In this document: positions 1 through 64,000 of the stretch, in pieces
Position numbering within the stretch: the first letter of the stretch is position 1
Layout of the letters: every line of letters starts with the position of its first letter
IMG/VR virus record: IMGVR_UViG_3300050821_013430
Location: 62,001 to 126,000 of that record
Strand: one strand, 5' to 3'
DNA length: 64,000 bases
Translations under genes and position numbers: made by a program
The notes under the pieces: generated by a model
Database searches by the model: none
Seen by the model: the letters and a program-made list of their open reading frames with translations, nothing else
Told to the model about the DNA's origin: nothing

Positions 1-2
1 CC

Positions 3-629
3 ACCGTTGCCACCAACGCCACCGTTACCAATAACAAATGGGCAATTACTTCCACCCGCTCCAGCACCAGGGAGGCCATCATTAATCCCTCCATTAAAAT
101 TGCCTGAACTTCCACCAGCTCCACCTCCATTAGGGAATCCGCCTCCCACAGTATGTGTAACAACGCTTCCTCCCGCTCCAAAAGAAAAGGGAGCGCTACT
201 GCCTATTTGGAACGGATAAGTTGCTCCGCCAAAATTATCAGCAGTGCCAATTCCTGCCTGTCCTCCTTGACCGCCGTTGAATACAAAAGGATGACCTAGG
301 GTTAGAGAAAAAGAAGAAAGATGACCATTAAAACCATCTGTTGCGGCGGTTGAAGTGCTAAAAATACCGCCAGATCCACCAACGGCTGGTGCGGCCACAG
401 TGTAACTATAAGATACGCCTGGTGTTACATTGATATAAACCCAACTTCCAGTCGCCCCACCACCCCCACTTCCACCACTTTTACTACCGCTACCTAAACC
501 ACCACCAGCCGCACCGCCTCCTCCGGCTCCACCGGATCCAATTCCGAAAATCCAAACTTGAGTCACACCCGCTGGTGCTGTCCAGCTTGCTGTTCCTGGC
601 GTTGTAAATTGTACTGATACTAAAACCAT
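3..629 (-). CDS. Glycine-rich virion/fibre protein (partial, runs off the window start; not in ORF track)
   Basis: ATG at 629 directly after the TAA of 630..2309. Reads MVLVSVQFTTPGTASWTAPAGVTQVWIFGIGSGGAGGGG..., the same Gly-rich domain type as 44710..45555. Confidence 0.8.
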   Translation of the reverse strand, partial: MVLVSVQFTTPGTASWTAPAGVTQVWIFGIGSGGAGGGGAAGGGLGSGSKSGGSGGGGATGSWVYINVTPGVSYSYTVAAPAVGGSGGIFSTSTAATDGFNGHLSSFSLTLGHPFVFNGGQGGQAGIGTADNFGGATYPFQIGSSAPFSFGAGGSVVTHTVGGGFPNGGGAGGSSGNFNGGINDGLPGAGAGGSNCPFVIGNGGVGGNG

Positions 630-2309
630 TTATATACTCCACCATCCGGTACTACCGTCTGAAATGAGTCTAACTGTTTGATAATCAGCAGATAACACAT
701 AATCAGTTGGTAAGCCCTCTATATTATTGGTGCCAAATCTATGAACGGTAATAGGATTAGTTGCGGCATTACCAGAAATATCCTTGATGGTAATTACACG
801 ACCTCTTGTACTCACGGCTGGCAAATTTACTTGATAGGGGGCCGATGCATTGACTAAAACCACCACATCCAAAGTGATGGAATAAGGAGAGCCGGTAGAA
901 ACTATATTAGTGGCACTGTTGGCAAAATAAAGGGGCCCTAAAATACTAACATTAGCAATATCTACACCTGATGAACTTACATTGTTTGGTACCTGATTGA
1001 CATTGAAAGTGCCAGTCATATCGTTATTACCATAAACAATACAATTAGTATTATTGATCAAAGTAGAAGTGCTAGGACTGGTTTGCCAAACTATGATATT
1101 TATAGAGGTTGGGGTACCGCCAGAACTACTTACAGAAAGGATATTATTGTTGGAAATTACAATATTAGCTTTTGGTCCAGTAATAGAAGGAACTGTATTA
1201 GGAAATGACGCAATAACAGGTCCGGTTAGTAATACACTATTATCTACAAAATTAGTATAAAAATAATTTTCAGTAGCATTTATATTACAAACATTGAGTT
1301 GAAACGGCGCTGCTACGGCCGAAGTACCGTAACCATTTGCTGAATTACCATAACATCTAATTTTATTTTTGTTGCAATAAAAATAGTCAGCATTACCACC
1401 ACCGGCTTGAAAAATAATTGGAATGGTGAAACCATCAAAAGACGAATTACGAATAAATAATCCGGTACCAGTAGTAAAATTTATACTATCAGTGCCAATA
1501 GCGGCGCCAGTATTAGAAGAGGGTTTTCCGGCAGTATAAACCACTTTTCCTAAAAATCTAACTCCATCACAAACTAAATTGGAACTCTGATCTTGCACTA
1601 CCAATGGAAAAGATACTGATGTATTTCGTGGTACTAAATAAGACGTATCGCCCAAAAATTTTGGCTCTATAAAATTATCAGCAATAGTAAGGTTTAGAAA
1701 TACCGTATCTTTGGAAAAAATGAATAATGAGTCAGATCCGCCACCAGCAATAATTCCATTATCGCCTACTCTACTAGAATCAGATGAAATAGAAAACATC
1801 GGGGCGTTAGAGGAAGTTTGATTGATTAGTTTGGTGCCAAACCCTTCTCCCATCAATATAATGCCTGGGGGTACATTAACAGTATTAGAAATGGAATAAG
1901 TACCAGCTTTGATAAAAACAATACCACCATCTCTAACACGATGATAACTAGGATTAGATGGATTAGTAAAGAGATCATTGAGTACCGGATCTAACGGAGG
2001 TACGCTAGCATCATATGGAGTACTTCCCGGTACGCCAGGAGAGGCAAAACTATTGTGATAAGTATCATATCCATCGCCAACCGCAATAAATCCTGTACCA
2101 TTAGCAAGCTCAAAAGCAATGAAATTAACCAAATTTTGTAAGGCCTGCTCTACGGTGGTAGCTGGGCCGTAGATATTCATTGGAGAGGGGTTTAGATCGA
2201 CTTGATCGGCAGTGTGACGGAAACCAATGACGCCTTCGAGATGGGACTGAAAATCAAATCTATCGGTCGCGAGGCGCCCGATGCCTCTATTATAGGGAAT
2301 ATTTGCCAT
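630..2309 (-). CDS. Virion protein with pectin-lyase-like beta-helix and C-terminal fibre/adaptor domain
   Basis: GGIVFIKAGTYSISNTVNVPPGIILMGEG beta-helix start and Asn-rich coils. C-terminal VNLP..GRVITIKD..NPITV domain is shared with 20287..21153. Confidence 0.65.
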   Translation of the reverse strand: MANIPYNRGIGRLATDRFDFQSHLEGVIGFRHTADQVDLNPSPMNIYGPATTVEQALQNLVNFIAFELANGTGFIAVGDGYDTYHNSFASPGVPGSTPYDASVPPLDPVLNDLFTNPSNPSYHRVRDGGIVFIKAGTYSISNTVNVPPGIILMGEGFGTKLINQTSSNAPMFSISSDSSRVGDNGIIAGGGSDSLFIFSKDTVFLNLTIADNFIEPKFLGDTSYLVPRNTSVSFPLVVQDQSSNLVCDGVRFLGKVVYTAGKPSSNTGAAIGTDSINFTTGTGLFIRNSSFDGFTIPIIFQAGGGNADYFYCNKNKIRCYGNSANGYGTSAVAAPFQLNVCNINATENYFYTNFVDNSVLLTGPVIASFPNTVPSITGPKANIVISNNNILSVSSSGGTPTSINIIVWQTSPSTSTLINNTNCIVYGNNDMTGTFNVNQVPNNVSSSGVDIANVSILGPLYFANSATNIVSTGSPYSITLDVVVLVNASAPYQVNLPAVSTRGRVITIKDISGNAATNPITVHRFGTNNIEGLPTDYVLSADYQTVRLISDGSTGWWSI

Positions 2310-2340
2310 TACAAGGATGCGATTTTATTGGTGGAAGCCT

Positions 2341-2368
2341 TTGACAAATAAAAACCGATGGGTATATT
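2341..2368 (+). promoter_or_regulatory. Sigma70-like promoter for the HNH gene
   Basis: TTGACA-16nt-TATATT. Confidence 0.55.
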
Positions 2369-2387
2369 GTTGATTAGAGCATCTTCA

Positions 2388-3278
2388 ATGTCAAAGAATA
2401 AAGAAACAAAATGGTGCAAATATTGCGAGACGATGCAGCCAGCAAAAGGTTTTCGCGGTAGGAAATGTCTGGAATGTTTAAGAAAGTATAGGCGACAATG
2501 GGAAAAAGATAATAAGGAAGAAATAGCGGCTAAAAAGAGACAATATCAAACCGAGCATAGAGAAGAGATCGCAATTAAGCGAAAACCATACTTCGATGCT
2601 CGTAAAGAGGAAAAAGCGGCGTATGATAAACTATATCGAGAAAAAAATAAAGAGAAGAAATCTGAACAAGATCGAAAATATTACCAAGAACATAGAGAAC
2701 CAAAATTAGCACACCAGCGACAATATAACATCAATAATAAAGAGAGAATAGCCGCATATCAAAAACAATACGCTTTTGATCATAAAAAACCATCGTTCAA
2801 AATCAACAAAGAGTGCTCAAAAATAAAAGAGGCTCGTCGGATTGCGAAACGAGCAACAGAACGGGAATATCGAAAAAGAAAAAGCGCAGTAAATCCTGTT
2901 TTTAAACTGAAGTGTGGTGTTTCTAGTTTAGTAAATCGTTATCTGAAACTATCTGGCGGTAATAAAAATGGTCTGATCCGCAATAACTATTTTCCTTATA
3001 GTGATGCAGAATTAAGAGGACATCTTGAAAAACAATTTGAGCCCTGGATGAACTGGAATAATCACGGTAAATATGATCCCAAAACCTGGGATGATAATGA
3101 TCCATCTACTTGGAAATGGCAACTCGATCATATCATCCCTCAATCCGATTTACCATCTTCTTCACCAGAAGAAGAGAACTTCAAGAAGTGTTGGGCGTTG
3201 GAAAATCTTCGACCGCTAAGCGCCAAACAGAACATTCTTGATGGAATTAGAAAAACAAGACACAAGAAAAAGAATTAG
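2388..3278 (+). CDS. HNH homing endonuclease
   Basis: N-terminal CxxC..CxxC, basic helical repeats, C-terminal WQLDHIIP...NLRPLSAKQN. Start moved to MSKNK (2388), downstream of a TTGACA/TATATT promoter. Confidence 0.8.
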   Translation: MSKNKETKWCKYCETMQPAKGFRGRKCLECLRKYRRQWEKDNKEEIAAKKRQYQTEHREEIAIKRKPYFDARKEEKAAYDKLYREKNKEKKSEQDRKYYQEHREPKLAHQRQYNINNKERIAAYQKQYAFDHKKPSFKINKECSKIKEARRIAKRATEREYRKRKSAVNPVFKLKCGVSSLVNRYLKLSGGNKNGLIRNNYFPYSDAELRGHLEKQFEPWMNWNNHGKYDPKTWDDNDPSTWKWQLDHIIPQSDLPSSSPEEENFKKCWALENLRPLSAKQNILDGIRKTRHKKKN

Positions 3279-5308
3279 TCATTATAGGGTGGATACTGAG
3301 TAGGGTCATTTTCGGGATTTGGGAAAGTTATTGTTTCATTTGGGGATGGTATGACCAAACCGTGAGTATGACCCAATACTTCTTGTACTATCCATTTCCC
3401 TCCGTTCCATAATATAGGATGATTATGACCAGCACTAACGCCGGTCAGTTGATTGGTGGGACTGGGTGAATTTTCATTGGTTTGGAAGGTATGCATGTGC
3501 GGCCCAATCCCAAAAGCATTGGTGATTGTTGTAGTGGCACTCTGCGGGAAATACTGAGTATTTCTGAATACTGGTACTTGATAGATAGGGTCGAACTTTC
3601 TTATTCTTTGTACTCTAAACTTTTGCGCGCCAGACAGCGTATCAATAGTTTTGTTTCGATTAGTATATAATATCTCATATCGATATTCTTCATTACCATT
3701 TTGATCAAAGCGAACAATAAAGTCCCTATCTTTTACTGCTGGAACTACTAACGTCCAACAATCAGAAGTAAATTCGGATTCCAAACCACCTTCGTACTGT
3801 TTCACGTCATCATCGGTAGGACTAAATCTAACCATAATTCTACCATCAGCACGACGAGGATTGAAATATTGTTCCCATCCAATTACCATTTTAGTGCCAA
3901 AACATTGTGGACATCTGTCATCCGGATATTCACTTTCCGGAATATAGCAGTTACAGGTTATACCAGTCCATAATCTACGTACCAAACATACCGGTTCACC
4001 GGTTACTGCTAATAAAATTTCTTGACGGTTATTATTAGCGTCTTGTAGAGACATTCCACGAACCTGACGACCTACTCCGTCATATCCGTCTGCGCAGTAT
4101 AACTCTCCACCAATATAACTTCCCACGCATACGCCAGTCAATAAATCTAATGGATTAGTTCGATGCCACCCAGCATAGTCATAATGTGGAAAATTAACAT
4201 TGGAAGCATCACTGGCTGATAGATCAGTAGTCAGCAAATCCTTAGTTTCTTGATGATATCCATCAGCCAGTGTAAAAGCAAAATTAGGATACTCAAATCG
4301 ACTTTGACAGGGGAAAATAACAGTATTATGCTCTTCGTCTCCTCCAGCCCAAAAAGATACCAATGGATTCCAAGTATTGTATCCATCATAACCATCGGTT
4401 TGATGCATGCGTGCGATGGTGTTGTCAAAACCACGACCCATTCCAACAGCCTCGGTTGGCCCTCCTATTACTACAATAAAAGTATCTCCTGGTACAAAAG
4501 TAGTAGTCTCAGAAATTGAAAAACTCAAATTTCCATTAGAAATGGTCTGATTATACACTGGCCAAACAAAAGGATCACCGTATTGATTTCTTACTGAGTC
4601 TGAAATAGAACCAATAGCCTCAAATTTAGCCGTACCAGCAATCGGATTACCGCTTCCATCTCGTTGAACGAAAACACACTTGATTTCCCAAATCTGAGCC
4701 GGAGAATTGACATTGACCAAAGCCAAGCCATTGATGGTGCCAGTACCATGATTACCCGCTACTGGTGTATAAAAATTACCACCACCCTGATCTACTAAGT
4801 GCCCGGGAATCGGAGTAGTCCCAGACGGAACATTTAGGTTATCATTGTTTTGATCGATAGATGAATAAAAAACCAGTTCTACACCAACTTGAACAATTCC
4901 AAAAATAGGAAAACCAAAAGTATCTACTAATGGAATTAGTAAATCGGTAGCCCCAATATCAGATCGTAATAAACTAGTTGGATACACTTTCAATCCATTG
5001 AAAGCATCCGGAAGTAAAGTGAGATCAACAAATCCAGGATCGTATTCAACCCCACGTACCGCAAAATGATATAATTGCCCGGGTATAAAATCAGGTATAT
5101 TGACTGAAAGAGATCCGTCAATAGAAACGAACTTTACTCCCTCCTTGAAAACCTGATCTTCCTCAGTAGAATAATAAATATGGTATGCCATCTTATTATT
5201 TACACTATTTGGCAAGACAAGAGTCCAAGCAAGGTAAATAGTCTGCCCATCTCCAAGCGACGCCGCTTCGATTAGGCCTTCTATATCTGGGTTGATCACA
5301 TACCCCAC
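3275..5308 (-). CDS. Putative neck/head-closure protein with N-terminal FN3-like domain
   Basis: FN3-like N-terminus (IYLAW..YHIYY..PGQLYHFAVRGV), Cys cluster TCNC..CPQCFGT, His-repeat C-terminus. GTG start with AAGGAG. Confidence 0.5.
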   Translation of the reverse strand: MGYVINPDIEGLIEAASLGDGQTIYLAWTLVLPNSVNNKMAYHIYYSTEEDQVFKEGVKFVSIDGSLSVNIPDFIPGQLYHFAVRGVEYDPGFVDLTLLPDAFNGLKVYPTSLLRSDIGATDLLIPLVDTFGFPIFGIVQVGVELVFYSSIDQNNDNLNVPSGTTPIPGHLVDQGGGNFYTPVAGNHGTGTINGLALVNVNSPAQIWEIKCVFVQRDGSGNPIAGTAKFEAIGSISDSVRNQYGDPFVWPVYNQTISNGNLSFSISETTTFVPGDTFIVVIGGPTEAVGMGRGFDNTIARMHQTDGYDGYNTWNPLVSFWAGGDEEHNTVIFPCQSRFEYPNFAFTLADGYHQETKDLLTTDLSASDASNVNFPHYDYAGWHRTNPLDLLTGVCVGSYIGGELYCADGYDGVGRQVRGMSLQDANNNRQEILLAVTGEPVCLVRRLWTGITCNCYIPESEYPDDRCPQCFGTKMVIGWEQYFNPRRADGRIMVRFSPTDDDVKQYEGGLESEFTSDCWTLVVPAVKDRDFIVRFDQNGNEEYRYEILYTNRNKTIDTLSGAQKFRVQRIRKFDPIYQVPVFRNTQYFPQSATTTITNAFGIGPHMHTFQTNENSPSPTNQLTGVSAGHNHPILWNGGKWIVQEVLGHTHGLVIPSPNETITFPNPENDPTQYPPYND

Positions 5309-5312
5309 CTCG

Positions 5313-6548
5313 TTACTCCTTATCGCTTTTATTGTTATTAATATGTTTCCAGCGCTTTTTATTGATTATTTTGCCTATCGTTCCTTGACTAACATTATAT
5401 TCATCGGCAAGTTTTTTCTGGCTATACTTTCTCGGAACGTATTTATTTATTATTTCTAATACTTGTTCTTCTGTTAATTTAGACATTTTGTGATTTTCAC
5501 CAAAAGGTGGAGATTTCTTAATCAAAGGAAGTATATTAAATTTTTTCATATATTCATAAATACTAGTTCTTGAACACCCAAATTCTTCCGCAACAAGATC
5601 ATAATTTCCTAAACGCTCATACGATGCCAATAAATCGTTTTTATCTAAATTTAGAATAAAGCACCCATCATCTATTTGTTTTACCTTATCTGATTCTACT
5701 TTTTTCCTTTCCAAAAAAATATTAGCGTCAGCGTAAAGACAATCCACTATTTTACGCATATCGTGAAATTTTTGGAAAGAAATTCTATAAAGACTATTAT
5801 TATCTGAAATATATTCTGCCCCTAAATATCCATTACTAGATAAATTACATTGTTTGATGAAAAACTCTCTAAATGTTTCAAGAACTTGTAAATTACCACA
5901 AATTCCGCAACTCATTTTTTTATATTTTCCATTTTCACTAAATGAAAACCATCCATCTCCATCAAAATATCCTCTTATAAAATGATGAAAAAGGAAGTGT
6001 TCTTTCAACCAATCAGGTATAGTATAAATTTTGGTTTTGGCCGGAACAACATTAAATCTCGCCAAATCTTTCACCATTTGCCAGCAACCTATACGTATTA
6101 CCGCCCTATTACCACTGATCATTGTTTGTATTTTACCATTTGGTTTTATAATGGTATTAATTTCGCCAGCACGCTGATAAATTTTAACTGGAGTATTTGA
6201 TTTGATTGATAGTCTAAATTTTTCAAGATGGGGCGCGTCTTTTTCTCCTAAATATATATTCACATTACTGCTATTTTTTGTTATATTACCGTCAGCGGCC
6301 ATAAATCCAGCCCAATAAAAACTTTCTTCATTATCCCGCCCAAAAAAATTTTCATCACACGTGTATCGTATTTTCTTTTTATATGGAATATCATAAATCT
6401 TCATCCGACTGATAACTGGATATGTTGATACTCCAAATTTTTCTGCCATGGCCGAGATACTTCCTAACTCATTATATTCTTTTATAAGAATTTCTCTCGT
6501 TAGAATATCGTCATACATTATACGATCTTTTCGAGCCATATCATTCAT
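5313..6548 (-). CDS. LAGLIDADG homing endonuclease with HTH domains
   Basis: FYWAGFMAADG and FIRGYFDGDG motifs, with flanking HTH segments. Confidence 0.85.
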   Translation of the reverse strand: MNDMARKDRIMYDDILTREILIKEYNELGSISAMAEKFGVSTYPVISRMKIYDIPYKKKIRYTCDENFFGRDNEESFYWAGFMAADGNITKNSSNVNIYLGEKDAPHLEKFRLSIKSNTPVKIYQRAGEINTIIKPNGKIQTMISGNRAVIRIGCWQMVKDLARFNVVPAKTKIYTIPDWLKEHFLFHHFIRGYFDGDGWFSFSENGKYKKMSCGICGNLQVLETFREFFIKQCNLSSNGYLGAEYISDNNSLYRISFQKFHDMRKIVDCLYADANIFLERKKVESDKVKQIDDGCFILNLDKNDLLASYERLGNYDLVAEEFGCSRTSIYEYMKKFNILPLIKKSPPFGENHKMSKLTEEQVLEIINKYVPRKYSQKKLADEYNVSQGTIGKIINKKRWKHINNNKSDKE

Positions 6549-6607
6549 ATTTTACCTCATTGTGCATAATGCGATGCAATTTTATGCCTATAAATATGAA
6601 TAATATA

Positions 6608-7126
6608 TCACACCTGATCTAACAATTCGTCTTTCTTTTTTTCCGCTTTTTGGCCTTCTAATTCGTGATGATCTAACAGTTTATCCACATATTTCTCAGC
6701 CTCGCGTTCGCCATATTCATCAGCCAGATATTCAACTTGATTTTGGAAACCTTCAATTTCGTAAGGATTATTTAGATATTCTCCATCATCAGCGCTCTTG
6801 GTGGGCTTGTCTCCCGAACATTGTTGTAGCCAGTGGGTGGTTTCGTGAATAGCATAACTATAATCTTTCTCAAAATCACCATCACATAAGAGTTTGTAAT
6901 TGAAATAAAGGACTCCATGATCGCACTTAGCGCTGACATCGATATCAGCAAAACACATCGGCACTAAATCTAATTCACTGATGTCAGTATCATATTCCTC
7001 AAAAATACGCTGCATAATAGGATTTTTCTTTAACTCAGCCTTCATCCGATTCAACAATCTCATTAACATTTGGGGAGGAATCTGTTTTATTTCCTCAATG
7101 GTAAATTTTTGCTTCTCGTCGGGCAT
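6608..7126 (-). CDS. Zinc metallopeptidase-like protein (HExxH)
   Basis: AIHETTHWLQ with a downstream NPYEIEG glutamate. Confidence 0.6.
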   Translation of the reverse strand: MPDEKQKFTIEEIKQIPPQMLMRLLNRMKAELKKNPIMQRIFEEYDTDISELDLVPMCFADIDVSAKCDHGVLYFNYKLLCDGDFEKDYSYAIHETTHWLQQCSGDKPTKSADDGEYLNNPYEIEGFQNQVEYLADEYGEREAEKYVDKLLDHHELEGQKAEKKKDELLDQV

Positions 7127-7140
7127 AAGAATATGCGAAA

Positions 7141-7473
7141 TTATGGCTTCTGTTTGGCTAATTCTACTTCTTGCGCCAAATGTTGTAGGGCTTCTTCAAT
7201 CCTACCTAGCCAAGCGTCTAAATTGATAGGAGTAGGGCCCAAGGTTGGAATCTGGGGTGCCGGATCATTGTCTGCGTGGTGAGAAGCGCGAAAACCTACT
7301 TCCGGAGAGAGATCATCAGGTTTGAGAGCACTTTTCATATTATTGTACTCATAAAGATCATCCAAGGCCCAAACGGTAGATCGGGCCTTCCAATCATTTT
7401 GGGCGGAATCCCCGTGTAATTGGGCTAATTTGAGGAAGCGAGAGCAGAGAAATTGTAAGTGCAGCAAGTCCAT
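7141..7473 (-). CDS. Hypothetical protein, possible internal head protein
   Basis: N-terminus MDLLHLQFLCSRFLKLAQ resembles that of the neighbouring gene. Confidence 0.55.
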   Translation of the reverse strand: MDLLHLQFLCSRFLKLAQLHGDSAQNDWKARSTVWALDDLYEYNNMKSALKPDDLSPEVGFRASHHADNDPAPQIPTLGPTPINLDAWLGRIEEALQHLAQEVELAKQKP

Positions 7474-7480
7474 ATTATAA

Positions 7481-8014
7481 CTAACTATTTAGAGCCTGAG
7501 CGACTTCGATCATCCGAGGATCGCCGGGTTTCAATTTTCCGTCCAATTGAGCATCATATACCCAAGCATTAGTGGGCCGGTGGTACTTGATAGTCTTCCC
7601 AGTGGCCAATCGGATCCTCTCCAGTAGCTCCGGCGGAATATGTTGGCCTTTGAAGATCACACGAACATTGTCAATCACCGCCTCGCCAGTTTCCCGATTG
7701 ACCTTGGCATCGACCACCATCTTAGAATCATGCGGCCAAGAATAGATCATTCCCAGGCGAACAACTGGATTGACCGCATACTCGGGGTCAAACTCGAGAA
7801 CTTCTTTACGGTCGTAGTCATCGTCTTCGGGCTGTCCAAACTGAGCAAACCAAGCCTCCACCACCGGCCAGACCCTTTCGTTCTTGGCTCGTTGGTCAGC
7901 TTTTCGCTGTTCTTCCTTGCGACGATCCTGTTCCCGCCAATCCTCATCGTCATCCCAGATTCCTGCAAGTTTGACGAACCGATCACATAAGCGTTGTAGT
8001 CGATCTAAATTCAT
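7481..8014 (-). CDS. Hypothetical protein, possible internal head protein
   Basis: Start reassigned to MNLDRLQRLCDRFVKLAG (8014), 6 nt after the late-promoter motif. Confidence 0.6.
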   Translation of the reverse strand: MNLDRLQRLCDRFVKLAGIWDDDEDWREQDRRKEEQRKADQRAKNERVWPVVEAWFAQFGQPEDDDYDRKEVLEFDPEYAVNPVVRLGMIYSWPHDSKMVVDAKVNRETGEAVIDNVRVIFKGQHIPPELLERIRLATGKTIKYHRPTNAWVYDAQLDGKLKPGDPRMIEVAQALNS

Positions 8015-9014
8015 GAGAAGATGCGAAAATATTAGCCTTTTGAGCGACTTCGTATTTACGAGGGAGGTAGATGATGGCATCGTGGTAGAGGTAGTTGGTG
8101 ATTTTAGAAAGCACACCATTTCCGCCATATTCAAGGGCATAGTGTTTTTTAATCAGACGAGGCTTCTTTTTATCAATGCCAAGTTCTTCGGCGAAAATAG
8201 CGCTAACTACGGAGAGAAATTCATTGGTACCACACAAAGAAAAATATACCTGAGGAACGGTTCTACCATTTTTTGGTTTACTAATGTAAAAACTACCATC
8301 ACCATCATTATAGCCACGAATAAAATGATGTCGCAATGAATGATTTATGATCCATTCTGGGAAGGTATAGATGAGACTTTTAGCAGGTACAATATTGAAT
8401 TTGGCCAGTTCATTGACCATTATTTCCGAAGTAATAGTAAAACTGCTGGCTAAGGAATTATTCCATTTTGGGTTACGTTTATTAGACTTCACCTCATATT
8501 GTCTAACTTTCGCATCTGATTTTAATAATTCCTTTATAAGAAGAAGATGCTGCTCATCATATCTAGCCAAACTGAGTTGTATTTCATAACGGAAATTACC
8601 ACTGGACGAAAGTCGTTTTTTGACGCATCCATCTGCTGCTAAAAATCCAGCCACGTAAAAAATCGCCTCATTTTCATTGGAAAAGAAATGATCATCACAA
8701 ATGCGTTTTATCTGCGGATTGAAATATAATCCAAACTTTTGCATATATCGTTTTATAGTGCCACAATCTACACCAAGTTTTCGTCCCACGGCCTTTAGAC
8801 TGCCGTACTCAGCATATGCTTGTTCTAATACTTCTTGTGTCAATAAAATATCTCGACGTGGTTTTACAATACAATCGATACCGCATATCTCGAAGGCTGT
8901 ATAGACGGTTATTGGATTTATACCATATTTTTCGGCTATTTTAGTAGCTGATCCAATGATTTCTAATTCTTGTTTTAATTGTTCGGGCGTTAAAATTTTG
9001 AGCAGTTTGTTCAT
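7983..9014 (-). CDS. LAGLIDADG homing endonuclease
   Basis: FYVAGFLAADG and FIRGYNDGDG motifs, N-terminal HTH repeats. Confidence 0.85.
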   Translation of the reverse strand: MNKLLKILTPEQLKQELEIIGSATKIAEKYGINPITVYTAFEICGIDCIVKPRRDILLTQEVLEQAYAEYGSLKAVGRKLGVDCGTIKRYMQKFGLYFNPQIKRICDDHFFSNENEAIFYVAGFLAADGCVKKRLSSSGNFRYEIQLSLARYDEQHLLLIKELLKSDAKVRQYEVKSNKRNPKWNNSLASSFTITSEIMVNELAKFNIVPAKSLIYTFPEWIINHSLRHHFIRGYNDGDGSFYISKPKNGRTVPQVYFSLCGTNEFLSVVSAIFAEELGIDKKKPRLIKKHYALEYGGNGVLSKITNYLYHDAIIYLPRKYEVAQKANIFASSHEFRSTTTLM

Positions 9015-9090
9015 ATGAGTCCTTAGTGACAGCGCCCACTAAAATAATGAGCTATTCATATGTTATATTATGCGTAGCGCCCAAAGATAA

Positions 9091-9987
9091 CTATAGCACC
9101 CGCCTAGCTCTTAAAAAGCGCAGGCGTGAAACTGATGGATTTAAACCGCTCATTAAGCTGAACGTCCCAAGACCCTTGGGACTGGGGCGGAGACTATTTT
9201 TAATATACTTCAATGTCTCCCTATACTGTGTAATTAGTGTATTGTACTGGGTTTGCAGTAATTCAGAGACGGTTGGTGGGTTAAAGTTTATGCCGTTGTC
9301 AGTGATCTGAAATTCGCGGCCCCTTTCAATCAGTGCCTTGCTTGCTAGCGCATACAGCGTAGCACATTGCACCAATATTTCTCCAAACTGCTCAATAAAT
9401 AAAGTATCATCCCAGGTGAAAAAAGTGAAATATGGTACCTGATTGAAATCTACCAACGCGGCAGCCAAAAAACTCACCAGCATATCAATAGAATACAAAG
9501 AACAATCAACATATTGTAGGTTTCCAAATTTATCAAAGGCCGGTGTTTTACCATCAGCATTCAATCTATTTTTAAGTATCTTGATCAATTTGTTGATGTT
9601 ATAAATAGCAATCTGAGAATAATTAAACCCAGGATCATCTCCAAGTGCCATAAAACCATCGGTATTCAGTGCTGGCAAATCGGTATGACTTACCACGAAA
9701 CTAAACGTATTTTGTACTTGAAATCCGTTGATAGTGCCAGTCCAAATATCATTGAACACGCCATAAGGCCCATTGATAGGTACGGTAAAAACATAGGAGT
9801 AGGAACCCACACCGTGCTGCTCTACTCCTTGACTGGTGGGTAAAAGTAAAACGCTTCCACTTGGTTGGACAATCGAAATTGTGGGAAACTGATCGGTATT
9901 GACCGGATTACCGAATTGATCCTTGAATTGAACAGTCAAATTGATCTGCTCAGTTACATCAACAAATTCACCACGAAATTTGATCAT
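9091..9987 (-). CDS. Putative head-tail adaptor/neck protein with N-terminal Ig-like domain
   Basis: Beta-rich N-terminus, helical C-terminus (ALVDFNQVP..FQITDNGINF), structural gene context. Confidence 0.45.
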   Translation of the reverse strand: MIKFRGEFVDVTEQINLTVQFKDQFGNPVNTDQFPTISIVQPSGSVLLLPTSQGVEQHGVGSYSYVFTVPINGPYGVFNDIWTGTINGFQVQNTFSFVVSHTDLPALNTDGFMALGDDPGFNYSQIAIYNINKLIKILKNRLNADGKTPAFDKFGNLQYVDCSLYSIDMLVSFLAAALVDFNQVPYFTFFTWDDTLFIEQFGEILVQCATLYALASKALIERGREFQITDNGINFNPPTVSELLQTQYNTLITQYRETLKYIKNSLRPSPKGLGTFSLMSGLNPSVSRLRFLRARRVL

Positions 9988-10000
9988 TCCCTATTCCTTA

Positions 10001-10336
10001 TTATGGTACTGATACACTAAACAGGCCAAAGGGCGCGCTCACTATCACTTGAATAAAGGTTGTTTCCGGATTACCGGTAGCAGGATCAACATAACTAACA
10101 TCTACCACATAAGTTCCGACCGATACTGCTCCGGATGGTATGGTAAATTGGAAGTAGTATAAACCAACATCATATCGAATCATTGACTGCGGATAACCAG
10201 TAGCCACATTGAGAGAGGGAAAAATAATCCTAGAAATTGTTGGGATCGAGTATCCATCAGATCGTTGTCCCAGATCCAATGTCTCAAACCAAATACTCAC
10301 AGTTTGGCCTGGTTGATATTGTAAAACCATATTCAT
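10001..10336 (-). CDS. Small Ig-like virion protein
   Basis: VGLYYFQFTIP..GTYVVDV resembles the N-domain of 9091..9987. Confidence 0.5.
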   Translation of the reverse strand: MNMVLQYQPGQTVSIWFETLDLGQRSDGYSIPTISRIIFPSLNVATGYPQSMIRYDVGLYYFQFTIPSGAVSVGTYVVDVSYVDPATGNPETTFIQVIVSAPFGLFSVSVP

Positions 10337-10365
10337 ACAGAATATGCAGAATTAGGCATTGTTCT

Positions 10366-10752
10366 ATGAAGGATACACGAGAGTTTTGGATTACAAATTT
10401 GTCGAATAGGAATGTTTCTTTATCGGACCTATATATTAGCGTTCCGGCGATGAGTACCGTCAATTTATTGGATTCTAAGCATTATTCTTTTACTTTTGAT
10501 CAATTGCAAAAATCGGCCACAGAAGGCTCGCTTTTTAGAAAACAGAAAATGATTGTTCTTAGGGAAATAGGCCCGTACTCTACCAATATTCCTCATAGTA
10601 TTCAATTAGATACAAATTCTCCTATGCCTCAACGCTCTCGTTCGGCTTATGAAATCAAAGAAGAAAAATTCGAAGAACTGGAAGTATCGGATGAAGAATT
10701 TGCAGAACAAACCGCTGACAGTGTATCGCAAGAAAAACCAGTTAGCAAATGA
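10366..10752 (+). CDS. Hypothetical protein
   Basis: Start reassigned to MKDTREFWITN, 6 nt after AGAATTAGGCAT. Confidence 0.6.
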   Translation: MKDTREFWITNLSNRNVSLSDLYISVPAMSTVNLLDSKHYSFTFDQLQKSATEGSLFRKQKMIVLREIGPYSTNIPHSIQLDTNSPMPQRSRSAYEIKEEKFEELEVSDEEFAEQTADSVSQEKPVSK

Positions 10753-10765
10753 GGATAATACAATT

Positions 10766-11062
10766 ATGCCTAATTTATATGAATGGATTTTAGCGGCGTT
10801 TTCAGCAATCAGTTTGTTGCTGAGTTTTCTCAATTTTAAGGATCGTCGCTCTAAAGAGCAAACAGAAAACGTATCCGACCAATTAGAAACGCTAAATAAA
10901 TCACATAAAGAAATTGAGGATAAGGTAGCAAAACAAATAGCAAACCATAATGATTCTCAGAAAGCAATGGAAATCAAAGTAGCCGTATTAGAAGAGCGAA
11001 TCAATAACGAAATTCATATTCTAAATAAGATGAACGAAAAACTTGACGACTATCTAAAATAA
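10766..11062 (+). CDS. Membrane-anchored coiled-coil protein (possibly lysis-related)
   Basis: GAGGA SD, N-terminal TM helix WILAAFSAISLLLSFL, then coiled coil. Confidence 0.55.
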   Translation: MPNLYEWILAAFSAISLLLSFLNFKDRRSKEQTENVSDQLETLNKSHKEIEDKVAKQIANHNDSQKAMEIKVAVLEERINNEIHILNKMNEKLDDYLK

Positions 11063-11072
11063 TGAGGATCTA

Positions 11073-11234
11073 ATGACCGATAAGCCAGAAGTATTGATAG
11101 AAGAAGTTGAATCAAAATTAGAAGAAGCACGACGATCTAAGCGTCTTGAAAAATTTCGAGAACTGGATAAAAAAATTGATGAAATTTCGAGACGTAGGCG
11201 GATGCAGGGATTTAAGAAAGCTTCGGAAAATTGA
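11073..11234 (+). CDS. Small coiled-coil hypothetical protein (53 aa, not in ORF track)
   Basis: GAGGA SD, reads MTDKPEVLIEEVESKLEEARRSKRLEKF...SEN*. Confidence 0.55.
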   Translation: MTDKPEVLIEEVESKLEEARRSKRLEKFRELDKKIDEISRRRRMQGFKKASEN

Positions 11235-11237
11235 ACA

Positions 11238-11474
11238 TTATAGGATTGGCGTAATTTCAACGGCTTTTGGCTGACCGCGTAAATTAGTTCCTAACTTAAA
11301 AGAAACTTTTTGATCTTTGTTGAGGGTCTTATAGCCACCCATTACAATATCGGAATAGTGCAAGAAAATATCTTTTTGTGGCGCTCCATTTTCATCGCTC
11401 CATTGGGCAAATCCAAATCCCTTTTGAGCACTAAACCAAATCACTACGCCGCTATATACTTTATCATTTTCCAT
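11238..11474 (-). CDS. Cold-shock domain protein
   Basis: GVVIWF..KGFGF (RNP1), DIFLHYS (RNP2), QPKAVEI. Confidence 0.9.
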   Translation of the reverse strand: MENDKVYSGVVIWFSAQKGFGFAQWSDENGAPQKDIFLHYSDIVMGGYKTLNKDQKVSFKLGTNLRGQPKAVEITPIL

Positions 11475-11482
11475 CTTATTCC

Positions 11483-11791
11483 TTACTTATTTTCCTCATC
11501 ATCTTTACTGGTTTTGGCCACTTCTCCACCAATAATAAGATTACCACCACGACCTAAATAACGACCATCGAGTAAATTACTAACTTCCAAAACTCCAAGT
11601 TTGCCCATTGCCTTTAACTCTTCTTCATTGGTACAATTACGCATTACTTTGTCCCATTTGTCAAATAATTGTAATAATTCTACTTCACAGCCTTTCCATT
11701 TGGCCTCTTCGATCAAACGGAGACGATAATCTCGCTCTGGAATAACGTATGTACCATCGGGATTTCTCTTTACTTTACCTTTTAATGCCAT
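11483..11791 (-). CDS. Hypothetical protein
   Basis: Intact ORF with GAAAGG SD in the gene run. Confidence 0.6.
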   Translation of the reverse strand: MALKGKVKRNPDGTYVIPERDYRLRLIEEAKWKGCEVELLQLFDKWDKVMRNCTNEEELKAMGKLGVLEVSNLLDGRYLGRGGNLIIGGEVAKTSKDDEENK

Positions 11792-11814
11792 AATGTCTTA
11801 CCTTTCTGAATAAA

Positions 11815-12207
11815 CTACGGATGCGACCATGCCTGTACAGTTACTACTGGAGAGCCGGATGAACCTGTTTGCACACGGAACCAAATAGTAGAAATAACTC
11901 GATTTTGGAATGTCAATGAGATATTTTCAAAACAACTTCCTAATTCTCCATGTACTGTATTACCATTGAAAGAATATTCGACAACGGCGCCGGGGACCCA
12001 CGTATTACCACTACTACCTGCTGCCGTTAAATTGGTCATTATTACAGTGTAGGTAGGAACAGCTAAATTTATAATTACTGAGGGCTGATAACCATCAACC
12101 GTATCGCTGCCAAAAGTAGTGGTAGCAGTTACGGTGAATTTTTGGAAAAAATTATAATCATAACCATGATTAGTGTATCCAATACCTGGAAAATTATTAC
12201 TTGGCAT
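11815..12207 (-). CDS. Small beta-rich putative virion protein
   Basis: VVEYSFNGNTVHGEL..IWFR, preceded by the late-promoter motif. Confidence 0.5.
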   Translation of the reverse strand: MPSNNFPGIGYTNHGYDYNFFQKFTVTATTTFGSDTVDGYQPSVIINLAVPTYTVIMTNLTAAGSSGNTWVPGAVVEYSFNGNTVHGELGSCFENISLTFQNRVISTIWFRVQTGSSGSPVVTVQAWSHP

Positions 12208-12232
12208 CTATGACCTCTCTACTTATGCCTAA

Positions 12233-13093
12233 TTATACCGAGTATTTCTTCTTTGCATCACCATACCCGATTTCCATCATTTTTTTGATCTTATGAGGGC
12301 TAAAATCCAAAATATTATCCACTAAATTGAAATCAGGCCTAATTACTTGTAATTTTACTAGCTTTTTATCGCTTACTCCGGCTGCGGCTAACTTATTGTA
12401 CATAATGGCCTTTTCTAAGTCATTGGACATAATTTTGTCAGATGATAAATCAATACTTCGCTTAAAAATGTCTAAAATATTAGGATTTTCAATGAAATTT
12501 TTGTTCCGAGTTTCAGGAGACGTCATAATGATATCAATTTCATCGGCATTTAGATCCAATGCCTCAGCAATTGGACTAATACTCTTGGTGCCACCATCAG
12601 CCCACCATTGATTTTTCATCCAAACAGGAGACAGTAAGCCAGGAAAAGAAGCAGAAGCAACAACTGCATCTATAAAATCATCATCAGTTTGAGAGAAGGT
12701 GGTGTATTTCCCAGAACAAAGAGAAACTGCGCCTACAATCACTTGTTTGCCAGAGGCACGAATTTTATCCAATGAAATATGAGTTTTGATTAATTTAGCC
12801 AATGGGGCGCTATCAAACACTGATTTTTCCCAAAGAGCGTGGAATTTGCCAAAGGGCTGCCAGCGTTGATATACCTGTTTGGTTGTCAATTTTTCCCAAA
12901 GAGAAGTTAAATCCTGAGCGGCTTGAATTTCTTGACCTGTTGGATACATAGCAAGAAGAGCGGCATTGATGGCTCCGACGCTGACGCCTAGGTAAGCGTC
13001 GTATTGTACTTGTAATTCTCCAAGCAAATATTTGAGGGCTCCGGCCTGAGACGCCCCTTTTGATCCGCCACCTGATAAAACAAGCGCCTTCAT
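12233..13093 (-). CDS. Patatin-like phospholipase
   Basis: LSGGGSKG, GVSVG nucleophile and ADGG motifs. Start at MKALVL with GGAG SD. Confidence 0.9.
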   Translation of the reverse strand: MKALVLSGGGSKGASQAGALKYLLGELQVQYDAYLGVSVGAINAALLAMYPTGQEIQAAQDLTSLWEKLTTKQVYQRWQPFGKFHALWEKSVFDSAPLAKLIKTHISLDKIRASGKQVIVGAVSLCSGKYTTFSQTDDDFIDAVVASASFPGLLSPVWMKNQWWADGGTKSISPIAEALDLNADEIDIIMTSPETRNKNFIENPNILDIFKRSIDLSSDKIMSNDLEKAIMYNKLAAAGVSDKKLVKLQVIRPDFNLVDNILDFSPHKIKKMMEIGYGDAKKKYSV

Positions 13094-13124
13094 ATATGTC
13101 TCCAAGTTTGACGTTTTATTATAT

Positions 13125-13985
13125 TCATTCATCACCCAACAGCAAATGCATTCTTTTTTCTTCACTATGTAAAGATAGATCAGCACGCTCCAATGTATCT
13201 ATTATCATTTTAGACAATTCTAATCCACTTCTCCAATCTTTTTTTCCATCAATCAATTGTAAAAACGTTTCAATCGAAGAAGCGAGCGGCAAAGTTCGAT
13301 CAATTTTTACCACTTTCCCATTATGTATCAGTTTGTCTTCTCGTATATCATCATATATAATCGTTTCTTTTCCTCCAAAAACCTCAAAATAACGACTTTT
13401 ATTTTGGGCTCCATTACCAATTTGAGCACTTACTCTGACTCCACCTATATTGAGGTGCAAATCAAATATCTCGCCCTGAGAATGCCACGAAGGCATTCGT
13501 GCCGCATAATCAATTGATGTTTGATTATTTAACAAAGCAAAACACATCGACAGATCGTGAGAACCATAATCAAATAAAGACGAATAATCTCGGAAGGGGC
13601 CGTTTCCATAGCCTCTGGTAAAAATACCATCAATTCGATCCCAAGACAGAACAATTTCTCGTAATTTGAGGAAGGCGGGAGCAAAAATATGTTGATGGTT
13701 GACCAAAATAGGAGCAGAAAACCTATCCAATATTTTTATCTCGTTTAGAGAAAGAGCCAATGGCTTTTCTACCATCACGGGTACATTACGCTCTAAAGCA
13801 TAATGAGCAATATCAATATGAGATTGTGGCGGAGTAGCGATAATCACCCCGTCTGGCTGCTCATCCAATAAAGACTTCCAATTATGTCTAGTTGCAATTT
13901 GCAAAGAGACATCAGGAAAATCAGCAAGAGTAGAGACATAATTTCTACCCCAATGACCATTACCAATAAGTAAGATATTACTCAT
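13125..13985 (-). CDS. Gfo/Idh/MocA-family oxidoreductase
   Basis: IGNGHWG Rossmann motif, IATPPQSH, VEKP. Confidence 0.85.
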   Translation of the reverse strand: MSNILLIGNGHWGRNYVSTLADFPDVSLQIATRHNWKSLLDEQPDGVIIATPPQSHIDIAHYALERNVPVMVEKPLALSLNEIKILDRFSAPILVNHQHIFAPAFLKLREIVLSWDRIDGIFTRGYGNGPFRDYSSLFDYGSHDLSMCFALLNNQTSIDYAARMPSWHSQGEIFDLHLNIGGVRVSAQIGNGAQNKSRYFEVFGGKETIIYDDIREDKLIHNGKVVKIDRTLPLASSIETFLQLIDGKKDWRSGLELSKMIIDTLERADLSLHSEEKRMHLLLGDE

Positions 13986-14928
13986 AACGATTTCTGTATT
14001 CTAGATACCAATTTACACACTCAAAAAGACCTCTATCAAAATCGAATATAGGCCTCCATCCTAATGCCTTGATTTTAGAGCAATCCACCGAATACCTAAA
14101 ATCGTGGCCGGTCCGGTCTTTGATAAAATCAATGGCCGGATTTTCGACCTTCAGGATTTGACTGATTCGCTTCACGACTTCCAAATTGGTCAGCTCCACC
14201 CCAGAGCCAATGTTGTAGGTCTCATTGGCGGGAGCCTTTTCCACGATCTTCATAATGGCCGAGCAGTTGTCCTTGACATAGAGCCACTCCCGCATCTGCT
14301 TGCCCTCTCCGTGAATAGGGATCGGCTTGCCATCCATAATCGATGTGATGACCTTCGGGACCAAGTTGCGAGGGGGTTGGCGGGGCCCGTAGTTATTGCA
14401 GCAGCGCGTGATGTTGTATGGTAGTCCGTGAGTTTGATTAGCGGCGACCACCAACATTTCAGCACAGGCTTTGGAGGCGGAGTATGGGTTTCTGGGTTTG
14501 AGGGGTGAGTGTTCGGTCCAGGACGGATCACCGATCTTGAGTTGGCCGTATATCTCATCGGTTGATATCATAATGAACCGCTCCACTTGATACTTGAGCG
14601 CCAGATCTACCATCACCTGGGTACCCACGATGTTGGAATGAACGAAAGGCTTGGCGCTTCGGATCGAGTCATCCACGAAACTCTCGGCTGCTCCGTGAAT
14701 GACGATGTTGGGCCGTTCCAGAGCAAATACGTTGTCCATAAAAATCTCATCTGCAATATCACCCATATAGAAAGTGTGGCCAGTATTGCGATAGATGTTC
14801 TTGAGGTTGTAGGGGGCGATGATTTTATCAACGCTCGAGAATTTGTAGTCCAGGCGATCATCAAAGACCTTCCTAATAAAGTTGCTGAAGATAAACCCGG
14901 CCGAGCCGGTCACGAGCACGCGTTTCAT
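13978..14928 (-). CDS. rfbB: dTDP-glucose 4,6-dehydratase
   Basis: VTGSAGFI, AAESFVDDS, ISTDEIYG, PYSASKA, NNYGP, DRTGHDFRY. Confidence 0.9.
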   Translation of the reverse strand: MKRVLVTGSAGFIFSNFIRKVFDDRLDYKFSSVDKIIAPYNLKNIYRNTGHTFYMGDIADEIFMDNVFALERPNIVIHGAAESFVDDSIRSAKPFVHSNIVGTQVMVDLALKYQVERFIMISTDEIYGQLKIGDPSWTEHSPLKPRNPYSASKACAEMLVVAANQTHGLPYNITRCCNNYGPRQPPRNLVPKVITSIMDGKPIPIHGEGKQMREWLYVKDNCSAIMKIVEKAPANETYNIGSGVELTNLEVVKRISQILKVENPAIDFIKDRTGHDFRYSVDCSKIKALGWRPIFDFDRGLFECVNWYLEYRNRYE

Positions 14929-15836
14929 TGGCCATCCCATCCTTGCAAAGCGTCCTCAATGGATTTAAGGTAGGACGCGTGATGTTGATTGAAGCCCCAT
15001 TGATAGTAATCCGGCACCGCCTGGCACACCTTCGTTAGAGCATCTTCGGAGGTCATCTTGTTGCATCCGCGAAGAACGGCGTAGGCAAAATGCGGACTTC
15101 GTGAGGCACCAACGTGGCAATGGAGGTAAATGGGCCGATCCGAATGCTGTTGAGCAAACTTGACTGCCTGCCTAACGTAATCGGCAGGAAAAGGATTGCC
15201 ATCATCCTGAACCGGCAGTTCCAAGAGGTTATCGATCTGCTTGTCCTTGTCCGTATGACCATCTACGTTGATCACGGATCCGATACTGAAATCTCTGGTC
15301 AGGTGTTCCCAGTCCTTTTGGTCGCAAATGTTGCCACCCACCAGGAGATGGGGCGCTACCCAATACCTTGCCATCGTTGGATTAGTAGGACTAACGGTAT
15401 TGATGTAGGTTTCTGCCACCCCCACGTTCAGTTCGAGTAGTTGTCGGATAAGATAATCGGCTTTGCCAGCCATTACCTCCGGCTTGCTAAAAAGATGAGT
15501 AGCACCCGCGACTATCATATTGGCGTTATTCTGCTGGATGCCGGAGAAAGTGATGACTGGTATGGATAAGTTCTTGCTTTTCAACCAGTTGAGCAGGTCA
15601 ATGCCATTACCCTGCGGCATATCGTGATCCAAAATGATGACGTCAATCTTGACGCTGCTGATGATAGCCGCGGCTGCGAGGGCACCCGGCACCACGCTGA
15701 ATTGCACCTCGGTCTGGGGCCCAAAAATGCTGGCGAAATGCTCGATAACGCCCTTTTGGCAGTGGAGATCGTCCTCACAAATTAGGACGTGCTTCTGGGG
15801 ATATTTGAGCCGGTTGATATGTCTGAACTGGAACAT
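14925..15836 (-). CDS. Response-regulator receiver domain fused to a dual-specificity phosphatase
   Basis: VLICEDD, ILDHDMPQGNG, ITFSG and SKP receiver motifs, then LHCHVGASRS (CX5R). Confidence 0.8.
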   Translation of the reverse strand: MFQFRHINRLKYPQKHVLICEDDLHCQKGVIEHFASIFGPQTEVQFSVVPGALAAAAIISSVKIDVIILDHDMPQGNGIDLLNWLKSKNLSIPVITFSGIQQNNANMIVAGATHLFSKPEVMAGKADYLIRQLLELNVGVAETYINTVSPTNPTMARYWVAPHLLVGGNICDQKDWEHLTRDFSIGSVINVDGHTDKDKQIDNLLELPVQDDGNPFPADYVRQAVKFAQQHSDRPIYLHCHVGASRSPHFAYAVLRGCNKMTSEDALTKVCQAVPDYYQWGFNQHHASYLKSIEDALQGWDGQ

Positions 15837-17261
15837 TTATGAACCCTTCCTTGTTAGCTCTTCGATTGCGGGAAACCACGGCATGCCGCGATCGATACCA
15901 CCACACGACTGACATCTGGCCCCGCCTATCTTGATGCCATTGAAACTGCCGCTATATTTGGGGTCTTCGATCCAAGGGCCATCGCTACAAGTGCAGGTCA
16001 TGTTCTCGCAATATCGCTGCACCTTCAGCTCCGGCAAAGGCACAATGAAAGTGGGATACCTGACATTTTTGAAATGCTGATACCACTGCTGCTGACACTT
16101 TTCGATTATTGAGTCCGCAAAGTTCCAGGCGAGGATCAATAACACATCCGGCTTGCGTTCCAAAATGGCTTGTGAGGTATAGATGAGAATATGCTTACCG
16201 GGAGTAAATGTTCCTTGTTTCAAGGGAGCATCATCTACCGCGAAATCAATCCATTCTTCTTTGATCCCAAGAGCATACATTAAGGTCGTAGCTTTAGCCG
16301 GGGCGCCGTAGATGGCGATGGATTTATCCTGATCTCTCAGATCTCGGAGTTTTTCACGAAGTTCTAGTCCTAGATACTTGATATTGTGGGCCAGTTGCTT
16401 GACCTTCTTCTCAATGTCTTGTTCTTGTTGCGGCAAATCACCTAGTCCGGCGCTTAATGCACCACGATACCATCTACCAAGGCCGAAATCTTCTTGGCAA
16501 CGAACAAAAACTCGAATTGATCCCCCGTGATTTGGAATTCTTTCGACATCAAACAAATCCAAACCGTGGCCGGTAAAAAATGGGCGCAAGGGCCCTACGG
16601 TATGGTAAGAGCTGTGCTCGTGGTAAATAGTGTCGAATAAGGTATGGTCGCACACATCAGCGAAATAGGACACCTCGAACACGAATACTCCCTGCGGAGC
16701 CAGCAGCTTCTTGACACCCTTGGTAAAGTCAACCAGGTCGGGGCAATGGGCAAACACGTTGTTGGCCACGATCAAATCAAACTGACCGTGTTCCTTGAGC
16801 ATCTTATCGGCATAGGCCTCGGTGAAAAACTCCGTGATGGTCTCGATGCCCTTCTTGTTAGCTTCGTCCGCGATGTTCCGGGCTGGATCGATGCCCATGA
16901 CCTTCATTCCCAGATCCTTGAAGTGCTGCAACATCACTCCGTCGTTGCTGGCAATTTCCAGGATTTTGCTGCCAGGCTTCAGATCAAACTTTTCGACCAT
17001 TGACACTGCATACTTACGAAAATGCTCCACATTGACGGGGGAGGTACCAGCCACATAATGGTAGTGGCGAAAAATCCGCTCCGGATCAATACTCTGATTG
17101 AGCTGGTAGTGCCCACAGGAGGCGCAACAACACACTTGTAGCGGAAAAAGGTCCTGGGGGCTGGGAGAGGACAAAAATTCGTTAGCAAGCGGCGTGGAGC
17201 CTAAATCTAATACCGGTGCGCCGAGGGGGCCCTTGCACAATCTGCACTTATCAGTCTTCAT
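15837..17261 (-). CDS. NDP-hexose C-methyltransferase (SAM-dependent)
   Basis: CRLC..LGSTPLAN..CASC, EIASNDG, NNVFAH, YHEH, HGGSIR, YGAPAKA, LAWNF. Confidence 0.9.
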   Translation of the reverse strand: MKTDKCRLCKGPLGAPVLDLGSTPLANEFLSSPSPQDLFPLQVCCCASCGHYQLNQSIDPERIFRHYHYVAGTSPVNVEHFRKYAVSMVEKFDLKPGSKILEIASNDGVMLQHFKDLGMKVMGIDPARNIADEANKKGIETITEFFTEAYADKMLKEHGQFDLIVANNVFAHCPDLVDFTKGVKKLLAPQGVFVFEVSYFADVCDHTLFDTIYHEHSSYHTVGPLRPFFTGHGLDLFDVERIPNHGGSIRVFVRCQEDFGLGRWYRGALSAGLGDLPQQEQDIEKKVKQLAHNIKYLGLELREKLRDLRDQDKSIAIYGAPAKATTLMYALGIKEEWIDFAVDDAPLKQGTFTPGKHILIYTSQAILERKPDVLLILAWNFADSIIEKCQQQWYQHFKNVRYPTFIVPLPELKVQRYCENMTCTCSDGPWIEDPKYSGSFNGIKIGGARCQSCGGIDRGMPWFPAIEELTRKGS

Positions 17262-17690
17262 CTAAAACTCCTCTCGCACTAAATCGGCTTCGTGATGTTC
17301 GTGGTCCTTGATGCCGTGTCCCAGGGAAATCAACACCGTATCCTCCAGGAATACCGTGCGATGCACGTAGTATGGGCGAGTGAAAACCATCTCACCCGCC
17401 TTGACGACGATCGGCTCTCGATTAGCCTTTTCGGGTGATGTATCCACCGATCGCTCGTAGTATTCCATCGATCCCGATATGACGAAAAGGTAGTGCCAGT
17501 TCTCGTGATGCCAATGATTGCTACGTACCGATCCTGCCTTACTGGTAATGATAGCCACGCTGGTAATAGGTGATAAGAGTAGATTTTGGATGACACCAGT
17601 AGCATTCACAAAGGGCGCGTCCAATGGTACAAGAATATCTGCCGGAAACTCTCCACGACTAACCAAATCTCCATATTCTCTATTGTTCAT
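17262..17690 (-). CDS. Cupin-fold sugar epimerase/isomerase
   Basis: RSNHWH..WHYLFVISG..YVH cupin motifs, within the sugar operon. Confidence 0.7.
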   Translation of the reverse strand: MNNREYGDLVSRGEFPADILVPLDAPFVNATGVIQNLLLSPITSVAIITSKAGSVRSNHWHHENWHYLFVISGSMEYYERSVDTSPEKANREPIVVKAGEMVFTRPYYVHRTVFLEDTVLISLGHGIKDHEHHEADLVREEF

Positions 17691-18652
17691 CTTGCATCCT
17701 TATCTGACTTTACATACCAGTCTATTGTCTTTTTCAGCCCTTCTTGCAGTTCTGTCGTTGCCTCCCAATCCAATAGCTCCTTGGCTCGGCTTGTGTCCAA
17801 AAGCCTTTTTGGCTGACCATCTGAAACACTGCCATCGAATACTACCCTGCCCTGATACTCCGTTAGCTCTTTGATCAGGTGGGTCAGGTTCTTGATGCTA
17901 ATATCTTGTCCTACTCCCAGATTGATTGGTAAGTCGTTGTCAAAACGACTTGCGATTGCTTTGACAAGAACCTCAGCGGTGTCGCCAGCATAGAGAAACT
18001 CCCGAGTGGCATTGCCAGTACCCCAGCATTTGACCTCGGGTGCATTGGTATGCTTGGCATCTATGAACTTACGGATCAATGCCGGAATGACGTGGCTGTT
18101 GGTTAGATCGAAGTGATCGTACGGACCGTACATATTTACTGGAATTAGATGTGCCCCTTTGATACCATATTGGACTCGATATGTTTGCCCCAACATCATC
18201 AGCGTTCGTTTTGCTTGTGCGTATGGGAAATTGGTTTCTTCAGCGGCACCGTTCCAAATATTATCCTCCTTGAAAGGAACTGGACAGTATTTAGGATAGG
18301 CACACACTGAACCTAATGAATAGACATAAGGAACCTTCATCGTTCGTGCTGCTTCATAGACATTGAGTGCCATTTGAGTGTTATCTCGCAGGAAATCAGC
18401 CGGACTGTTCTTATTGGCTAGAATCCCGCCGCACTTCGCGGCCATATGCAGAATAGCAGTAGGTTGATATTGTCGAATGGCCCACCAAATATCGGCACCG
18501 TGATCGCATTCATTGCCGATATTTTGCGACGTTAGAATGTCCAAGTCTTTACTCTTTGGCGCCCAATATTCGATTTTAGCAGCATTCAATAACGGCAAAA
18601 GATGATGTCCGAGAAATCCATTGCCTCCCGTAATCAAAATGCGTTCTTTCAT
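17687..18652 (-). CDS. fcl: GDP-L-fucose synthase-like NDP-sugar epimerase/reductase
   Basis: AAKCGGILAN, GSVCAYPK, YAQAK, NMYGPYD, SHVIPALIRK, WGTGNATREFLY. Confidence 0.8.
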   Translation of the reverse strand: MKERILITGGNGFLGHHLLPLLNAAKIEYWAPKSKDLDILTSQNIGNECDHGADIWWAIRQYQPTAILHMAAKCGGILANKNSPADFLRDNTQMALNVYEAARTMKVPYVYSLGSVCAYPKYCPVPFKEDNIWNGAAEETNFPYAQAKRTLMMLGQTYRVQYGIKGAHLIPVNMYGPYDHFDLTNSHVIPALIRKFIDAKHTNAPEVKCWGTGNATREFLYAGDTAEVLVKAIASRFDNDLPINLGVGQDISIKNLTHLIKELTEYQGRVVFDGSVSDGQPKRLLDTSRAKELLDWEATTELQEGLKKTIDWYVKSDKDAR

Positions 18653-19440
18653 CGTTTCCTCTTGAATAAGTCTATCGTCTTTCTGATACCAGCATCCAAG
18701 GATGTTTGAGCTTCACAAATGAGTGATTTATTCGTAATCACCAAGGAACTGCCACTTTTGGTGCCTCGTACTATCTGGCAGCCGGTATGTTTAGAGACCA
18801 GCTCCGCTACCTCATATATCGAGTTCCACTGCAATGTGCTGGCGTCAAATACGCCTTTATATTCAAATGATAAGTGTAGGGCCCTACAAATATCGTCAAT
18901 ATGAATAAACTGTCTTTTTTCTTGACCATCGGTCATCATTCGTATGATATCATTAGACAATGCTTGATGAACGAAATCAGCAACTACATGGCTCTTGACA
19001 GACTGCGGCTCATAGGCCCCATAAACGTTCCAAAACCGTACCACCCGGCCCCCATTGAGTTGTGTCCAAACCTCACCAAGCCGCTTTAGGACGCCGTAAA
19101 CGGTATCGCAGTCCTCGGCGAGCTGACTGGAAACGAAAACGAAAGGGATATCGATCAGCTGATCCATCGAGTTGGTTAGAATTCTGATATTCCACTCAAG
19201 TTGTTCTTTTTGAGTATTAGGATCATAGAGGTAGTTGGCTCCACCAACTTTGAAGGCTAAAAAATAAACGCGATCAATATTAACCAGGGGTAAGGTGAAA
19301 AATCTGCAATCCTCATGCTCATTTCTGATGATATCGTATTCAATAACATTTTCTCCAAGGTCGCGAAGATAATGGCATAGGTATCGACCGACGAAACCAG
19401 AAGAGCCAAGAACAAGGTTATTCATCTTACTTATGCACAA
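18649..19440 (-). CDS. NAD-dependent epimerase/dehydratase
   Basis: GSSGFVG, YGVLK, NVYG, RQFIHIDD. Confidence 0.85.
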   Translation of the reverse strand: MCISKMNNLVLGSSGFVGRYLCHYLRDLGENVIEYDIIRNEHEDCRFFTLPLVNIDRVYFLAFKVGGANYLYDPNTQKEQLEWNIRILTNSMDQLIDIPFVFVSSQLAEDCDTVYGVLKRLGEVWTQLNGGRVVRFWNVYGAYEPQSVKSHVVADFVHQALSNDIIRMMTDGQEKRQFIHIDDICRALHLSFEYKGVFDASTLQWNSIYEVAELVSKHTGCQIVRGTKSGSSLVITNKSLICEAQTSLDAGIRKTIDLFKRKR

Positions 19441-19441
19441 T

Positions 19442-20275
19442 TTACGGACTTATTGCAATATCGTATCTTGCACTGAGATAACTTTGAACAAGTATCATAT
19501 TACTATAAGCAAGAATGCTGTTATATATGAGCACCTCAACTATTTTACCATTGAGGAAATGGCCTGACATATATTGATTATCGGCGCCCAACCAAACACC
19601 ATCTGTACCAGCACCTACGGAACCAGCTCCTACTGTGCCTGTTAGATTTGGTGTAGTTTTGCTGATACCAATCGCTGAACTTGCGCCATCATATTCGCCA
19701 CGAAATACTTCTGGGTATCCAGTTGCCGATATTGAGGTAGTAAGATTGGTGCCTCCTGCCAAAATAGAATATACCCCATCATTATTGTATAGCCAAGGGT
19801 TTGTTACCGTATCACCACCAACAAATATCTCAGCGCCACCTCCGACGGTTCCATCATCATTAGCAACAACAAAAATGGTATATGGTTGTGCTACTGGTGA
19901 AGCCCAAGTTCCAGTAGACTTCATATATTGAGATAAAGAATCCCTAAAACTAACTGATGGAAAACCGGCATACATATTATCTGAGGCGTTGAATGTTGGA
20001 TTAGCGCTACCACCCGCTCCCACCATATTTTTATTTGAATCACCGGTGCCGCTCTGGTCTGCCCAGCCCGTAACCTGATTACCGGACAATGTAATACCCA
20101 TATCGCTTCGCAACCACAACTGCAGTCCTGAAATGCTGGTTGGTGAGAAAAGTGTTGGTAGCGTTGTAGGCACATACTCAGTGCCATTGAACTGCAATAC
20201 TTGCCCGGTGATTGGTGGCACTGATGAAACTGGAATACCCTGAATCGCTGTGACTCGTTTTTTAACATCGGACAT
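19442..20275 (-). CDS. Virion protein with LamG/concanavalin-A-like domain
   Basis: LQLWLRSD..VTGWADQSG..LNGKIVEVLIYN, with N-terminal AIQG module. Confidence 0.7.
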   Translation of the reverse strand: MSDVKKRVTAIQGIPVSSVPPITGQVLQFNGTEYVPTTLPTLFSPTSISGLQLWLRSDMGITLSGNQVTGWADQSGTGDSNKNMVGAGGSANPTFNASDNMYAGFPSVSFRDSLSQYMKSTGTWASPVAQPYTIFVVANDDGTVGGGAEIFVGGDTVTNPWLYNNDGVYSILAGGTNLTTSISATGYPEVFRGEYDGASSAIGISKTTPNLTGTVGAGSVGAGTDGVWLGADNQYMSGHFLNGKIVEVLIYNSILAYSNMILVQSYLSARYDIAISP

Positions 20276-20286
20276 GTTGTCTCCTT

Positions 20287-21153
20287 TTATACCTTACTAA
20301 GTATATTCCAAATACTACCATTAAATATAACAGTAATTCCGCCAAAATTAGTATTAATTACATAAGTAGAAGCGGCATCAATATTAACTCCACCTCCTGA
20401 TACTGTTAGATTATTAGTGGATGCAATACCAACGGAATCTTTAATTATATAAATATCTCCTGCCGATGGAGATGGCGGTAGTGTAATAGTAAATATTCCT
20501 GATGTCGTATCACCAAGAATAATATAATCATAAGCAGTTGAACGACCATTATTTATGGTATAATCTGATGTAATATTAACTATTTGACTAAATCGTAGTC
20601 CCGTACTATTAAATCTAATATTTTTGCCTGTCAAACCTATTTGGGCAACATCAGGATTAGTGGATGCGTTAAAAGCATCTAATACAATTTCTTGTGCATT
20701 ATCATGCCCATAACCAGTTGTTAAATAGATAGATGCCTGTCCTCCACCATTTTGTGCGCCAGCATCTAGTTGAATATTATTACCACCGGCAGAACTTGAG
20801 GTCGGGGCACAACCACTAAAAATATTAATCGGTCCATTGCCACCGCCTCCAACTTGATCAGTAGATATTGTTAAACCGCTTGTACCATTTGTGCTTTGTA
20901 TTAAAACAGCGCTAGCATCTACAGTACCACTGTTGCCAGTTAAACCTATAACTATTGGATTTGGATATGTTCCAGATAAATCACCTCCGGCGGGCCCATC
21001 TGGTATTCCACTTGGTGTTGGCAATGGTTTAGATTCCCACTCATCATTTGTATTAATCCAAGTCAATACATAACCATCTTCACTCGCGCCTAGTATTTCT
21101 CGTTTAACCTGATTTCCTTGAATTGCATAAACGATTTTTCCGACATCAGACAT
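20287..21153 (-). CDS. Virion fibre/adaptor protein
   Basis: AIQG..DGYVLTW module, GGDLSGTYPNP, C-terminal domain shared with 630..2309. Confidence 0.65.
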   Translation of the reverse strand: MSDVGKIVYAIQGNQVKREILGASEDGYVLTWINTNDEWESKPLPTPSGIPDGPAGGDLSGTYPNPIVIGLTGNSGTVDASAVLIQSTNGTSGLTISTDQVGGGGNGPINIFSGCAPTSSSAGGNNIQLDAGAQNGGGQASIYLTTGYGHDNAQEIVLDAFNASTNPDVAQIGLTGKNIRFNSTGLRFSQIVNITSDYTINNGRSTAYDYIILGDTTSGIFTITLPPSPSAGDIYIIKDSVGIASTNNLTVSGGGVNIDAASTYVINTNFGGITVIFNGSIWNILSKV

Positions 21154-21176
21154 TTTAATCTCCTTATGTTAAATAT

Positions 21177-21707
21177 TTATTTATGCGCATCAATCGCAAG
21201 TTCAAACCATACATTGTGGATTGAAATACGATCTACTTTATTAAATCCAACTGATGAAATAAGTTTTTTCAAACTTTTTTCTGTATAACCATAGAAATGA
21301 CTATCAGGTATAGAGTTTTGTTGGTGCATTTCATCTTGCTCTCCCCAAATCAATCTAGAATATTGATATTGGGCTTCGCCTTCGCTTGCTAACCAGAGTG
21401 GCATTGCCTTTGCCATATCTGGTACTGATAAACGCAATCGACCATTTGGCTGTAACACACGATGACATTCTTGCATTACAAATATAGCCTTCAATCGTAA
21501 TAGATGTTCGAAAAAATCACCCATCCAAATCTCTTCGATTGAATTATCAGATTCTCGTATACCTTGAGATATATCATAGCATTCAAAAAATCCATTGTTA
21601 GTATCAAAATCTTTGCAAATATCAATGCTTTTCCACCCGATATGATCCAAGGAGATCACATTCAGTGCTGCAAGGCCGCTTCTTCCTGATCCAAGATTGA
21701 GTTTCAT
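21177..21707 (-). CDS. Class I SAM-dependent methyltransferase
   Basis: MKLNLGSG, FFEHL, ECHRVLQPNG..SVPD. TAATG coupling to the upstream glycosyltransferase. Confidence 0.85.
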   Translation of the reverse strand: MKLNLGSGRSGLAALNVISLDHIGWKSIDICKDFDTNNGFFECYDISQGIRESDNSIEEIWMGDFFEHLLRLKAIFVMQECHRVLQPNGRLRLSVPDMAKAMPLWLASEGEAQYQYSRLIWGEQDEMHQQNSIPDSHFYGYTEKSLKKLISSVGFNKVDRISIHNVWFELAIDAHK

Positions 21708-23797
21708 TATATTTGTGCAACTTGAAGAATAACACCACGCATCTCGCGCAAACTCCAATCATTGACGGGATCACTGAAATTATTGGCTTGTTTGCGACGC
21801 CAAATAGGATAGTTAGACATATGATGTCTAATCCTTCGTGCGTGCGGCATCACAAATCTCGGATTGATAATATACACCTTATTGTCTTTATCTACAATCC
21901 AAGTGAAACCGAGTTTCTTGACCAAGATATCAGAAAAAACATTATCCTGACACAAATGTGCTCCGTCCAACTCTTCATCCCAGCCATTGACCTTAAGAGC
22001 GGCTTCTATCTTAAGGCTCTCGTTTTTAGCATTAAAAGCTTGATGATCTCCAGGACCATATGGCATAAATAATTTAGTATCAGCATTACCCATACTATCT
22101 AATGACAGGGCTTCTGGATCTTGATCGAATGGCTCCTTGAAAATACTCCACATTAAATGGTTTAACTTACCTGTAATAATATCACTCACAAATAAATCAG
22201 TATCTTCATTTTGATAAGGAGTAAAATCAGGATGTAATTCCGGTAAAGATTTATACTGGTGAGGACACATATAGCCCATATTTTCGGCTAAATTAATGTT
22301 GTGAAACTTAATATGTTTTTCCACACAATCTGTGGGTAAATAGGTATAATCAGTGATCATTAACACCAATGAAGCAGAGGCGTTTACAAAACCAGTATTA
22401 GTGGTATGTGCTAAACAGCTAATAGGAAACACATTTTTTATTGGTTCGACATGTTTAACTATGAAATCATATTTTTTGCTTTCTTGTGCTACAATATCTT
22501 TCCGATGCTTATAAATACCATCTACCAATATCAGTTCAAAGTTCTTGAAAGTTTGTCGCTCTAAACTTTTGAATACTATATCTAAACCGCCTGGGCGCAT
22601 CGTTGGCATAATAATAGAAATAGCTGGTGTCTTACTGCCACTGATATTTGGTATAGATAATGTATTACTGTGTTTTGGATTGTCTTCAATCAATTTACAC
22701 ATCTTATTAGCAATATTAGTCCAAAGATATTTTTGAGCAAACAATTTACATTTATCTCGGGCATTATTGGCAAAGGTTATATCAGTTAAAGCCTTTACTA
22801 CTCCCGCTGCGTACTCATTCAATTTTGTGGCTACTGGCATTTCAGTCATCAAACAGCCACTATGTCGATAGATACCACCAATACAATCAGCGGAACTAAT
22901 AGCTGGAATAGCGCCAGCCGCGTGAGCTTGCATTATACTCAAACTAAATCCCTCCGAAAACGCAACGGTATCTACTGGATAAAGTAGAACGGATGCTTCG
23001 CTCATTTGTCGTTTCATTTCTTCAACACTAACAGAGCCAATTTGTTCCACACCCATATTCTTCATTCGTTTTATTGCTTCACGGCAATAACGCAATCTAT
23101 GACCCAGTTCCGTAACGTGAGGATGATCGGTGGTAGAGTTAGGCTCAATTTTTAGTACAGGGCCTTCTTGAAAATGGTAGAATATTTTTAGACTAGCTTC
23201 TGGAACCTGTTCTTTGATTTTGGGAAAAGCCTGTAATGCCAAATGCAAACCACGATCTGCCGATGAGCAGAAAATCATCCGCCCTGGCACCTTTTTATTG
23301 TCTTCGTACCAAGAAGGATCACATCCTAATGCCAGCGTTTGCCATTTTTCGGGTTTGGGGGCCTGGCGCTGTAAATGTTTAGTGTGTTGATCACAAACTC
23401 CTAACCATAGATCTACATAATCATCATATCCTGACTGACAGTAAGTAAAATCATTAAGAAACTGCCAACAAATACGAAATGGTTTCTCATTGACACCACG
23501 AAGAGCGTCTGGTTCATTAATAGAGATCACTGCATCAAAACTCTCATCAATAACAGTATGCCGTTCAATGAAATTATATAGTTTGCATCCCTGCCAAATA
23601 TCTGGTTTATTATTAGGTTGGGCATTCTTGGTAAACATATGGATTTCGTGCCCAAGTTTTTGTAGCTCGCTGCTGATAATGCAAAAACTAAGATCTGTAC
23701 CAGTTAGTCCCCTACCACTTGTCCAAATATTATCGAACCAAAAATCAAGAGGGCGCGTCGATAAACTCCATTCGCCAAGTATGACTGCAATTTTCAT
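21707..23797 (-). CDS. Bifunctional glycosyltransferase (GT4-like + GT2-like)
   Basis: SSADRGL..FSEGFSLSIMQA (GT-B), then ISIIMPT..FELILVDG (GT-A). Confidence 0.85.
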   Translation of the reverse strand: MKIAVILGEWSLSTRPLDFWFDNIWTSGRGLTGTDLSFCIISSELQKLGHEIHMFTKNAQPNNKPDIWQGCKLYNFIERHTVIDESFDAVISINEPDALRGVNEKPFRICWQFLNDFTYCQSGYDDYVDLWLGVCDQHTKHLQRQAPKPEKWQTLALGCDPSWYEDNKKVPGRMIFCSSADRGLHLALQAFPKIKEQVPEASLKIFYHFQEGPVLKIEPNSTTDHPHVTELGHRLRYCREAIKRMKNMGVEQIGSVSVEEMKRQMSEASVLLYPVDTVAFSEGFSLSIMQAHAAGAIPAISSADCIGGIYRHSGCLMTEMPVATKLNEYAAGVVKALTDITFANNARDKCKLFAQKYLWTNIANKMCKLIEDNPKHSNTLSIPNISGSKTPAISIIMPTMRPGGLDIVFKSLERQTFKNFELILVDGIYKHRKDIVAQESKKYDFIVKHVEPIKNVFPISCLAHTTNTGFVNASASLVLMITDYTYLPTDCVEKHIKFHNINLAENMGYMCPHQYKSLPELHPDFTPYQNEDTDLFVSDIITGKLNHLMWSIFKEPFDQDPEALSLDSMGNADTKLFMPYGPGDHQAFNAKNESLKIEAALKVNGWDEELDGAHLCQDNVFSDILVKKLGFTWIVDKDNKVYIINPRFVMPHARRIRHHMSNYPIWRRKQANNFSDPVNDWSLREMRGVILQVAQI

Positions 23798-26283
23798 TGT
23801 GTGGCCTCTTTCAACTTGTTATGATTTCCAAATCTTGGATCACCATTGTAATAGCCCCGGCCCCCATCTCTGTAAGCGGTGGTTGGATAGTATGGCACAA
23901 TGGGATTGGTCTTCATACTCTCTATCAGATCATGAAACATAGCTTCCCAATCCTTGGCCAAAGTATCTAGTCCGAAATATTCCTTGGCATATTGCTGCAG
24001 CTTGGCTCTATCGGTATCATCCTCCTTGGTGAGGGCTTCAACGGTCGCTTGCACAAACTTGTCCTTATACTCGGGACTGGTCCATTCCCCTGGCAGGAGC
24101 ACGCCACGATCGGCTACCGTTTCATTGAGAGCGGCGATGGTAGATGAGATCATTCGTGTGCCTGCAGCCTGAGCTTCCATTGCAGATAGGCAAGAAGTCT
24201 CAGAAAACCAAGTTGAGTACAACCATGCACCGGCTGACAGGTATTCTTCTGCCAATTCTTGCTGATTTACTCGATCGTGATATACAACGCCCAATGGTTC
24301 CATTTCCTTGATCTTGGCCTTGAGGAAGTGGATCAGGTTCATTTGGTTCTGATCGTGCTTGGCTACAAACTCCCAGTTCTTGAAACCGTAGAACAGGTGA
24401 AGCGTCGCGGCGGGAACTCGCTCTTTGATCTTGGGCCATACCTCCAACAAGATCGGCCAGCTGCGGTCAGGGGAGCTTGAATTGACGCACTTGAAACGAT
24501 CGCGGGGGACTGTCTTGTCGAATCGGGTCAAATCGATCCCATTGCGCGTCACTACCACGTGCTCTGGATGCAAGTTGTGCCAGTTAGTTAGATTAGACTT
24601 ATGCCATTCAGAAAGAGCCAAAATTCTATCTGCCTTCAACAGCAGCTCATTGGTAGCATTAATAGCGAAGATGTCGTGCACCCAGAGTAGCTTCAGTTTG
24701 GCCTCAATGCCATACTGGTCTCCAAGCATAGCTGCGTTCCTGGAGACTACCAGAACATCGCAGGTCAGGTTCTGGTATAGATTGGAAGGGTAATATTCCA
24801 CCCCATCAAAAGTGCTGGCGATCCCGCAGCTGCAATAGACCCGAACCCTATTATCAAGGGCTGCCAATCGTTTGGCCATTTCCATAGCCATAGTTTCAGA
24901 ACCGCCCATACCAAACTTTTTGATCGTCTCGGGTGTCCAAATTTCTACTCCATCACCAAGTGCAAAAACAATATCTAACTTACCTTCTTTTAGAGGTACA
25001 ATGTTATTGATGATAGTTAGTCCGGGAATAGGTTGATTGTTGATGATCGCGGCTACCTGCTCTACACCAACTTGTGTTAGACTGCCGTTGTTTTTCAGGA
25101 CATTAGTGTTCTCTACTATCTTCTGTCGGGCTAGAAAGTCTTCATAGAGCCGTTTGTTGTTTAGGAAGTTGGGGTCATTGGGTTGCTTTTGTATTCCGAT
25201 ATTGACGCTATTCAATGCTCCCACCACATCGCCCAATTTATTGAGCGCTAGGTTGAGATACTTATGGATTTCGGAATCCCGTTCCAATGGATTGATGAAT
25301 AGTAGAGTTTTGGTTGGAGGAAGGTTTAGTCCTGCTTTGGCAAAATACGCGCAGCGTTCCCAATTCCGCATCTCCTGGGGTCCGCCCCGAGAAGCGAAGA
25401 AATAGAACATCCGAGCCAAAGCAAAATAACCTTCTCCCCAATTCTCTTTGATCTCAATAGACTTGAAAGCCCATTTGATACCATCGTCCAAGTTATTTTG
25501 GGCCTGGTAAATATCGACCAATTTGAGGCAAGCCATCACCCGCTCATCTTCCCAACCAGAAACTGAAACATACTTGGTTAGATGCTGAATAGACTCATCG
25601 ATCAGCCCGGCATTGGCGCACTCTAAACCCAAGTAATAGAGTTGGCGAGCATCACTATCGCCTACCTTCTCGTAATACTTTTTCAGGATCCGAAGATTAC
25701 GATCAGGCTCGTGCATCTTGGGACTGAATTGTCGGTGATGCTTGAACACTAAGTCTTCGCGAGGAATATGAGCTACTCTGACATTATCCTTTGGAATAAG
25801 GACCTCGTGCACGGGATTTACCCACTTATAGAAGTCCTTCTTGTAGAAGAGCCTTTCTCGATAGTGTTGTAGAGTGCATTGACCTAACTCATTATAGGCA
25901 TATTCATAAGGGAATAGATAGGAAATAGTGTCTAAATGGGTATAGTTCTTCTTGAAGTCTTCAATAATAAGAGGAAGATTTTGACATCCCTCAATGGTAT
26001 CATCTGCGTCACACCACAAAATCCAGTCTTTGGTTGCCAAATCGAACGATCTTTGGCGAGCTTGCGAAAAATCCTCAATCAGACCAGTGGTTGGATCATT
26101 GCAATCAGTATAAACCTCGAAAATATCAGCGTATTTCTTGGCTATTTCAGGTGTGTTGTCGGTAGACCCGGTATCGACAACTACCAACTCTTCTATATAG
26201 GGTCTGATAGATTGAAGGCACTTTTCCAGAAAAGGTTCATTCTTTACGATGATACAGAGGCTAACAGGGCTCTTTTCGGTCAT
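23794..26283 (-). CDS. Glycosyltransferase GT2-TPR-GT4 fusion
   Basis: SLCIIVKNE..VVDTGSTD..DADD..VHE (GT2), TPR helices, GGSET..SSPDRS..ETSCLSAMEAQAAG (GT4). Confidence 0.9.
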   Translation of the reverse strand: MTEKSPVSLCIIVKNEPFLEKCLQSIRPYIEELVVVDTGSTDNTPEIAKKYADIFEVYTDCNDPTTGLIEDFSQARQRSFDLATKDWILWCDADDTIEGCQNLPLIIEDFKKNYTHLDTISYLFPYEYAYNELGQCTLQHYRERLFYKKDFYKWVNPVHEVLIPKDNVRVAHIPREDLVFKHHRQFSPKMHEPDRNLRILKKYYEKVGDSDARQLYYLGLECANAGLIDESIQHLTKYVSVSGWEDERVMACLKLVDIYQAQNNLDDGIKWAFKSIEIKENWGEGYFALARMFYFFASRGGPQEMRNWERCAYFAKAGLNLPPTKTLLFINPLERDSEIHKYLNLALNKLGDVVGALNSVNIGIQKQPNDPNFLNNKRLYEDFLARQKIVENTNVLKNNGSLTQVGVEQVAAIINNQPIPGLTIINNIVPLKEGKLDIVFALGDGVEIWTPETIKKFGMGGSETMAMEMAKRLAALDNRVRVYCSCGIASTFDGVEYYPSNLYQNLTCDVLVVSRNAAMLGDQYGIEAKLKLLWVHDIFAINATNELLLKADRILALSEWHKSNLTNWHNLHPEHVVVTRNGIDLTRFDKTVPRDRFKCVNSSSPDRSWPILLEVWPKIKERVPAATLHLFYGFKNWEFVAKHDQNQMNLIHFLKAKIKEMEPLGVVYHDRVNQQELAEEYLSAGAWLYSTWFSETSCLSAMEAQAAGTRMISSTIAALNETVADRGVLLPGEWTSPEYKDKFVQATVEALTKEDDTDRAKLQQYAKEYFGLDTLAKDWEAMFHDLIESMKTNPIVPYYPTTAYRDGGRGYYNGDPRFGNHNKLKEATQ

Positions 26284-26358
26284 TTCTTTCTACTTTCGGC
26301 TTACTGAGGCTCAACACCGTATATATCGACCTTTCCATATGTTTGACGATGACCAGAA

Positions 26359-28416
26359 TTACAACACAGTATTTGGCGTACCGGCATCATAACGAGCTTT
26401 GGCCGGTAGGGTAGCCGTATTGCCGGTAGTGGGGTCGACCCAAGGCCACGGATTACTACCGAAAAACTTGGGCGCAGCACTCAAATACAGAGAATTAGCC
26501 AATGATTGGGCAGGGACAGTGGTCCAAGTTTGCTTACTTTGTAGCCAGTCCCAGTTTCCTTCTCGAAGGGTAGTAGTGGTAGTTTTGGGATCATAGGGCT
26601 GCGGACTAACATCGTCCCATCCAAGCAACCAGATGGCGGGTGTAACCATACCAGAGGGACCGGTAACATCGTAAGTGTAACCGCTCATCTGTCCTTGTGC
26701 TCCTAAGACATTGCCCACGAAGCTCATATAGTAGCTGTATGCCGTAGAGCCTGCACAACGCTCTGGTGAATTGCCTTGGCTGGCGTCATTGATAGCGCTG
26801 GCACCAACTGCAATCGTTAGTGTCCCGCCCACTCCGGCTCCAGTTTTGGAAGCAATCGAAGCGGAGGTTGAAGTATATTCGGCTCCACCGTTGGTGACGG
26901 TGAAACTAGTTGGATTACCGCTGCCGTTGACCGCTGTAACCGTAAGTGCAGCTGACAAGCCATAGATCGGATCTTGCAAAGCCAATGTTAGTTGATCTCC
27001 CGCCTTATATCCAGTGCCACCGGTCATCGAAGCTGAAACAACTGTGCTGGTACTTGGATTGGTGAAGGGACCGCTTCTGATACCACGCAACCAGTTGCGG
27101 AAGATGGTGTGATAGGTAGAACTACCGTGGGTTTTATCACTATCCCAGTTGAAACCGTAGTTGCCTTCGAACAGCATATGATGGGGCCCGACCATATGGC
27201 TGCCATTAAGTCCAATTTCGATCCAGTTCTGATTGGTGAGAATGAAGCCCTCGTCCATATAGTTGTAACCTGCTACTGCTCCTGCGCCGGAACAACGAGC
27301 AACCATTACCTTATTGGCCCGGATCGAGATGTTGTTCTCGATCAGAAACTCGGAAGAGCCATCCGAAGAACTAATGGCATAACCACCACCTCCTGGCTCG
27401 GACCAGGCGCCATCGTGAATATAACTATCCCTGATCTCGCACTTGAAAGCGTTAGTCAACGCTACGCCCTCATTGAGCCAAATAGTGATCTCTACTCCTT
27501 TGACCCAACAGAAAGCCGCGCAGGTCATTCTAATACTACCATCAGAAAATCCCATCATCGTTAGGTTTTCTACGCCTGCATTGGTGACAAACGGATTTCC
27601 TGTGAAACCGGTTAGTTGGGCGGTATGAGCGGCCCGATAGTTGGAGTGCAGTGGGGTTGTAAAGGTAATAGTGTTACCACTGACACTTTGGATCTGTTTG
27701 ATCTCGCCTGTTGGCCTATCTTGACGACAGAACCAAGACGCCGCATCGCCACTAGTAGGTGTAGTAGCGGTCAGTGGATCATCGATCTGATTGGCGGGAT
27801 TGTGAAGCTGCCAGGTAACTTTCCAATCGGGAGCGGCCCAAATCTGACCACGACCTAATGGGTCGGTCATCCATTTTGCACCAGAGAGTTCGTCCAATAA
27901 CACGAATACACCAGCAGTAAATCCACTACCATTAGCAACGGTGATACTGTTAGAGCCTTTTACTCCGTCTACACTTAGATTTTGAGAAGTGTTATCAGGA
28001 TTGGGCCAACGATTAGGGCCGATTACCGCGAAGGCTTGATAGTCCGTAGCCTGATAGGAAACCATCGTGGCGCCATTGGTTTTCTTGACGATGGTTTTAC
28101 CAGCGCCTGCACCTCGAAGAGTGATGGGTGTGCTGATCAGAATGAAGTTATTGACGATGAAAGTCCCAGCTGCCAACATTACTACTTGGTTATTGGGACA
28201 AGCATTAACTGCGTTTTGGATGGCAGTACTATCATCACCTCCACTGGGAGAGATAGTAGTATAGATGGTAGTTCTGTTTGGGATACCACCAATAGAGTTA
28301 AGGCCCGGGTTCCAGGTTGTTAGCCTGTCTGCCGAAATGATAGGAGCATTCGTATTTGAGGTACGAAGTCGGGCTCCCAATCCAGGAAGGGATAATCCTC
28401 CACCGATGGGGCTCAT
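26359..28416 (-). CDS. Pectin-lyase-like beta-helix spike/depolymerase
   Basis: GDDSTAIQNAVNAC..VMLAAGTF..ITLRGAG and FLIENN/LFEGN coils, with an inserted GGTGYKAGD fibre repeat. Confidence 0.7.
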   Translation of the reverse strand: MSPIGGGLSLPGLGARLRTSNTNAPIISADRLTTWNPGLNSIGGIPNRTTIYTTISPSGGDDSTAIQNAVNACPNNQVVMLAAGTFIVNNFILISTPITLRGAGAGKTIVKKTNGATMVSYQATDYQAFAVIGPNRWPNPDNTSQNLSVDGVKGSNSITVANGSGFTAGVFVLLDELSGAKWMTDPLGRGQIWAAPDWKVTWQLHNPANQIDDPLTATTPTSGDAASWFCRQDRPTGEIKQIQSVSGNTITFTTPLHSNYRAAHTAQLTGFTGNPFVTNAGVENLTMMGFSDGSIRMTCAAFCWVKGVEITIWLNEGVALTNAFKCEIRDSYIHDGAWSEPGGGGYAISSSDGSSEFLIENNISIRANKVMVARCSGAGAVAGYNYMDEGFILTNQNWIEIGLNGSHMVGPHHMLFEGNYGFNWDSDKTHGSSTYHTIFRNWLRGIRSGPFTNPSTSTVVSASMTGGTGYKAGDQLTLALQDPIYGLSAALTVTAVNGSGNPTSFTVTNGGAEYTSTSASIASKTGAGVGGTLTIAVGASAINDASQGNSPERCAGSTAYSYYMSFVGNVLGAQGQMSGYTYDVTGPSGMVTPAIWLLGWDDVSPQPYDPKTTTTTLREGNWDWLQSKQTWTTVPAQSLANSLYLSAAPKFFGSNPWPWVDPTTGNTATLPAKARYDAGTPNTVL

Positions 28417-29372
28417 CAGTTGATCGCTTCGTGGGCTGTTTGAACCCAGTCGGTAGAGTTGAAAATGAAGGTGGATGCACGCGCTTTGCTGGCAGGGAAG
28501 GTGTAGAGTGTTCCTCCCGCCGGGCCACCATTGACGATGGTCAGAGTGAAGGCGGTCGCATCCAAACGAGCGATGGTCAAGCTCTCATTGGTCACTGCGC
28601 CAGTGGTATCGAGGGTGATGGTTTGGTTAGCAGTCAGAGTGGCCGCGGGCATATTGAACTGATTGGCGGTGCCAACATTGATATGCACGCTTGCGTTTCC
28701 GAGCACGGAAGAAACGACGGTAGGCGTTGCGGAAATAGTGCCGTTGGCAGAGGCCACAAGGGCACGAGTTCCAGTACCGGCAAGGAAAGCGACGGGATTA
28801 GAAATAGAACCTGCGGCTCCTTGAGCCCCAGTAGCTCCCGTTGCGCCTGTCGCTCCCGCTGCGCCTGTCGCTCCCGCTGCGCCTGCTGGTCCGGTAGGAC
28901 CGGTTGAGCCTGCGGAGCCTTGAACACCTTGCGGACCCTGTGGTCCTGCTACACCGGCAGGACCTGTGCTACCTGCTGGGCCAGTAGATCCAGCTGGCCC
29001 TGTATTACCTGTCGAGCCAGGAGCGCCTTGTGGGCCTGCATTACCTACTGGGCCTGCTGGTCCGGTGCTACCTGTTGGACCTGAAGGCCCGGCAGGACCA
29101 GTATTTCCCTGTGCGCCTGCTGCGCCTTGTGGGCCCTGTGGCCCTTGAGCTCCTTGCGGACCTACACTTCCTGCGTTGCCAGCTGGGCCTGTCGGTCCCG
29201 TTGATCCTGCGGGTCCGGCAGGACCAGTGCTGCCAGTTGGCCCTTCGGGTCCCGGGGGACCCGCTGGACCTGTTGATCCTTGTCCTCCGCCACCTCCGAT
29301 TGTGTTTTGATCCACGAAGGAGAGGTTATACTTGTATCCGTCCCAGGTAAGGCTTGGTATTAGGTTGTCCAT
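28416..29372 (-). CDS. Collagen-like fibre protein
   Basis: Continuous Gly-X-Y tract (GST/GPA/GPQ) followed by a globular C-terminus. Confidence 0.85.
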
Positions 29373-29418
29373 GTCAAAATGTCGAATTATTCCTATGGCC
29401 CATCTGTTGAAATTTGAG

Positions 29419-30150
29419 TTAGGTCATACCATAGAATATAGTATCAGTGAATTGTACTTTCGTAGTATGTGGGGTGTCAGAGGTAAATCCGACGATCATT
29501 TGCGCCCAATCGCCTGATGGAGTCAATTTGGTATTGGCGGTGAAGGATCCGCCAGTTGAGGTTGATTGCTGTTCCATCGCACCGCCGTTGCCAGTACCTT
29601 GTTGACCGTTGCTCCACATGACGAATGACCAGCCCGTACCCAAGCCATTTTCAGTTGTATTAGTATACATATAACCAATAAGCAGCTCATGTTGATAGGA
29701 GCAGGTAACAGGCCCTGCGGTGGCAGTGGTGCCAGATGATGCGCTATTGATCGTGCAAGCTGACAGATCTAAGGCAGTCACTCCTGACAACTCTATGATG
29801 AATAGCTCTGGAAAGTTAAATGCACCATTGGTATTAACATTGATAGTAACGGTATTAGTATTCGCGGCCGCGGCTTTTATTCCGACGCAAACGAAAACAT
29901 ACATAGACATGCTATGTGCTGGCGAGGACAACGATAACACTTGTTGGTAAGTATTACCAGCGCTATCGGACATTGAAGTAAAAGTTGCAGTTGCATCGAC
30001 CCATGACATGCAGACAAGATTGGTGTTACCAGCGGTTTGGGCGTGAATATAGGTACAGGTGACGGGCGAAGAGGAAGCGGTACTACCATCAGTAACACCA
30101 GCCCCCATGCTATCACCTGATTGAATGGGAAAGACGATTGAGATTGCCAT
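29419..30150 (-). CDS. Beta-sandwich virion surface protein
   Basis: S/T-rich, [15 protein letters not shown], lies among fibre genes. Confidence 0.5.
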
Positions 30151-30194
30151 AGTATTATGTTCCTCTAATCATTTTGTTCTGACTATGCGTATAA

Positions 30195-33100
30195 TCATCC
30201 TATTTGCATTATATTAATTGTCGAGCCTGTCGGACTTATACTTGGAGCAAATGATGATGGCACTACGGCCGGTCCATTATTAACCCAAGATAACCAAGTT
30301 GATATATTAACTCCTGATCCAATAGCTGCTATATATGAATTATCTACTTGTCCATAACCGCTACCACCAATACTAATCGCCGCAGATTGAGATATGGGGG
30401 TTCCAGAGCCTAATAAACCGGTAGCTCCTAAATATTGCATCATCATAATACCGTGCGTTCCAGATGGAACACCAGTATAATTTATACTGGTGTTAATTCT
30501 ATAGTAGCTATAGGTATTAGCAATGTCAGCATTATTGAAAGTTACATAAGAACACCCAGTAGTAACGGTGGTGGCGCCTATATTACCAATACTGATTTGC
30601 TGTCCGCCCCATTGCACTAATCTAAATGGGCCGCTCATTGCACCAGCAACGCTCCAATTGCCCGATGGCACCTGCATACCGGCCGTAGCTTGCCCTTGAT
30701 AAAAGTTACCCATCGGTGTAATGGTGATCTCATTAGGATTAGGTCCGGTGGCCGCTACCAATCCACCTATCAAATTGATATTGTTCGCGATGGCAACCGT
30801 AGCTCCTTGATTGAACCACCACATACCAGTGCCATTGACGCCAGCGGTGCCTGGGGGTCCTGTAACTCCAGTAGCTCCAGCAACACCGCCCGGGGAAACA
30901 AATGCGGTGGCCACAGCGCTTCCTACTGGAATATTACCCACATAACCCAAGTTCTGTAAGCCAACGGTAGGTACACCTGCCGTAGCTACCTGATAATAGC
31001 CTCCACTTGGTATGAAAATAACCTGACCGGCTTGTATCCAATAACCGGAAGGAATTTGTACAGAGATCGCATTAGCAACGCCAGTGGCGGGCTGAGTAAA
31101 GCCATAGTTAGTAGAATAAGCATTAATGCCACCAGCGCCAGTCGACCCATATGTACCTTGTGGGCCGGTTGAACCTTGAGGCCCAAGTGGGCCTGTGGCT
31201 CCCGTTGCTCCTGCAATGCCCCCTGGCGAAATATTACCTGTTGCTACGGCACTACCTACCGGAATGTTTCCTAGATAGCCGAGATTTTGCAGCCCAACCG
31301 TTGGCACACCAGCCGTAGCTACTTGATAGTAACCTCCGCTGGGAATGAAGACGACTTGTCCAACCTGTATCCAGTTACCAGAAGGGATCTGAACTGAAAT
31401 AGTATTGGCCGCACCAGTTGCTGGTTGGGTAAACCCATAATGAGTGGAGTAAGCGTTGATACCGGGAGCGCCAGTAACACCAGTAGCGCCTGCGCCTGGG
31501 CCCGCTCCGCCCGAGGGAACGAAGTTGAGGCCATAAGAGGCATAATAGTTGGTACCATTGAAGTATAGAGAGATGATGTCAACGGCTCCAGTACCAGTTG
31601 ATAAAGTGGGTGGCGTACCACCTACCCATTGAACGTTAGTTGGCCAGGTAACAGTCATAAAACCAGATCCGCCTTGAACTAGACGAAGTAGAAGACTGGA
31701 AACACCAACTGGATTAGTAAAGGTAAAGGTTGGAGAACCATTTAGAGTAATGGTTTGACGACTACCCACGCTCCAGTTGATATTGAATGTGCTACCGCCA
31801 GAATTACCGTTAGAAACCTCCTGCTCGAAATCCAGTGTTTGCAGATTGACAATATCGTGATTCTGAACATTGAGACTATCGCCGATTGCAATATTATTAT
31901 AGCCACTTGGGAAGCCACTATAAACCCCGTAGGATAAGAGATTGATTGAAGTGGCCTGTGGATTGAACGCTGAGAAGATGTTTAGTGGCACTCCAGTTAC
32001 AGCCTGTGGTAGCCTGAAAAGACCGGTAGGAGCAGCAGATCCGACATTGCCACCAAAGTAGAAGAAGACACCGGACGGAACCTGAATGGCTCCAGTCGCA
32101 TCTCCATGCAAGGAGCTAATATACGGAGTGGTAGCGGTAGAACTGGCTCCTTGTAGGTCTCCTGCTGGTAGGTAAATAACACCCGGAGTTGATTGAGAGG
32201 CTAAGGTAACGCCTCCGCCACCGCCACCAGTACCTGGTGGGCCCTGAGGACCGGTAGGTCCTGTAGCACCCGTAACACCAGGGCTGCCTTGCGCTCCCTG
32301 AGGACCTGTTGGACCTGTGACTCCTGTAACACCGGGCGATCCTTGGTTACCTTGAGGACCGGTGGGACCAGTAACTCCTGTAACTCCCGCTACACCTCCT
32401 GGTGAGATAAATCCAGCAGCTACCGCGCTACCTACTGGAATATTGGCGCCTGAATAGCCTAAGTTTTGTAGTGAGAAGGTGGGAACAGAACCGGAGGCGA
32501 CTTGGTAATAACCGCCTGAAGGAATAAAAACGATCTGCCCCGCTTGAATCCAATAGCCGCTTGGAATCTGGATTGCAATATCTGCCCCTATTGCTGGTTG
32601 TGTGAAACCTGCTGTAGTTGAATAAGCATTGATCCCAGGTGCTCCCGTTACACCAGTTACGCCTGGTGATCCTTGATTGCCCTGAGGGCCAGTTGGACCA
32701 GTGGCTCCAGTTACGCCCGGACTTCCTTGGGCACCTTGAGGGCCGGTAGGCCCTGTTGTTCCGGTTATACCAGGAGAACCTTGTGCTCCCTGAGGTCCGG
32801 TCGGACCTGTTACGCCAGTTACACCAGCAATCCCTCCCGGAGAAACAAAGCCCGCAGCCACAGCGCTTCCCACTGGAATATTGACGCCTGAGTATCCTAG
32901 GTTTTGGAATGAGAAGGTAGGGACTGATCCAGAAGCAATAGTGTAGTACCCGCCGGACGGAATGAAAACATACTGACCAATCTGAAGCCACTGACCCGAA
33001 GGAACAGTAAGAGGTATGGCTACACCGACTGCCGGTTGAGTAAAACCGTTGGTGGTGGAATAAGCATTGATTCCTGGAGCGCCCGTTACTCCTGTTGTTC

Positions 33101-36100
33101 CTGCTACTCCCTGTGCTCCTTGAGGTCCGGTAGGACCAGTAACTCCTGTTACACCAGGAGAACCCTGATTACCTTGAGACCCCTGAGGGCCAGTAGGTCC
33201 TGTAGCGCCCGTTACTCCAGGTGATCCTTGATTACCCTGCGGTCCTGTTGGCCCAGTGGAACCAATAGTACCAGTTGCGCCTGTTACTCCGGCAATACCT
33301 CCTGGTGATACAAATGCTGCGGATACCAAACTACCAACTGGAATATTGACTCCTGAATAACCAAGATTCTGCAAACTGAAAGTAGGTACAGAACCAGACG
33401 CTACTTGATAATAACCACCGGATGGAATGAAGACGATCTGATTTGTCTGGATCCAATATCCAGATGGAATCTGAATAGCAATATCAGCTCCTACTGCGGG
33501 TTGAGTAAAGCCTGCCGTAGTAGAATAGGCGTTGATGCCAGGTAATCCGGTTACACCGGTTACTCCAGGAGGACCTTGATTTCCTTGAGGTCCAGTTGGC
33601 CCTGTCGCACCAGTAACTCCAGGAGAACCCTGAATACCCTGATTGCCCTGCGGTCCGGTCGGACCTGTTACGCCAGTTACACCAGGGCTTCCTTGAATGC
33701 CTTGACTACCTTGTGGGCCAGTAGGGCCGGTAGCCCCCGTGACTCCAGGAGAGCCCTGAGCGCCTTGAGGTCCTGTGGGTCCTGTTGTGCCAGTTATGCC
33801 TGGACTACCTTGAGCACCTTGAGGTCCTGTGGGTCCTGTAACACCGGTAACTCCAGCCACTCCGCCAGGAGAAACAAACGAAGCAGATACCAAACTACCA
33901 ACTGGAATATTGGCGCCAGAATAACCAAGGTTCTGCAATGAGAAGGTAGGTACTGCTCCAGATGCAACTTGATAATAGCCTCCGCTTGGGATAAAGACGA
34001 TCTGGTTTGTCTGAATCCAGTAACCACTTGGAATTTGGACAATGATATCTGCACCAATCGCAGGCTGGGTGAATCCGGCGGTGGTTGAATAAGCGTTGAT
34101 CCCTGGCGATCCTGTTACTCCTGTTACACCAGGATTTCCTTGATTGCCTTGCGGCCCTGTGGGTCCCGTTGCGCCTGTTACTCCGGGAGAACCTTGGATG
34201 CCCTGTGAGCCTTGCGGACCGGTGGGTCCTGTGGCTCCAGTTACACCAGGACTACCTTGAATACCCTGTGAGCCCTGGGGCCCCGTTGGTCCGGTTGCTC
34301 CAGTCACTCCAGGAGAACCTTGATTGCCTTGCGGACCTGTCGGTCCAGTAGATCCTATGGTACCGGTTGCTCCTGTTACTCCGGCTATGCCACCAGGTGA
34401 AACAAAAGCAGCAGCAACAGCACTGCCAACAGGAATATTGACTCCAGAGTAACCGAGATTTTGGAATGAGAATGTTGGAACGGAGCCTGAAGCAATCGTA
34501 TAATAGCCCCCACTCGGTATAAAGACATACTGACCAATCTGCATCCATTGCCCACTTGGAACGGTAAGTGGAATAGCAGCTCCCACTGCTGGTTGCGTAA
34601 ATCCATTGGTTGTCGAATATGCATTGATTCCAGGCGCTCCAGTTACACCAGTAACTCCTGGCGAACCCTGATTACCTTGTGGACCAGTAGGGCCTGTGGT
34701 TCCAGTAACACCTGGTGATCCTTGCGCTCCTTGGGGTCCAGTAGGGCCTGTAACTCCTGTAATACCAGGACTACCTTGGGCCCCTTGAGGGCCTGTTGGT
34801 CCTGTATTACCCTGCGGTCCAGTTACTCCTGTAACACCGGCAACTCCACCCGGAGAAATAAAGCTTGCTGCGACGGTACTTCCTACCGGAATGTTGACGC
34901 CAGAGTAACCAAGATTTTGTAGCGAGAATGTTGGAACTGCTCCTGATGCTACAACATAATAACCTGCGGATGGTATAAAAACATATTGGCCAGCTTGGAT
35001 CCAATAGCCACTTGGGATCTGAATAGCGATATCTGAACCCACTGCGGGTTGTGTAAATCCTGCGGTAGTAGAATAAGCGTTGATACCTGGAGCGCCTGTG
35101 ACACCTGTTGCACCAGGTGATCCCTGATTGCCTTGTGGTCCTGTAGGGCCTGTAGTTCCAGTTACACCGGGGCTTCCCTGAGGACCTTGCGGCCCAGTTG
35201 GTCCGGTTTGACCTTGAATACCTTGTACTCCAGTAGCCCCTGTAACACCAGCGATACCACCAGGTGAAACGAAAGCAGCAGATACTGCGCTACCAACAGG
35301 AATGTTGGTTCCCGAATAGCCCAAGTTCTGCAAACTAAAAGTAGGCACAGATCCGGAAGCAACAACATAGTATCCACCGCTCGGAATAAAGACATACTGT
35401 CCGATATTGATCCAGTATCCGCTAGGTATCTGGATCGGTATCGCATTACCTACTGCTGGTTGCGTAAAGCCCTGAGTAGTAGAGTAAGCATTGATGCCGG
35501 GAGCACCAGTAATACCGGTTACGCCTGGGCTTCCCTGATTTCCCTGTGGACCAGTAGGACCTGTTGCTCCAGTGACACCAGGAGAACCCTGAATACCTTG
35601 ACTACCCTGCGGCCCCGTTGGTCCGGTAGCTCCCGTTACTCCGGGCGAACCTTGAATACCCTGAGATCCCTGCGGACCAGTCGGTCCGGTTGCCCCAGTA
35701 ACTCCGGGAGAACCTTGAATGCCCTGTGATCCTTGTGGGCCCGTTACGCCAGGTGAGCCTTGATTACCTTGCGGGCCTGTAGGCCCTGTTGTACCTGTGA
35801 CTCCTGCTACTCCTCCCGGAGAAACAAAACCTGCTGCTACTGCACTACCTACCGGGATATTGACACCAGAGTAGCCCAGATTTTGGATCGAGAATGTAGG
35901 CACTGAGCCCGATGCTATCGTATAGTATCCTCCACTAGGGATAAACACATACTGGCCGATCTGCATCCATTGACCAGATGGAACCTGAATAGGAATAGCG
36001 TTACCAATGGCAGGCTGAGTAAAGCCTTCAGTGGTTGAGTAGGCGTTGATCCCAGGTGCTCCCGTTACTCCTGGACTACCTTGATTTCCTTGCGGGCCAG

Positions 36101-37244
36101 TAGGTCCGGTGGCCCCAGTTACACCGGGAGAACCCTGAGGACCTTGAGGCCCTGTCGGACCAGTAACTCCAGGTGAGCCCTGCGGACCAGCTGAAGGTGA
36201 GCCAGGCCCAATAGGTCCGGTAACGCCTGGCGAGCCTTGAGGGCCTTGAGGGCCAGTTGCCCCCGTTACACCAGGAGAGCCCTGAATGCCCTGAGAGCCG
36301 GTTTGACCTTGAGGCCCTGTTGCTCCGGTTGCTCCTGCTACTCCGCCAGGCGATACGAATGCTGGCGCTATTGCACTTCCAACAGGAATATTGACACCAG
36401 AATACCCAAGGTTTTGCAAACTGAAAGTGGGAACCGCTCCCGATGCTACAACATAGTATCCACCACTTGGAATGAAAACATACTGCCCTATCTGGATCCA
36501 ATATCCACTGGGGATTTGGATTGGTATGTCAGCTCCCACTGCTGGTTGAGTAAATCCTTCGGTAGTAGAATAGGCATTGATTCCACCAACACCGGTAGCT
36601 CCCGTGACTCCTGGTGATCCTTGGTTGCCTTGAGGGCCTGTTGGTCCAGTTGCGCCGGTAACGCCTTGTGGACCTTGAGGCCCTGTCGGGCCGGTTGCAC
36701 CAGGATTACCTTGCGGGCCTGTGGGCCCTGTTGCGCCGGTAACTCCTGGACTGCCCTGATTGCCTTGCGGACCAGTAGGTCCTGTTACTCCTGTAACGCC
36801 AGGAGAGCCTTGCGACCCTTGCGAGCCAGCGGGGCCTGTTGGTCCGGTTGCACCGGTTACTCCAGGCGATCCTTGAATGCCTTGAGAACCGGTTTGTCCT
36901 TGCGGTCCTGTTGGACCTGTGGCTCCGGTAACGCCCTGAATACCTTGCTGACCTTGAGGACCGGTGGGTCCTGTTACACCAGGCGAGCCCTGATTTCCTT
37001 GCGGACCTGTCGGTCCGGTTGCGCCTGTAACTCCGTCCGCGCCCGTTGCTCCCTGAGGTCCGGTGGGACCGGTCGCTCCGGTGACACCAGGAGAGCCTTG
37101 GTTGCCCTGAGGTCCTGTAGGACCGGTGGCTCCGGTTACACCGGGACTGCCTTGAATGCCTTGCGGTCCAATAGAACCAGTAGAACCAATCGGACCGGTA
37201 GGTCCGGTAGCTCCAGGTGCTCCTCTTGCGTACCCTTGGCTCAA
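30195..37244 (-). CDS. Giant collagen-like fibre protein with 11 globular repeats
   Basis: [12 protein letters not shown] triplet tracts alternating with GINAYST..FTQPA..SPGG repeats. TTG start after GAAAGG. Confidence 0.9.
30880..36600 (-). repeat. 11 copies of a roughly 85-aa coding repeat within the giant collagen
   Basis: GINAYSTxxGFTQPA...IPSGxW...FIPSGGYY...QNLGY...SPGG counted 11 times in the translation. Confidence 0.9.
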
Positions 37245-37303
37245 GATTTTGCCTTTCTATTCTTGGCCGATTCAGACATTTTCTTTCTTGATTCTAGGGT
37301 CAT
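37241..37303 (-). pseudogene. 20-aa mini-ORF, NUMOD3-like homing endonuclease remnant
   Basis: [20 protein letters not shown], overlapping the upstream stop (ATGA) and the collagen TTG (TTGA). Confidence 0.45.
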
Positions 37304-37635
37304 GACACTTCAACTCCAAAGATATTGAAAGTCAATAATCCGCTTGCGGATTGAACTCTGACTTCATCTCCTTCGGCTAATGAAATACCGATAGTAGCAA
37401 TGAAAGTATCGTTACCATCCATCGAAAGATCATAATACAGATATTGCTTCAATGTATCGACAGCTCCACCGATAGCGATCGAAACCCGAAAAACAGTGAA
37501 ACCAGGATCAGTATTACAGATAACAACAGAGGATATGGTGGTGCCAATATCTACCGTGTTTGGCACCGTATAGATAGTAGTCAGCGTATTAGCGGCGGGT
37601 TGTGCTTGGGCAAGCACCTTGAGGGAATCGCTCAT
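37300..37635 (-). CDS. Small virion adaptor-type protein
   Basis: KVLAQAQPAANTLTTIYTVP..VICN..FNIFGVE. Confidence 0.6.
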   Translation of the reverse strand: MSDSLKVLAQAQPAANTLTTIYTVPNTVDIGTTISSVVICNTDPGFTVFRVSIAIGGAVDTLKQYLYYDLSMDGNDTFIATIGISLAEGDEVRVQSASGLLTFNIFGVEVS

Positions 37636-37710
37636 ATCATACGGTATGCGATCTTATTGAGATCAGAGAATATCGATTGAAATCGATGTGAAATCAATAG
37701 TTAGAGCTTG

Positions 37711-37932
37711 TTACGCTCCCATCACAAGATACCATCGTAACCAAGAATTAGTACCTGTGCCTGCTGCTCCCGCTGGGCCTTGCGGGCCCGTAGGGCCGAT
37801 GGCTCCCGTCACACCAGGACTTCCTTGCGGTCCTGCGGGCCCTGTAGCCCCCGTGACGCCAGGACTGCCTTGAGGCCCCTGCGGACCCATCGGGCCCGTA
37901 GGACCGGTTATAGGAGGATTAAAAAGAGGCAT
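37711..37932 (-). CDS. Mini-collagen with hydrophobic C-terminal peptide
   Basis: Gly-X-Y tract followed by [11 protein letters not shown]. Confidence 0.75.
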
Positions 37933-37933
37933 A

Positions 37934-38572
37934 TTAGCTCAACTCCGTAACCCGGGCATTTCCAATAGTACCATCCCAAATTCCGTCTATTTCGCCAGTA
38001 TAATCGTAGGGAACCTCAAAATAAGCATTGGGGATCAATTTCACGGAATAACTAGAAGTGCTTGCATTTGTACCGAGTTTGAGATACAAGGTGTTTGTTG
38101 TGGAATCATTGTATATAGTGGCCCCAAGTCTAAATGAATTTGAGCTCAATAGCGTCACGCTGGATGTTGCAGCGGCGACACTTGTTATATTGTTGGTTGA
38201 TACTCGGCCGGGCGCTGCAGTTGTGGTACCGCCAGAGTATCTTTCCATTACCGATACATTGACACCGGTAAAAGTTGGCACCCCACTTCCACCTATTACC
38301 CAAGATACTAAAACAGTATCGCTCACGCAGTTATTAAGTTGTAGTATCGTTGTAAATGCAGAAGATATTACTGAGGTAGAAACAGATGGACTTAGTGGTG
38401 TTATTTGATCTATTGGATCGACTTCTTGCATCGTGAAAACTATGGTTGGACTGGTACCTGTTGGTGCGGCAGTAATGTTGATGATAGCAATGATTTCGGA
38501 CGACCCAAATTTAGATACCGGGGCTGAACCATTCGATGTAATCGTATTGTTATTGAAAAGAAAGAATACCAT
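37934..38572 (-). CDS. Virion structural protein
   Basis: [25 protein letters not shown] beta domain. Confidence 0.55.
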
Positions 38573-40228
38573 TTAGATCTGCTCCCTCCAAGAAATTCCG
38601 CCATAGAATGTTGATGTCGTTCCAGTTATCCTCTGTACCGCTAGTACAATAATATCTGATACGCCAGCAATACTGCTTCCCAATCTCAAATCTGATGCTA
38701 ATGGTTGTAGAATGGGAGTTGATGTTATGCTGCTTCCGCTTCCACTACCAACGCCATAGCCTGAAAATAGTTGTGTTCCTCCTGATACTGTCGTTGCATT
38801 AGTCGGGGTCGCTACTTGCATTGCACTATTGGTAACATCACTGAATGATAGTGCGGTTCCAATTACTGTTGGATTGAGCAACAAACAATAGCGATAGTTA
38901 TCGCCTGATATATTGAGAATAGAAACTAATAGTGGATCAATTTCTGCTGATTGATAGGTGCTTTTCTGTCTAATGACAATAAGCGGATAAAGATTAGCAT
39001 CATTATTAGTGGTTAGTGCGGTAGCGCCCATATCTGCGGCAAAAACTGGACCTGTTGAAACCCTTCCACCCTCTGAAATAACGGTGGAACAAATATGAAC
39101 TAAATTAGCGGCAGCTCCAGTACCATCATTACTGATCTCATACCGCAACGGCAAATTTGGCATTGACATATAAACTTGTGTCATTGTGTTGGCATTATTG
39201 ACGATATTGCAATGCTGAATTTCTCCGCCAATATCAAAACCAAATCGTATTCTACCTACACCCAACCACTGAAAGTCAATGATGAAAATTTGAGTCTTGC
39301 TAGTATCTAATGTGATGCCTGATACACCTGTGCCATCTAACTTATCAGTATTCCAACTGGACTGTGGAATAACCGTATCTGCTGGGCTTCCACTAGTATC
39401 ACTTCTTATGACAACACTTATGGTGGTCCCGGATAGTTGGAAAAACACTCCGTTGTTGGCATCAAAATATCCAATGCGGCGAGTGACGCCAGGCGTGCCT
39501 ACTCCTAACACGCCGGTCATTGCAACGAAGATCGATTTACCCGGTTGGTAATTGAAGTGTTGGAAAGTTTGTCTAACTCGCATCCCTGCCGTTGCATTTG
39601 CAACCGCTATTGTGGTAGAGGCCTGATTGGTGTTATAGGTAGAAGTGGTGCCGCTGCCAGAAGTTTGTTGATCGTCCCAAAATAACGGTTGCTTATCTAC
39701 CAATTGTTTATTGTCGAATAGAGTTAGTGGTTCCGCCACGCGCAATCGTTGGAATGCATCCAATTGTGCGTCATCGGAAAAAGTGATTCCAATAGAATTA
39801 TCCGCTTGAATATCAACTTGAAGATGGCCATCTAGGTCCGTTGTAAGTGGTACCATATAGCCATCGGTCCAATTTTGATTGATCTCTCCGAATGAATTTT
39901 CAGCTGCAGCTACTGCTGCTATCACTGGAAATTTGGTAGTAACATCGGGAGTATTGTCAGTACCAGTTCCAACTACCGTTGCATTGAGTTGAGAAGCAAC
40001 TGGTTGAACCGCCGTGATAGTGCCAGAAACAGGTTGGATTACAGTGGATCCGTCTATTTTGATAGCTCCTGCGCCGGTAATAACAAGTTGATTACCACTA
40101 GCATCTACAAGAGTGCCCTGAACCTGCAGTCTATAGACATGACCATCAAAGATAACTCCAACTGGGTTACCTAACTCGTCGAATAGAATACTGGCTGGTG
40201 AGTCACTCGACATCAGACCTCCACCCAT
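38573..40228 (-). CDS. Virion structural protein
   Basis: DAFQRLRVAEPLTLFD..YQPGK..IDFQWLGVGRIRFG..PLRYEI, as seen in phage structural proteins. Confidence 0.6.
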   Translation of the reverse strand: MGGGLMSSDSPASILFDELGNPVGVIFDGHVYRLQVQGTLVDASGNQLVITGAGAIKIDGSTVIQPVSGTITAVQPVASQLNATVVGTGTDNTPDVTTKFPVIAAVAAAENSFGEINQNWTDGYMVPLTTDLDGHLQVDIQADNSIGITFSDDAQLDAFQRLRVAEPLTLFDNKQLVDKQPLFWDDQQTSGSGTTSTYNTNQASTTIAVANATAGMRVRQTFQHFNYQPGKSIFVAMTGVLGVGTPGVTRRIGYFDANNGVFFQLSGTTISVVIRSDTSGSPADTVIPQSSWNTDKLDGTGVSGITLDTSKTQIFIIDFQWLGVGRIRFGFDIGGEIQHCNIVNNANTMTQVYMSMPNLPLRYEISNDGTGAAANLVHICSTVISEGGRVSTGPVFAADMGATALTTNNDANLYPLIVIRQKSTYQSAEIDPLLVSILNISGDNYRYCLLLNPTVIGTALSFSDVTNSAMQVATPTNATTVSGGTQLFSGYGVGSGSGSSITSTPILQPLASDLRLGSSIAGVSDIIVLAVQRITGTTSTFYGGISWREQI

Positions 40229-40240
40229 AATTCATATCTA

Positions 40241-40885
40241 TCATGGACTAATACTCCTTGTGCGTGATGCCTCAAAGACGTTATTCACGTAGGTGAAAGT
40301 ATCCACGACGGTATGCGCGATTACAAATCCAGTGGCATCATACATATTCCAGGTTATTGTAGTTGGAACTTGGTTAGCATTATAGATAATGATTTTCTCT
40401 ACCAGTTTGGTAGTCAATGTATTATCTAAGTACCAAACGATATGAGTGGGAAAGGGACTGCCAGAGGGGCTGGTGACCCGTACTGCATTGGAAGCGAAAC
40501 CTTGCGTGGGGCCATTGTCGATGAAATGTATGAGTTGTAGAAGTTTTTGATGCTCATCTGCCGTGATTCCGCTCCCACCTGGTACATCCAATCCATTGAC
40601 AATCCCGGCTCCTTGTAAAAAAGTCTTCTGCGCCGTATTGAATTGCAATAGATCAATATCACTACAAATAACGGTTATCTCTCCCGCCCGTATCTTATGA
40701 TTGAGTTCCCCTTTCAATAAGGAGGCACGAATGTCATCTTCCGCTACCCCTGGAATTTGTAGAAGATCACGCGTCTCTCCAAAATTGATTGGATACTGAA
40801 ATATCTTGATGGTTTTGTTTTCATTAGCCGTATTCAATACAACGAAACAGCCGTTGATTTTTAGATAAGGAGCGAATATATCCAC
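40241..40885 (-). CDS. Putative virion protein
   Basis: Intact ORF heading the fibre operon. Confidence 0.5.
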   Translation of the reverse strand: MDIFAPYLKINGCFVVLNTANENKTIKIFQYPINFGETRDLLQIPGVAEDDIRASLLKGELNHKIRAGEITVICSDIDLLQFNTAQKTFLQGAGIVNGLDVPGGSGITADEHQKLLQLIHFIDNGPTQGFASNAVRVTSPSGSPFPTHIVWYLDNTLTTKLVEKIIIYNANQVPTTITWNMYDATGFVIAHTVVDTFTYVNNVFEASRTRSISP

Positions 40886-40889
40886 GGGC

Positions 40890-41603
40890 CTAACCCTCTT
40901 TCTTTTGGCTCGGCAACCTATCTCTAATTGTAATTGTTATAGTGCGTTCCACATCGGGCTGATCGGTAGTAGCTTTGACACTGAATAACTTGTCGATCAA
41001 ACTATCATATCCATTGACTGCAATATCGTGTCGAGTAATCACAGTTTCTTTGGTGGCATCCTTATGCAACAAGTCTTCGTCCTTGCTAAGAATAGCTTGT
41101 TTGATTTGTTGCTCTGACATCTGTCCTAATTTTTCTGGCGTCAATCGATATCGGACATGCAATAATTCTTCCAAATAGTCAAAACTGCCAACACCTGGTT
41201 GATTGTCGGTATAATCCGCATCCTTTTGCAAAGAACGCAATCCTTTGTCTATCGAAGATAGCAAAGTGCGAGCATAACTATCTTGCCATTCCGGTTCATT
41301 CTCATAAGTTTTCTTGATGGATTGAAGAACCTTTTGCAATCGGGAAAATTGATCCAATTTATGCTCAATGGCTTCGGAAATAAAGGAATCGGAACGATGG
41401 TAATTTTGCAAGCCCCGACGAGGGATGATTTGATGGCCCTGATCAATGCGACGGGTATCAAAAGCTACTTTGATTAGGCCGGGACTTTCCAAATTGGCAA
41501 AGGCAACTTTTCGCAATTCCAAACCCTCTCGACAGGCAGGGGTAGTGGAAGCGGATAAAAGCTGGTAGTATATTTGGTTGATTTGATCGCGATCCAAGGG
41601 CAT
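40890..41603 (-). CDS. Hypothetical protein
   Basis: Intact ORF with GGGAG SD and late-promoter motif. Confidence 0.6.
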   Translation of the reverse strand: MPLDRDQINQIYYQLLSASTTPACREGLELRKVAFANLESPGLIKVAFDTRRIDQGHQIIPRRGLQNYHRSDSFISEAIEHKLDQFSRLQKVLQSIKKTYENEPEWQDSYARTLLSSIDKGLRSLQKDADYTDNQPGVGSFDYLEELLHVRYRLTPEKLGQMSEQQIKQAILSKDEDLLHKDATKETVITRHDIAVNGYDSLIDKLFSVKATTDQPDVERTITITIRDRLPSQKKEG

Positions 41604-41635
41604 TCTCCCAAGGAATGCGAAATTATGCTGAGGGA

Positions 41636-42229
41636 TTACGCAGCGGTAATTACTTGCTTTTTCTTTTGCTGATGGAAGTAAATTCGCTCACAATGGGCGA
41701 GAAATTCATCTACCGATCTATCGTGGCGCGTGTAATTACAAGGCCAACAACAAGGCACTACATTGTCGATAGTATGAGTACCACTACAATTGAGTCTGTC
41801 TAACCCATTATACACAAAATCAGCATTATCCTTAGAAGATTGAGATGATCTCTTATCGTTTTTGGCCCAATTGCAAAGATTGGACGGTTTTGCGCCGCAG
41901 TAATGACAATCCATTTGAGATAGGCGAAAGAAATCATCAAACGATAGTTCTTGATTGTATCGATACTTCCATATTACACGAGCACTAGCTTCTTTGGGGG
42001 TGTATTTGGTATTCACGGCAGTCATTTGGGGACAGCGTTCGATACGCTTCTCCATATTTAGGCAGCCACAAGACTTGATACGACCACCAGTTAGTTTAGA
42101 AGCTGGTATTGTTTTTACGATTCCACAATCGCATCGACAAACCCACTGTGTCCGACCTTTTTCGGGGGTGGCCGAAGCAATAACCAACATTCTCGTGAAT
42201 TTCTGTCCCACTAAGTCTAACTTTCTCAT
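41636..42229 (-). CDS. HNH homing endonuclease
   Basis: WVCRCDCG..SCGC, CHYCG, NGLDRL..NVVPCCWPCN. Start at MRKLDL with GGAGA SD. Confidence 0.8.
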   Translation of the reverse strand: MRKLDLVGQKFTRMLVIASATPEKGRTQWVCRCDCGIVKTIPASKLTGGRIKSCGCLNMEKRIERCPQMTAVNTKYTPKEASARVIWKYRYNQELSFDDFFRLSQMDCHYCGAKPSNLCNWAKNDKRSSQSSKDNADFVYNGLDRLNCSGTHTIDNVVPCCWPCNYTRHDRSVDEFLAHCERIYFHQQKKKQVITAA

Positions 42230-42260
42230 TTGATCTCCATATGTTTGAGTATGAGAGTAT

Positions 42261-42289
42261 AACATACTCACGGAGCCTGGGGGTGTCAA
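42261..42289 (-). promoter_or_regulatory. Sigma70-like promoter for the HNH gene
   Basis: TTGACA-17nt-TATGTT. Confidence 0.5.
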
Positions 42290-42303
42290 GTACCGGCCAA
42301 ATG

Positions 42304-42337
42304 AAAACAAAAAGGACGGAGTTTTTAGCTCCGTCCT
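42304..42337 (-). terminator. Rho-independent terminator after the major capsid gene
   Basis: AGGACGGAG/CTCCGTCCT stem followed by a U-tract on the minus strand. Confidence 0.85.
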
Positions 42338-42381
42338 CTGAGTTTAGCTTACGCTAAATGCTTGAAATTACTGGGTTATTA

Positions 42382-43401
42382 CTACGCCCCGATAATTACG
42401 CTCTTATTGCCTTTTGCAGCCCCTCTGGGATTGACAATTGCCAAACCAATCTGCTCACTTACGACCCAGCCTAGTTTGAGCTGGCGGGGTTCGTCTGCAG
42501 GGAGAACTTCGATGTCTTGACGGATCGGCATAACCCCTAGAAATTCGGGATCGGCGACGCAATACACGGTTCCGGGGGGCACAATCTTGCTCACCAGGAT
42601 GTCAGCGCCCCAGATGTGAGCATACAGCCCAGTCTGAAGGATTTCGCGCATCGTGACGGGATCAACTTCCCCACCACCTACGCCCTGACCACCACCGCTA
42701 CCCCACTTGAGGATATCGGTAAACTCGTTGATGTTCATGAAGAACTTCGTGGTTACGAGGTCCCAGCGATCAACTTGAGCCTTTAGCTCAACGAGGTCGC
42801 GCTTGAGAAGACCCGCATCTGCGATGTCTTGCACTGTGTTTTCAACCGAAGCCGCTGCGTCAATGGCCGCAAAGACGTTAGCGTCTTCTTGTGCCATGAT
42901 TTCTTGACGAGCCTTCTGAACTGCACGGTCGATAACATTGAACCGACGACGCTTAACTTCCGAAATACGAACTGTGGGGTTGGCCACGATTTCGAACTCG
43001 GGAACCACAACGCGGTCACCGAAGACACGTGATTCTGGTGCGGTGCCGTTGCTGGAAACTACGACAGCAGCGACATCGATATCACGCTCATATGTCGGAT
43101 ATGCACCCTGACTAAGTGGATCAACCACGAGAGCCCGGCGAGCGATTCCATGATAGTCCAAGTTTCTGCGAATTGGATTCGCCATTGCTTGGGCTAGAGC
43201 AATTTTGCCTTCTTGGCTGCTGATGGCTCTGGCCATCAAATCATCACGATTTTGGTCAGAGAGGCTTGGTTGTCCCGCAAGACCTTGATTCGCCGGAACA
43301 TTCTCCTGAAGAATTGCAGCATATTTCGCCAAACATTGGATGGCGTCTTGGAGCGAGGTGGCATTCATTTGCCCCTGTCCGTTAAACATTTGATTACTCA
43401 T
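42382..43401 (-). CDS. Major capsid protein (HK97-fold)
   Basis: LAQAMANPIRRNLDYHGIARRALVVDPL, FEIVANP, EIMAQED, LKLGWVVSEQIGLAIVNP. Strong SD, own promoter and terminator. Confidence 0.85.
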   Translation of the reverse strand: MSNQMFNGQGQMNATSLQDAIQCLAKYAAILQENVPANQGLAGQPSLSDQNRDDLMARAISSQEGKIALAQAMANPIRRNLDYHGIARRALVVDPLSQGAYPTYERDIDVAAVVVSSNGTAPESRVFGDRVVVPEFEIVANPTVRISEVKRRRFNVIDRAVQKARQEIMAQEDANVFAAIDAAASVENTVQDIADAGLLKRDLVELKAQVDRWDLVTTKFFMNINEFTDILKWGSGGGQGVGGGEVDPVTMREILQTGLYAHIWGADILVSKIVPPGTVYCVADPEFLGVMPIRQDIEVLPADEPRQLKLGWVVSEQIGLAIVNPRGAAKGNKSVIIGA

Positions 43402-43470
43402 TAGATACTCCTGAAAATGGATTGATTTGCCAGTTTTACCAGCTTACAGCGCAGAGTGCGCCTACAGAAA

Positions 43471-43492
43471 ATATCTAATTATGCCTGATTTA
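43471..43492 (-). promoter_or_regulatory. Tandem late-promoter motifs upstream of the capsid gene
   Basis: Overlapping TAAATCAGGCAT and ATAATTAGATAT. Confidence 0.55.
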
Positions 43493-43500
43493 TTTTCCTC

Positions 43501-43528
43501 TTGACACGGGCGTATTACGATATATGTT
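43501..43528 (+). promoter_or_regulatory. Sigma70-like promoter for the HNH gene
   Basis: TTGACA-16nt-TATGTT. Confidence 0.45.
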
Positions 43529-43555
43529 AGAGGTCATCACTCGGAAGAAAACACT

Positions 43556-44716
43556 ATGAATAAACTTATTGATATGGTAGGACAAAAGTTCGGCAAATTG
43601 ACGGTAGTATCGAAAGCGTCGCCTATTCCCGAAGGGATAAAAACTATACGAATGAAACCAGCCTGGAATTGTCGCTGCGATTGCGGGGGCACTAAAACAG
43701 TCAAAGAATACCAACTAAAAAATGGCGGAGTAAAATCTTGCGGTTGTTTTAGAAAAGAAAGCGAAAGCGATTTACAAGTTGGTATCAAAAAGAATCGACT
43801 AACAATGCTTGAATATCTAATTGGTAAATGGAAATGCAAGTGTGATTGTGGTAATATTGTGGTTATCACGACGGATAAAATCAATAATGGAAACACTAAA
43901 TCGTGCGGTTGTCTCAATTCAGAAAGTGCCAGTGCAAGAGCATACAAACTTATAGAGGGCCGCAGACAATTTGAGCCCCGTATTACATCAGCACGGAGGG
44001 TATGGAAAAACGTCTATGCCTATAACGATGAACAATGTGTGTCATTTGAAGAGTTTTTGACGCTCTCTCAACAAAATTGTTATTATTGTGGGATCGTGCC
44101 ATCAAACCATCATAATCAATTTGCTACTAAAAGTGCCCGTGGCTCTCAAAAAGCCAAGGAAGAAGGTCTTTTCTCATACAACGGCCTCGATCGTATTGAT
44201 GCCAGCAAACACCATACTACTGATAATGTAGTGTCCTGCTGCTATCCCTGTAATCGCGCCAAAAATGACCGTACAGTAGAAGAATTTTTGGATTGGTCTA
44301 ATCATTTGCAACTCAAACCTTTCGAGCCACTCAAAATCAAAACCATCCCACTGCCTGACAATAGTTATTTGCAAACCTCTGTCAAATGTGTATTTCGGAA
44401 TCATAAAGACGATACTGATTTGACCTTAGAGGAATACTACTCAATTTCTCAAATGAATTGTTTCTATTGTGATTGTACGCCAAGCAATACTTTCAATTAT
44501 GCCAAGAGCGACAAAAAATCTTCTCAAAAAGCCAAGGACAATGCCATATACATTTACAATGGTATCGATCGCGTAGATCGTTCTTTTCCCCATAACAAAA
44601 ACAATGTAGTTTCGTCTTGTAAGTTTTGTAATTGGTCTAAGAGTGGTATGACTCTATCCGAATTTCATGATTGGATCAAACGCATCCAAGCCTTTCAACA
44701 CACCAAACATCAATAA
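43556..44716 (+). CDS. HNH homing endonuclease with duplicated domains
   Basis: Two WxCxCDCG..SCGC modules and two CxYC..NGxDR..NVVxxC..CN modules. Confidence 0.8.
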   Translation: MNKLIDMVGQKFGKLTVVSKASPIPEGIKTIRMKPAWNCRCDCGGTKTVKEYQLKNGGVKSCGCFRKESESDLQVGIKKNRLTMLEYLIGKWKCKCDCGNIVVITTDKINNGNTKSCGCLNSESASARAYKLIEGRRQFEPRITSARRVWKNVYAYNDEQCVSFEEFLTLSQQNCYYCGIVPSNHHNQFATKSARGSQKAKEEGLFSYNGLDRIDASKHHTTDNVVSCCYPCNRAKNDRTVEEFLDWSNHLQLKPFEPLKIKTIPLPDNSYLQTSVKCVFRNHKDDTDLTLEEYYSISQMNCFYCDCTPSNTFNYAKSDKKSSQKAKDNAIYIYNGIDRVDRSFPHNKNNVVSSCKFCNWSKSGMTLSEFHDWIKRIQAFQHTKHQ

Positions 44717-45555
44717 ATGATGTAGAGATAGCCGGAACCGCCATTGCCACCATTTCCGCCATTATAGCCACCAGCAGTTGTGGTGTCGCCTCCGCCACCT
44801 CCACCTGCCCCAGTATTGGCAGCAGCATTGGAACCATTTCCGCCTGTTCCGGAATTGGAACTTCCACCATTTCCCCCATTACCTTGCGGCCCTGCACCGC
44901 CTCCTCCCCCATTTTCACTTCCAGAGGTACCACCCGCATATGTATTGATCCAGTTGGAAAAACCGGATGCAGAACTATTACCACCGCTTCCGGCAGTTAG
45001 AATGCTAACGCCGGTATTATTGACATAATTGGTTGCGCCTGGAAAACTAGGGGCCCCAATCGAATAAGTACTGGTACCGCCCACGCTTATTGTGCCTCCG
45101 CCACCTATTGCTGAAAACAAAACTGTCGCACCATTAGCGAATGTAGTTGAACCACCATTTCCTGAACTAGAAGGAGTTGTTCCATAGGCGGTTCCAGAAC
45201 TACTGCTACCACCTGCGCCAATCGTAACTGTATAAGAAGTGCTTGCTGTTACTGATACATATCCAGATTGTTGCCAAGCTCCGGCGCCACCACCCCCACC
45301 GACTCCATATGTTCCACCTCCCCCACCACCGCCACCGCCAGCCGCAAGTATCAAAATATTGCTCACGCCAGTCGGACAAGTCCAAGAGCCACTCGAAGTA
45401 AAATAAGCCTGGCTCAATGTACTACGCGGAAGAGGGGCGGGCTTCCAATACCCATCCGTCGCATCGTAAGTCAAAACATACCCATCCGTTGGTGTTACTG
45501 AATTTACTGATATGCCTTGAATTGCAACTACTGTTCCATTGATATCAGAAGTCAT
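44710..45555 (-). CDS. Glycine-rich virion/fibre protein
   Basis: AIQG..DGYVLTY module, then FTSSGSWTCPTGV..GGGGGGGG..GGSGYLYI. Confidence 0.75.
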   Translation of the reverse strand: MTSDINGTVVAIQGISVNSVTPTDGYVLTYDATDGYWKPAPLPRSTLSQAYFTSSGSWTCPTGVSNILILAAGGGGGGGGGTYGVGGGGGAGAWQQSGYVSVTASTSYTVTIGAGGSSSSGTAYGTTPSSSGNGGSTTFANGATVLFSAIGGGGTISVGGTSTYSIGAPSFPGATNYVNNTGVSILTAGSGGNSSASGFSNWINTYAGGTSGSENGGGGGAGPQGNGGNGGSSNSGTGGNGSNAAANTGAGGGGGGDTTTAGGYNGGNGGNGGSGYLYIIY

Positions 45556-45596
45556 ATTAGTCTCCTTTTACTGGTATATCAAATTATTAGTAATTA

Positions 45597-45630
45597 GAAA
45601 AACAAAAAGAGCCGAGAATTTCTTCTCGGC
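45597..45630 (-). terminator. Rho-independent terminator
   Basis: GCCGAGAA/TTCTCGGC stem with U-tract, downstream of 45660..46409. Confidence 0.8.
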
Positions 45631-45659
45631 CCCTTGAGCATTTTGATTACCTACTAAAC

Positions 45660-46409
45660 TTATGCGAGTAGGCTTGACTCTGGCATAAAGCTGAATACCG
45701 CAAACTGTACTTTCTGTGTAAGCGATACCTGAGGATTGGCTGAAGGCGAGTTGAGCGCTGCCACCAAGCGATTAGGTGTGGTAACAAGAGCACGATTGGT
45801 CTCGAATTCAACGAAACGAGCGAGCACTGTTGCAAGCGAGCCGTTCCAACCAACAGTAGTTGCTGTATGTAACGGTGTCAAGAAACCTGGGTTAGCACTT
45901 CCCTTCGCCTCTACGAATAATGGAGCGCCTGTGGTGAGCGTTGCATTGGTGGGTTGCAGGCCAGTCGCAGCTGTCGGATCGCAAGCATCCAAAGAAACCT
46001 TATACAGACCGGGCTTGTCCCAGCAAGTAATGCGGCTTGAGCCTGTTTGGGTCGGTGGGCCTAGAACGGTACCTGAACCGATTTGTGTTTGACCAACGGT
46101 TCCACCAACGACGGTACCGAAAAGGGTGCCGTAGCCAGTTGAAACTGTGCCAGCATATGATGCTGTGCCATCGTCAGCTAGCATATAGGGCCCAGCTTGG
46201 GCAACTGCTAGCTGTGATTTGGTTACCGCTGGAATCGTTGTTCCACCATAGAGATAACCGTCTGCTGAATCCGCAGGGCCAGGGTTGCTGGCTGAGGGAA
46301 CTGCAATGAATGTACAAACTTCGCCACCGAGGAAGCTAAGAGTGTCGAGAAAGTAACCGTCGAATTGACCTAGCGGTTCGCGACCGCCTTGTACTGGTTG
46401 GAGAGCCAT
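45660..46409 (-). CDS. Putative capsid decoration/cement protein
   Basis: Near the capsid gene with its own terminator. TQTGSSRITCW matches STQGSGRMTVW of 52656..53348. Confidence 0.55.
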   Translation of the reverse strand: MALQPVQGGREPLGQFDGYFLDTLSFLGGEVCTFIAVPSASNPGPADSADGYLYGGTTIPAVTKSQLAVAQAGPYMLADDGTASYAGTVSTGYGTLFGTVVGGTVGQTQIGSGTVLGPPTQTGSSRITCWDKPGLYKVSLDACDPTAATGLQPTNATLTTGAPLFVEAKGSANPGFLTPLHTATTVGWNGSLATVLARFVEFETNRALVTTPNRLVAALNSPSANPQVSLTQKVQFAVFSFMPESSLLA

Positions 46410-46486
46410 AGTTTTTTCCTTGTTGAGAAAGTCTTACACCTTGAAAGTCTAATTTGATGTCTTGATATTCCCATATTGGGAAGAAA

Positions 46487-47764
46487 TTATTTGGCGCCCT
46501 GGAAATTGGCCATTTCCTCTTGTAATCCTGCCATTTCCCCCTCAAAATCAGGCTCTTGCGGCATCTGATAAATGGTTGGATTAGTAGCAGCGGAAGGGGC
46601 GGTAGCAACCGAATGAATTTCCTGCATTACTGAATTGATGCCGCTAGACGCTGTTTTGGTGGTAGTTTCGAGGGCTTTCATCGCTCCAATGGCCTTATGC
46701 ACATTGTCGCCGAAAATGCCGGTAATCGGCGTCTTCAATTTCGCCCACCAATCCGATTCCTGGGAGGCATAACGGCCCTGTTCGGCTGCATTGATGAAAA
46801 CATCGGCCAGATGGTTCAATTGAGTAATTTCGTCCAAATAAGCGGTAGCAACCGACTCTGCCTGATGTTTAGCGGAAGGATCGTTGGTTTGCATATGCAT
46901 TTGATCGACCGTTTGAGCGTAAAGATTGGCGGTTTGTCCGATATGTTTGAGGGAAGTAGCCAAACTATGCAGCAAGGGGTCATTAGCGTGCTCTTGCATC
47001 AATGCAACGGTGGCGTCTAGGGCCTCTTGAGCATTGATAGCGACATTTTTGGCTTGGGGAGCGGTCTTGAAGATGGCAGAAAGCACCCCACCGGCTGCGC
47101 CAGCGATACGAGCCCCTAACCAAGCGCCTGGGAGGATGTCCTGAGGGCCTGTAAAGGCTCCGATGATACCGCCCGTCACCCCACCCAAAACTGCGGCAGT
47201 GCCCGCCCCAGAGCCCACATCTTCGACTTCTTCTAGCCCGCCTTGAAAGAGATTTGTGACATCATCCAAGCCAAAAGCCTTAGCATAGAGTTGTTCAATG
47301 CAAACATCGGCCAAAACCCTTAGCTCAGCCATAGATTGATTTTCCAGATGATTGGCGGTTCTAACCAGGGACTGCATTAGCTCGGATTGGGCGTACCGAT
47401 GATGAGTATAATTGCCATCGGGAGTCTTATGAACGATATGCAGCATAATATTCTGGCGTTCGTTGTTGTTTTCCACCAAAGCATTGAGACGATCGTAGGC
47501 GGGGGCGAGAACGCAGGCGTTAGGGTGAGCGTCCTCGATGATATTACGCTCGTACTTCATTGATTCGGGAAGATCGGGCTTGACGCCATAAAGAGCGGAG
47601 ATAGTATCCGCATCTTGCCAACTCCAACGAGGATTTTTCTCCAAGAGTTTCTTGGAATCATCAGGATTAGGCTCTTTTTTAGCGGCAGTAGCCACCAAAC
47701 CCTCTTTTTGGGCCAGTTTGAGAAAGTTCTCAAAGACCTCAGTGTCGATATTTTGTCGTGGCAT
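46487..47764 (-). CDS. Putative internal head/ejection protein with glycine-zipper hydrophobic helices
   Basis: FLKLAQ, AHP..ERQ module, AAVLGGVTGGIIGAF. Confidence 0.5.
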   Translation of the reverse strand: MPRQNIDTEVFENFLKLAQKEGLVATAAKKEPNPDDSKKLLEKNPRWSWQDADTISALYGVKPDLPESMKYERNIIEDAHPNACVLAPAYDRLNALVENNNERQNIMLHIVHKTPDGNYTHHRYAQSELMQSLVRTANHLENQSMAELRVLADVCIEQLYAKAFGLDDVTNLFQGGLEEVEDVGSGAGTAAVLGGVTGGIIGAFTGPQDILPGAWLGARIAGAAGGVLSAIFKTAPQAKNVAINAQEALDATVALMQEHANDPLLHSLATSLKHIGQTANLYAQTVDQMHMQTNDPSAKHQAESVATAYLDEITQLNHLADVFINAAEQGRYASQESDWWAKLKTPITGIFGDNVHKAIGAMKALETTTKTASSGINSVMQEIHSVATAPSAATNPTIYQMPQEPDFEGEMAGLQEEMANFQGAK

Positions 47765-47784
47765 GCTGATATACCTTTTTATGG

Positions 47785-48795
47785 CTATTTGTACTGGACA
47801 TTGGTGGTTGGAGGGCCTTTTGCTGGGGCTTTTTCGGCTAATTCATCCATAAAACTATCCACTATCTGTTTTCTAGAGGTAAATTCCTTAGGAATGAAGG
47901 TATAATTACCGGAATTGGTCTTATTATAGTCCTGAATGGCATCTACCGCCTTTTGGAAACCAGAAGTTGAGCGAATTTGAGAGTCTAAACCTTTGGTATC
48001 GGGATAAATCGCTTGTACCCAGTCAGCGATGGTGTTGCCAATTTCCTCAGGAGGAACCGTTTCGATCCAATAACCAGTAATATTGAGTTTTTCAGGATGA
48101 TAGTCGGGGGCGGGCTTGAAGGTAGTTTGAGTAGAAGAAACAGGAACATACTCAGAAGATGGGGAAGGGGCTAGAGGGTTGGCGGAAAGAGGAGAAGGTT
48201 TGCCCATTAGTTTAGCACCGGCATCACCTAAAACCATCAGACCGGCAGCAGAAAGAGCGGCCTTAAAAATCCAAGCGATAACTCGCCAGAGGATAGAGCC
48301 TGTCTTTCCACGAAGCAAATCGAAGAAAGAAGCACGAGAGATTTTGGTTTTAGGAGAGTGTAGCAAATCGATCCAAGTCAATTTCAATAACTGTACTTCT
48401 CGAAGAGAAACAGATGCGGCAACAGAACCACCTAAAACCGCACCCTTCGCGGCTTGATCTATATGTTCAGGAGTAATAGTACCGTCATGAAGGGGGCCGG
48501 TGATAGCGTCAATAATGGAAGAGAAAATGCCAGTCAAACTGAATCCAAAAATTTGCTCTGCCGCTTCCAATAAAATTGACATCCACTTGAATCCCATCGC
48601 ATACATAATGCCTGGCACTAATAGATTCAATACTGAGGCTACCTTATTTTTTGGATCAATATGAGCCGAAATATAGTCTGAAATCCAACTACCGATAGAA
48701 CTGGTTAGCCCAGAAGCAGTCTTGACTTTCGAATCTCTAACCAATTCTTCTACCAAAAGAGTATCTTGCAAAAACTGATGACGAGCGTTATTCAT
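47785..48795 (-). CDS. Putative ejection protein with hydrophobic helices
   Basis: KVKTAS, several TM-like segments. Confidence 0.45.
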   Translation of the reverse strand: MNNARHQFLQDTLLVEELVRDSKVKTASGLTSSIGSWISDYISAHIDPKNKVASVLNLLVPGIMYAMGFKWMSILLEAAEQIFGFSLTGIFSSIIDAITGPLHDGTITPEHIDQAAKGAVLGGSVAASVSLREVQLLKLTWIDLLHSPKTKISRASFFDLLRGKTGSILWRVIAWIFKAALSAAGLMVLGDAGAKLMGKPSPLSANPLAPSPSSEYVPVSSTQTTFKPAPDYHPEKLNITGYWIETVPPEEIGNTIADWVQAIYPDTKGLDSQIRSTSGFQKAVDAIQDYNKTNSGNYTFIPKEFTSRKQIVDSFMDELAEKAPAKGPPTTNVQYK

Positions 48796-49985
48796 TAGTG
48801 CGCCCCTCGATCTACTAGTCTCTTGATTTCTTGCAGCGATTCAATATTGCCTTGTAGGATGGAATATCCTTGCCCGATTTGCTTATTCAGATCTTCCTGC
48901 ATATCCTTTGCCATCCCCTGCATCGCAAGCGCAACATTATTCAGCATAGCGCTAATAGGATACATCACTTCTAACACTCCGCCAATAAATTTGGAAGCAG
49001 CATAATTAGAATTGGCAACATAACCGCCCATCGATCTCCGAACGGTAGCGGGAAGCCCGGCCGCGGTGGTATCAGGACTGGATAGCATAATTTGTTTCAC
49101 TTTGTAGGTATTGACCAATTGATTGATGGGAGCAAGCACCTGATTCTCAATTTCATTGGTATCAAGGGGAAGTTTGAGTTCCCGAACATAAGACATCCAA
49201 TTTTCTGCCCAACTGGCGATCCTGCCCAAATCAACCCAATTACGATTCAACGGAAATTGATTGAGTTGTTGTATTACTCCCTGCAATTTTGCTTCTTGTT
49301 GCTGTTGTTGGGCGCCTGATTGTTGATAAGAAACTGGAACGGCTTTGGATGAATCGAAGGGGGCACCGGGAGCACCAGGGGCGCCGGTGGGCACTTCGTC
49401 GGGTTTCTTTTCTAACCCCTTCATTTCTTGTTGATGTTGTTCTTCGGTAGTTGGATACTTGACTTCGGAAGCGCCAGGCGGGGGCACGACAAAATTCAGT
49501 TTGCTTTCAATTTCTTGACCGATAGCGGTAAGTCTGGCCTGTCCAAACTTATTGTCTTCCATCTTAGAACCAAGATCGTGAATGTAAGCGATTAGTCCTG
49601 CCGGATCAATGTAGTATTGGGGTTGGCCAGTTTTTGGATATGGGAGGTACTCCGCCTTTACTCGATCGGAAGGCAGCTCTTCCAATCCTTGTCCTGCCCC
49701 ACCCGGATAGACAATTCTGGCACCATTGAATTTGACTTCCTTAGTTTGGAGGAAACTCAATAGAGAGTCTAGACTAGCCAAATCCTTGATGAAAACTTCG
49801 GCATCGGGGCGGTCTGAATAAATGCTGGACTCTGGCAATGCATTGAGCAGTTTGCGAGCAATACCTTGCAACATTTGTTCCCCAGCGGCCAAATTAGGAC
49901 TCTGAGCAAGTCTAACTAACTTCTCTAATTCTTGATCGAATAGAGACTTTACCAGAACTTGTGTTTCTTCATCATTGAAAAGCAT
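48795..49985 (-). CDS. Putative internal virion protein
   Basis: VRLAQ motif, helical, operon context. Confidence 0.45.
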   Translation of the reverse strand: MLFNDEETQVLVKSLFDQELEKLVRLAQSPNLAAGEQMLQGIARKLLNALPESSIYSDRPDAEVFIKDLASLDSLLSFLQTKEVKFNGARIVYPGGAGQGLEELPSDRVKAEYLPYPKTGQPQYYIDPAGLIAYIHDLGSKMEDNKFGQARLTAIGQEIESKLNFVVPPPGASEVKYPTTEEQHQQEMKGLEKKPDEVPTGAPGAPGAPFDSSKAVPVSYQQSGAQQQQQEAKLQGVIQQLNQFPLNRNWVDLGRIASWAENWMSYVRELKLPLDTNEIENQVLAPINQLVNTYKVKQIMLSSPDTTAAGLPATVRRSMGGYVANSNYAASKFIGGVLEVMYPISAMLNNVALAMQGMAKDMQEDLNKQIGQGYSILQGNIESLQEIKRLVDRGAH

Positions 49986-49987
49986 AA

Positions 49988-51079
49988 TTAGTATCCTGGA
50001 CCAGGAGCAGCGGTAGAAGGAGAAAAACGCTTCTTATAGGCGTCTAGTATTTGATGGGCTTGTTGAGAGCCTGGATCAATGTTGGTTCTTTGTAGATATG
50101 CCTTGAAACCCTCAGGGGTGGCAATATCCTTGAACATTAGCGGCTCTAAACCAGGAATCACGGTGTTCATATTCTTCTGCAAAATTTCTTGCTCTTCTTT
50201 GGTCAAACCGGACTCAGTAGTTTCATACTTACCAAATGATTTAGTTTGATCAATATAGCCACGGTATTCTTTGTTTTCCAATACTAATTGCTTGAATTGT
50301 TGCGCTAACTCAGTAAAAAACTTGATGTCCTTTGTCAATGCAGCGGATAATTCTGCTTCTTTGCCAACCGCATATCTTTTCTGTCCTTGATTGGCGGAGT
50401 GCGGAGCCATCAATGCTTCTTGTATAGTGTTGGTAAAATTCTCAAACTCCTTTTCAACATTGACATTGGCTTTGACTTTTAGGTCTCCCATAAAATAAAC
50501 CATTGAACGACACACCTCATAAATGGATAGAAGTGCGTTCTGAGTTCGCCACCCCCAAATACCATCTGGTCTAGCTTCGGTACGAGGAGCGCCCGGAGCG
50601 GACGGAGTACCCACCATCGCAATAGTATTGACTACACCACGAAACAAATTTTGTGGTGTGGCAGTTTGCTCTCGTTGCGGCATTTTCATATCAGTCGGAG
50701 TGACGACTTGCTTGCCTGGCTGCGCAACATTCTGCATATAGTGCTGCACTAGGAACGCTCCAAATGGATCGGTACCACCCAAATATTGGCCACTAGTGCT
50801 TTCTTGAGGGCCAGTTTGTTTGCCGAGAGGAGAAGCAGCCAGTGCCTTGGAAAAATTGAGAATGGCTTGCTGCATTTGTTTGACTGCGGCCATACTATTG
50901 GCAACATCGCCAACGCCTGACGGAGCGGGTTTAGGAGCAGTAATAACCGTTTGTGGTACGGCGAGCGTGCCAGGGCTTGCGGCGGGAGGCATAAACGGAG
51001 CTGGTGCCGAACCTGCTCTAGGAGCTTCGGGAGCAGGCGCCGCTGGTGCTGGTTGCATAAAAGGAGCCGGAGATGACAT
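49988..51079 (-). CDS. Putative internal virion protein with peptidoglycan-binding-like motif
   Basis: DGIWGWRTQNAL, Pro/Ala-rich N-terminus. Confidence 0.45.
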   Translation of the reverse strand: MSSPAPFMQPAPAAPAPEAPRAGSAPAPFMPPAASPGTLAVPQTVITAPKPAPSGVGDVANSMAAVKQMQQAILNFSKALAASPLGKQTGPQESTSGQYLGGTDPFGAFLVQHYMQNVAQPGKQVVTPTDMKMPQREQTATPQNLFRGVVNTIAMVGTPSAPGAPRTEARPDGIWGWRTQNALLSIYEVCRSMVYFMGDLKVKANVNVEKEFENFTNTIQEALMAPHSANQGQKRYAVGKEAELSAALTKDIKFFTELAQQFKQLVLENKEYRGYIDQTKSFGKYETTESGLTKEEQEILQKNMNTVIPGLEPLMFKDIATPEGFKAYLQRTNIDPGSQQAHQILDAYKKRFSPSTAAPGPGY

Positions 51080-52240
51080 TTACTTCCCTTGGCTCATTAC
51101 ATATTGATGAGCGTCATTGATGTTTTTTTTCAGGTCATCCAATTTCTTTGCGTCTCCAGCAGTTGGCGTGGTACGAATGCTTTGATCTAGATCGGAAAGT
51201 TCTTTATCCTCTCCTGCAGCCCAATCCGCAGTTGCTTTATCGGAACGCTTTGTTTTGATTTCATTGAGCTGACTGCGTAGAGTAGCAATATCACCAATCA
51301 TACTTTTTTGTGTCGGGCCAGCTTTTGGTATGTCTTTATAAATTGGAAGAGCGCCTTGTATCAATTGGGCTGCTTGTTGTAGAGCGCGCTTGGAAGTAGA
51401 AAGTACCGTACTAAGTTGGCCACCAATTTCGGGTTCCAATACAACAGTTTTTCTACCACCCTTTTGCAAACTAGGGCCAACAGCTACCGCTACCATATCT
51501 ATATAATCTTGAACAACCCGAACAATTTCTCCAATAAAAGTGGCTTGTGGTGAGCCATCAAATTTGGTGCGGAAACTGGATATTTCAGAATTGAAATTGT
51601 TAGCATCATCTGAGAATGTATTAACATAATGCTCTACAAATGGAACAGGCAGCGCTCGCCAGGCTCCGCGTTGAGGCAGTTGGGTAGAATTTACGGCCAT
51701 CGTAGTAGCGGCGTTGATATTATCTACGGCCGCATCGACCATTGCTTTTGCGTCATTTTCAGGTGTATCGGCAGTCTTGATTCTCATCAATGCCGCAGCA
51801 ATTTTGGCATCCAATTTACCCGTTGGTTCCTTCTCTACTACTTGTCTGATTTTCTTCTGGCGCTCTACGATGGTTTCAATTTCACCCAGTTCGTTCCAAC
51901 TCTTGTCCAGTTTTTTACCACCATCGGGATGAGCAAAATCGATAATGTCTTCGCCCTCTTCATCATGTACATGATAGAGATGCACTTCGGCTGTTTTCAT
52001 CAGCAAGAAATTTTGCTCAATCTCTTGGGCAGCAGATTCCAGGCCAGCCCCGCGAAGCCCTGAGCATAATTTGAGCAGGTTCTCCGAGAGAGATTCACCC
52101 GGCGCTAAATCAGCCTTTTTAAAGACAGAGGCTTGTTTGGTGAGAGGGGCGGGTTGAGAAACCCAGCCTTTTTGATATGCCAACCGATCGAAGGCGTCCA
52201 TCGTAATTAGAGTGTCGCGTTTGGGCAATTTGAAAGTCAT
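51080..52240 (-). CDS. Putative internal head protein
   Basis: KQAS, KKAD, KTAE, KTAD motifs and AHP..ERQ module. Confidence 0.5.
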   Translation of the reverse strand: MTFKLPKRDTLITMDAFDRLAYQKGWVSQPAPLTKQASVFKKADLAPGESLSENLLKLCSGLRGAGLESAAQEIEQNFLLMKTAEVHLYHVHDEEGEDIIDFAHPDGGKKLDKSWNELGEIETIVERQKKIRQVVEKEPTGKLDAKIAAALMRIKTADTPENDAKAMVDAAVDNINAATTMAVNSTQLPQRGAWRALPVPFVEHYVNTFSDDANNFNSEISSFRTKFDGSPQATFIGEIVRVVQDYIDMVAVAVGPSLQKGGRKTVVLEPEIGGQLSTVLSTSKRALQQAAQLIQGALPIYKDIPKAGPTQKSMIGDIATLRSQLNEIKTKRSDKATADWAAGEDKELSDLDQSIRTTPTAGDAKKLDDLKKNINDAHQYVMSQGK

Positions 52241-52298
52241 TAGGGCTACCTTTGGTAGATAGAGGTCGATCTAATGCGGAAATATCGATAGTTAGGAA

Positions 52299-52652
52299 CT
52301 AAGCGGATTGTTTTGATTTCTTGGCATCTATCGTGGCTAAATACGCTTTCAACTCTTGATATTTGGCAATGCCTACTTTCTTTTTCTTATCTCTATGGTT
52401 ACATCCATCCGCATACAATAGCCCTAGAAAATAAGCCTTTTCTTCGGTATCGATAATATCGAAATAGTGTTCATTGATATTTTTGCATTTTCGCAACAAT
52501 GATCCTTGTTTGTGATGTTTGACTCCGGCGCGGGCCAACCTATCATCAATAACCCAACGACTAACGCCATATTGTTCGGCCAATTTGCACGAACTTATGC
52601 CTGTAAGATAGGCGTCAATAATTTCTTGCTCCGGAAGTTTGATATATTCCAT
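52299..52652 (-). pseudogene. Truncated LAGLIDADG homing endonuclease
   Basis: HTH and first motif KAYFLGLLYADG, but the second motif is missing. Confidence 0.7.
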
Positions 52653-52655
52653 TGA

Positions 52656-53348
52656 TTATAAAAATAGCAATTCTAGGAGTGAATTGGTAGGGGAAGGAGG
52701 CGCGGTCGTTATCGCAATACTTGGGTGAATTGGGCTCGGTCTTCGAGTCGTAAATAGTCCAATCTCACTCACATACAAGTTAGACCTAACGGGGTAGACT
52801 TGATTGGTTTCAAACTGATCTACCTGACAAAACATTCTTTGAAACCAAACCGTCATTCTACCGCTTCCCTGCGTGCTATCATCGCCCGGAATATTAGGTA
52901 CTTGATAGGTATAATTGACGACCGTTCGGATAGCGTTAGGGGTTCCCGTCCCCATTAGGTCATAATTGAGCGGAGTGCCTGCTGGGAAAATAACGACCCC
53001 ATTGATAGGTACCAATTGGACTGGTACTGTAGATACGAAACTATATGGCGCAACATAAGCATGATGCAGTTCCGCCTTGATATCCACTGGCGTGATAAAT
53101 TGGCCAGTAGTTGGATTTTGTACGCCAGCGGCTGGTACAGTAATGACTTCATTCCAAGCCACCGCTGTAAAAGCTCGAATTTTGATGTCATCGATAATAC
53201 CAATAGGGGAGGTGCCATCGGAAACGGTACCCATTACTTGATTACCGAGGACGGTAACGCTTGCAACTTGGCCTGGCTGAAACTCTGCCGAAGGATCGAC
53301 AATCATTGATGTAGGCAATCCATACCCACTCTGTATAATTCTTAGCAA
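52656..53348 (-). CDS. Putative capsid decoration/cement protein (paralog of 45660..46409)
   Basis: FQPGQ, PIGIIDD, DDSTQGSGRMTVW, LYVSEIGLFTT. Confidence 0.55.
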   Translation of the reverse strand: MLRIIQSGYGLPTSMIVDPSAEFQPGQVASVTVLGNQVMGTVSDGTSPIGIIDDIKIRAFTAVAWNEVITVPAAGVQNPTTGQFITPVDIKAELHHAYVAPYSFVSTVPVQLVPINGVVIFPAGTPLNYDLMGTGTPNAIRTVVNYTYQVPNIPGDDSTQGSGRMTVWFQRMFCQVDQFETNQVYPVRSNLYVSEIGLFTTRRPSPIHPSIAITTAPPSPTNSLLELLFL

Positions 53349-53400
53349 TTGAAACCTCGTAAATGTTTTCTAAGCAGGTATATATCAGGCGTTCTCTAAC

Positions 53401-53595
53401 CTAATCCTCTTCTTCAAATAGTTTGGAACCATCCTCTTCCGTCGGAGGAGCATGCTCATCAAATTCTACAAGAAGCAAATCATCTGCGTCGTTCGCATCA
53501 TAATCAAAAGGCGTTCCTGTACGCAAGTAATTCTTTACCATTTGGTCAGGTGAAAGATTCTTGGTGTAAGGATCGCCTTTACTCGGCTTTACGCT
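53401..53595 (-). other. Open -1 frame (64 codons) continuing 53589..53984 past an A9 run
   Basis: Reads SVKPSKGDPYTKNLSPDQMVKNY...FEEED*. No SD before the internal ATG. Confidence 0.55.
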
Positions 53596-53984
53596 TTTTT
53601 TTTATTCGCCTTGGACTCTAAAATTTCAATGTCTTCGGGGCCTAATTCGATTACTTCCTCTTTTTCAGGCTCCAATAAACTCTTGAATTCAATGATATCT
53701 TTGTCAAACTTTTCTTTTTGAGGCTCTTTGAGAAGGCTCTTGAACTCAACAATTTCTGGTTTTTTGACTTGGGCCATTTTTTCCAGCAGTTTGGTTAGCA
53801 CTTCGGCCTCTTGATGGAAACCAGTCTCATCAAAAATCTCCGCCGCAGCATTGACAAAATCAGCCGCTTTGGTAATCTGATCATAATGAAACTGATTCTC
53901 GCGTTGATTAGCGATCAATCGTTCGTGCATACCTCTGGCCAATTCTTCCTCAAAACTGCCAGGCTTGAACATTTTGGTGCCCAT
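53589..53984 (-). CDS. Putative head/scaffold-associated protein
   Basis: AAEIFDETGFHQEAEVL helix module, EFKSLL repeat, ends in A9. Confidence 0.6.
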   Translation of the reverse strand: MGTKMFKPGSFEEELARGMHERLIANQRENQFHYDQITKAADFVNAAAEIFDETGFHQEAEVLTKLLEKMAQVKKPEIVEFKSLLKEPQKEKFDKDIIEFKSLLEPEKEEVIELGPEDIEILESKANKKKA

Positions 53985-53992
53985 TTCAGCCT

Positions 53993-54730
53993 TTATTTCT
54001 TGCTGGATTTGGATTTACTATCGGCTTTGCTCTTGGATTTGCTGTCAGACTTGGACTTGCTATCCGCTTTACCCTTGCCAAAAGGCATCTTTTTGCTGTC
54101 TTTCTTAGAGTCCTTTTTGGAATCCTTTTTTGAGTCTTTCTTCTTTTTCTTGGAATCCATTTTCTTTTTCTTGGCTTCTACTACGAAGCTGGCGATTTTA
54201 AGACTTAGCGAAGCGCTCTTCTCTAGTCCGATTTGGTCGAGTACGGCCGAAGCGGTTAGCAAGTGAGCTGCAGCCTTATCGAGGGCATCAGCTAATTGTG
54301 CGTCGCTTGCGTCCTGTTCATCGGCTTCCTGATCATCGGCACTAGACGAATCAGATGACTCATCTTTTGCTTCTTGATCATCGGCACTGGCTGAATCTTC
54401 TGACGATTCGTCCTTTGCATTGCCTTTATCATACGCGGGTGCGGCGGGATAGAGGCCTTTACCATCTGAAGCGCTCATCGAGGAAGATGATTCCTCTGTT
54501 GAGTGATCTTTGGCATTGCCCTTATCGAAGGACGGTGCTGCGGGATACAATCCCTTATCACCGTCTCGTACGTTTCCATCATCTGCTTTGGCAGAGCTGG
54601 ACTCGCTGCTTTTATCTTTGGCAGGAGCCGCATCTTCTGTGGCATACCGACTAAACAAGGATTTATTAGCGTCCAAGTTTTTCTTCATATCTGCAGCAAT
54701 AGTGTCTGCTAAACTAATCTTTGTCATCAT
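53993..54730 (-). CDS. Putative internal head protein with acidic middle and Lys-rich tail
   Basis: Two KGLYPAAPxxDKGNAKD copies, SADDQ repeats, KKDSKK tail. Confidence 0.6.
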   Translation of the reverse strand: MMTKISLADTIAADMKKNLDANKSLFSRYATEDAAPAKDKSSESSSAKADDGNVRDGDKGLYPAAPSFDKGNAKDHSTEESSSSMSASDGKGLYPAAPAYDKGNAKDESSEDSASADDQEAKDESSDSSSADDQEADEQDASDAQLADALDKAAAHLLTASAVLDQIGLEKSASLSLKIASFVVEAKKKKMDSKKKKKDSKKDSKKDSKKDSKKMPFGKGKADSKSKSDSKSKSKADSKSKSSKK

Positions 54731-54742
54731 ATTCTCACCTTA

Positions 54743-57700
54743 TTAGAAGAGTCTTTTGTTGGAGGTTGAAAACGCGGCTGTAAGTTGTGAAACTAAGTCG
54801 CCTTCTTGTTCGCTCACTACATCAGCCTGACTAACCAAACCTACTTGCGGTAGGCGTCCGGCTGATTTTTGAAGTAGAGGGGCATGACGTGCGATAACCC
54901 TTTGCATACCTTCGAAGGATTCATCATTCCACTTCATAATCGATTCCACTTCACTAGCGATGGCTGTCTTTTCGTTGGGAATCAATCCACGATTTGCCAT
55001 ATCATAGGCAACCTCATAAGAACGAGCCAACTTGACACGATACTTGTTCATTTCTTCGTCAGCCTGAGCTTTAGCATGCTCCTTAACTAATTCAGTAGCA
55101 AACTCTTTACCAGAAGGCCCTACTTCACCATAGAACTCTTTCCAGTATTTGACTGCAGCGGGATCGACACCATTAGCAACCAGAGCGTCCAGATCTTTGG
55201 AGCTGAGTTTACCTTCTGATACGAGTTGCTGAATCATTTCCGCCTCTTTACGAACCTTGGGAGGCATGGTAGCTACTTCTAGCATTCTATCATGTTTCTC
55301 TTCTAGATTCTCTACGACTTCCAAACCATCTTGAGGCTTGACATCGAGAGGTCCGGGCTCAGCACCACCCTTAGGATGGAAATCATAGAACACGGGGTTC
55401 CATTTGATATCTGCTGCTAGCTTGGTGCGAAGTGTTTCGCGAGCTGCACGAGATTCTAGTTCAGCTGAAACTACTTGACTACCGGCCGGAACCATTACTG
55501 TCTTTCCGTCTGGCGTAGTAACCTTGACCGCATCAGCATCATTCATGTCGCTGGCGCAGCTAACTGAACTTTCCTCACTTGACATAGCATCCGAAGCATC
55601 ATTGACTTCCTGATCAGCATCATCCGCATCAGCGTCATCTGCTAGATCATCTGCCAACATTGCATCGACCGCTTCATTTGCTGCAGTTGCTGTTTGGGTT
55701 GCGGCATCATCAGCAGCCAAACCGGCCTCGATTTCCGCAATTTCTTTGCCTGTATCACCAATCATAGCCATTAGTCCTAAATCCATATGATCTCCGTTGC
55801 CTTGTCGTAGCATTTCTGCTTCTTCTTCGGCACGCTTTACCATTGCTTGGGTACCGTGCGCGTATTTGACGAAAGAATCCATTACCTTGAAAAGGTTAGC
55901 CAGAGACACGTTAGCGTCTGTAATGGCATCATTTACCAACGAATTGACCAAATCTTTGGTCTTTTCATTGACAACACCTTTATCGTACATTCCTACGATA
56001 GTGCTGAGCTCCTGTTCGTGATCTTGTAGAGAAGCGATGCACTCCTTGAACGCTAGAATCAGCGCGCCATTTAGCTCTTTCCGCATACTATGAAGAGCGG
56101 CGGTGCTAACACGACTTGAATCTGATGCATCGTCTGCGGGAGACATTGCCGCACCTGGAGCTGAAGCCTCAGGAAGAGCGGGAGCGCCCATATCACCAAG
56201 ATCGCCCATCTCGGCTTTTTCGCCTAATAGTTCTTTGACCACTTCTGTGGCATCCGAAATACCATCGCGCGCCTTGTCGAGAGCTTCCATGGCCTTATCT
56301 TTGACGTTGCCATCTTTACCTGCATCCATTCCTGCGTCAGGAGCGCTGGATGCTTCTCCGGCGCCGCTATCCATTGGAGGCATAGCATTAGGGGTGCCAG
56401 CTGGGGGAGGCGGAGGAGCAGCGGCTTGACCACTCTTGATAAGTGATGATGTCTTTGCTGCACCGAAAGCCTTTACCTTGGCAAGTAAATCCTCACCGTA
56501 GGTCTTGGTACCGATTACATTGTGAAGCGCATCTGCACGCCCAGCAGAAATTTCATCTACCGAAGCAGTAAGAACTAACTCACCGTCTTGGAAAACTCTC
56601 CAAACACTCTTGCCTGGATTCTGAGCATTCTTGGTAAAACGAGCAGTAAGACCGGGCTTTACTTCTGCTCTTTGTAGTAATTTCTTGCGGGCAAGCTCAT
56701 CACTGGGCTCCGCTGAATCGGGAGAGGGGTGTAGTCCTTCGACATCTCCAATATCTGGGAAAGGCTTTTGACCTACCATTTGCTTGTCTTCTTTATTGCG
56801 AAGGTGTTCATTGAGAGGATCAATCTCATAGCGTCGCTTGCCGGGTGTTGGTTCATTTAGCCCACCACCACCCAGGAAGTAGCCTTCTTTCTTGGTCTCT
56901 TCTAGAGCGTCTTTGACCTTTTGGATGACTGCTGTCCGACGCATAGCCCTTTCTTCGGCTTCGGCGCGGGCTAACATCTTTTTTAGCTCCATATCGGATT
57001 TTCCTTCATGATGTGAATTGGGGTATAGCCCTTCAACATCACCAACTCCTGGGAAAGGCTTTTGGCCTACCATTTGTTTGTCTTCCTTGTCGCGAAGATG
57101 CTCATTGAGAGGATCTACCTCATACCGACGTTCACCTGGAGTGGGCTCATTGAGTCCGCCCCCACCTTGAAAGTAGCTTTGTTTCTGCATATCTTTTGAT
57201 CCCGACATAGTATCCTCTTTGTTGATAGTGGCTAATTTATCCAAATCTTTTTGCATTTCAACTAACCGTCTCTCAATAGATGCCTTGACTTGCATAAGTT
57301 CTTGTTTCAATTCGTTATTGGTTTCAGCGGCTAAAAACCTTTGAGACGGAGGCGCCAGGGTTTGGTCAGTGCCTGGAAATTCAGATTCAGGCATTGCCAA
57401 AGTCCCTGAGGACTGATTATATGCCGCTTCATTAGTATCTTTTTGCATTGAGGTGTTGATTTCCTCTAATTTTTCGAAGGCAGAATTGATATCTTGCCTA
57501 AATTGACCAAGATCATTAGCCTGAATATCAAAAGAGGTAGCATTACCGCTCCCGTCATCACGAGCAAGTCTAGCGGTAAATTGATTATCTGCCAACCTCT
57601 TCAATTGTTCTTGTTTAGTTTCTACATAAGCATTGAGAGTATTGGCTGCTGCAATGATGTGCTTGATATGAGCTTTTGGATCAGCACCATTGACTACGAT

Positions 57701-58393
57701 TGATAGTTCAATTGGATTGAGATCGATATTGATTTCACCATAGCATGATTTATTTCTCATGTGAGTGCAAAAGTCAGATTCGACCCGAGCTACATTACCA
57801 CAATCCGAACAAATGGCCCGACCTACCGCAGTTCCCATACTTACCGCAGTTTGATACCCAGTGGCTACTTTGCGAGCTAAATCTGGATAGTTGAATTTGT
57901 CGAGAGCGCACAATCCGATAACGCGCTTCAAATTACGATCATAATAAGTGTCTACGATAAAGCCACGAACATGATCTACAGAGCTAGATTTATGATCTAT
58001 ACAGAGGGGCTTACCAATCCACTTCTTATATGCTTTGACTAACTCTTCTTCTGGAAAGATATCACCATTAGCATTTTTATATGGCTTGATAGCCTTATCA
58101 CTACATACCCATTTCCAACTTCCATTACTCTTATCCCAAGAGGCAGTAATCGTTTTACCGAAACGATCTAGTTTTTGGGTTCCATCTTCATTGATAGTCG
58201 AGGCCTCGGCAGCGTGAAGCATGGCCGCTGAAAAATATAGAAAATCATTTGCTTTGGGGGCAATTTTCTTCAAATTCTCCGCAAATTTACTAAATTCTTC
58301 TAATTTTTGAGGATCAAGAACTGGAATTACGGTTTCAATACCCTGAACATTTTCTGGACCAATTTCCAGCGATTCTCCAAATTTAGCAAACAT
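54743..58393 (-). CDS. Prohead maturation protease fused to scaffold region
   Basis: NGDIF..GKPLCIDH..VRGFIVD..VSMGT..CSDC..FCTH..ELSIVVNGAD (HK97-type protease), long helical/acidic C-region. Confidence 0.8.
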   Translation of the reverse strand: MFAKFGESLEIGPENVQGIETVIPVLDPQKLEEFSKFAENLKKIAPKANDFLYFSAAMLHAAEASTINEDGTQKLDRFGKTITASWDKSNGSWKWVCSDKAIKPYKNANGDIFPEEELVKAYKKWIGKPLCIDHKSSSVDHVRGFIVDTYYDRNLKRVIGLCALDKFNYPDLARKVATGYQTAVSMGTAVGRAICSDCGNVARVESDFCTHMRNKSCYGEINIDLNPIELSIVVNGADPKAHIKHIIAAANTLNAYVETKQEQLKRLADNQFTARLARDDGSGNATSFDIQANDLGQFRQDINSAFEKLEEINTSMQKDTNEAAYNQSSGTLAMPESEFPGTDQTLAPPSQRFLAAETNNELKQELMQVKASIERRLVEMQKDLDKLATINKEDTMSGSKDMQKQSYFQGGGGLNEPTPGERRYEVDPLNEHLRDKEDKQMVGQKPFPGVGDVEGLYPNSHHEGKSDMELKKMLARAEAEERAMRRTAVIQKVKDALEETKKEGYFLGGGGLNEPTPGKRRYEIDPLNEHLRNKEDKQMVGQKPFPDIGDVEGLHPSPDSAEPSDELARKKLLQRAEVKPGLTARFTKNAQNPGKSVWRVFQDGELVLTASVDEISAGRADALHNVIGTKTYGEDLLAKVKAFGAAKTSSLIKSGQAAAPPPPPAGTPNAMPPMDSGAGEASSAPDAGMDAGKDGNVKDKAMEALDKARDGISDATEVVKELLGEKAEMGDLGDMGAPALPEASAPGAAMSPADDASDSSRVSTAALHSMRKELNGALILAFKECIASLQDHEQELSTIVGMYDKGVVNEKTKDLVNSLVNDAITDANVSLANLFKVMDSFVKYAHGTQAMVKRAEEEAEMLRQGNGDHMDLGLMAMIGDTGKEIAEIEAGLAADDAATQTATAANEAVDAMLADDLADDADADDADQEVNDASDAMSSEESSVSCASDMNDADAVKVTTPDGKTVMVPAGSQVVSAELESRAARETLRTKLAADIKWNPVFYDFHPKGGAEPGPLDVKPQDGLEVVENLEEKHDRMLEVATMPPKVRKEAEMIQQLVSEGKLSSKDLDALVANGVDPAAVKYWKEFYGEVGPSGKEFATELVKEHAKAQADEEMNKYRVKLARSYEVAYDMANRGLIPNEKTAIASEVESIMKWNDESFEGMQRVIARHAPLLQKSAGRLPQVGLVSQADVVSEQEGDLVSQLTAAFSTSNKRLF
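56727..57175 (-). repeat. Two copies of a roughly 50-aa repeat within the protease/scaffold
   Basis: YFxGGGGLNEPTPGxRRYExDPLNEHLRxKEDKQMVGQKPFP occurs twice. Confidence 0.9.
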
Positions 58394-59066
58394 TTGTTTT
58401 TCCTATACGTTGTAAAAATTCTATATCGGTCAATTTACCCTTTTTTAAATTACAAATTTCGCATGCGGGTGCCAAATTATCAATAGTATGATCGCCACCC
58501 CGACATAACGGAATTTTATGATCTAAATGCAAATTTTCGCCCCTCTTTACACTTATAGAACAATAAGCACATTTATGATCAAAATTTTCGAGCAATTGAT
58601 CGACTTCATTTTGTCGAATACGTGGAAATTTATCGAGTCGCTTGCGGCGACGTCTATTATTTAGAAGAATAGAATCAATATTTTCCTCTCTATATTTTCT
58701 ATTTCGTTCTTTATGATATTCTTTATTATCTTGATACGACGATCTAACGCTTTCTAATCTCTCTTCACGATGTTTGGCATAGCTTTTCGAGGAAATCTCC
58801 TTGGCACGTTCTGGATTTTCTTTTCTCCAAATTCTTAGCCCTTCATTGATCTGATATTTATTTTCTTTTCTATATTCTTTACGATATTCATTATTATATG
58901 ATGGGTATGTTTTTCTATCCGCTTTATGCTCATCTCTATATTTTTTAGCGCATAATTTACATTGGGCGGAAAGGCCATCATCAGTATTTTTATTCTTATA
59001 GAAATTATCATTGGTCGCTTCTTTGCTTTGCTTACAAGTGCAACAAGTTTTTACAATGATAACCAT
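58383..59066 (-). CDS. HNH homing endonuclease
   Basis: CAYC..LDHKIPLCRGG..NLAPACEICNLKKG. Confidence 0.85.
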   Translation of the reverse strand: MVIIVKTCCTCKQSKEATNDNFYKNKNTDDGLSAQCKLCAKKYRDEHKADRKTYPSYNNEYRKEYRKENKYQINEGLRIWRKENPERAKEISSKSYAKHREERLESVRSSYQDNKEYHKERNRKYREENIDSILLNNRRRRKRLDKFPRIRQNEVDQLLENFDHKCAYCSISVKRGENLHLDHKIPLCRGGDHTIDNLAPACEICNLKKGKLTDIEFLQRIGKTNVC

Positions 59067-59210
59067 TTATTTCTCCGACTCTTCAGATTTAGGTTTTGCT
59101 TCAACAGATGGTTGCTGAGCAAGTTCCTGGGCTGCTTTTTTGGATTTTTTATCTAGATCTTCACTGTCAATAACAGTAAGTATCTTTCCTTCTCCACGTT
59201 TTATGAACAT
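59067..59210 (-). CDS. Small hypothetical protein (47 aa, not in ORF track)
   Basis: GAGG SD, reads MFIKRGEGKILTVIDSEDLDKKSKKAAQEL...EK*, late-promoter-like motif upstream. Confidence 0.6.
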   Translation of the reverse strand: MFIKRGEGKILTVIDSEDLDKKSKKAAQELAQQPSVEAKPKSEESEK

Positions 59211-59234
59211 ATGTGCCTCAGGATAAATAGCGAA

Positions 59235-59855
59235 TTATTCCCTCTTTTTCCCATTCAACATTTCTTGCCTTTGGTGAAAAAGATCAATTAAGAGAGGGTC
59301 TTGTTTTTCAATTTTAATTTGTAAACTATCACTAACACCGTCAACCCAGGTTCTACCTAAAATATTAGATTGAATATGATTCTTGATTCTATCATCTATA
59401 ATTTCTTCAATTTCGTCAGTATCCTTTTGGATGGCATCAATCGATGCGGTAATATCTTTAACAAAATCACTTGATTTCAGATCACTAAAAATTTCAGAAA
59501 AATCATTTACATCGTCTTCCAGATCATCAACAGAAGAAATAAATGATTTCATCAATTTGAAAGTTTGCGTGTCAGAAGAAAAAATTTGCATTAAAGTGAT
59601 ACATCTAAAAGCCATATTCTTGAATTGATTAAAATTCTCAATAACTCGATCTCTATAATTTCTTAGTGCAACTCTGAATTTATAAATTTGCTCTTCCGAA
59701 ATATCAGGGTGATCCTTAAAAGGAGTGTGCATAATATTCAAATGATTAACAGCAATCAACAAAAGTTTTTTAGATCGATCGAAAGCAATCAATGCTTTTT
59801 CGGCCTGAGCTTTTTCAGCTTCCGTTACGTCATATGAAAGTTGAGTCAACGTCAT
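59235..59855 (-). CDS. Helical hypothetical protein
   Basis: Intact ORF with late-promoter motif. Confidence 0.6.
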   Translation of the reverse strand: MTLTQLSYDVTEAEKAQAEKALIAFDRSKKLLLIAVNHLNIMHTPFKDHPDISEEQIYKFRVALRNYRDRVIENFNQFKNMAFRCITLMQIFSSDTQTFKLMKSFISSVDDLEDDVNDFSEIFSDLKSSDFVKDITASIDAIQKDTDEIEEIIDDRIKNHIQSNILGRTWVDGVSDSLQIKIEKQDPLLIDLFHQRQEMLNGKKRE

Positions 59856-59881
59856 TTGTATGTATATGCCAAATTAGGCGT

Positions 59882-60721
59882 CTAATAACTTAGGAATCCA
59901 CCACCGTTATCAACCGGCCCAATGCCTTTAACCCCCTCAACATTATCATATAACCCTACTTGAGGTATATCTGATCCTTCTTCTGTTGAAAGTAATCTTT
60001 CCATCATTACTCGATCCCTTTGATCTAAGTCAAAATTACTACGAGTTGGGAATTGATCATATTTATATTGATAGACCGAATCCCAAGGATATTGTCTAAT
60101 ATAATCAGAGAAGGGGGCAAAGGACTGCATGGTTGCCTGATCTAATACCGATCCTTCATAATCAGTATCGTAAACTCTTGAATTGGAAGCAATATCCACA
60201 TTATCAGTACCAATTTCTCTCGCATCGTTTATGTCCATCGTTTCCATCGCACTTTTAGATTTGACATGAACATGATGATGAGGGCAATTAGCAACAATAG
60301 CTTTGATATAAGTTGAGATTGTTTTTTCTGGTAAACCATTTCCAAATCCAATTTCAACCGCTTCTTTAAGGGCCTTTTCACAAGACCATCCTAAAAATTT
60401 GCATCTATAAAGTGCTCCCAAAAGTCCGGTTCGATCTTTACCCTCTATACAATGAAAGAAAGTCGGGCCATCCTTCATCAAAAGATGATAAATATCTTGA
60501 CTAAGCAATTTGAATAACGGAACTAATTCTGACTGCTCTAAAGGAAAAATTAAATGTTTGATCCCTAATAGATGACAAATTCTAGCAATTTTGACGCCTG
60601 ACTCTTTATCTAAACTTATGATTTTATTGATTCCGAGACGTTTTTTCAGCTCTACCACTTCATTAGATGAAGGGGCGCTGCCTCTAAATAATTGTTCATT
60701 GAGCTGAATAAATCTTTTCAT
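59882..60721 (-). CDS. Protein tyrosine/dual-specificity phosphatase with C-terminal extension
   Basis: LFRGSAP, FHCIEGKDRTG (CX5R). Confidence 0.85.
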   Translation of the reverse strand: MKRFIQLNEQLFRGSAPSSNEVVELKKRLGINKIISLDKESGVKIARICHLLGIKHLIFPLEQSELVPLFKLLSQDIYHLLMKDGPTFFHCIEGKDRTGLLGALYRCKFLGWSCEKALKEAVEIGFGNGLPEKTISTYIKAIVANCPHHHVHVKSKSAMETMDINDAREIGTDNVDIASNSRVYDTDYEGSVLDQATMQSFAPFSDYIRQYPWDSVYQYKYDQFPTRSNFDLDQRDRVMMERLLSTEEGSDIPQVGLYDNVEGVKGIGPVDNGGGFLSY

Positions 60722-60723
60722 TT

Positions 60724-61128
60724 CTACTCTAATACCACATTATGTTGTTTGCAAAATAATAGCAAAGTAGCTGCTAGAGCCTTTTCACCAGAATTTTCTT
60801 CTTCATCTAAAATAAGACGATCAAAACATTTCTTGTATAATTCTAAAAATTCTTTCACAATTGAATCTTCACATTGTTTGCGAAGCTGGCGCATAATAGC
60901 AGAAAATGATAAGTCTTCAATATCCGTCAAATCAATAACTTCTGATAAGCCTTGCTGCGCTCTTTTTTTTCTTTTTTTGTCTAAGTGCTTAAAGTATTCT
61001 ATTTGTCGTAATCGTTTTTCTGCCTGCTCCCTAGATGAATATGTTCCCAAATCTTTACCCTTTTCGGATAAGACTCTATATTTACCATTAGGTAATTTTC
61101 TAATCCTGGCGAGCTTATACAACTCCAT
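60724..61128 (-). CDS. Hypothetical head-associated protein
   Basis: YKLAR, GKDLGTYSSREQAEKRLRQIEYFKH. Confidence 0.55.
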   Translation of the reverse strand: MELYKLARIRKLPNGKYRVLSEKGKDLGTYSSREQAEKRLRQIEYFKHLDKKRKKRAQQGLSEVIDLTDIEDLSFSAIMRQLRKQCEDSIVKEFLELYKKCFDRLILDEEENSGEKALAATLLLFCKQHNVVLE

Positions 61129-61132
61129 AGTA

Positions 61133-61531
61133 TTACTTGCCCTTGAATAAGTCTTTTACAATTTTACTGTCTCGACTATTTATGAACGTATCTTTGAGAA
61201 CACCAGTCTCATCCACTTCTGTTAGGAATCTGATGGCTCTTTCATTTAGACAAATGATATTACCAAACTGTATCTTTTTAGTTTTCTGATCTATATAGGC
61301 GCAATTTAGAACTAAACACTCCTTGAAAGCCGTAATAACTTTGCCAACCAACACTGCCGGATAACAAACCGTACTATCGTCATATTTGATATCCTCGTAT
61401 CGATCACCTACATAAATCTCCACTATTCGCCCTTTCAATACCTTAGCTACTACCTCGGCAAGTGAAATTGTACGATCTTTATTTTCTTGCAAATCTTGAA
61501 CGGCAAGTTCAAATTCTTTTTCAGTCGCCAT
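61133..61531 (-). CDS. Hypothetical protein
   Basis: Start likely at MATEKEF. Confidence 0.55.
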   Translation of the reverse strand: MATEKEFELAVQDLQENKDRTISLAEVVAKVLKGRIVEIYVGDRYEDIKYDDSTVCYPAVLVGKVITAFKECLVLNCAYIDQKTKKIQFGNIICLNERAIRFLTEVDETGVLKDTFINSRDSKIVKDLFKGK

Positions 61532-62237
61532 AGTTAGATGTCTTTTTCTTAGCATATTTCTTGATCGATAATTGTTTTTGAGAGGCTAGAGAGGATAATA
61601 ATTGATCTAAAAACTTCTCTAATTTAGATAAAAAGTCTTCATTGCCGGGCGATATCGTTGTTGGTTGGGATTTAGTGGCAGCATAAAACTCTGATAATTT
61701 TTGTTTATAGTTTGCATAAGTTTTAACTTTATTGAGAAATTTTTCTAGATCTCCTAAGGTAATTTTCCCATCTTGATCCAGATCTAAGCCTCGATTAGCG
61801 TAGTAAGCTTTTATTTCGAAATCAATAGAAACAGTACGATGTGGATTAGGTTCTGGATGACTAGAAATGATAATGGCATTAGGATTGTTAGCCTTCACAT
61901 CCGGATACGAAAGGGCGAGGGGCCATAAATTAGCCACATACATTTGAGCTGCCGATTTGAAAGGGCCACCATTGAGGCTAAGTTGAGTACGAAAATATCG
62001 TTCAATATATGGTAATTGTTCTTCACCTGACAATTGTCGAAAATCGTCAGGAGAACCACGAAAGCCTACTCCGCGTAAAGAACTGGGTAAAAATTGCGTC
62101 AAACCAACCGCCTTAGATGGTACTTGTGGATTAAGGCCAGACTCCAACTGCATAATAGCCAGTACATCCTCTGGTTTTAGGCCTAAAGAATTGCTCATTT
62201 GAGCTAATTTAATGTAGAAGTTGGGGCCTAGGGCCAT
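61521..62237 (-). CDS. Lytic transglycosylase (SLT/lysozyme-like), likely virion-associated
   Basis: IMQLESG..AVGLTQF..EQL, plus an EF-hand-like LDLDQDGKIT. Confidence 0.75.
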   Translation of the reverse strand: MALGPNFYIKLAQMSNSLGLKPEDVLAIMQLESGLNPQVPSKAVGLTQFLPSSLRGVGFRGSPDDFRQLSGEEQLPYIERYFRTQLSLNGGPFKSAAQMYVANLWPLALSYPDVKANNPNAIIISSHPEPNPHRTVSIDFEIKAYYANRGLDLDQDGKITLGDLEKFLNKVKTYANYKQKLSEFYAATKSQPTTISPGNEDFLSKLEKFLDQLLSSLASQKQLSIKKYAKKKTSNYGD

Positions 62238-62238
62238 T

Positions 62239-63321
62239 TTATCCTTTTAATATAACTTTGGCTATCAATTGGGCTATAATCGGCTTTGATGTTTCAGTTT
62301 TAGCCGATGGATTAAATGGTGGCTTAAAAGGAGGTTTAACTTCCTTAGATGATTCTGGTTTAGCTGGTGGATTATTTTGAATGTATTCCTTGAGAGACTC
62401 TATTTTAGCAGATTCTTCCGGAGAAACTGGAGCAGGAATTGGTTTTGAAATAGGTAATCCTGGATACGGTTTGGTAGGAGTAGAAGATGGTTTACCAGAA
62501 GAAGGGGACGACGGTCCTCCGACAGTCGAAGCGGGGGCGCCTGGAAGTACCCCTCCTACACCGAGAGCTTTGGACTTAGCCTCTTCTGCTGCTTTTTGAG
62601 ATTCAATATAACTTTTAACATATTTGTTGTAAAAATCATTGAAAGACTTATTATAGGCACGATATTTATTGTTGATGCCTGGCAACAGTCGAACATAATC
62701 TTCAATTTTACGACCTACCCGATATTTACCTAATTGTTTAAGTAAATTAAGGAAGGTCGATGATAATGCCTTGCTCTTGTTAAGCATATTGTTAGTTTGA
62801 TTTTTTAATTCTCTAGCTGTTTGTGGAAAACGCTTTTCCCATTGTCGCAGCCCTTTGCCACGATCAGTGGTCATTGAATACCACCAATCAGATAGCCCAG
62901 CCTCTTTAACACTAGCAGTTTTAGTAGGAGCGCCTTTGAACCATTTAGGCATCTTTTCCATCAGATACTCTTTTTGATTCGGATCTAAATCTCCAAATAA
63001 AAAAGCATGATGATGTTTATGTACTACATCATTGAGGCCTTGGAAGGCTGTCATAATTTCTTCCATCTTCTCGTGAAATTTAGCCAAATAAGAAATAGCA
63101 AACATATACTCGCGACGATTGAAATTAGATTCCGCTATTTTGAGATAATCTTTAAGCTCAAAAGCCTTTTCACGAACTTCGTCATCAACACTAATCAGTT
63201 TGTCGATAATTTCTCGATACTCATCAGACCCTAAAAAATCGGTCTTTAGATCTTTCAATTTCCCAAAAGTTTTTTCTTTGGTACGTTGAAGCCAATTGAG
63301 TCGTTGTGCAATCTTATCCAT
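62239..63321 (-). CDS. Putative internal head protein
   Basis: MDKIAQ, KTASVKEAG motifs, Pro-rich tail. Confidence 0.5.
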   Translation of the reverse strand: MDKIAQRLNWLQRTKEKTFGKLKDLKTDFLGSDEYREIIDKLISVDDEVREKAFELKDYLKIAESNFNRREYMFAISYLAKFHEKMEEIMTAFQGLNDVVHKHHHAFLFGDLDPNQKEYLMEKMPKWFKGAPTKTASVKEAGLSDWWYSMTTDRGKGLRQWEKRFPQTARELKNQTNNMLNKSKALSSTFLNLLKQLGKYRVGRKIEDYVRLLPGINNKYRAYNKSFNDFYNKYVKSYIESQKAAEEAKSKALGVGGVLPGAPASTVGGPSSPSSGKPSSTPTKPYPGLPISKPIPAPVSPEESAKIESLKEYIQNNPPAKPESSKEVKPPFKPPFNPSAKTETSKPIIAQLIAKVILKG

Positions 63322-63361
63322 ATTTAGCCCTCTATGTGTGAGAATGCCATTTTATCGCCTA

Positions 63362-64000
63362 TTAGGCTGGCGGAGCCGCTGGTGGCGGGCCACCTGCTGG
63401 AGGAGGGGGTGGGGGAGGTCCCCCTGCGCCACCTGCTGGGGGTGGTGAGGGCAGAGGGGGTGGCGATCCACTACCACCTAGGCCTGGGAGACCGCTCATC
63501 GGAGGCATTCCTCCTCCCGCAGCCTCTTCTCCGGCTCCCGTTTCGCCTGGAACTGGTGCTTCCTTGGCATCCTGAGTATCGGGCTCTGGAATTTCATTAT
63601 CCTCACCATCACCCAAAGAACGAAGAGCGTTAAGCGGCATTTTCTCGAGAGAGGCCGCTTCTTTAGTTTCAATAGCGGCCTGAATCATTTCTTTGCGTTT
63701 CTTACGAACTTCATCTTCCCATTCCAAACCCATCGCACGATAGAGAGAGTGAAGGGAGGCTCGTTTTTCTTCACCCTTGCCGCTAGTCAGTGTGACTAAA
63801 TTCTGGATATAATCAGCGGTATCGAAGAGAGACATATGATTCCAATCAATTTCTGGAACAATCAGTCTCTTTTTCTTATCCTTGTATTCGTAAAAACCTT
63901 GTATCTTAGATATGGGGGCGAAGATTTTGTTTCGTAACCAAGAACCTAACATATTTCGGAATTGCATATACCGCTGACGAAGAACATCCAAAGCAACGCC
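63362..64000 (-). CDS. Portal protein, C-terminal part (partial)
   Basis: LDVLRQRY..WLRNKIFAPI..VPEIDW with acidic/Pro-rich tail, positioned upstream of the head genes. Confidence 0.6.
   Translation of the reverse strand, partial: GVALDVLRQRYMQFRNMLGSWLRNKIFAPISKIQGFYEYKDKKKRLIVPEIDWNHMSLFDTADYIQNLVTLTSGKGEEKRASLHSLYRAMGLEWEDEVRKKRKEMIQAAIETKEAASLEKMPLNALRSLGDGEDNEIPEPDTQDAKEAPVPGETGAGEEAAGGGMPPMSGLPGLGGSGSPPPLPSPPPAGGAGGPPPPPPPAGGPPPAAPPA

What the first reader, a model, noticed from the sequence alone, without database searches (positions are those of the whole stretch)
2317..63355. Recurrent 12-bp phage late-promoter motif ATAAWWTNGCAT
Minus-strand matches precede structural genes: 2317-2328 ATAAAATCGCAT, 6574-6585 ATAAAATTGCAT, 7133-7144 and 41615-41626 ATAATTTCGCAT, 8021-8032 ATATTTTCGCAT, 10344-10355 CTAATTCTGCAT, 12225-12236 ATAATTAGGCAT, 29379-29390 ATAATTCGACAT, 37646-37657 ATAAGATCGCAT, 45576-45587 ATAATTTGATAT, 47771-47782 ATAAAAAGGTAT, 52274-52285 ATATTTCCGCAT, 59227-59238 ATAATTCGCTAT, 59866-59877 CTAATTTGGCAT, 63344-63355 ATAAAATGGCAT. 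No conserved -35 is evident, suggesting a phage sigma factor or RNA polymerase reading a single element, analogous to T4 late promoters.
Basis: partly seen in the sequence, partly recalled or inferred. Interest (0 to 1): 0.7.

Follow-up and report, generated by a model that had tools for sequence, protein, structure and literature searches.

The report
Conserved single-element promoter of soil megaphages
A 12-base signal (ATAA-N4-GCAT) recurs just upstream of virion genes in a 473-kb uncultivated soil phage and its relatives; it is most likely a promoter read by the phages' own sigma factor, often so close to the start codon that the mRNA would have almost no leader.

Summary
An unbiased search of about 590,000 gapped 4-mer pairs ranks ATAA-N4-GCAT first upstream of genes in this 472,749-bp IMG/VR phage (15 observed, 0.9 expected). 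It also ranks first in an independent 480-kb relative (12 vs 0.92). No -35 element is conserved.

The motif stays at orthologous promoters in relatives whose proteins are only 35-55% identical. It precedes the major head protein (a variant site), tail fibre, tail sheath and other genes of the virion-gene region. It also precedes the phage's own 209-aa sigma-70-family gene. No phage RNA polymerase was found.

New point: on the gene strand, 16 of 36 sites have an ATG 5-7 nt after the motif. Eleven of these, at spacers 6-7, open long ORFs with no room for a Shine-Dalgarno sequence. This fits a start site 6-7 nt downstream and leaderless mRNAs.

Start sites, timing and sigma dependence are inferred, not shown. 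The only RNA evidence is weak: soil metatranscriptome contigs.

It works like T4 gp55 or phiEco32 gp36 single-element promoters but belongs to neither family. The nearest isolate, Bacillus phage G, lacks the motif. I found no earlier description.

The parts
2317..2328 (-). Motif ATAAAATCGCAT. A 7-nt spacer leads to the ATG at 2309 (559-aa ORF). It lies in a 48-nt divergent intergenic region.
   Evidence: 16.7 bits; no alternative in-frame start in the first 40 codons. The divergent ORF 2358-3278 is endonuclease-like.
6574..6585 (-). Motif ATAAAATTGCAT, 25 nt upstream of the ATG at 6548 (411-aa HTH/LAGLIDADG-type endonuclease). A Shine-Dalgarno-like GAGG lies in between.
   Evidence: (14.6 bits).
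7133..7144 (-). Motif ATAATTTCGCAT (consensus). A 6-nt spacer leads to the ATG at 7126 (172-aa ORF). The TAA inside the motif is the stop codon of ORF 7141-7473.
   Evidence: (18.1 bits). The N-terminus matches the G001 ortholog.
8021..8032 (-). Motif ATATTTTCGCAT. A 6-nt spacer leads to the ATG at 8014 (177-aa ORF). It overlaps the 3' end of endonuclease ORF 7983-9014.
   Evidence: (15.1 bits).
10344..10355 (-). Motif CTAATTCTGCAT. A 7-nt spacer leads to the ATG at 10336 (111-aa ORF).
   Evidence: (12.2 bits).
12225..12236 (-). Motif ATAATTAGGCAT, 17 nt upstream of the ATG at 12207 (130 aa), with a Shine-Dalgarno-like GAGAGG in the leader.
   Evidence: 15.7 bits.
29379..29390 (-). Motif ATAATTCGACAT. 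A 6-nt spacer leads to the ATG at 29372 (318-aa collagen-like tail fibre protein).
   Evidence: (14.2 bits).
37646..37657 (-). Motif ATAAGATCGCAT. ATGs follow at spacers 5 and 10; the second (37635) opens a 111-aa ORF upstream of the 2349-aa tail fibre gene.
   Evidence: (15.2 bits).
41615..41626 (-). Motif ATAATTTCGCAT, 11 nt upstream of the ATG at 41603 (237-aa ORF). 68% of distinct orthologous upstream regions in relatives keep the motif.
   Evidence: (18.1 bits).
43471..43482 (-). Many relatives carry TAATAAT-N3-5-(C/T)AT(A/T)T at the same place.
   Evidence: (11.1 bits). An RNA contig from a soil metatranscriptome ends at 43452, 12 nt short of the predicted start site.
45576..45587 (-). 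Weak variant ATAATTTGATAT, 20 nt upstream of the ATG at 45555 (281 aa, tail-fibre-assembly-like). An AAGGAG Shine-Dalgarno lies in the leader. A strong terminator sits immediately upstream.
   Evidence: (13.1 bits with the first matrix).
47771..47782 (-). Weak variant ATAAAAAGGTAT. A 6-nt spacer leads to the ATG at 47764 (425-aa ORF conserved next to the head gene in 58 relatives).
   Evidence: (11.6 bits).
52274..52285 (-). Motif ATATTTCCGCAT, 33 nt upstream of the ATG at 52240 (386 aa). The orthologous promoter TATAAT-N3-GCATATTATAGAC is conserved in relatives.
   Evidence: 14.4 bits; 44% of orthologous regions at 10 bits or more, against 0% antisense.
59227..59238 (-). Weak match ATAATTCGCTAT; doubtful. 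The next ATG opens only a short ORF, and the HNH endonuclease gene starts 160 nt downstream.
   Evidence: (11.8 bits).
59866..59877 (-). Motif CTAATTTGGCAT, 10 nt upstream of the ATG at 59855 (206 aa).
   Evidence: 14.9 bits.
63344..63355 (-). Motif ATAAAATGGCAT, 22 nt upstream of the ATG at 63321 (360 aa), with a Shine-Dalgarno-like AGAGGG in the leader.
   Evidence: 16.6 bits.
58469..58480 (-). Possible extra site ATAATTTGGCAC, 75 nt upstream of the 1216-aa protease-domain ORF. A GATATA motif lies between it and the ATG.
   Evidence: (12.5 bits).
60732..60743 (-). Possible extra site ATAATGTGGTAT, 10 nt upstream of the ATG at 60721 (279 aa).
   Evidence: (11.5 bits).
42311..42339 (-). Intrinsic-terminator-like hairpin (11 pairs plus a T run) just after the head gene stop. 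It closes the predicted monocistronic head-protein transcription unit.
   Evidence: The 3' end of the RNA contig is at 42361.
45606..45635 (-). Intrinsic-terminator-like hairpin (13 pairs plus a T run) between gene 45660-46409 and the motif at 45576.

Best explanation
ATAA-N4-GCAT (refined consensus S-ATAATTYSGCAT) is a single-element promoter of a widespread clade of uncultivated soil megaphages distantly related to Bacillus phage G.

Proposed mechanism, all steps inferred:
- Host core RNA polymerase carries the clade-specific 209-aa phage sigma, which has region 2, a region-3.0-like segment and a region-4-like domain.
- The 3' half of the motif (T-N-G-C-A-T) acts as a non-canonical -10 hexamer at -12 to -7.
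- The 5' ATAA, at -18 to -15, acts like an extended -10 element, so no -35 contact is needed.
- Transcription starts 6-7 nt after the final T.

The promoters drive virion genes (head, tail fibres, sheath, others) and the sigma gene itself, which would give positive feedback.

In about a third of the promoters the start codon sits exactly at the predicted start site. Those mRNAs would be leaderless, or have a leader of at most 7 nt, and would be translated without a Shine-Dalgarno sequence. The rest have short leaders with ordinary Shine-Dalgarno sequences.
For: Shown by computation:
- Top-ranked upstream dyad in two independent genomes; 20-40-fold upstream enrichment.
- Strong strand specificity.
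- Gene-specific conservation at orthologous promoters: 44-68% of relatives for genes that have the motif here, 0-6% for genes that lack it, at most 5% antisense (alignments).
- No -35 element.
- Canonical sigma-70-type promoter matches are not enriched: 33 found vs 29.9 expected.
- ATG spacing: 2, 11 and 3 of 36 sites have an ATG at spacers 5, 6 and 7, against about 0.56 expected at each position. Eleven of these, at spacers 6-7, open ORFs of 50 aa or more. The pattern is replicated in G001.
- Those ORFs have no alternative in-frame start with a clear Shine-Dalgarno match in the first 40 codons; only two weak GTGA/GGTG matches at codons 29-39. Their N-termini agree with orthologs.
- Sites with longer spacers carry normal Shine-Dalgarno sequences. 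This fits a promoter better than a ribosome signal.
- At 2317 the motif sits in a 48-nt divergent intergenic region, so any promoter for the 559-aa gene must lie within 48 nt of its ATG.
- Terminator-promoter-gene order at 45635-45555 and head gene-terminator order at 42339.
- Soil metatranscriptome contigs, 100% identical, cover the head gene from 42361 to 43452. That is from just before the terminator to 12 nt short of the predicted start site, and not beyond the motif.

Sigma:
- A 209-aa ORF with TIGR02937 at 61.8 bits, Sigma70_r2 at 27.3 bits and Sigma70_r4 at 22.2 bits.
- It aligns to SigA/RpoS across region 2 and the 'RTIRLPVH' segment of region 3.0, with substitutions at the -10 and extended -10 contact positions (together with my own knowledge of sigma-70 residues W433/W434/Q437/T440/H455/E458).
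- Orthologs at 54-55% identity in relatives G001 and G003, and more than 400 homologs, nearly all 207-210 aa, many on 250-480 kb contigs.
- The sigma gene is preceded by ATAACGAAGCAT 28 nt upstream. Five of six orthologous sigma genes examined keep ATAA-N4-(G/A)(C/T)AT at the same place.
- No phage RNA polymerase was detected.

Precedent: phiEco32 gp36 promoters are a single element, tAATGTAtA, with start sites 6-8 bp downstream (PMC8948821).
Against: - No start site has been mapped. The RNA evidence consists of low-coverage assembled contigs whose ends are imprecise. The contig over gene 45660-46409 stops 2 nt before its ATG although relatives have a conserved leader of about 80 nt there.
- Late timing is assumed from gene content only.
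- The most conserved base of ordinary -10 elements (A at -11) is not conserved in the proposed register. An alternative register, with TAAWWT as the -10 and GCAT as the discriminator, would put the start site 2 nt after the motif and give 4-5-nt leaders instead of none.
- The sigma has a region-4-like domain, which normally reads a -35 element that is absent here.
- A second single-element motif (GGATATA) and a second sigma-4/HTH protein exist, so the pairing of sigma and motif is not unique.
- A sigma gene behind its own promoter needs another source of first expression.
- Nothing is known about whether the unknown host translates leaderless mRNAs efficiently.
Confidence: 0.6

Rival explanations
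1. The motif is a promoter, but the 209-aa phage sigma does not read it. It is recognised by a host sigma factor (primary or alternative), possibly helped by a phage activator, or by another phage protein such as the 159-aa sigma-4/HTH protein. The 209-aa sigma would then direct the other class (GGATATA).
For: - The sigma gene itself carries the motif. That would also be expected if the sigma is simply one member of a class transcribed by something else.
- Two promoter-like classes and two sigma-like proteins exist.
- The sigma has a region-4-like domain with no matching -35 element here.
Against: - The motif resembles no host consensus that I could test, and canonical sigma-70-type promoter matches are not enriched.
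- Virion genes carry this motif while GGATATA dominates elsewhere. Reading virion genes as late genes (my inference), a phage-made factor for this class is the usual phage logic.
- Many alternative sigmas autoregulate.
- The sigma and the motif are both conserved across the clade and both are undetected in phage G.
Confidence: 0.22
2. The element acts on RNA rather than DNA. It would be a Shine-Dalgarno-independent translation-initiation or enhancer signal, or an RNA-processing site, placed 6-7 nt before start codons. It might work with the phage-encoded ribosomal protein S21.
For: - The 5-7-nt distance between GCAT and ATG equals the usual Shine-Dalgarno spacing.
- These genes have no Shine-Dalgarno sequence.
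- The 5' half is AU-rich.
- The phage encodes an S21 homolog.
- Several sites lie inside operon-like gene strings where read-through transcripts are plausible (for example 7133 and 8021).
Against: - More than half of the sites lie 10-70 nt from the start codon with a normal Shine-Dalgarno sequence in between. Orthologous sites in relatives are mostly of this kind. A ribosome signal would be useless there.
- The site at 2317 heads a divergent unit with no upstream same-strand gene.
- One site follows a terminator.
- The head-gene RNA contig does not include the motif.
Confidence: 0.08
3. The motif is the operator of a DNA-binding regulator (repressor or activator) rather than the core promoter, or a recognition sequence linked to the many homing endonucleases nearby.
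For: - CAT-N6-ATG is a short inverted repeat.
- Several sites adjoin HNH or LAGLIDADG-like endonuclease genes: 2317, 6574, 8021, 41615, 52274.
Against: - The motif as a whole is asymmetric and strictly oriented with the downstream gene.
- The ATG is the genuine start codon of long ORFs.
- The motif is conserved at orthologous promoters in relatives that lack those endonuclease genes; for example ORF 41636-42310 has no counterpart in 80 loci.
- No other conserved promoter-like element lies beside it.
Confidence: 0.07
4. Chance or composition artefact, for example AT-rich intergenic DNA plus stop codons (TAA) and start codons.
For: The TAA inside the motif is the upstream gene's stop codon at 7133. 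Three of the 15 listed sites are weak.
Against: - Shuffles: 0 of 100 reached the observed count.
- Top dyad of about 590,000 in two genomes.
- Gene-specific conservation in relatives.
- At 2317, 29379 and 47771 the TAA is not a stop codon of an upstream gene.
Confidence: 0.01

Closest known systems
phiEco32 middle/late promoters read by the phage sigma gp36 (single element tAATGTAtA, start site 6-8 bp downstream; PMC8948821)
   Same: One conserved element near -10 with no -35. A phage-encoded sigma-70-family protein on host core polymerase. The predicted distance from element to start site is the same (6-7 nt). The promoters sit upstream of virion genes.
   Different: - The consensus is unrelated (ATAA-N4-GCAT).
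- gp36 lacks homology to region 4, whereas this sigma has a region-4-like domain (22 bits).
- The phage is a 473-kb myovirus-like megaphage of a different lineage.
- Many promoters are fused to start codons.
- Nothing here has been tested biochemically.
T4 late promoters (TATAAATA) read by gp55 with gp33 and the gp45 sliding clamp
   Same: A single AT-rich element around -10 with no -35, used for virion genes, with a phage sigma on host core polymerase.
   Different: - The consensus differs; a conserved GCAT half is required here.
- The sigma matches the gp55-type family phrog_234 only weakly (21 bits) and looks like a shortened group-1/2 sigma.
- No co-activator or clamp dependence is known.
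- T4 late mRNAs have leaders with Shine-Dalgarno sequences.
Extended -10 promoters of bacterial sigma-70 (TGnTATAAT), which need no -35
   Same: Two short blocks, one at -12 to -7 and one a few bases upstream, suffice without a -35. The sigma keeps a region-3.0-like segment.
   Different: - The sequence of both blocks differs, and the upstream block lies at -18 to -15 rather than -15 to -14.
- A at -11 is not conserved.
- Sigma residues at the TG-contact positions are substituted: H455 to K and E458 to R in the alignment (residue roles from my own knowledge).
Leaderless mRNAs (lambda cI from PRM; common in Actinobacteria and Deinococcus, where the -10 element lies about 7 nt before the ATG)
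   Same: A promoter element ends 6-7 nt before an ATG that has no Shine-Dalgarno sequence. Every start codon of this class found here (by a search for ATG) is ATG, as leaderless translation requires.
   Different: - Here the arrangement is tied to a phage-specific promoter class and to virion genes of a megaphage.
- Most other genes of the phage use strong Shine-Dalgarno sequences.
- The 5' ends have not been mapped.
Bacillus phage G (Donellivirus gee), the nearest cultivated relative
   Same: Major head protein 53.5% identical. Genome of about 0.5 Mb. It also encodes sigma-70-like factors, with gp3 next to the structural genes.
   Different: - The motif is not enriched in 40.8 kb of phage G's structural region.
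- The 209-aa sigma has no BLAST-level match in phage G.
- Published phage G work reports only generic promoter predictions (PMC12484599).

Membership tests
T4-type late promoter / gp55 system | 8-bp TATAAATA element centred near -10 | tested here: not met
   The consensus is ATAATTYSGCAT, with G9, C10, A11 and T12 nearly invariant.
T4-type late promoter / gp55 system | gp55-family sigma (region 2 only) encoded by the phage | tested here: inconclusive
   The only match to phrog_234 ('late sigma transcription factor') is the 209-aa sigma ORF, at 21 bits. The same ORF scores 61.8 bits on TIGR02937 and has a region-4-like domain.
T4-type late promoter / gp55 system | No -35 element | tested here: met
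   Information content is at most 0.12 bit from -35 to -4 relative to the motif in 39 sites.
T4-type late promoter / gp55 system | Activation through gp33 and a DNA-loaded sliding clamp | not testable with these tools
   Needs biochemistry. I did not search for gp33 or gp45 homologs.
phiEco32 gp36-type single-element promoter | A single conserved element with the start site 6-8 bp downstream | tested here: inconclusive
   Single element: met. Start site: not mapped. Indirect support comes from ATG at spacer 5-7 in 16 of 36 sites and from the 5' end of the head-gene RNA contig.
phiEco32 gp36-type single-element promoter | Consensus tAATGTAtA and a gp36-like sigma without region 4 | tested here: not met
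   The consensus is different. The sigma has a region-4-like domain: PF04545 at 22.2 bits against a cut-off of 24.1, and the alignment to SigB/SigA region 4.
Canonical sigma-70 promoter (-35 TTGACA / -10 TATAAT) | Two hexamers with 16-18-nt spacing | tested here: not met
   No -35 element. Sigma-70-type matches in 37-54 kb are not above shuffled expectation: 33 vs 29.9.
Leaderless mRNA | Start codon AUG with no upstream Shine-Dalgarno sequence, placed at the distance where a -10-type element puts the start site | tested here: met
   11 long ORFs on the gene strand of G000 and 5 in G001 start with ATG 6-7 nt after the motif. A separate list at a lower score threshold gives 12 such ORFs, with no room for a Shine-Dalgarno sequence and no alternative start with a clear Shine-Dalgarno match.
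Leaderless mRNA | The 5' end of the transcript is the A of AUG | not testable with these tools
   Only assembled metatranscriptome contigs were available. Raw 5' ends could not be examined.
Sigma-70 family protein (candidate reader) | Region 2 and region 4 domains | tested here: met
   PF04542 at 27.3 bits (over the cut-off), PF04545 at 22.2 bits (just under), TIGR02937 at 61.8 bits (over the cut-off of 42.9). PDB alignments to SigB, SigA and RpoS.

The most novel reading that the evidence does not exclude
A whole clade of soil megaphages couples a private sigma/promoter pair to leaderless translation. The promoter is positioned so that many virion-gene mRNAs begin at their AUG. This would make expression of those genes independent of Shine-Dalgarno-based initiation, perhaps with help from the phage-encoded ribosomal protein S21, while the sigma amplifies itself from the same promoter.
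Probability: 0.3. Interest if true: 0.65.

Novelty: new variant of a known kind. Interest (0 to 1): 0.5.

Why it matters
- Almost nothing is known about how the 0.3-0.5-Mb soil phages related to phage G schedule their genes; none of this clade is cultivated.
- A conserved promoter consensus that can be searched for, together with its probable clade-specific sigma, gives a first transcription map for hundreds of metagenomic genomes: transcription units, likely late genes, and a self-amplifying sigma.
- It improves start-codon annotation, because many starts have no Shine-Dalgarno sequence.
- It offers a small orthogonal sigma/promoter pair that can be tested in vitro without the host.
- The frequent fusion of promoter and start codon predicts leaderless mRNAs for many virion-region genes, although most other genes of the phage use strong Shine-Dalgarno sequences. 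That would be an unusual translation strategy, and it is directly testable.

Tried and rejected
- Nucleotide search of 20 kb of the window against isolated phages: no match.
- Multisubunit RNAP (PF00562, PF00623) and T7-type RNAP (PF00940) in the genome: none convincing. The PF00940 search had no positive control.
- Plain k-mer enrichment over all upstream regions did not surface the motif. It found GGATATA and the Shine-Dalgarno sequence instead. The gapped-dyad search did find it.
- -35 element: none.
- TGTCAAG, seen upstream of some sites in relatives, turned out to be mostly an intragenic coding-strand word (53 vs 14). I dropped it.
- 'The ATAA is just the upstream stop codon': true at 7133 only.
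- Motif in Bacillus phage G: not enriched.
- RNA evidence: one soil metatranscriptome holds the phage, but only as low-coverage contigs. Contig ends are too imprecise for start-site calls, and the contig over gene 45660-46409 ends 2 nt before its ATG, which I do not trust. Both read-laying runs were used.
- IF3 homolog in the phage: none.
- tRNAs in the window: none.
- Host identity was not determined.
- I did not run a sigma-DNA complex prediction, because a free sigma with duplex DNA is not a meaningful model of -10 recognition.

Full report
CONTEXT

The window is bases 62,001-126,000 of a 472,749-bp IMG/VR virus record. It is linear, CheckV rates it 100% complete, and its GC content is 45%. 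Nearly all genes lie on the minus strand.

The window holds the virion-gene module:
- major head protein, 42382-43401 (phrog_2522, E 3e-80);
- a virion structural protein, 38573-40228;
- collagen-like tail fibres, 28416-29372 and the 2349-aa ORF 30195-37244;
- a tail-fibre-assembly-like gene, 44710-45555;
- a baseplate-hub-like gene, 61521-62237;
- a 1216-aa ORF with a head-protease-like domain, 54743-58393.

A tail sheath gene lies just upstream of the window. The nearest cultivated phage is Bacillus phage G, with a head protein 53.5% identical. At least 312 IMG/VR contigs encode a head protein 79-87% identical, and several are 200-480 kb long. The DNA source is a soil metagenome.

Yes.
- The strict pattern occurs 5 times in the window against 0.52 expected, and none of 100 shuffles reached 5. 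In the whole genome it occurs 7 times on the minus strand and never on the plus strand.
- I ran a search that did not presuppose the motif. It counted every 4-mer, gap of 0-8, 4-mer combination (about 590,000 dyads) in the 60 nt upstream of all ORFs, against tiles of the whole genome. ATAA-N4-GCAT came first: 15 observed against 0.90 expected. In the 50-130 kb region it was the only dyad that passed the filter, at 7 against 0.09.
- The same search on an independent 480-kb relative (G001, most proteins about 50% identical) also put ATAA-N4-GCAT first, at 12 against 0.92.
- 16 of the 27 occurrences of the dyad in the genome lie within 70 nt upstream of a same-strand ORF start. That zone is 5% of the sequence space, so the density is 27 times higher there; in G001 it is 20 times higher.
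- A weight matrix refined on this genome has consensus ATAATTTCGCAT. A1, T2, A3, G9, C10, A11 and T12 are nearly invariant and the four central positions are W/Y/S-biased. Applied to G001, it shows 40-fold upstream enrichment.
- There is no -35 element: no position from -35 to -4 exceeds 0.12 bit.

Three listed sites (45576, 47771, 59227) are weak, and 59227 is doubtful.

CONSERVATION

I took 80 related loci, found orthologs by tblastn and examined their upstream regions.
- Genes that carry the motif in this phage keep it in relatives. For the ortholog of 51080-52240, 44% of distinct upstream regions score at least 10 bits. The figure is 68% for 40890-41603 and 47% for 38573-40228. The antisense strand gives at most 5% and shuffled sequence about 1%.
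- Neighbouring genes without the motif here (40241-40885, 52656-53348, 47785-48795) give 0-6%.
- The alignments show the same element in place although the proteins are only 35-55% identical. Examples are TATAAT-N3-GCATATTATAGAC before the 51080 ortholog, ATAAT-N3-GCATAAT before the 40890 ortholog, and TAATAAT-N3-5-(C/T)AT(A/T)T before many head genes.
- Phage G's structural region does not show the motif.

On the gene strand of this genome, 36 sites score at least 12.5 bits. An ATG follows at spacer 5, 6 or 7 in 2, 11 and 3 of them, against about 0.56 expected per position. Eleven of these ATGs, at spacers 6-7, open ORFs of at least 50 aa. G001 shows the same pattern: five sites at spacers 6-7, all opening ORFs.

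A separate list at a slightly lower score threshold gives twelve such ORFs. For these there is no room for a Shine-Dalgarno sequence. Four have no other in-frame start in the first 40 codons. None has an alternative start preceded by a clear Shine-Dalgarno match; there are only two weak GTGA/GGTG matches far downstream. Where orthologs exist, the N-termini agree within a few residues.

The remaining sites lie 10-70 nt from the start codon and have ordinary Shine-Dalgarno sequences in the leader. Most genes of the phage use AAGGAG-type Shine-Dalgarno sequences.

A bacterial -10 hexamer ends at -7. With the final T of GCAT at -7, a 6-nt spacer puts +1 on the A of ATG. The simplest reading is a promoter whose start site lies 6-7 nt downstream. 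It would give leaderless mRNAs where the gene abuts it and short-leader mRNAs elsewhere.

The site at 2317 is telling. It lies in a 48-nt divergent intergenic region between the 559-aa gene and an endonuclease-like gene on the other strand. The promoter of the 559-aa gene must therefore be within 48 nt of its ATG, and the motif ends 7 nt before it.

TRANSCRIPTION-UNIT ANATOMY AND RNA

Two strong terminator-like hairpins lie on the minus strand. One is just after the head gene (42339-42311). The other lies between gene 45660-46409 and the motif at 45576.

One soil metatranscriptome holds contigs 100% identical to the phage. They cover the head gene (42361-42594 and 42755-43452), gene 45660-46409, and small parts of three other virion-region genes. 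They cover nothing else in the 12 kb examined, whereas the DNA run covers everything evenly. The patchy, gene-confined coverage argues for RNA rather than contaminating DNA.

The head-gene contigs run from 22 nt short of the terminator stem to 12 nt short of the start site predicted from the 43471 motif (43464). They do not include the motif. This is consistent with the model but weak, because contig ends from low-coverage assemblies are imprecise. The other well-covered contig stops 2 nt before its ATG.

WHO READS THE MOTIF?

The genome has no detectable multisubunit or T7-type RNA polymerase. The T7-type search had no positive control.

It does encode a 209-aa sigma-70-family protein (G000 2112-2741, minus strand):
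- TIGR02937 at 61.8 bits, region 2 at 27.3 bits and a region-4-like domain at 22.2 bits.
- Its closest solved relatives are SigB, SigA and RpoS. The alignment runs through regions 2.1-2.4 and the 'RTIRLPVH' segment of region 3.0.
- From my own knowledge of sigma-70, positions W433, W434, Q437 and T440 contact the -10 element and H455 and E458 contact the extended -10 element. These positions are substituted here. That would fit an altered -10 and extended -10 specificity, but it is inference.

The sigma is a hallmark of the clade. Orthologs are 54-55% identical in the relatives G001 and G003. More than 400 metagenomic homologs exist, nearly all 207-210 aa, many on 250-480 kb contigs. It has no BLAST-level match in phage G.

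The sigma gene itself is preceded, 28 nt upstream, by ATAACGAAGCAT (G000 2770-2781). Five of six orthologous sigma genes examined have ATAA-N4-(G/A)(C/T)AT at the same place. This looks like autoregulation, as in many alternative sigmas. It could also mean that the sigma gene is just another member of a class read by something else.

A second single-element motif, cGGATATA(t/g), is more abundant: 55 genes against 11 expected. It dominates outside the virion-gene region, is also the top k-mer in G001, and also lacks a -35. A second sigma-4/HTH protein of 159 aa exists. The pairing of the 209-aa sigma with ATAA-N4-GCAT is therefore the most likely assignment but is not proven.

COMPARISON WITH KNOWN SYSTEMS

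The architecture matches the single-element promoters read by phage sigmas. These are T4 late promoters (TATAAATA, gp55) and, more closely, phiEco32 gp36 promoters (tAATGTAtA, start sites 6-8 bp downstream; PMC8948821). It also resembles extended -10 promoters, which dispense with the -35.

It belongs to neither phage family. The consensus differs. The sigma matches the gp55-type family only weakly, at 21 bits. Unlike gp36, it has a region-4-like domain.

Canonical sigma-70-type promoter matches are not enriched in the region. Literature searches found no description of promoters for this clade. Recent multi-omics work on phage G reports only generic software predictions. A dRNA-seq study of early phiKZ infection detected no leaderless phage transcripts, and AR9 leaders were 26-491 nt.

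VERDICT

It extends to a clade-wide, apparently undescribed promoter consensus.

It remains unproven in function (start site, timing, which factor reads it), and the T4 comparison is an analogy, not membership.

The added value is threefold: the promoter-start-codon fusion that predicts leaderless virion-gene mRNAs, the motif in front of the sigma gene, and the existence of a second promoter-like class.

Confidence that the motif is a promoter is about 0.8. For the full model (this sigma, a start site 6-7 nt downstream, leaderless subset) it is about 0.6.

Noticed in passing
Genome-wide; in the window for example 26322-26327, 53381-53386, 58422-58427 (minus strand); also relative G001: A second upstream motif, cGGATATA(t/g), precedes 55 genes against 11 expected. 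It is also the top upstream k-mer in relative G001. It has no -35. In 17 of 55 cases the start codon lies 8-11 nt downstream, again a leaderless-like arrangement. It dominates outside the virion-gene region and is probably another promoter class.
   Followed up: partly
window 43429-43443 (minus strand), with a second hairpin at 43448-43462: The head-gene 5' UTR carries a conserved stem-loop, GCUGG-loop-CYGGC, followed by AAAUAAUUC. In 27 relatives five pairs are never broken and two pairs show compensatory changes. The RNA contig includes it, so it lies in the mRNA. It could be a stability or translation-control element.
   Followed up: partly
window 2358-3278 (+), 5313-6548, 7983-9014, 41636-42310, 43556-44716 (+), 52299-52652, 58383-59066: Seven HNH, endonuclease VII or LAGLIDADG-like homing-endonuclease ORFs lie in 64 kb. 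The head gene is flanked by one on each side. ORF 41636-42310 has no counterpart in 80 related loci. They coincide with low-GC patches.
   Followed up: partly
G000 2770-2781 (outside the window) and loci L092, L093, L125-L127: The phage sigma gene is preceded by the same motif in this phage and in five of six orthologous sigma genes examined, which suggests autoregulation. Conserved gene order in the four contigs whose DNA was read: Zn-ribbon protein (in three, then a small ORF), sigma, ribonucleotide reductase large subunit.
   Followed up: yes
G000 168174-168335 (outside the window): The phage encodes a ribosomal protein S21 homolog (62.7 bits). No IF3 homolog was found. It may bear on Shine-Dalgarno-independent initiation.
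   Followed up: no
window 13000-29400: An island of sugar-modification genes: a C-methyltransferase at 15837-17261, and multi-domain glycosyltransferases at 21707-23797 and 23794-26283. A pectate-lyase-like protein lies at 26359-28416. Several of the 2-kb GC bins in the island (0.46-0.53) are above the genome mean of 0.45. It sits between virion genes.
   Followed up: no
window 42361-43452, 45680-46411, 40006-40156, 49627-50134: A public soil metatranscriptome contains 100%-identical transcript contigs of the head gene and a few other virion-region genes. This suggests the phage (or DNA carrying it) was being transcribed in that soil sample.
   Followed up: partly
locus L011 (IMGVR_UViG_3300021407_000383, 221 kb): A second IMG/VR contig carries a head gene identical at the protein level, and its upstream regions at three genes match those of this phage. 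It is probably the same phage assembled from another data set.
   Followed up: no
protein P0016: One homolog of the phage sigma is deposited at NCBI as a protein of a Nitrososphaeraceae archaeon MAG, on a 3.4-kb contig. This is most likely a mis-binned phage fragment.
   Followed up: no

What the first reader, a model, noticed from the sequence alone, without database searches (positions are those of the whole stretch)
7141..63321. Shared K/R-x-A motif in putative head proteins: candidate capsid-targeting/cleavage signal
Unrelated proteins carry near-N-terminal LCSRFLKLAQ (7473), LCDRFVKLAG (8014), ENFLKLAQ (47764), LVRLAQ (49985), FYIKLAQ (62237), MDKIAQ (63321), LYKLAR (61128) and VKTAS (48795). 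Internal KQAS, KTAD, KEAG and KMAQ also occur. By analogy with the T4 capsid-targeting sequence and the T4/phiKZ x-x-E cleavage sites, this may direct packaging and processing by the 1216-aa protease, with a different specificity.
Basis: inference. Interest (0 to 1): 0.65.

Follow-up and report, generated by a model that had tools for sequence, protein, structure and literature searches.

The report
Lys-x-Ala signal in megaphage head proteins
In this 473-kb phage and its relatives, including the cultured phage G, head-assembly proteins carry a conserved Lys-x-Ala tripeptide that is most likely where the phage's capsid-maturation protease cuts, a specificity not reported for any phage in the papers I could search.

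Summary
The quoted strings are all present, and the window is the head-assembly region of a 472.7-kb phage-G-like megaphage.

The strict tripeptide K-x-A is a real, head-specific signal. Pooled over the head modules of six genomes it is 597 observed against 418 expected (p about 1e-16). Every other K-A spacing, the reverse A-x-K, E-x-A, R-x-A, K-x-S and K-x-G are at or below chance, and K-x-A outside head modules is 1.02. It is the most often conserved of 400 a-x-b tripeptides in the window's head gene families. Phage G replicates the enrichment in proteins with no detectable similarity to the window's.

The 1216-aa protein is a T4-gp21/herpesvirus-assemblin-fold protease fused to a scaffold-like tail. 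Invariant K-x-A sites flank the protease domain, and one sits in a disordered linker 38 residues from the C-terminus, like the herpesvirus M-site.

Cleavage itself is not shown. Arg does not substitute for Lys. Four cited examples (7473, 8014, 62237, 61128) are unsupported, and the capsid-targeting idea has only weak support.

Verdict: interpretation partly supported; a new variant of a known kind.

The parts
54743..58393 (-). 1216-aa protease-scaffold polyprotein. Layout: N-peptide 1-38, protease domain about 46-253, a duplicated ~50-residue segment (407-456 and 505-555), Pro/Ala-rich and acidic linkers, and a helical C-terminal region.
   Evidence: PHROG head maturation protease E 6.6e-15; 14 orthologues at 34-55% identity; sequence map.
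57635..58258 (-). Protease domain (residues 46-253) with invariant H134 and S185, a terminal E-L-S-I-V-x-x-G-A-D motif and a Cys-rich insertion (C195, C198, C209).
58280..58288 (-). K36-F-A38, candidate N-terminal self-processing site just upstream of the protease domain.
   Evidence: K-x-A in 11/14 orthologues. Phage G gp19 has K-T-A at the aligned place.
54860..54868 (-). K1176-S-A1178, candidate tail-release site 38 residues from the C-terminus (analogous to the herpesvirus M-site).
   Evidence: K and A invariant in 10/10 sequences with variable, indel-bearing flanks, then a conserved P-x-V-G. Lies in a predicted disordered coil between helices.
55415..55423 (-). K991-L-A993, candidate internal site.
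   Evidence: Invariant in 10/10. Sits at the end of a short helix before a disordered stretch.
55829..55867 (-). K843-Y-A845 and K853-R-A855, a pair of conserved K-x-A sites.
   Evidence: Conserved 8/13 and 8/12.
55025..55033 (-). K1121-L-A1123, conserved but probably structural and not cleaved.
   Evidence: Conserved 8/11, but in the middle of a long helix with pLDDT 82-89.
42382..43401 (-). Major capsid protein (339 aa) with an N-terminal extension of about 45 residues that phage G gp27 lacks.
   Evidence: phrog_2522 E 2.8e-80; 53.5% identity to phage G gp27 from residue 47; PDB 6wkk E 3e-95.
43318..43326 (-). K26-Y-A28 in the capsid protein's N-terminal extension, candidate propeptide cleavage site.
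   Evidence: K-[YFH]-A-[AS] in 6/6 metagenomic orthologues; phage G's protein starts 44 residues later.
47711..47719 (-). K16-L-A18 of the 425-aa head-module protein (46487-47764).
   Evidence: K-[IL]-A in 5/8 orthologues, within a conserved F-[DN]-N-[FY]-x-K-I-A-x-x-K-G-L N-terminus.
48715..48723 (-). K25-T-A27 of the 336-aa protein (47785-48795).
   Evidence: In a local alignment the window and all six aligned orthologues have K-x-A-[QGSD] here. The automatic global alignment misplaces it.
49905..49913 (-). R25-L-A27-Q of the 396-aa protein (48795-49985).
   Evidence: [KR]-[LI]-A-Q in 3/3 sequences; the two orthologues have K-I-A and R-I-A.
52130..52138 (-). K35-Q-A37-S of the 386-aa protein (51080-52240), a linker-type site.
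   Evidence: K-x-A in 8/11 orthologues with variable flanks and large indels just after it.
51989..51997 (-). K82-T-A84 of the same protein.
   Evidence: Conserved 9/10.
54191..54220 (-). Tandem K171-S-A-S and K178-I-A-S in the 245-aa protein (53993-54730).
   Evidence: Conserved 3/4 and 4/4.
63307..63315 (-). K3-I-A5-Q at the extreme N-terminus of the 360-aa protein next to the portal gene (62239-63321).
   Evidence: M-[DE]-K-x-A-Q in 4/4 orthologues.
62899..62907 (-).
   Evidence: K-x-A-[GS] in 4/4, with flank identity 0.43 against site identity 1.00.
63133..63141 (-). K61-I-A63 of the same protein.
   Evidence: Conserved 3/4.
41463..41471 (-). K45-V-A47 of the 237-aa protein (40890-41603), which has 5 K-x-A against 0.9 expected.
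   Evidence: Conserved 4/4 in the near-complete relatives; count.
62202..62210 (-). K10-L-A12-Q of the SLT transglycosylase (61521-62237): not part of the signal.
   Evidence: Orthologues read KLTK, KFLQ, KLVQ; conserved 0/4. Lies just N-terminal of, and abutting, the SLT domain match, which starts at residue 17.
7423..7431 (-). K15-L-A17-Q of ORF 7141-7473: an unverified look-alike.
   Evidence: Paralogue of the 8014 ORF with no orthologues. Not above the reversed-sequence null with a profile built from head sites only.
7964..7972 (-). K-L-A-G of ORF 7481-8014/8140: an unverified look-alike.
   Evidence: Same as for the 7473 ORF.

Best explanation
K-x-A is the recognition tripeptide of the prohead (capsid-maturation) protease of phage-G-like megaphages: Lys at P3, any residue at P2, Ala at P1, and cleavage after the Ala.

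The enzyme is the N-terminal domain of the 1216-aa protein. It is a serine protease of the T4 gp21 / herpesvirus assemblin fold, fused to a long scaffold-like region.

Proposed action inside the procapsid:
- It trims itself at K36-F-A38 and at several internal sites.
- It releases a 38-residue C-terminal tail at K1176-S-A1178.
- It removes the capsid protein's N-terminal peptide at K26-Y-A28.
- It removes short N-terminal peptides (5 to about 37 residues) from several internal or minor head proteins.

The residue after the Ala is preferentially Q or S in this clade and S, A or G in phage G.

Shown here: the fold and catalytic-residue alignment of the protease, and the enrichment, conservation, spacing-specificity and head-specificity of K-x-A. 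Inferred: that the tripeptide is cut, the position of the scissile bond, and which sites are actually used.
For: 1. Specificity of the signal. Pooled over six head modules, K-x-A is 597 against 418 expected (1.43, p 1e-16). K-A, K-xx-A, K-xxx-A and K-xxxx-A are 0.92-0.99. A-x-K is 1.03, E-x-A 1.01, R-x-A 1.06, K-x-S 0.96 and K-x-G 0.79. K-x-A outside head modules is 1.02.

2. Per genome, K-x-A ranks 1st to 3rd of about 320-345 testable tripeptides in G002, G003 and G004, and 1st of 284 in phage G (64 against 38.4, p 9.6e-5; rest of that genome 1.06). The phage G carriers gp4, gp5, gp7, gp11 and gp21 have no BLAST similarity to window proteins, so this is an independent replicate.

3. Conservation. 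K-x-A is rank 1 of 400 tripeptides in the window's head families (15/51 against a 10% background). With whole-genome relatives it is 13/54 in head families against 13/167 elsewhere, Fisher p 0.0027. K-hydrophobic-A is 8/18 against E-hydrophobic-A 1/11 and R-hydrophobic-A 0/8.

4. P1-prime preference is head-specific: Q odds ratio 2.1 (p 1e-5) and S 1.8; S/A/G odds ratio 3.3 (p 3e-5) in phage G.

6. Site anatomy. Invariant K1176/A1178 sit in a disordered, indel-bearing linker 38 residues from the C-terminus. The PrV M-site removes 37 residues. Sites flank the protease domain in both the window protein and phage G gp19. The capsid protein's K26-x-A28 is conserved 6/6 inside an extension that phage G lacks.
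Against: - No mature N-terminus has been observed for any of these proteins. The one paper likely to hold phage G virion mass-spectrometry detail (Gonzalez et al. 2020) could not be read.
- In the window's own genome the raw enrichment is modest (1.25, p 0.023, rank 16 of 330).
- Some conserved sites lie in confident helices (K1121), so not every conserved K-x-A can be a cleavage site.
- Phage G's capsid protein has no K-x-A at all.
- The six genomes share ancestry, so the pooled p-value overstates independence. Phage G is the only truly independent replicate.
- Phage G also encodes ClpP and ClpX, which are reported in virions (PMC12484599).
- The structure-based docking test could not be run.
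Confidence: 0.66

Rival explanations
1. K-x-A is a docking or assembly motif that is bound but not cut. For example, it could be a short element by which internal proteins, the scaffold and the capsid protein's N-terminus attach to one another or to the protease. That would make it a targeting signal without proteolysis.
For: Several N-terminal sites sit in conserved amphipathic-helix-like contexts with conserved residues on both sides (F-[DN]-N-[FY]-x-K-I-A-x-x-K-G-L in the 47764 family; similar strings at the 52240 N-terminus and polyprotein K991). K1121 lies in a stable helix. The aromatic-x-K-hydrophobic-A form is enriched in the G000 head region (6 against 1.4) and leans towards N-termini.
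Against: Linker-type sites (52240 K35, polyprotein K1176, 63321 K139) are three-residue islands in otherwise variable, indel-bearing sequence. That fits a protease subsite better than a binding helix. The exact i+2 spacing and the P1-prime bias to small or polar residues match the P3-x-P1 logic of this protease fold. The extended helix form is absent from phage G while K-x-A is present.
Confidence: 0.17
2. The signal is a by-product of composition or secondary structure. Head and scaffold proteins are Lys/Ala-rich helical or coiled-coil proteins, and K-hydrophobic-A is simply a g-a-b heptad pattern.
For: A profile of the protease N-terminus weakly matches designed coiled coils through repeated K-K-I-A strings. 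Many carriers are predicted helical.
Against: Expectations were corrected for each protein's own composition. K and A at spacings 0, 2, 3, 4 and 5, and the reverse order, are at 0.92-1.04, whereas a helical-face or local-composition effect would raise i+3 and i+4. E-hydrophobic-A and R-hydrophobic-A are neither conserved nor enriched. About half of the conserved sites have a polar middle residue.
Confidence: 0.05
3. K-x-A is read by a different enzyme, for example the phage-encoded ClpP/ClpX, a host protease, or a lysine-modifying enzyme acting on head proteins.
For: These phages encode two ClpP paralogues (G000 172.5-173.8 kb). ClpP and ClpX were reported in phage G virion proteomics (PMC12484599).
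Against: ClpP is not known to be sequence-specific (my own knowledge). K-x-A sites bracket the gp21-like protease domain itself in both the window protein and phage G gp19, which suggests self-processing. The gene sits between portal and capsid genes, like other prohead proteases.
Confidence: 0.06

Closest known systems
Herpesvirus assemblin (UL26 / UL80 protease-scaffold polyprotein; R-site and M-site, consensus V/L/I-x-A then S)
   Different: P3 is Lys, not an aliphatic or aromatic residue; [VLI]-x-A shows no enrichment here. No conserved site at the end of the window's protease domain equivalent to the R-site, although phage G gp19 has K-V-A-S there. A Cys-rich insertion lies in the catalytic domain. 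It is a phage protein, not a eukaryotic-virus one. Binding of the tail to the capsid protein was not tested.
T4 gp21 prohead protease with L/I-x-E sites and the capsid targeting sequence of internal proteins
   Different: P1 is Ala, not Glu, and P3 is Lys, not Leu or Ile. L-x-E and I-x-E are not head-enriched here. The enzyme is fused to a scaffold region of about 950 residues, whereas T4 has separate gp22 and gp21. A targeting role for the N-terminal peptides is only weakly supported.
phiKZ gp175 / SPN3US gp245 prohead proteases (S/A/G-x-E)
   Same: A jumbo-phage prohead protease that processes many head proteins, mostly by removing N-terminal propeptides, plus self-cleavage (PMC10052503; PMC13282480).
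   Different: A different motif: [SAG]-x-E is at 0.85-1.04 in these head modules. The capsid protein lineage also differs (phrog_2522, HK97-like).
Bacillus phage G gp19 (annotated head maturation protease)
   Same: Orthologue of the window's protease domain (33% identity). It shares the Cys-rich insertion and the K-x-A pair upstream of the domain. Its head module shows the same K-x-A excess.
   Different: It is a stand-alone 300-aa protein, not a 1216-aa fusion. Its P1-prime preference is S/A/G, not Q/S. Phage G's capsid protein lacks the N-terminal extension and has no K-x-A. No cleavage motif for gp19 was found in the papers I could read.

Membership tests
gp21 / assemblin-fold prohead serine proteases (T4 gp21-like, herpesvirus protease-like) | The characteristic protease fold. 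| tested here: met
gp21 / assemblin-fold prohead serine proteases (T4 gp21-like, herpesvirus protease-like) | Catalytic Ser and His conserved at the positions of the family's active site. | tested here: met
   H134 and S185 are invariant in 14 sequences. They align with T4 gp21 H85 and S140 by hhalign (E 0.023, low probability with a single-sequence template). The identity of the gp21 catalytic residues is from my own knowledge. The third triad member was not identified.
gp21 / assemblin-fold prohead serine proteases (T4 gp21-like, herpesvirus protease-like) | Encoded in the head-assembly module between the portal and major capsid genes. | tested here: met
   Portal at 63362 onward (intact in G000), protease at 54743-58393, capsid protein at 42382-43401. 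The order is the same in phage G: gp14, gp19, gp27.
gp21 / assemblin-fold prohead serine proteases (T4 gp21-like, herpesvirus protease-like) | Proteolytic activity on head proteins. | not testable with these tools
   Needs enzyme assays or virion N-terminomics.
Sequence-family membership (Pfam prohead protease families; PDB sequences) | Significant sequence match to a curated protease family. | tested here: not met
   No Pfam hit at E 0.01 for the 1216-aa protein. No PDB sequence or profile hit. Only PHROG families match: phrog_18299 at E 6.6e-15 and phrog_2774. It is therefore a divergent lineage of the fold class, not a member of a curated Pfam family.
Protease cleavage motif (as opposed to a chance string) | Over-representation specific in residues, order and spacing, confined to substrate proteins. 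| tested here: met
Protease cleavage motif (as opposed to a chance string) | Conservation of the motif in orthologues above that of its flanks. | tested here: met
   Rank 1 of 400. Head against rest, Fisher p 0.0027. Site identity against flank identity: 0.79 vs 0.40 at 52240 K35, 0.77 vs 0.42 at K1176, 1.00 vs 0.43 at 63321 K139.
Protease cleavage motif (as opposed to a chance string) | Mature protein termini that begin right after the motif. | not testable with these tools
   No peptide-level data were available. The supplements of PMC12484599 are not held and Gonzalez 2020 is not held.
T4-type capsid targeting sequence | A short N-terminal peptide shared by unrelated packaged proteins. | tested here: inconclusive
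   [FYW]-x-K-hydrophobic-A falls in the first 40 residues in 44/121 cases, p 8e-6, but only 28/101, p 0.024, after collapsing homologues. It is absent from phage G. Profile searches do not exceed the reversed-sequence null.
T4-type capsid targeting sequence | Sufficiency of the peptide to direct a reporter into capsids. | not testable with these tools
   Needs a fusion experiment in a cultured phage.

The most novel reading that the evidence does not exclude
Phage-G-like megaphages use a previously undescribed specificity class of the gp21/assemblin protease superfamily, Lys-x-Ala followed by Q, S, A or G. This combines the herpesvirus P1 alanine with a basic P3. The protease-scaffold polyprotein is released from the shell at an M-site-like position 38 residues from its C-terminus. 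Short N-terminal peptides ending in [F/Y]-x-K-hydrophobic-A would also serve as capsid-targeting tags for packaged proteins, so the motif would predict the packaged proteome of uncultured megaphages from sequence alone.
Probability: 0.3. Interest if true: 0.7.

Novelty: new variant of a known kind. Interest (0 to 1): 0.58.

Why it matters
Proteolytic maturation maps exist for T4, phiKZ-like phages and herpesviruses, but not for the largest phages known.

- **Predictive use.** A sequence rule for the phage-G-clade protease would allow prediction of which proteins of uncultured 400-500-kb phages are processed head components, and where their mature ends lie.
- **Evolutionary link.** A P1-alanine specificity and an M-site-like tail release in a bacteriophage would tighten the link between phage and herpesvirus capsid assembly, beyond the shared protease fold.
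- **Testability.** The prediction can be tested now in phage G, which is cultured and already has virion mass-spectrometry data sets that could be re-searched.

Tried and rejected
[KR]-x-A-[QGSR] is at chance genome-wide (239 against 262).
- **Arg at P3.** Not supported: R-x-A is 1.06 in head modules, and R-hydrophobic-A is conserved 0/8.
- **Coiled-coil heptad or composition artefact.** Rejected by the spacing and charge controls.
- **SLT protein (62237).** Its KLAQ is not conserved.
- **ORFs 7473 and 8014.** They are paralogues with no orthologues, and they do not score above the null with a head-only profile.
- **Genome-wide N-terminal targeting helix (L-x-x-L-A-x-x-F-x-K-L-A).**
  - Profile hits do not exceed the reversed-sequence null.
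  - The positional bias weakens to p 0.024 after collapsing homologues.
  - The ClpP and DnaJ hits are coincidences of known domain signatures.
- **Sequence searches for the protease.** Pfam and PDB sequence or profile searches gave nothing. Megablast of the head region against cultured phages gave nothing.
- **PDB 6wkk (phage G gp27).** It carries essentially the full-length sequence, so it gives no information on processing.
- **Literature.** No K-x-A maturation motif was found. Gonzalez et al. 2020 and the supplements of PMC12484599 could not be read.

Full report
**What the window is.** The window is G000:C1:62001-126000 of a 472,749-bp IMG/VR virus record. Nearly all genes are on the minus strand. 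PHROG scans identify:
- a portal gene at the right edge (63362 onward; intact in the full genome at 125362-127242);
- an SLT transglycosylase (61521-62237);
- a 1216-aa protein whose residues 101-215 match a head maturation protease family at E 6.6e-15 (54743-58393);
- the major capsid protein (42382-43401, phrog_2522, E 2.8e-80);
- a virion structural protein (38573-40228).

Several homing-endonuclease-like genes are interspersed. There is no nucleotide-level match to cultured phages. By protein, the closest cultured relative is Bacillus phage G (497.5 kb): capsid protein 53.5% identical from residue 47 onward and protease gp19 33% identical.

**The observation.** The pattern as written, [KR]-x-A followed by Q, G, S or R, is at chance across the genome (239 against 262). 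Plain K-x-A is also at chance genome-wide (592 against 583.5). The picture changes with orthologues and with proper delimitation of the head module.

**Conservation.** A scan of IMG/VR with the 1216-aa protein returned 14 diverged loci at 34-55% identity. I aligned the head-module families and asked, for all 400 a-x-b tripeptides, how often both defined residues are kept in at least 60% of orthologues. K-x-A came first: 15 of 51 sites against a 10% background, ahead of G-x-G and P-x-G.

I then fetched four near-complete relatives (394-459 kb) and built 140 reciprocal-best-hit families. K-x-A was conserved at 13/54 sites in 19 head-region families (rank 2 of 400). It was conserved at only 13/167 in 121 other families (rank 132). 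Fisher p is 0.0027.

The effect is specific to Lys and Ala:
- K-hydrophobic-A 8/18 and K-polar-A 7/33 in head families;
- E-hydrophobic-A 1/11, R-hydrophobic-A 0/8, K-hydrophobic-S 0/5.

Site by site:
- *Conserved:* 47764, 48795, 49985 and 63321 N-terminal sites, and the internal KQAS (52240) and KEAG (63321).
- *Not conserved:* the SLT protein's KLAQ.
- *Weakly conserved:* 61128, KMAQ and KTAD.

**Enrichment and its specificity.** With the head module delimited in each genome through orthologues, composition-corrected K-x-A counts are as follows.

| Genome | Observed / expected | Rank |
|---|---|---|
| G000 | 88 / 70.2 | 16 of 330 |
| G001 | 112 / 89.0 | 23 of 339 |
| G002 | 101 / 68.3 | 1 of 321 |
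| G003 | 112 / 71.2 | 3 of 345 |
| G004 | 120 / 80.8 | 1 of 333 |
| Phage G | 64 / 38.4 (p 9.6e-5) | 1 of 284 |

The rest of every genome is at 0.98-1.06.

Phage G is the important replicate. Apart from portal, protease and capsid protein, its head-module proteins have no BLAST similarity to the window's.

Pooled, K-x-A is 597 against 418 (p about 1e-16). K-A, K-xx-A, K-xxx-A, K-xxxx-A and K-xxxxx-A are 0.92-1.04. A-x-K is 1.03, E-x-A 1.01, R-x-A 1.06, K-x-S 0.96 and K-x-G 0.79. A composition or helical-periodicity artefact would raise other spacings, and it does not.

In the pooled ranking only G-x-T and G-x-Q, from collagen-like repeats, exceed K-x-A. T4-type L/I-x-E, phiKZ-type S/A/G-x-E and herpes-type V/L/I-x-A show no head-specific excess. 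The excess is about 18-41 sites per head module.

The residue after the Ala is biased in head modules only. Q has odds ratio 2.1 and S 1.8 in the five metagenomic genomes. S/A/G has odds ratio 3.3 in phage G.

**The enzyme.** An AlphaFold model of residues 1-330, built with 14 sequences, has a confident core (pLDDT 78-89).
- Foldseek's best hits are T4 gp21 and then a run of herpesvirus proteases, though with weak E-values.
- H134 and S185 are invariant. In a profile alignment they fall on gp21 H85 and S140.
- No Pfam or PDB sequence match exists, so this is a divergent lineage of the fold class.
- A Cys-rich insertion (C195, C198, C209) is shared with phage G gp19.

Characterised members of this fold class read a P3-x-P1 tripeptide. 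Pseudorabies assemblin cuts YLQA/T and VQA/S (PMC4498786) and phiKZ cuts S/A/G-X-E (PMC13282480). T4's L/I-x-E is from my own knowledge. K-x-A fits this logic, with the herpesvirus-like P1 alanine.

**Site anatomy.** In the polyprotein, K36-F-A38 lies just before the protease domain. Phage G gp19 has K-T-A at the aligned place, and K-V-A-S immediately after its protease domain.

In a focused alignment of the last 257 residues, K991/A993 and K1176/A1178 are invariant in ten sequences. The K1176 site is flanked by indels and followed by a conserved P-x-V-G.

The fold of this region (pLDDT 59) places the sites as follows:
- K1176-A1178 is in a disordered coil between helices, followed by a short terminal helix.
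- K991 is at the end of a helix, before a disordered stretch.
- K1121 is inside a long confident helix, so it is probably structural and not cleaved.

Cleavage at A1178 would free a 38-residue tail. The PrV M-site frees the 37 residues that tether scaffold to capsid protein.

The capsid protein has K26-[YFH]-A28-[AS] in all six metagenomic orthologues, inside an N-terminal extension that phage G's protein lacks. Other linker-type sites (52240 K35, 63321 K139, 54730 K171/K178) are islands of identity in variable sequence. Further head-region proteins just outside the window carry several conserved K-x-A-[Q/S] sites (G000 132003-133730 and 134518-135237).

**The targeting idea.** Many helix-type sites have an aromatic residue two positions before the Lys.
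- [FYW]-x-K-hydrophobic-A is 6 against 1.4 expected in the G000 head region.
- Across five genomes it falls in the first 40 residues in 44/121 cases, p 8e-6, with flat controls.

This does not survive scrutiny well:
- The ClpP and DnaJ hits are known domain signatures.
- After collapsing homologues the bias is 28/101, p 0.024.
- Profile searches do not beat a reversed-sequence null.
- Phage G shows no such motif.
- The 7473 and 8014 ORFs are paralogues of each other, lack orthologues and lie outside the head module.

I treat capsid targeting as possible but weakly supported.

**Conclusion.** The best explanation is that K-x-A is the cleavage tripeptide of the phage-G-clade prohead protease (confidence about 0.66). 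The main rival is a bound-but-uncut docking motif (0.17). An artefact of composition (0.05) and a different enzyme (0.06) are unlikely.

No paper I could search reports this motif. The one most likely to bear on it, Gonzalez et al. 2020 on phage G, was not readable, so prior description cannot be excluded.

The finding is a new variant of a known kind. It can be tested directly by N-terminomics of phage G virions.

Noticed in passing
G001:C1:254950-257143 and G003:C1:36617-38741 (relatives; orthologues of window 42382-43401): The major capsid gene is split in two relatives at different positions: after about residue 77 in G001 and about residue 100 in G003, with roughly 1.1-1.2 kb between the pieces. 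This suggests independent intron or homing-endonuclease insertions. The window's own copy is intact.
   Followed up: partly
window 5313-6548, 7983-9014, 58383-59066, 41636-42310, 43556-44716: There are many homing-endonuclease-like genes in and around the head module. Two are phrog_4645 endonucleases. One HNH / endonuclease VII-like gene overlaps the start of the protease gene by 11 bases. Two ORFs flanking the capsid gene (one on the plus strand) have similar G-Q-K-F-x-x-L N-termini and Cys-rich motifs.
   Followed up: partly
window 57750-57812 (polyprotein residues about 195-215): A Cys-rich insertion (C-x2-C ... C-x-H) lies between the catalytic Ser and the terminal strand of the protease domain. 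It is conserved in 14 relatives and in phage G gp19 and looks like a zinc-binding ribbon. I did not check whether it is absent from T4 gp21 or the herpesvirus proteases.
   Followed up: partly
window 56729-57175 (polyprotein residues about 407-555): An internal duplication of a ~50-residue segment (G-G-G-G-L-N-E-P-T-P-G-x-R-R-Y-E-x-D-P-L-N-E-H-L-R ...), with the two copies ~98 residues apart, lies in the scaffold-like part of the polyprotein.
   Followed up: no
window 30195-37244 and 28416-29372: A 2349-aa protein and a 318-aa protein carry long collagen-like G-x-y repeats (G-P-T-G, G-P-Q-G). They account for the G-x-T and G-x-Q excess in the pooled tripeptide ranking.
   Followed up: no
window 12233-26283: A block of sugar-nucleotide and glycosyltransferase-like genes sits inside the structural region, judged only from N-terminal Rossmann motifs such as V-L-V-T-G-S-A-G-F-I. 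It might glycosylate virion proteins or fibres. No family scan was run on these genes.
   Followed up: no
G000:C1:172521-173762 (outside the window): Two adjacent ClpP-like genes are present, as in phage G, where ClpP and ClpX were reported in virion proteomics (PMC12484599). Their N-terminal Y-I-K-L-A-E-D-R-I-I-F-L strings match the aromatic motif only by coincidence with the ClpP signature.
   Followed up: partly
window 40890-41603: This 237-aa protein next to the capsid gene has the strongest K-x-A excess of any protein in the genome (5 against 0.9 expected, p 0.002). One site (K45-V-A) is conserved in all four relatives. It has no family match.
   Followed up: partly

What the first reader, a model, noticed from the sequence alone, without database searches (positions are those of the whole stretch)
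13125..19440. Pathway for a branched C-methyl deoxysugar
RfbB, an NDP-hexose C-methyltransferase, a cupin, two SDR epimerase/reductases and a Gfo/Idh/MocA enzyme are tightly coupled with overlapping stops and starts. This set suggests a 3-C-methyl-6-deoxyhexose (virenose/nogalose type). No 2,3-dehydratase is visible in the window, which argues against mycarose-type 2-deoxy sugars.
Basis: partly seen in the sequence, partly recalled or inferred. Interest (0 to 1): 0.6.

Follow-up and report, generated by a model that had tools for sequence, protein, structure and literature searches.

The report
Huge-phage pathway for C-methyl deoxysugar
A 473-kb bacteriophage carries, next to its head, collagen-like fibre and glycosyltransferase genes, a conserved enzyme set that most likely builds a methyl-branched 6-deoxy sugar, a kind of sugar not so far reported from any virus.

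Summary

The window lies in a 472,749-bp huge-phage record. Only four genes form a conserved unit: metal-type cupin, TylC3/MtmC-type C-methyltransferase, RmlB-type 4,6-dehydratase and Gfo/Idh/MocA oxidoreductase. About 15 related viral contigs (10 with an RmlB-type dehydratase) keep this order behind two glycosyltransferases. Most bacterial loci carrying the cupin keep it too, with a different SDR in the dehydratase slot.

The two SDR genes (GDP-fucose-synthase-like and a short SDR) are an insertion found only in this phage. They probably serve a second sugar, using a Gmd encoded about 110 kb away.

The genome has no 2,3-dehydratase, nucleotidyltransferase or RmlC. A host-primed 6-deoxy, C-methyl-branched hexose that keeps its 2-OH is therefore the best reading. 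The methyl position (C-3 by homology) and the stereochemistry are untested.

The likely acceptor is a Thr-rich collagen-like fibre protein encoded just downstream of the head genes. This is a new variant of a known kind, of moderate interest.

The parts
13125..13985 (-). Gfo/Idh/MocA oxidoreductase, 286 aa. It is the only reductase of the conserved core and the proposed ketoreductase of the last step.
   Evidence: PF01408 E 2e-11. GxGxxG, EKP and DxxxH are present, and G8, G10, W12, E73-K74-P75 and H143 are invariant in 32 homologues. AF2 model pLDDT 94. The closest structures are 3c1a (a Magnetospirillum orphan), GnnA UDP-GlcNAc 3-dehydrogenase (TM 0.84) and KijD10.
13978..14940 (-). RmlB-type NDP-hexose 4,6-dehydratase, 320 aa.
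   Evidence: TIGR01181 scores 342.1 bits (cut-off 365.1). PDB dTDP-glucose 4,6-dehydratases match at E 3e-76 to 8e-63. GxxGxxG, the STDEIYG dehydratase motif and YxxxK are present. It is 55-80% identical in related phage loci.
14925..15836 (-). Response-regulator receiver fused to a dual-specificity phosphatase, 303 aa. It is an accessory insertion in part of the phage lineage.
   Evidence: PF00072 E 8e-12; PF00782 E 2e-7, 31.0 bits, just under its 33.5-bit cut-off. The acidic pocket, D70, T/S and K118 of the receiver and the HCx5R phosphatase loop are present. The PDB match is the DUSP10 catalytic domain. Only 44 relatives were found, on the same contigs as the C-methyltransferase relatives. 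It is present in L008, L014/L016 and L034, is REC-only in L007, and is absent in L010 and L011.
15837..17261 (-). SAM-dependent NDP-hexose C-methyltransferase (TylC3/MtmC/TcaB9 family), 474 aa, with a Cys-rich C-terminal extension (about residues 415-474).
   Evidence: PF08421, class I methyltransferase and PF08484 domains. MtmC 4rv9 E 1e-77; KijD1 and TcaB9 E about 1e-58. The YHEH active-site motif aligns. Four N-terminal Cys are invariant, and the extension with a CxxxxxCxC...CxxC pattern is conserved in 11 phage homologues.
17262..17690 (-). Small cupin of the nucleotide-sugar type with a probable metal site, 142 aa. Proposed epimerase next to the keto group; a 3,4-ketoisomerase role is not excluded.
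   Evidence: AF2 pLDDT 94.8. Foldseek top matches are the FdtD and FdtA 3,4-ketoisomerases, the CapF cupin domain (24-26% identity) and RmlC-type epimerases. The family profile matches CapF at E 5.5e-5. H59, H61, H66 and H110 are invariant and sit at the four canonical cupin metal positions.
17687..18652 (-). GDP-4-keto-6-deoxymannose 3,5-epimerase/4-reductase-like SDR, 321 aa. It is found only in this phage.
   Evidence: NF047922 scores 262.9 bits (cut-off 500). E. coli GMER E 2e-55, with the Ser, Cys, Tyr, Lys and His catalytic positions conserved (residue roles from PMC3539893). There is no counterpart in related loci except L013, which is the same phage.
18649..19440 (-). Short extended SDR, 263 aa (258 aa from the ATG at 19425). 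Putative NDP-4-ketohexose reductase; found only in this phage.
   Evidence: PF01370 E 3e-17. A weak match to the WbcJ/CapF-type reductase N-domain (NF047837, E 2e-7). GxxGxxG and YxxxK are present. It is absent from relatives.
19442..21153 (-). Two fibre-like proteins (277 and 288 aa). They are part of the insertion specific to this phage.
   Evidence: PHROG virion structural protein (E 1e-9) and tail-fibre proximal subunit (E 1e-7). No Pfam match. Absent from relatives.
21177..21758 (-). Small methyltransferase-like ORF, 193 aa.
   Evidence: Weak Methyltransf_11 match (E 1e-3). It aligns to the methyltransferase domains that are fused to glycosyltransferases in relatives.
21707..23797 (-). 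GT-B glycosyltransferase, 696 aa. The N-terminal 371 aa are conserved in the phage lineage.
   Evidence: Weak PF00534 and PF13692 matches (E 1.5e-5 and 4.4e-5, 25.1 and 24.2 bits, both just under their cut-offs). It is 40-58% identical in L007, L008, L010 and L011 at the same position.
23794..26283 (-). Two-domain glycosyltransferase (GT2 plus GT4/GT1), 829 aa.
   Evidence: PF00535 E 2e-15 and PF13439 E 1e-9. phrog_13126 E 4e-40. It is 58-64% identical in relatives. It carries the only GT2 domain above the Pfam cut-off in the genome; the one other, sub-cut-off GT2 match lies in the adjacent 696-aa GT.
26359..28416 (-). Protein with a pectate-lyase-like beta-helix domain, 685 aa. Probably a fibre or spike.
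   Evidence: PF12708 E 4e-7.
28416..29372 (-). Collagen-like protein, 318 aa.
   Evidence: PF01391 E 2e-23. It has 165 residues of GXY, with Thr frequent at Y.
30195..37244 (-). Giant collagen-like fibre protein, 2349 aa. It is the proposed glycan acceptor.
   Evidence: PF01391 E 5e-134. It has 1029 residues in GXY runs, with Thr at Y in 153 of 343 triplets. The runs alternate with a 77-aa unit repeated 10 times. It is 60% identical to the giant protein ahead of the glycosyltransferases in L007.

Best explanation
The block is a phage-encoded nucleotide-sugar pathway for a C-methyl-branched 6-deoxyhexose, joined to the machinery that uses the sugar.

The conserved core has four enzymes.
1. The RmlB-type dehydratase takes an NDP-glucose made by the host and forms NDP-4-keto-6-deoxyglucose. 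The substrate is probably dTDP-glucose, because the phage has no nucleotidyltransferase.
2. The TylC3/MtmC-type methyltransferase removes the proton from the carbon next to the keto group and adds a methyl group from SAM. By analogy with every solved relative this carbon is C-3.
3. The small metal-type cupin, closest in sequence to the Zn-dependent epimerase domain of CapF, inverts a neighbouring centre. That centre is C-5 if the methyl group goes to C-3.
4. The Gfo/Idh/MocA enzyme reduces the remaining keto group.

The product would be an NDP-6-deoxy-3-C-methylhexose that keeps its 2-hydroxyl. The two multi-domain glycosyltransferases directly upstream would transfer it, probably onto the Thr-rich collagen-like fibre proteins encoded between them and the head genes.

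The GMER-like SDR and the short SDR are a later insertion in this phage, together with two fibre-like genes. They most likely supply a second 6-deoxyhexose of the GDP-L-fucose type from the product of the phage Gmd at about 186.5-187.5 kb of the genome. The REC-phosphatase gene is an accessory of this phage lineage with an unknown target.

Shown here: gene content, catalytic motifs, folds, synteny, and absence of 2,3-dehydratase, RmlA and RmlC. Inferred: substrate, order of steps, methyl position, stereochemistry and acceptor.
For: Family assignments and intact catalytic residues:
- C-methyltransferase.
- Dehydratase with the TDE motif and YxxxK.
- Cupin fold and four invariant His.
- Gfo with EKP and DxxxH.

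Whole-genome absences:
- No NTP_transferase.
- No 2,3-dehydratase.
- No RmlC.

Conservation:
- The order GT2/GT4, GT1, cupin, C-methyltransferase, (REC-DSP), RmlB-type SDR, Gfo is conserved at 36-80% protein identity in L007, L008, L010, L011, L014-L016, L034 and L093.
- In 80 bacterial loci that hold the cupin, 73 have the C-methyltransferase next to it and 48 have the Gfo gene about 2.7 kb downstream. These lie within polysaccharide clusters.

Link to the virion:
- The cluster is co-directional with, and directly downstream of, the major head protein, a virion structural protein and collagen-like proteins.
- The giant collagen-like protein has Thr at the Y position in 153 of 343 triplets.
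- Both GT2-domain matches in the genome lie in this cluster.

Second sugar:
- The phage Gmd scores 417.6 bits, above its cut-off.
- The GMER-like SDR keeps the catalytic residues.
- The SDR pair is absent from all relatives.
Against: - No biochemical data exist for any protein of this cassette.
- The solved relatives of the methyltransferase act on 2,6-dideoxy or 3-amino substrates, not on a 2-hydroxy sugar.
- The dehydratase and the GMER-like SDR score below their NCBIfam cut-offs.
- All sugar-acting structural neighbours of the Gfo enzyme (GnnA, KijD10, GenD2, KanD2, DgpA) work at C-3, not C-4. This fits a 3-keto route better.
- The top fold matches of the cupin include 3,4-ketoisomerases.
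- In most bacterial versions the SDR in the cassette lacks the dehydratase Asp (SSSEIYG). The ancestral substrate may therefore differ.
- The acceptor is inferred only from gene order and from analogy with glycosylated collagen-like proteins.
- The host is unknown.
Confidence: 0.6

Rival explanations
1. 3-keto route. The cupin is a 3,4-ketoisomerase that turns NDP-4-keto-6-deoxyglucose into the 3-keto isomer. The methyltransferase then methylates C-4 or C-2, the carbons next to the 3-keto group. The Gfo/Idh/MocA enzyme acts as a 3-ketoreductase. The product would be a 4-C- or 2-C-methyl 6-deoxyhexose.
For: The top Foldseek matches of the cupin are the FdtD, FdtA, QdtA and WlaRA/B 3,4-ketoisomerases. 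Every sugar-acting structural neighbour of the Gfo enzyme oxidises or reduces C-3: GnnA, KijD10, GenD2, KanD2 and DgpA. The best NCBIfam match is UDP-GlcNAc 3-dehydrogenase. In relatives the Gfo enzyme is the only reductase of the core.
Against: No member of the TylC3 family is known to methylate C-4 or C-2 of a 3-keto sugar (my own knowledge). The known ketoisomerases work without metal through two His residues, whereas this cupin keeps all four canonical metal positions as His. Its sequence is closest to the CapF epimerase domain (24-26% identity against 12-18% for the ketoisomerases).
Confidence: 0.12
2. Noviose-like route. The cupin epimerises C-3, the methyltransferase methylates C-5 to give a gem-dimethyl group, and a reductase finishes at C-4. 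This parallels NovT, NovW, NovU and NovS.
For: The enzyme set has the same four types: dehydratase, cupin epimerase, TylC3-family methyltransferase and 4-ketoreductase. The CapF-type cupin is a C-3 epimerase (PMC5393024). C-3 epimerisation makes chemical sense only if C-3 is not the methylated carbon. The comparison with the noviose genes comes from my own knowledge.
Against: The best solved relatives (MtmC, KijD1, TcaB9) are all C-3 methyltransferases.
Confidence: 0.1
3. One seven-gene pathway. The GMER-like SDR and/or the short SDR perform the epimerisation and 4-reduction of the methylated intermediate, as in the GDP route proposed for virenose in Coxiella. The Gfo enzyme has a side role.
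For: In this phage the genes are translationally coupled. The in-silico virenose pathway uses Gmd, a TylCIII-like methyltransferase and GMER (PMC3539893). The phage encodes a Gmd.
Against: Relatives keep the cupin, methyltransferase, dehydratase and Gfo genes but lack both SDRs, so the core works without them. The SDRs arrived together with two fibre-like genes. A GMER cannot epimerise a quaternary C-3.
Confidence: 0.13
4. The sugar is not for the virion. The glycosyltransferases modify the host envelope (for superinfection exclusion or serotype conversion) or the phage DNA.
For: Phage glycosyltransferases are known to do both (reviewed in PMC12619734). A patatin-like lipase is conserved next to the cluster. 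The bacterial homologues of the cassette lie in surface-polysaccharide clusters.
Against: No flippase, polymerase or lipid-carrier transferase was found among the window genes scanned. The single ThyA-family gene scores as a typical thymidylate synthase and lies at 437 kb, far from the cluster. The cluster sits inside the head and fibre module, downstream of Thr-rich collagen-like proteins.
Confidence: 0.2

Closest known systems
TylC3 / EryBIII / MtmC / TcaB9 / KijD1 NDP-hexose C-3 methyltransferase pathways of actinomycete antibiotics (mycarose, tetronitrose)
   Same: The methyltransferase has the same three-domain architecture (Zn domain, SAM domain, C-terminal domain) and the same YHEH active-site motif. 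MtmC matches at E 1e-77. In both, a 4,6-dehydratase supplies the 4-keto sugar.
   Different: There is no 2,3-dehydratase, so the 2-OH is kept. The epimerase is a small metal-type cupin, not an RmlC/TylK-type one. The reductase belongs to Gfo/Idh/MocA, not to the SDR family. The methyltransferase has an extra Cys-rich tail. The setting is a phage structural module, not a secondary-metabolite cluster.
Proposed virenose (6-deoxy-3-C-methylgulose) pathway of Coxiella burnetii (PMC3539893)
   Same: It uses a TylCIII-like methyltransferase acting on an NDP-4-keto-6-deoxyhexose with the 2-OH retained. Gmd and a GMER-type enzyme are also present in the genome. The product goes into a surface glycan.
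   Different: The Coxiella scheme is itself untested. It has no cupin and no Gfo/Idh/MocA enzyme. Here the dehydratase in the cassette is RmlB-type rather than Gmd, and the GMER-like gene is not part of the conserved core.
L-noviose pathway NovT/NovW/NovU/NovS (own knowledge)
   Same: It uses the same four enzyme roles: 4,6-dehydratase, cupin epimerase, TylC3-family C-methyltransferase and ketoreductase.
   Different: NovU methylates C-5. NovW is an RmlC-type cupin and NovS is an SDR. Which carbon is methylated here is unknown.
CapF of Staphylococcus aureus (PMC5393024)
   Same: Its cupin domain is the closest solved sequence relative of the phage cupin. It is a Zn-dependent epimerase acting next to the 4-keto group of a 6-deoxy nucleotide sugar. 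The short SDR of this phage weakly matches the reductase half of the CapF/WbcJ family.
   Different: CapF is a single fused SDR-cupin protein that acts on UDP-2-acetamido sugars. Here the cupin stands alone, is always paired with a C-methyltransferase, and has His at all four metal positions.
Glycosylated collagen-like surface proteins: BclA of the Bacillus exosporium (own knowledge) and Mimivirus fibrils (PMC9614988)
   Same: These are collagen-like GXY proteins, with Thr-rich repeats in BclA, encoded beside dedicated deoxysugar and glycosyltransferase genes. In Mimivirus the virus makes its own nucleotide sugars to decorate the particle.
   Different: The giant-virus glycan review does not mention any C-methyl sugar (0 occurrences). 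The present case is a bacteriophage, and its glycosylation is inferred, not shown.

Membership tests
TylC3/TcaB9-type NDP-hexose C-methyltransferase | N-terminal four-Cys zinc domain (Pfam Methyltransf_13) | tested here: met
   PF08421 E 1e-16. C6, C9, C46 and C49 are invariant in 14 homologues.
TylC3/TcaB9-type NDP-hexose C-methyltransferase | Class I SAM-binding domain followed by the C-terminal Methyltransf_14 domain | tested here: met
   PF13489 and PF08242, and PF08484 at E 1e-33. The alignment to MtmC is full length, residues 5-388.
TylC3/TcaB9-type NDP-hexose C-methyltransferase | Active-site Tyr-His-Glu-His motif, which holds the catalytic base | tested here: met
   FDTIYHEH is aligned and identical in MtmC and invariant in the family. 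The role of these residues is from my own knowledge of the TcaB9 work.
TylC3/TcaB9-type NDP-hexose C-methyltransferase | C-methylation of an NDP-4-ketohexose at C-3 | not testable with these tools
   This needs an enzyme assay with LC-MS and NMR.
dTDP-glucose 4,6-dehydratase (RmlB) | NAD-binding GxxGxxG, the Thr-Asp-Glu dehydratase triad and YxxxK | tested here: met
   The sequence shows VTGSAGF, STDEIYG and YSASK.
dTDP-glucose 4,6-dehydratase (RmlB) | Score above the curated equivalog cut-off (TIGR01181) | tested here: not met
   342.1 bits against 365.1. It is close, but the nucleotide specificity stays open.
GDP-L-fucose synthase (GMER/Fcl) | Catalytic Ser, Tyr and Lys plus the epimerisation Cys and His | tested here: met
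   All five positions align with E. coli GMER. Residue roles are from PMC3539893.
GDP-L-fucose synthase (GMER/Fcl) | Score above the curated cut-off (NF047922) | tested here: not met
   262.9 bits against 500.
Nucleotide-sugar cupins (CapF cupin domain, FdtA/QdtA ketoisomerases, RmlC epimerases) | Small jelly-roll fold shared with these enzymes | tested here: met
   AF2 pLDDT 94.8. Foldseek probability 1.00 to FdtD, CapF, FdtA, QdtA and RmlC, with TM 0.57-0.67.
Nucleotide-sugar cupins (CapF cupin domain, FdtA/QdtA ketoisomerases, RmlC epimerases) | Membership of the RmlC Pfam family (PF00908), or a Pfam match to an FdtA-type family | tested here: not met
   The cupin gives no such Pfam match, and PF00908 finds nothing in the genome. 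PF14667 scores 27.8 bits, just under its 28.7 cut-off.
Nucleotide-sugar cupins (CapF cupin domain, FdtA/QdtA ketoisomerases, RmlC epimerases) | Metal site as in CapF | tested here: inconclusive
   His is invariant at the four canonical cupin ligand positions, which align with the Mn ligands of oxalate decarboxylase. Metal binding itself was not shown.
Gfo/Idh/MocA oxidoreductases | N-terminal Rossmann GxGxxG, the EKP motif and the Asp/His pair | tested here: met
   The fold gives TM 0.83-0.85 to 3c1a and GnnA.
Mycarose-type 2,6-dideoxysugar pathway | NDP-hexose 2,3-dehydratase (PF03559) paired with a 3-ketoreductase | tested here: not met
   There is no PF03559 match in the 472,749-bp genome. 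The 14 control genomes also lack the family, so the search had no positive control.
Response regulator with a phosphatase output | Receiver Asp pocket, phospho-acceptor Asp, Thr/Ser and Lys; HCx5R loop in the phosphatase | tested here: met
   Sequence read; Pfam; PDB.

The most novel reading that the evidence does not exclude
The cassette of metal cupin, C-methyltransferase and Gfo/Idh/MocA enzyme is a route of its own, uncharacterised in bacteria as well. It runs through a 3-keto intermediate and yields a branched sugar not yet described in nature, such as a 4-C-methyl-6-deoxyhexose. Huge phages use this sugar to coat collagen-like head fibres. The lineage-restricted REC-phosphatase ties the pathway to host phospho-signalling, for example by switching off host polysaccharide synthesis to free the nucleotide-sugar pool.
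Probability: 0.1. Interest if true: 0.8.

Novelty: new variant of a known kind. Interest (0 to 1): 0.55.

Why it matters
- C-branched sugars are known from antibiotics and from a few bacterial surface glycans. None has been reported from a virus: the 2022 review of giant-virus glycans never mentions one.
- Only 6 of 50,697 GenBank phage records hold a relative of this methyltransferase, one of them from a cultured phage, where the gene is annotated only as a methyltransferase-domain protein. In contrast, at least 598 IMG/VR contigs do. Branched sugars may therefore be a common, unexplored feature of virus surfaces.
- The same cassette occurs in most of the 80 bacterial loci examined, spread over diverse Proteobacteria, Acidobacteria, Elusimicrobia and others. 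It has no assigned function. Solving it once would annotate all these loci and give a role to the orphan structure 3c1a.
- For phage biology it offers a testable case of a bacteriophage that builds its own unusual glycan for a collagen-like fibre, parallel to Mimivirus fibrils and the Bacillus exosporium.

Tried and rejected
- blastn of the block against 50,697 phage records found nothing.
- Promoter and terminator scans of 11000-30500 gave counts close to those of shuffled sequence (42 against 41 promoter-like sites; 24 against 16 terminator-like sites, under 2 sd). They say nothing about transcription units.
- No tRNA genes lie in the window.
- PADLOC gave no defence-system match for the REC-phosphatase, Gfo or cupin proteins. 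Only the patatin matched phospholipase effectors.
- DNA hypermodification as the use of the sugar was considered and set aside. The only ThyA-family gene looks like a typical thymidylate synthase and is unlinked.
- I considered a split CapF (short SDR plus cupin). The short SDR is absent from relatives, and the 259-aa neighbour of the cupin in L007 shows no similarity to it, so this is not a conserved pair.
- A chimeric contig was considered because of the bimodal GC content. Several relatives lie on contigs of 427-462 kb, which fits a real genome of this size, but the question is not settled.
- I could not place the methyltransferase against known C-5 methyltransferases, because no reference sequence of one was available through the tools.

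Full report
**Where the window lies.** The window is bases 62001-126000 of a 472,749-bp IMG/VR virus record that CheckV rates as complete. Genes are densely packed, mostly on the minus strand, and read cleanly with the standard bacterial code. Upstream on the same strand lie a head-maturation-protease-like gene (54743-58393), the major head protein (42382-43401, phrog_2522 E 3e-80) and a virion structural protein (38573-40228). The region of the finding is thus the downstream end of a head and fibre module of a huge phage.

**Checking the observation.**
- Gfo/Idh/MocA, 13125-13985.
- RmlB-like 4,6-dehydratase, 13978-14940.
- C-methyltransferase, 15837-17261.
- Cupin, 17262-17690.
- GDP-fucose-synthase-like SDR, 17687-18652.
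- Short SDR, 18649-19440.

The junctions overlap by 8, 16, 4 and 4 nt or abut directly. It encodes a response-regulator receiver fused to a dual-specificity phosphatase. The receiver has the acidic pocket, the phospho-acceptor Asp, the Thr/Ser and the Lys, and the phosphatase has an intact HCx5R loop.

**The individual enzymes.**
- *Methyltransferase.* It is a full-length member of the TylC3/MtmC/TcaB9 family: Zn domain, class I SAM domain and C-terminal domain. It matches MtmC (4rv9) at E 1e-77 and KijD1 and TcaB9 at about 1e-58, and the YHEH active-site motif is identical. It carries about 60 extra C-terminal residues with a conserved multi-Cys pattern, shared by 11 phage homologues and absent from the roughly 400-aa forms.
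- *Dehydratase.* It has the NAD motif, the Thr-Asp-Glu triad and YxxxK. It matches solved dTDP-glucose 4,6-dehydratases at E 3e-76. It scores just under the TIGR01181 cut-off (342 against 365 bits), so the nucleotide carrier is probable, not proven.
- *Cupin.* Its sequence gives only marginal Pfam matches. With an alignment of 30 homologues the AlphaFold model is confident (pLDDT 94.8). The best PDB fold matches are all nucleotide-sugar cupins: the FdtD, FdtA, QdtA and WlaR 3,4-ketoisomerases, the cupin domain of CapF (24-26% identity, the highest), and RmlC-type epimerases. A family profile matches CapF at E 5.5e-5. Its alignment to oxalate decarboxylase places four invariant His residues (59, 61, 66, 110) exactly on the four canonical cupin metal ligands. 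The CapF cupin is a Zn-dependent epimerase acting next to a 4-keto group (PMC5393024). To my knowledge the ketoisomerases and RmlC need no metal.
- *Gfo/Idh/MocA protein.* It has the Rossmann motif, EKP and the Asp/His pair, invariant in 32 homologues. Its model (pLDDT 94) is closest to the orphan structure 3c1a from Magnetospirillum, then to GnnA (UDP-GlcNAc 3-dehydrogenase, TM 0.84-0.85). Further down come KijD10, GenD2, KanD2 and DgpA, all of which work at C-3 of a sugar.
- *GMER-like SDR.* It keeps the Ser, Cys, Tyr, Lys and His residues of E. coli GDP-fucose synthase (residue roles from PMC3539893).
- *Short SDR.* It has the cofactor and YxxxK motifs, and weakly resembles the reductase half of the WbcJ/CapF family.

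**What else the genome has and lacks.** The phage has no nucleotidyltransferase, no NDP-hexose 2,3-dehydratase (this search had no positive control) and no RmlC-type epimerase. It must therefore start from a host nucleotide sugar, and it cannot make a 2-deoxy sugar by the usual route.

It does have a genuine Gmd (417.6 bits, above the cut-off) at about 186.5-187.5 kb. Beside it lie a DegT-type aminotransferase, two methyltransferases and a PglD-like acyltransferase. This is a separate locus of the N-acyl-perosamine type. A third RmlB-like SDR lies near 13-14 kb, next to a tubulin/FtsZ-like gene.

**What is conserved.** Relatives of the methyltransferase (55-71% identical) lie mostly on long contigs of 140-470 kb. 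Four of them were read in detail, together with about ten IMG/VR loci. They show the same order: a giant protein, a GT2/GT4 fusion glycosyltransferase, a GT1-type glycosyltransferase, the cupin, the methyltransferase, sometimes the REC or REC-phosphatase gene, the RmlB-type SDR, the Gfo gene, and often the patatin and a cold-shock gene. Protein identities to the window are 36-80%.

The GMER-like SDR, the short SDR and the two fibre-like proteins at 19442-21153 have no counterpart in any of these loci. The one exception is L013, a second record of the same phage. They are therefore an insertion between the GT1 gene and the cupin, peculiar to this phage.

The cupin family also occurs in bacteria, with 322 loci in the species-representative genome collection. 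Of the best 80 loci, 73 have the methyltransferase directly downstream and 48 have the Gfo gene about 2.7 kb further on, with an SDR in between. One example, in Magnetospirillum sp. UT-4, lies among GT2 and asparagine-synthase-like genes typical of surface-polysaccharide clusters.

The SDR in the bacterial cassette is a different enzyme. It is about 27% identical to the phage dehydratase, and has SSSEIYG instead of STDE[VI]YG plus a YDESK motif. From my own knowledge this resembles the UDP-glucuronate decarboxylase type. The motif count for the first SDR after the methyltransferase is as follows:
- 9 phage loci have TDE and 3 have SSE.
- Of the bacterial loci, 43 have SSE, 3 have TSE and 2 have TDE. 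One of the two TDE loci (L093) is a mis-binned phage contig.

The phage lineage of the window thus has a variant of a widespread, uncharacterised cassette, in which an RmlB-type dehydratase occupies the SDR slot.

**Most likely mechanism.** Host NDP-glucose (probably dTDP-glucose) is dehydrated to the 4-keto-6-deoxy sugar. The methyltransferase forms the enolate next to the keto group and methylates it, at C-3 by analogy with all solved relatives. The metal cupin epimerises a neighbouring centre. This would be C-5 if C-3 becomes quaternary, which would give an L-series sugar. The Gfo enzyme, the only reductase of the conserved core, reduces the keto group. The product would be an NDP-6-deoxy-3-C-methylhexose with the 2-OH kept, the class that includes evalose, the nogalose and vinelose precursors, and virenose. 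Methyltransferase-like domains fused to, or beside, the glycosyltransferases suggest additional O-methylation.

**Likely acceptor.** The acceptor is inferred from position. The glycosyltransferases follow two collagen-like proteins (318 and 2349 aa). In the giant one, Thr occupies the Y position in 153 of 343 GXY triplets (GVT, GPT, GAT). Collagen segments alternate with a 77-residue unit repeated ten times at 83% mean identity. From my own knowledge, Thr-rich collagen-like repeats are the O-glycosylation sites of the Bacillus exosporium protein BclA. Mimivirus also decorates its fibrils with self-made sugars (PMC9614988). The two genes with GT2-domain matches in the genome are those of this cluster.

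**The two extra SDRs.** With the distal Gmd, the two extra SDRs most simply give GDP-L-fucose or a related 6-deoxyhexose, perhaps for the two fibre-like proteins that were inserted along with them.

**Weak points and rivals.** No enzyme of the cassette has been assayed anywhere. The C-3 bias of the structural neighbours of the Gfo enzyme, and the ketoisomerase matches of the cupin, keep a 3-keto route open, with the methyl group at C-4 or C-2. A noviose-like C-5 methylation is also compatible with the enzyme types. Use of the glycan on the host envelope or on DNA cannot be excluded. However, no envelope export genes were seen among the genes scanned, and the only ThyA-family gene is a distant, typical thymidylate synthase.

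**The REC-phosphatase.** This family has only 44 relatives in the 5.8-billion-protein word search, on contigs that also carry the methyltransferase. Related phage loci carry it at the same position (L008, L014/L016, L034). It is REC-only in L007 and absent in L010 and L011. Its target is unknown. From my own knowledge, tyrosine phosphatases in bacterial polysaccharide clusters control BY-kinases and sugar-nucleotide dehydrogenases, so control of host polysaccharide synthesis is one testable idea.

**Novelty.** The enzyme families are known, and the idea of a C-methyl deoxysugar is ordinary for actinomycetes. The combination is new:
- The cassette has unusual partners: a metal cupin in place of an RmlC-type epimerase, and a Gfo-type reductase in place of an SDR.
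- It sits inside the structural module of a huge phage, next to glycosyltransferases and collagen-like fibres.
- It is conserved across a phage lineage.

I found no paper describing a virus-encoded C-branched sugar. GenBank phages hardly contain the gene (6 of 50,697 records, one from a cultured phage), whereas IMG/VR holds at least 598 contigs with relatives. I rate it a new variant of a known kind, with interest 0.55.

**Not done.** The host is unknown.

Noticed in passing
window 14925-15836 (-): A REC receiver fused to a dual-specificity phosphatase sits inside the sugar operon. The family has only 44 relatives in the large protein search, all apparently on contigs of the same phage lineage. 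Some are about 465 aa long. In L007 only the receiver is present.
   Followed up: partly
G000:C1:186500-195200 (outside the window; locus L173:6509-15214): A second nucleotide-sugar locus: a genuine Gmd, a 369-aa zinc-finger protein, a DegT-type aminotransferase, two methyltransferases and a PglD-like acyltransferase. This suggests an N-acylated 4-amino-4,6-dideoxyhexose of the perosamine type. A Thg1-like tRNA-His guanylyltransferase lies nearby (L173:3741-4505).
   Followed up: partly
G000:C1:11971-15660 (locus L005): A third RmlB-like SDR (308 aa, TIGR01181 208 bits) lies directly beside a tubulin/FtsZ-like gene (TIGR00065 E 1.5e-13).
   Followed up: no
whole genome G000: GC content is bimodal: about 0.35-0.41 over 0-225 kb and 0.50-0.57 over 250-425 kb. 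All six tRNA genes lie in the high-GC half. A second IMG/VR record of 221 kb (classed as provirus, 52% complete) holds the cluster and the Gmd locus at 100% identity but not the region at 436 kb. Within the cluster, GC3 is 0.53-0.62 for the cupin, methyltransferase, REC-phosphatase and dehydratase, against 0.16-0.36 for the Gfo gene, the patatin and the neighbouring genes.
   Followed up: partly
window 30195-37244 (-): The 2349-aa collagen-like protein is built like beads on a string. GXY runs of 48-216 residues alternate with a 77-residue non-collagen unit repeated ten times (mean identity 83%), followed by a 329-residue domain and a C-terminal domain.
   Followed up: partly
loci L094-L172 (bacterial genomes), e.g. 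L119:7968-11637: A four-gene cassette (cupin, C-methyltransferase, an SDR with SSSEIYG and YDESK motifs, Gfo/Idh/MocA) is widespread in Proteobacteria, Acidobacteria, Elusimicrobia and others. It lies inside polysaccharide clusters and has no assigned function. The orphan PDB entry 3c1a (Magnetospirillum) is the closest structure to its Gfo member.
   Followed up: partly
window 15837-16025 (-), residues about 415-474 of the methyltransferase: A Cys-rich C-terminal extension (pattern CxxxxxCxC ... CxxC) is conserved in 11 phage homologues and absent from the roughly 400-aa forms. It may be an extra zinc ribbon.
   Followed up: partly
window 12233-13186 (-): A patatin-like phospholipase (PF01734 E 1e-30, with weak matches to CBASS and anti-phage lipases) is conserved directly downstream of the Gfo gene in several related phages.
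   Followed up: no
window 5313-6548 and 7983-9014 (-); L011:306-4664: Two LAGLIDADG/HNH-type homing endonuclease genes lie near the cluster. In a relative, the GT2/GT4 glycosyltransferase carries an intein-like insert (Hint_2 plus LAGLIDADG).
   Followed up: no
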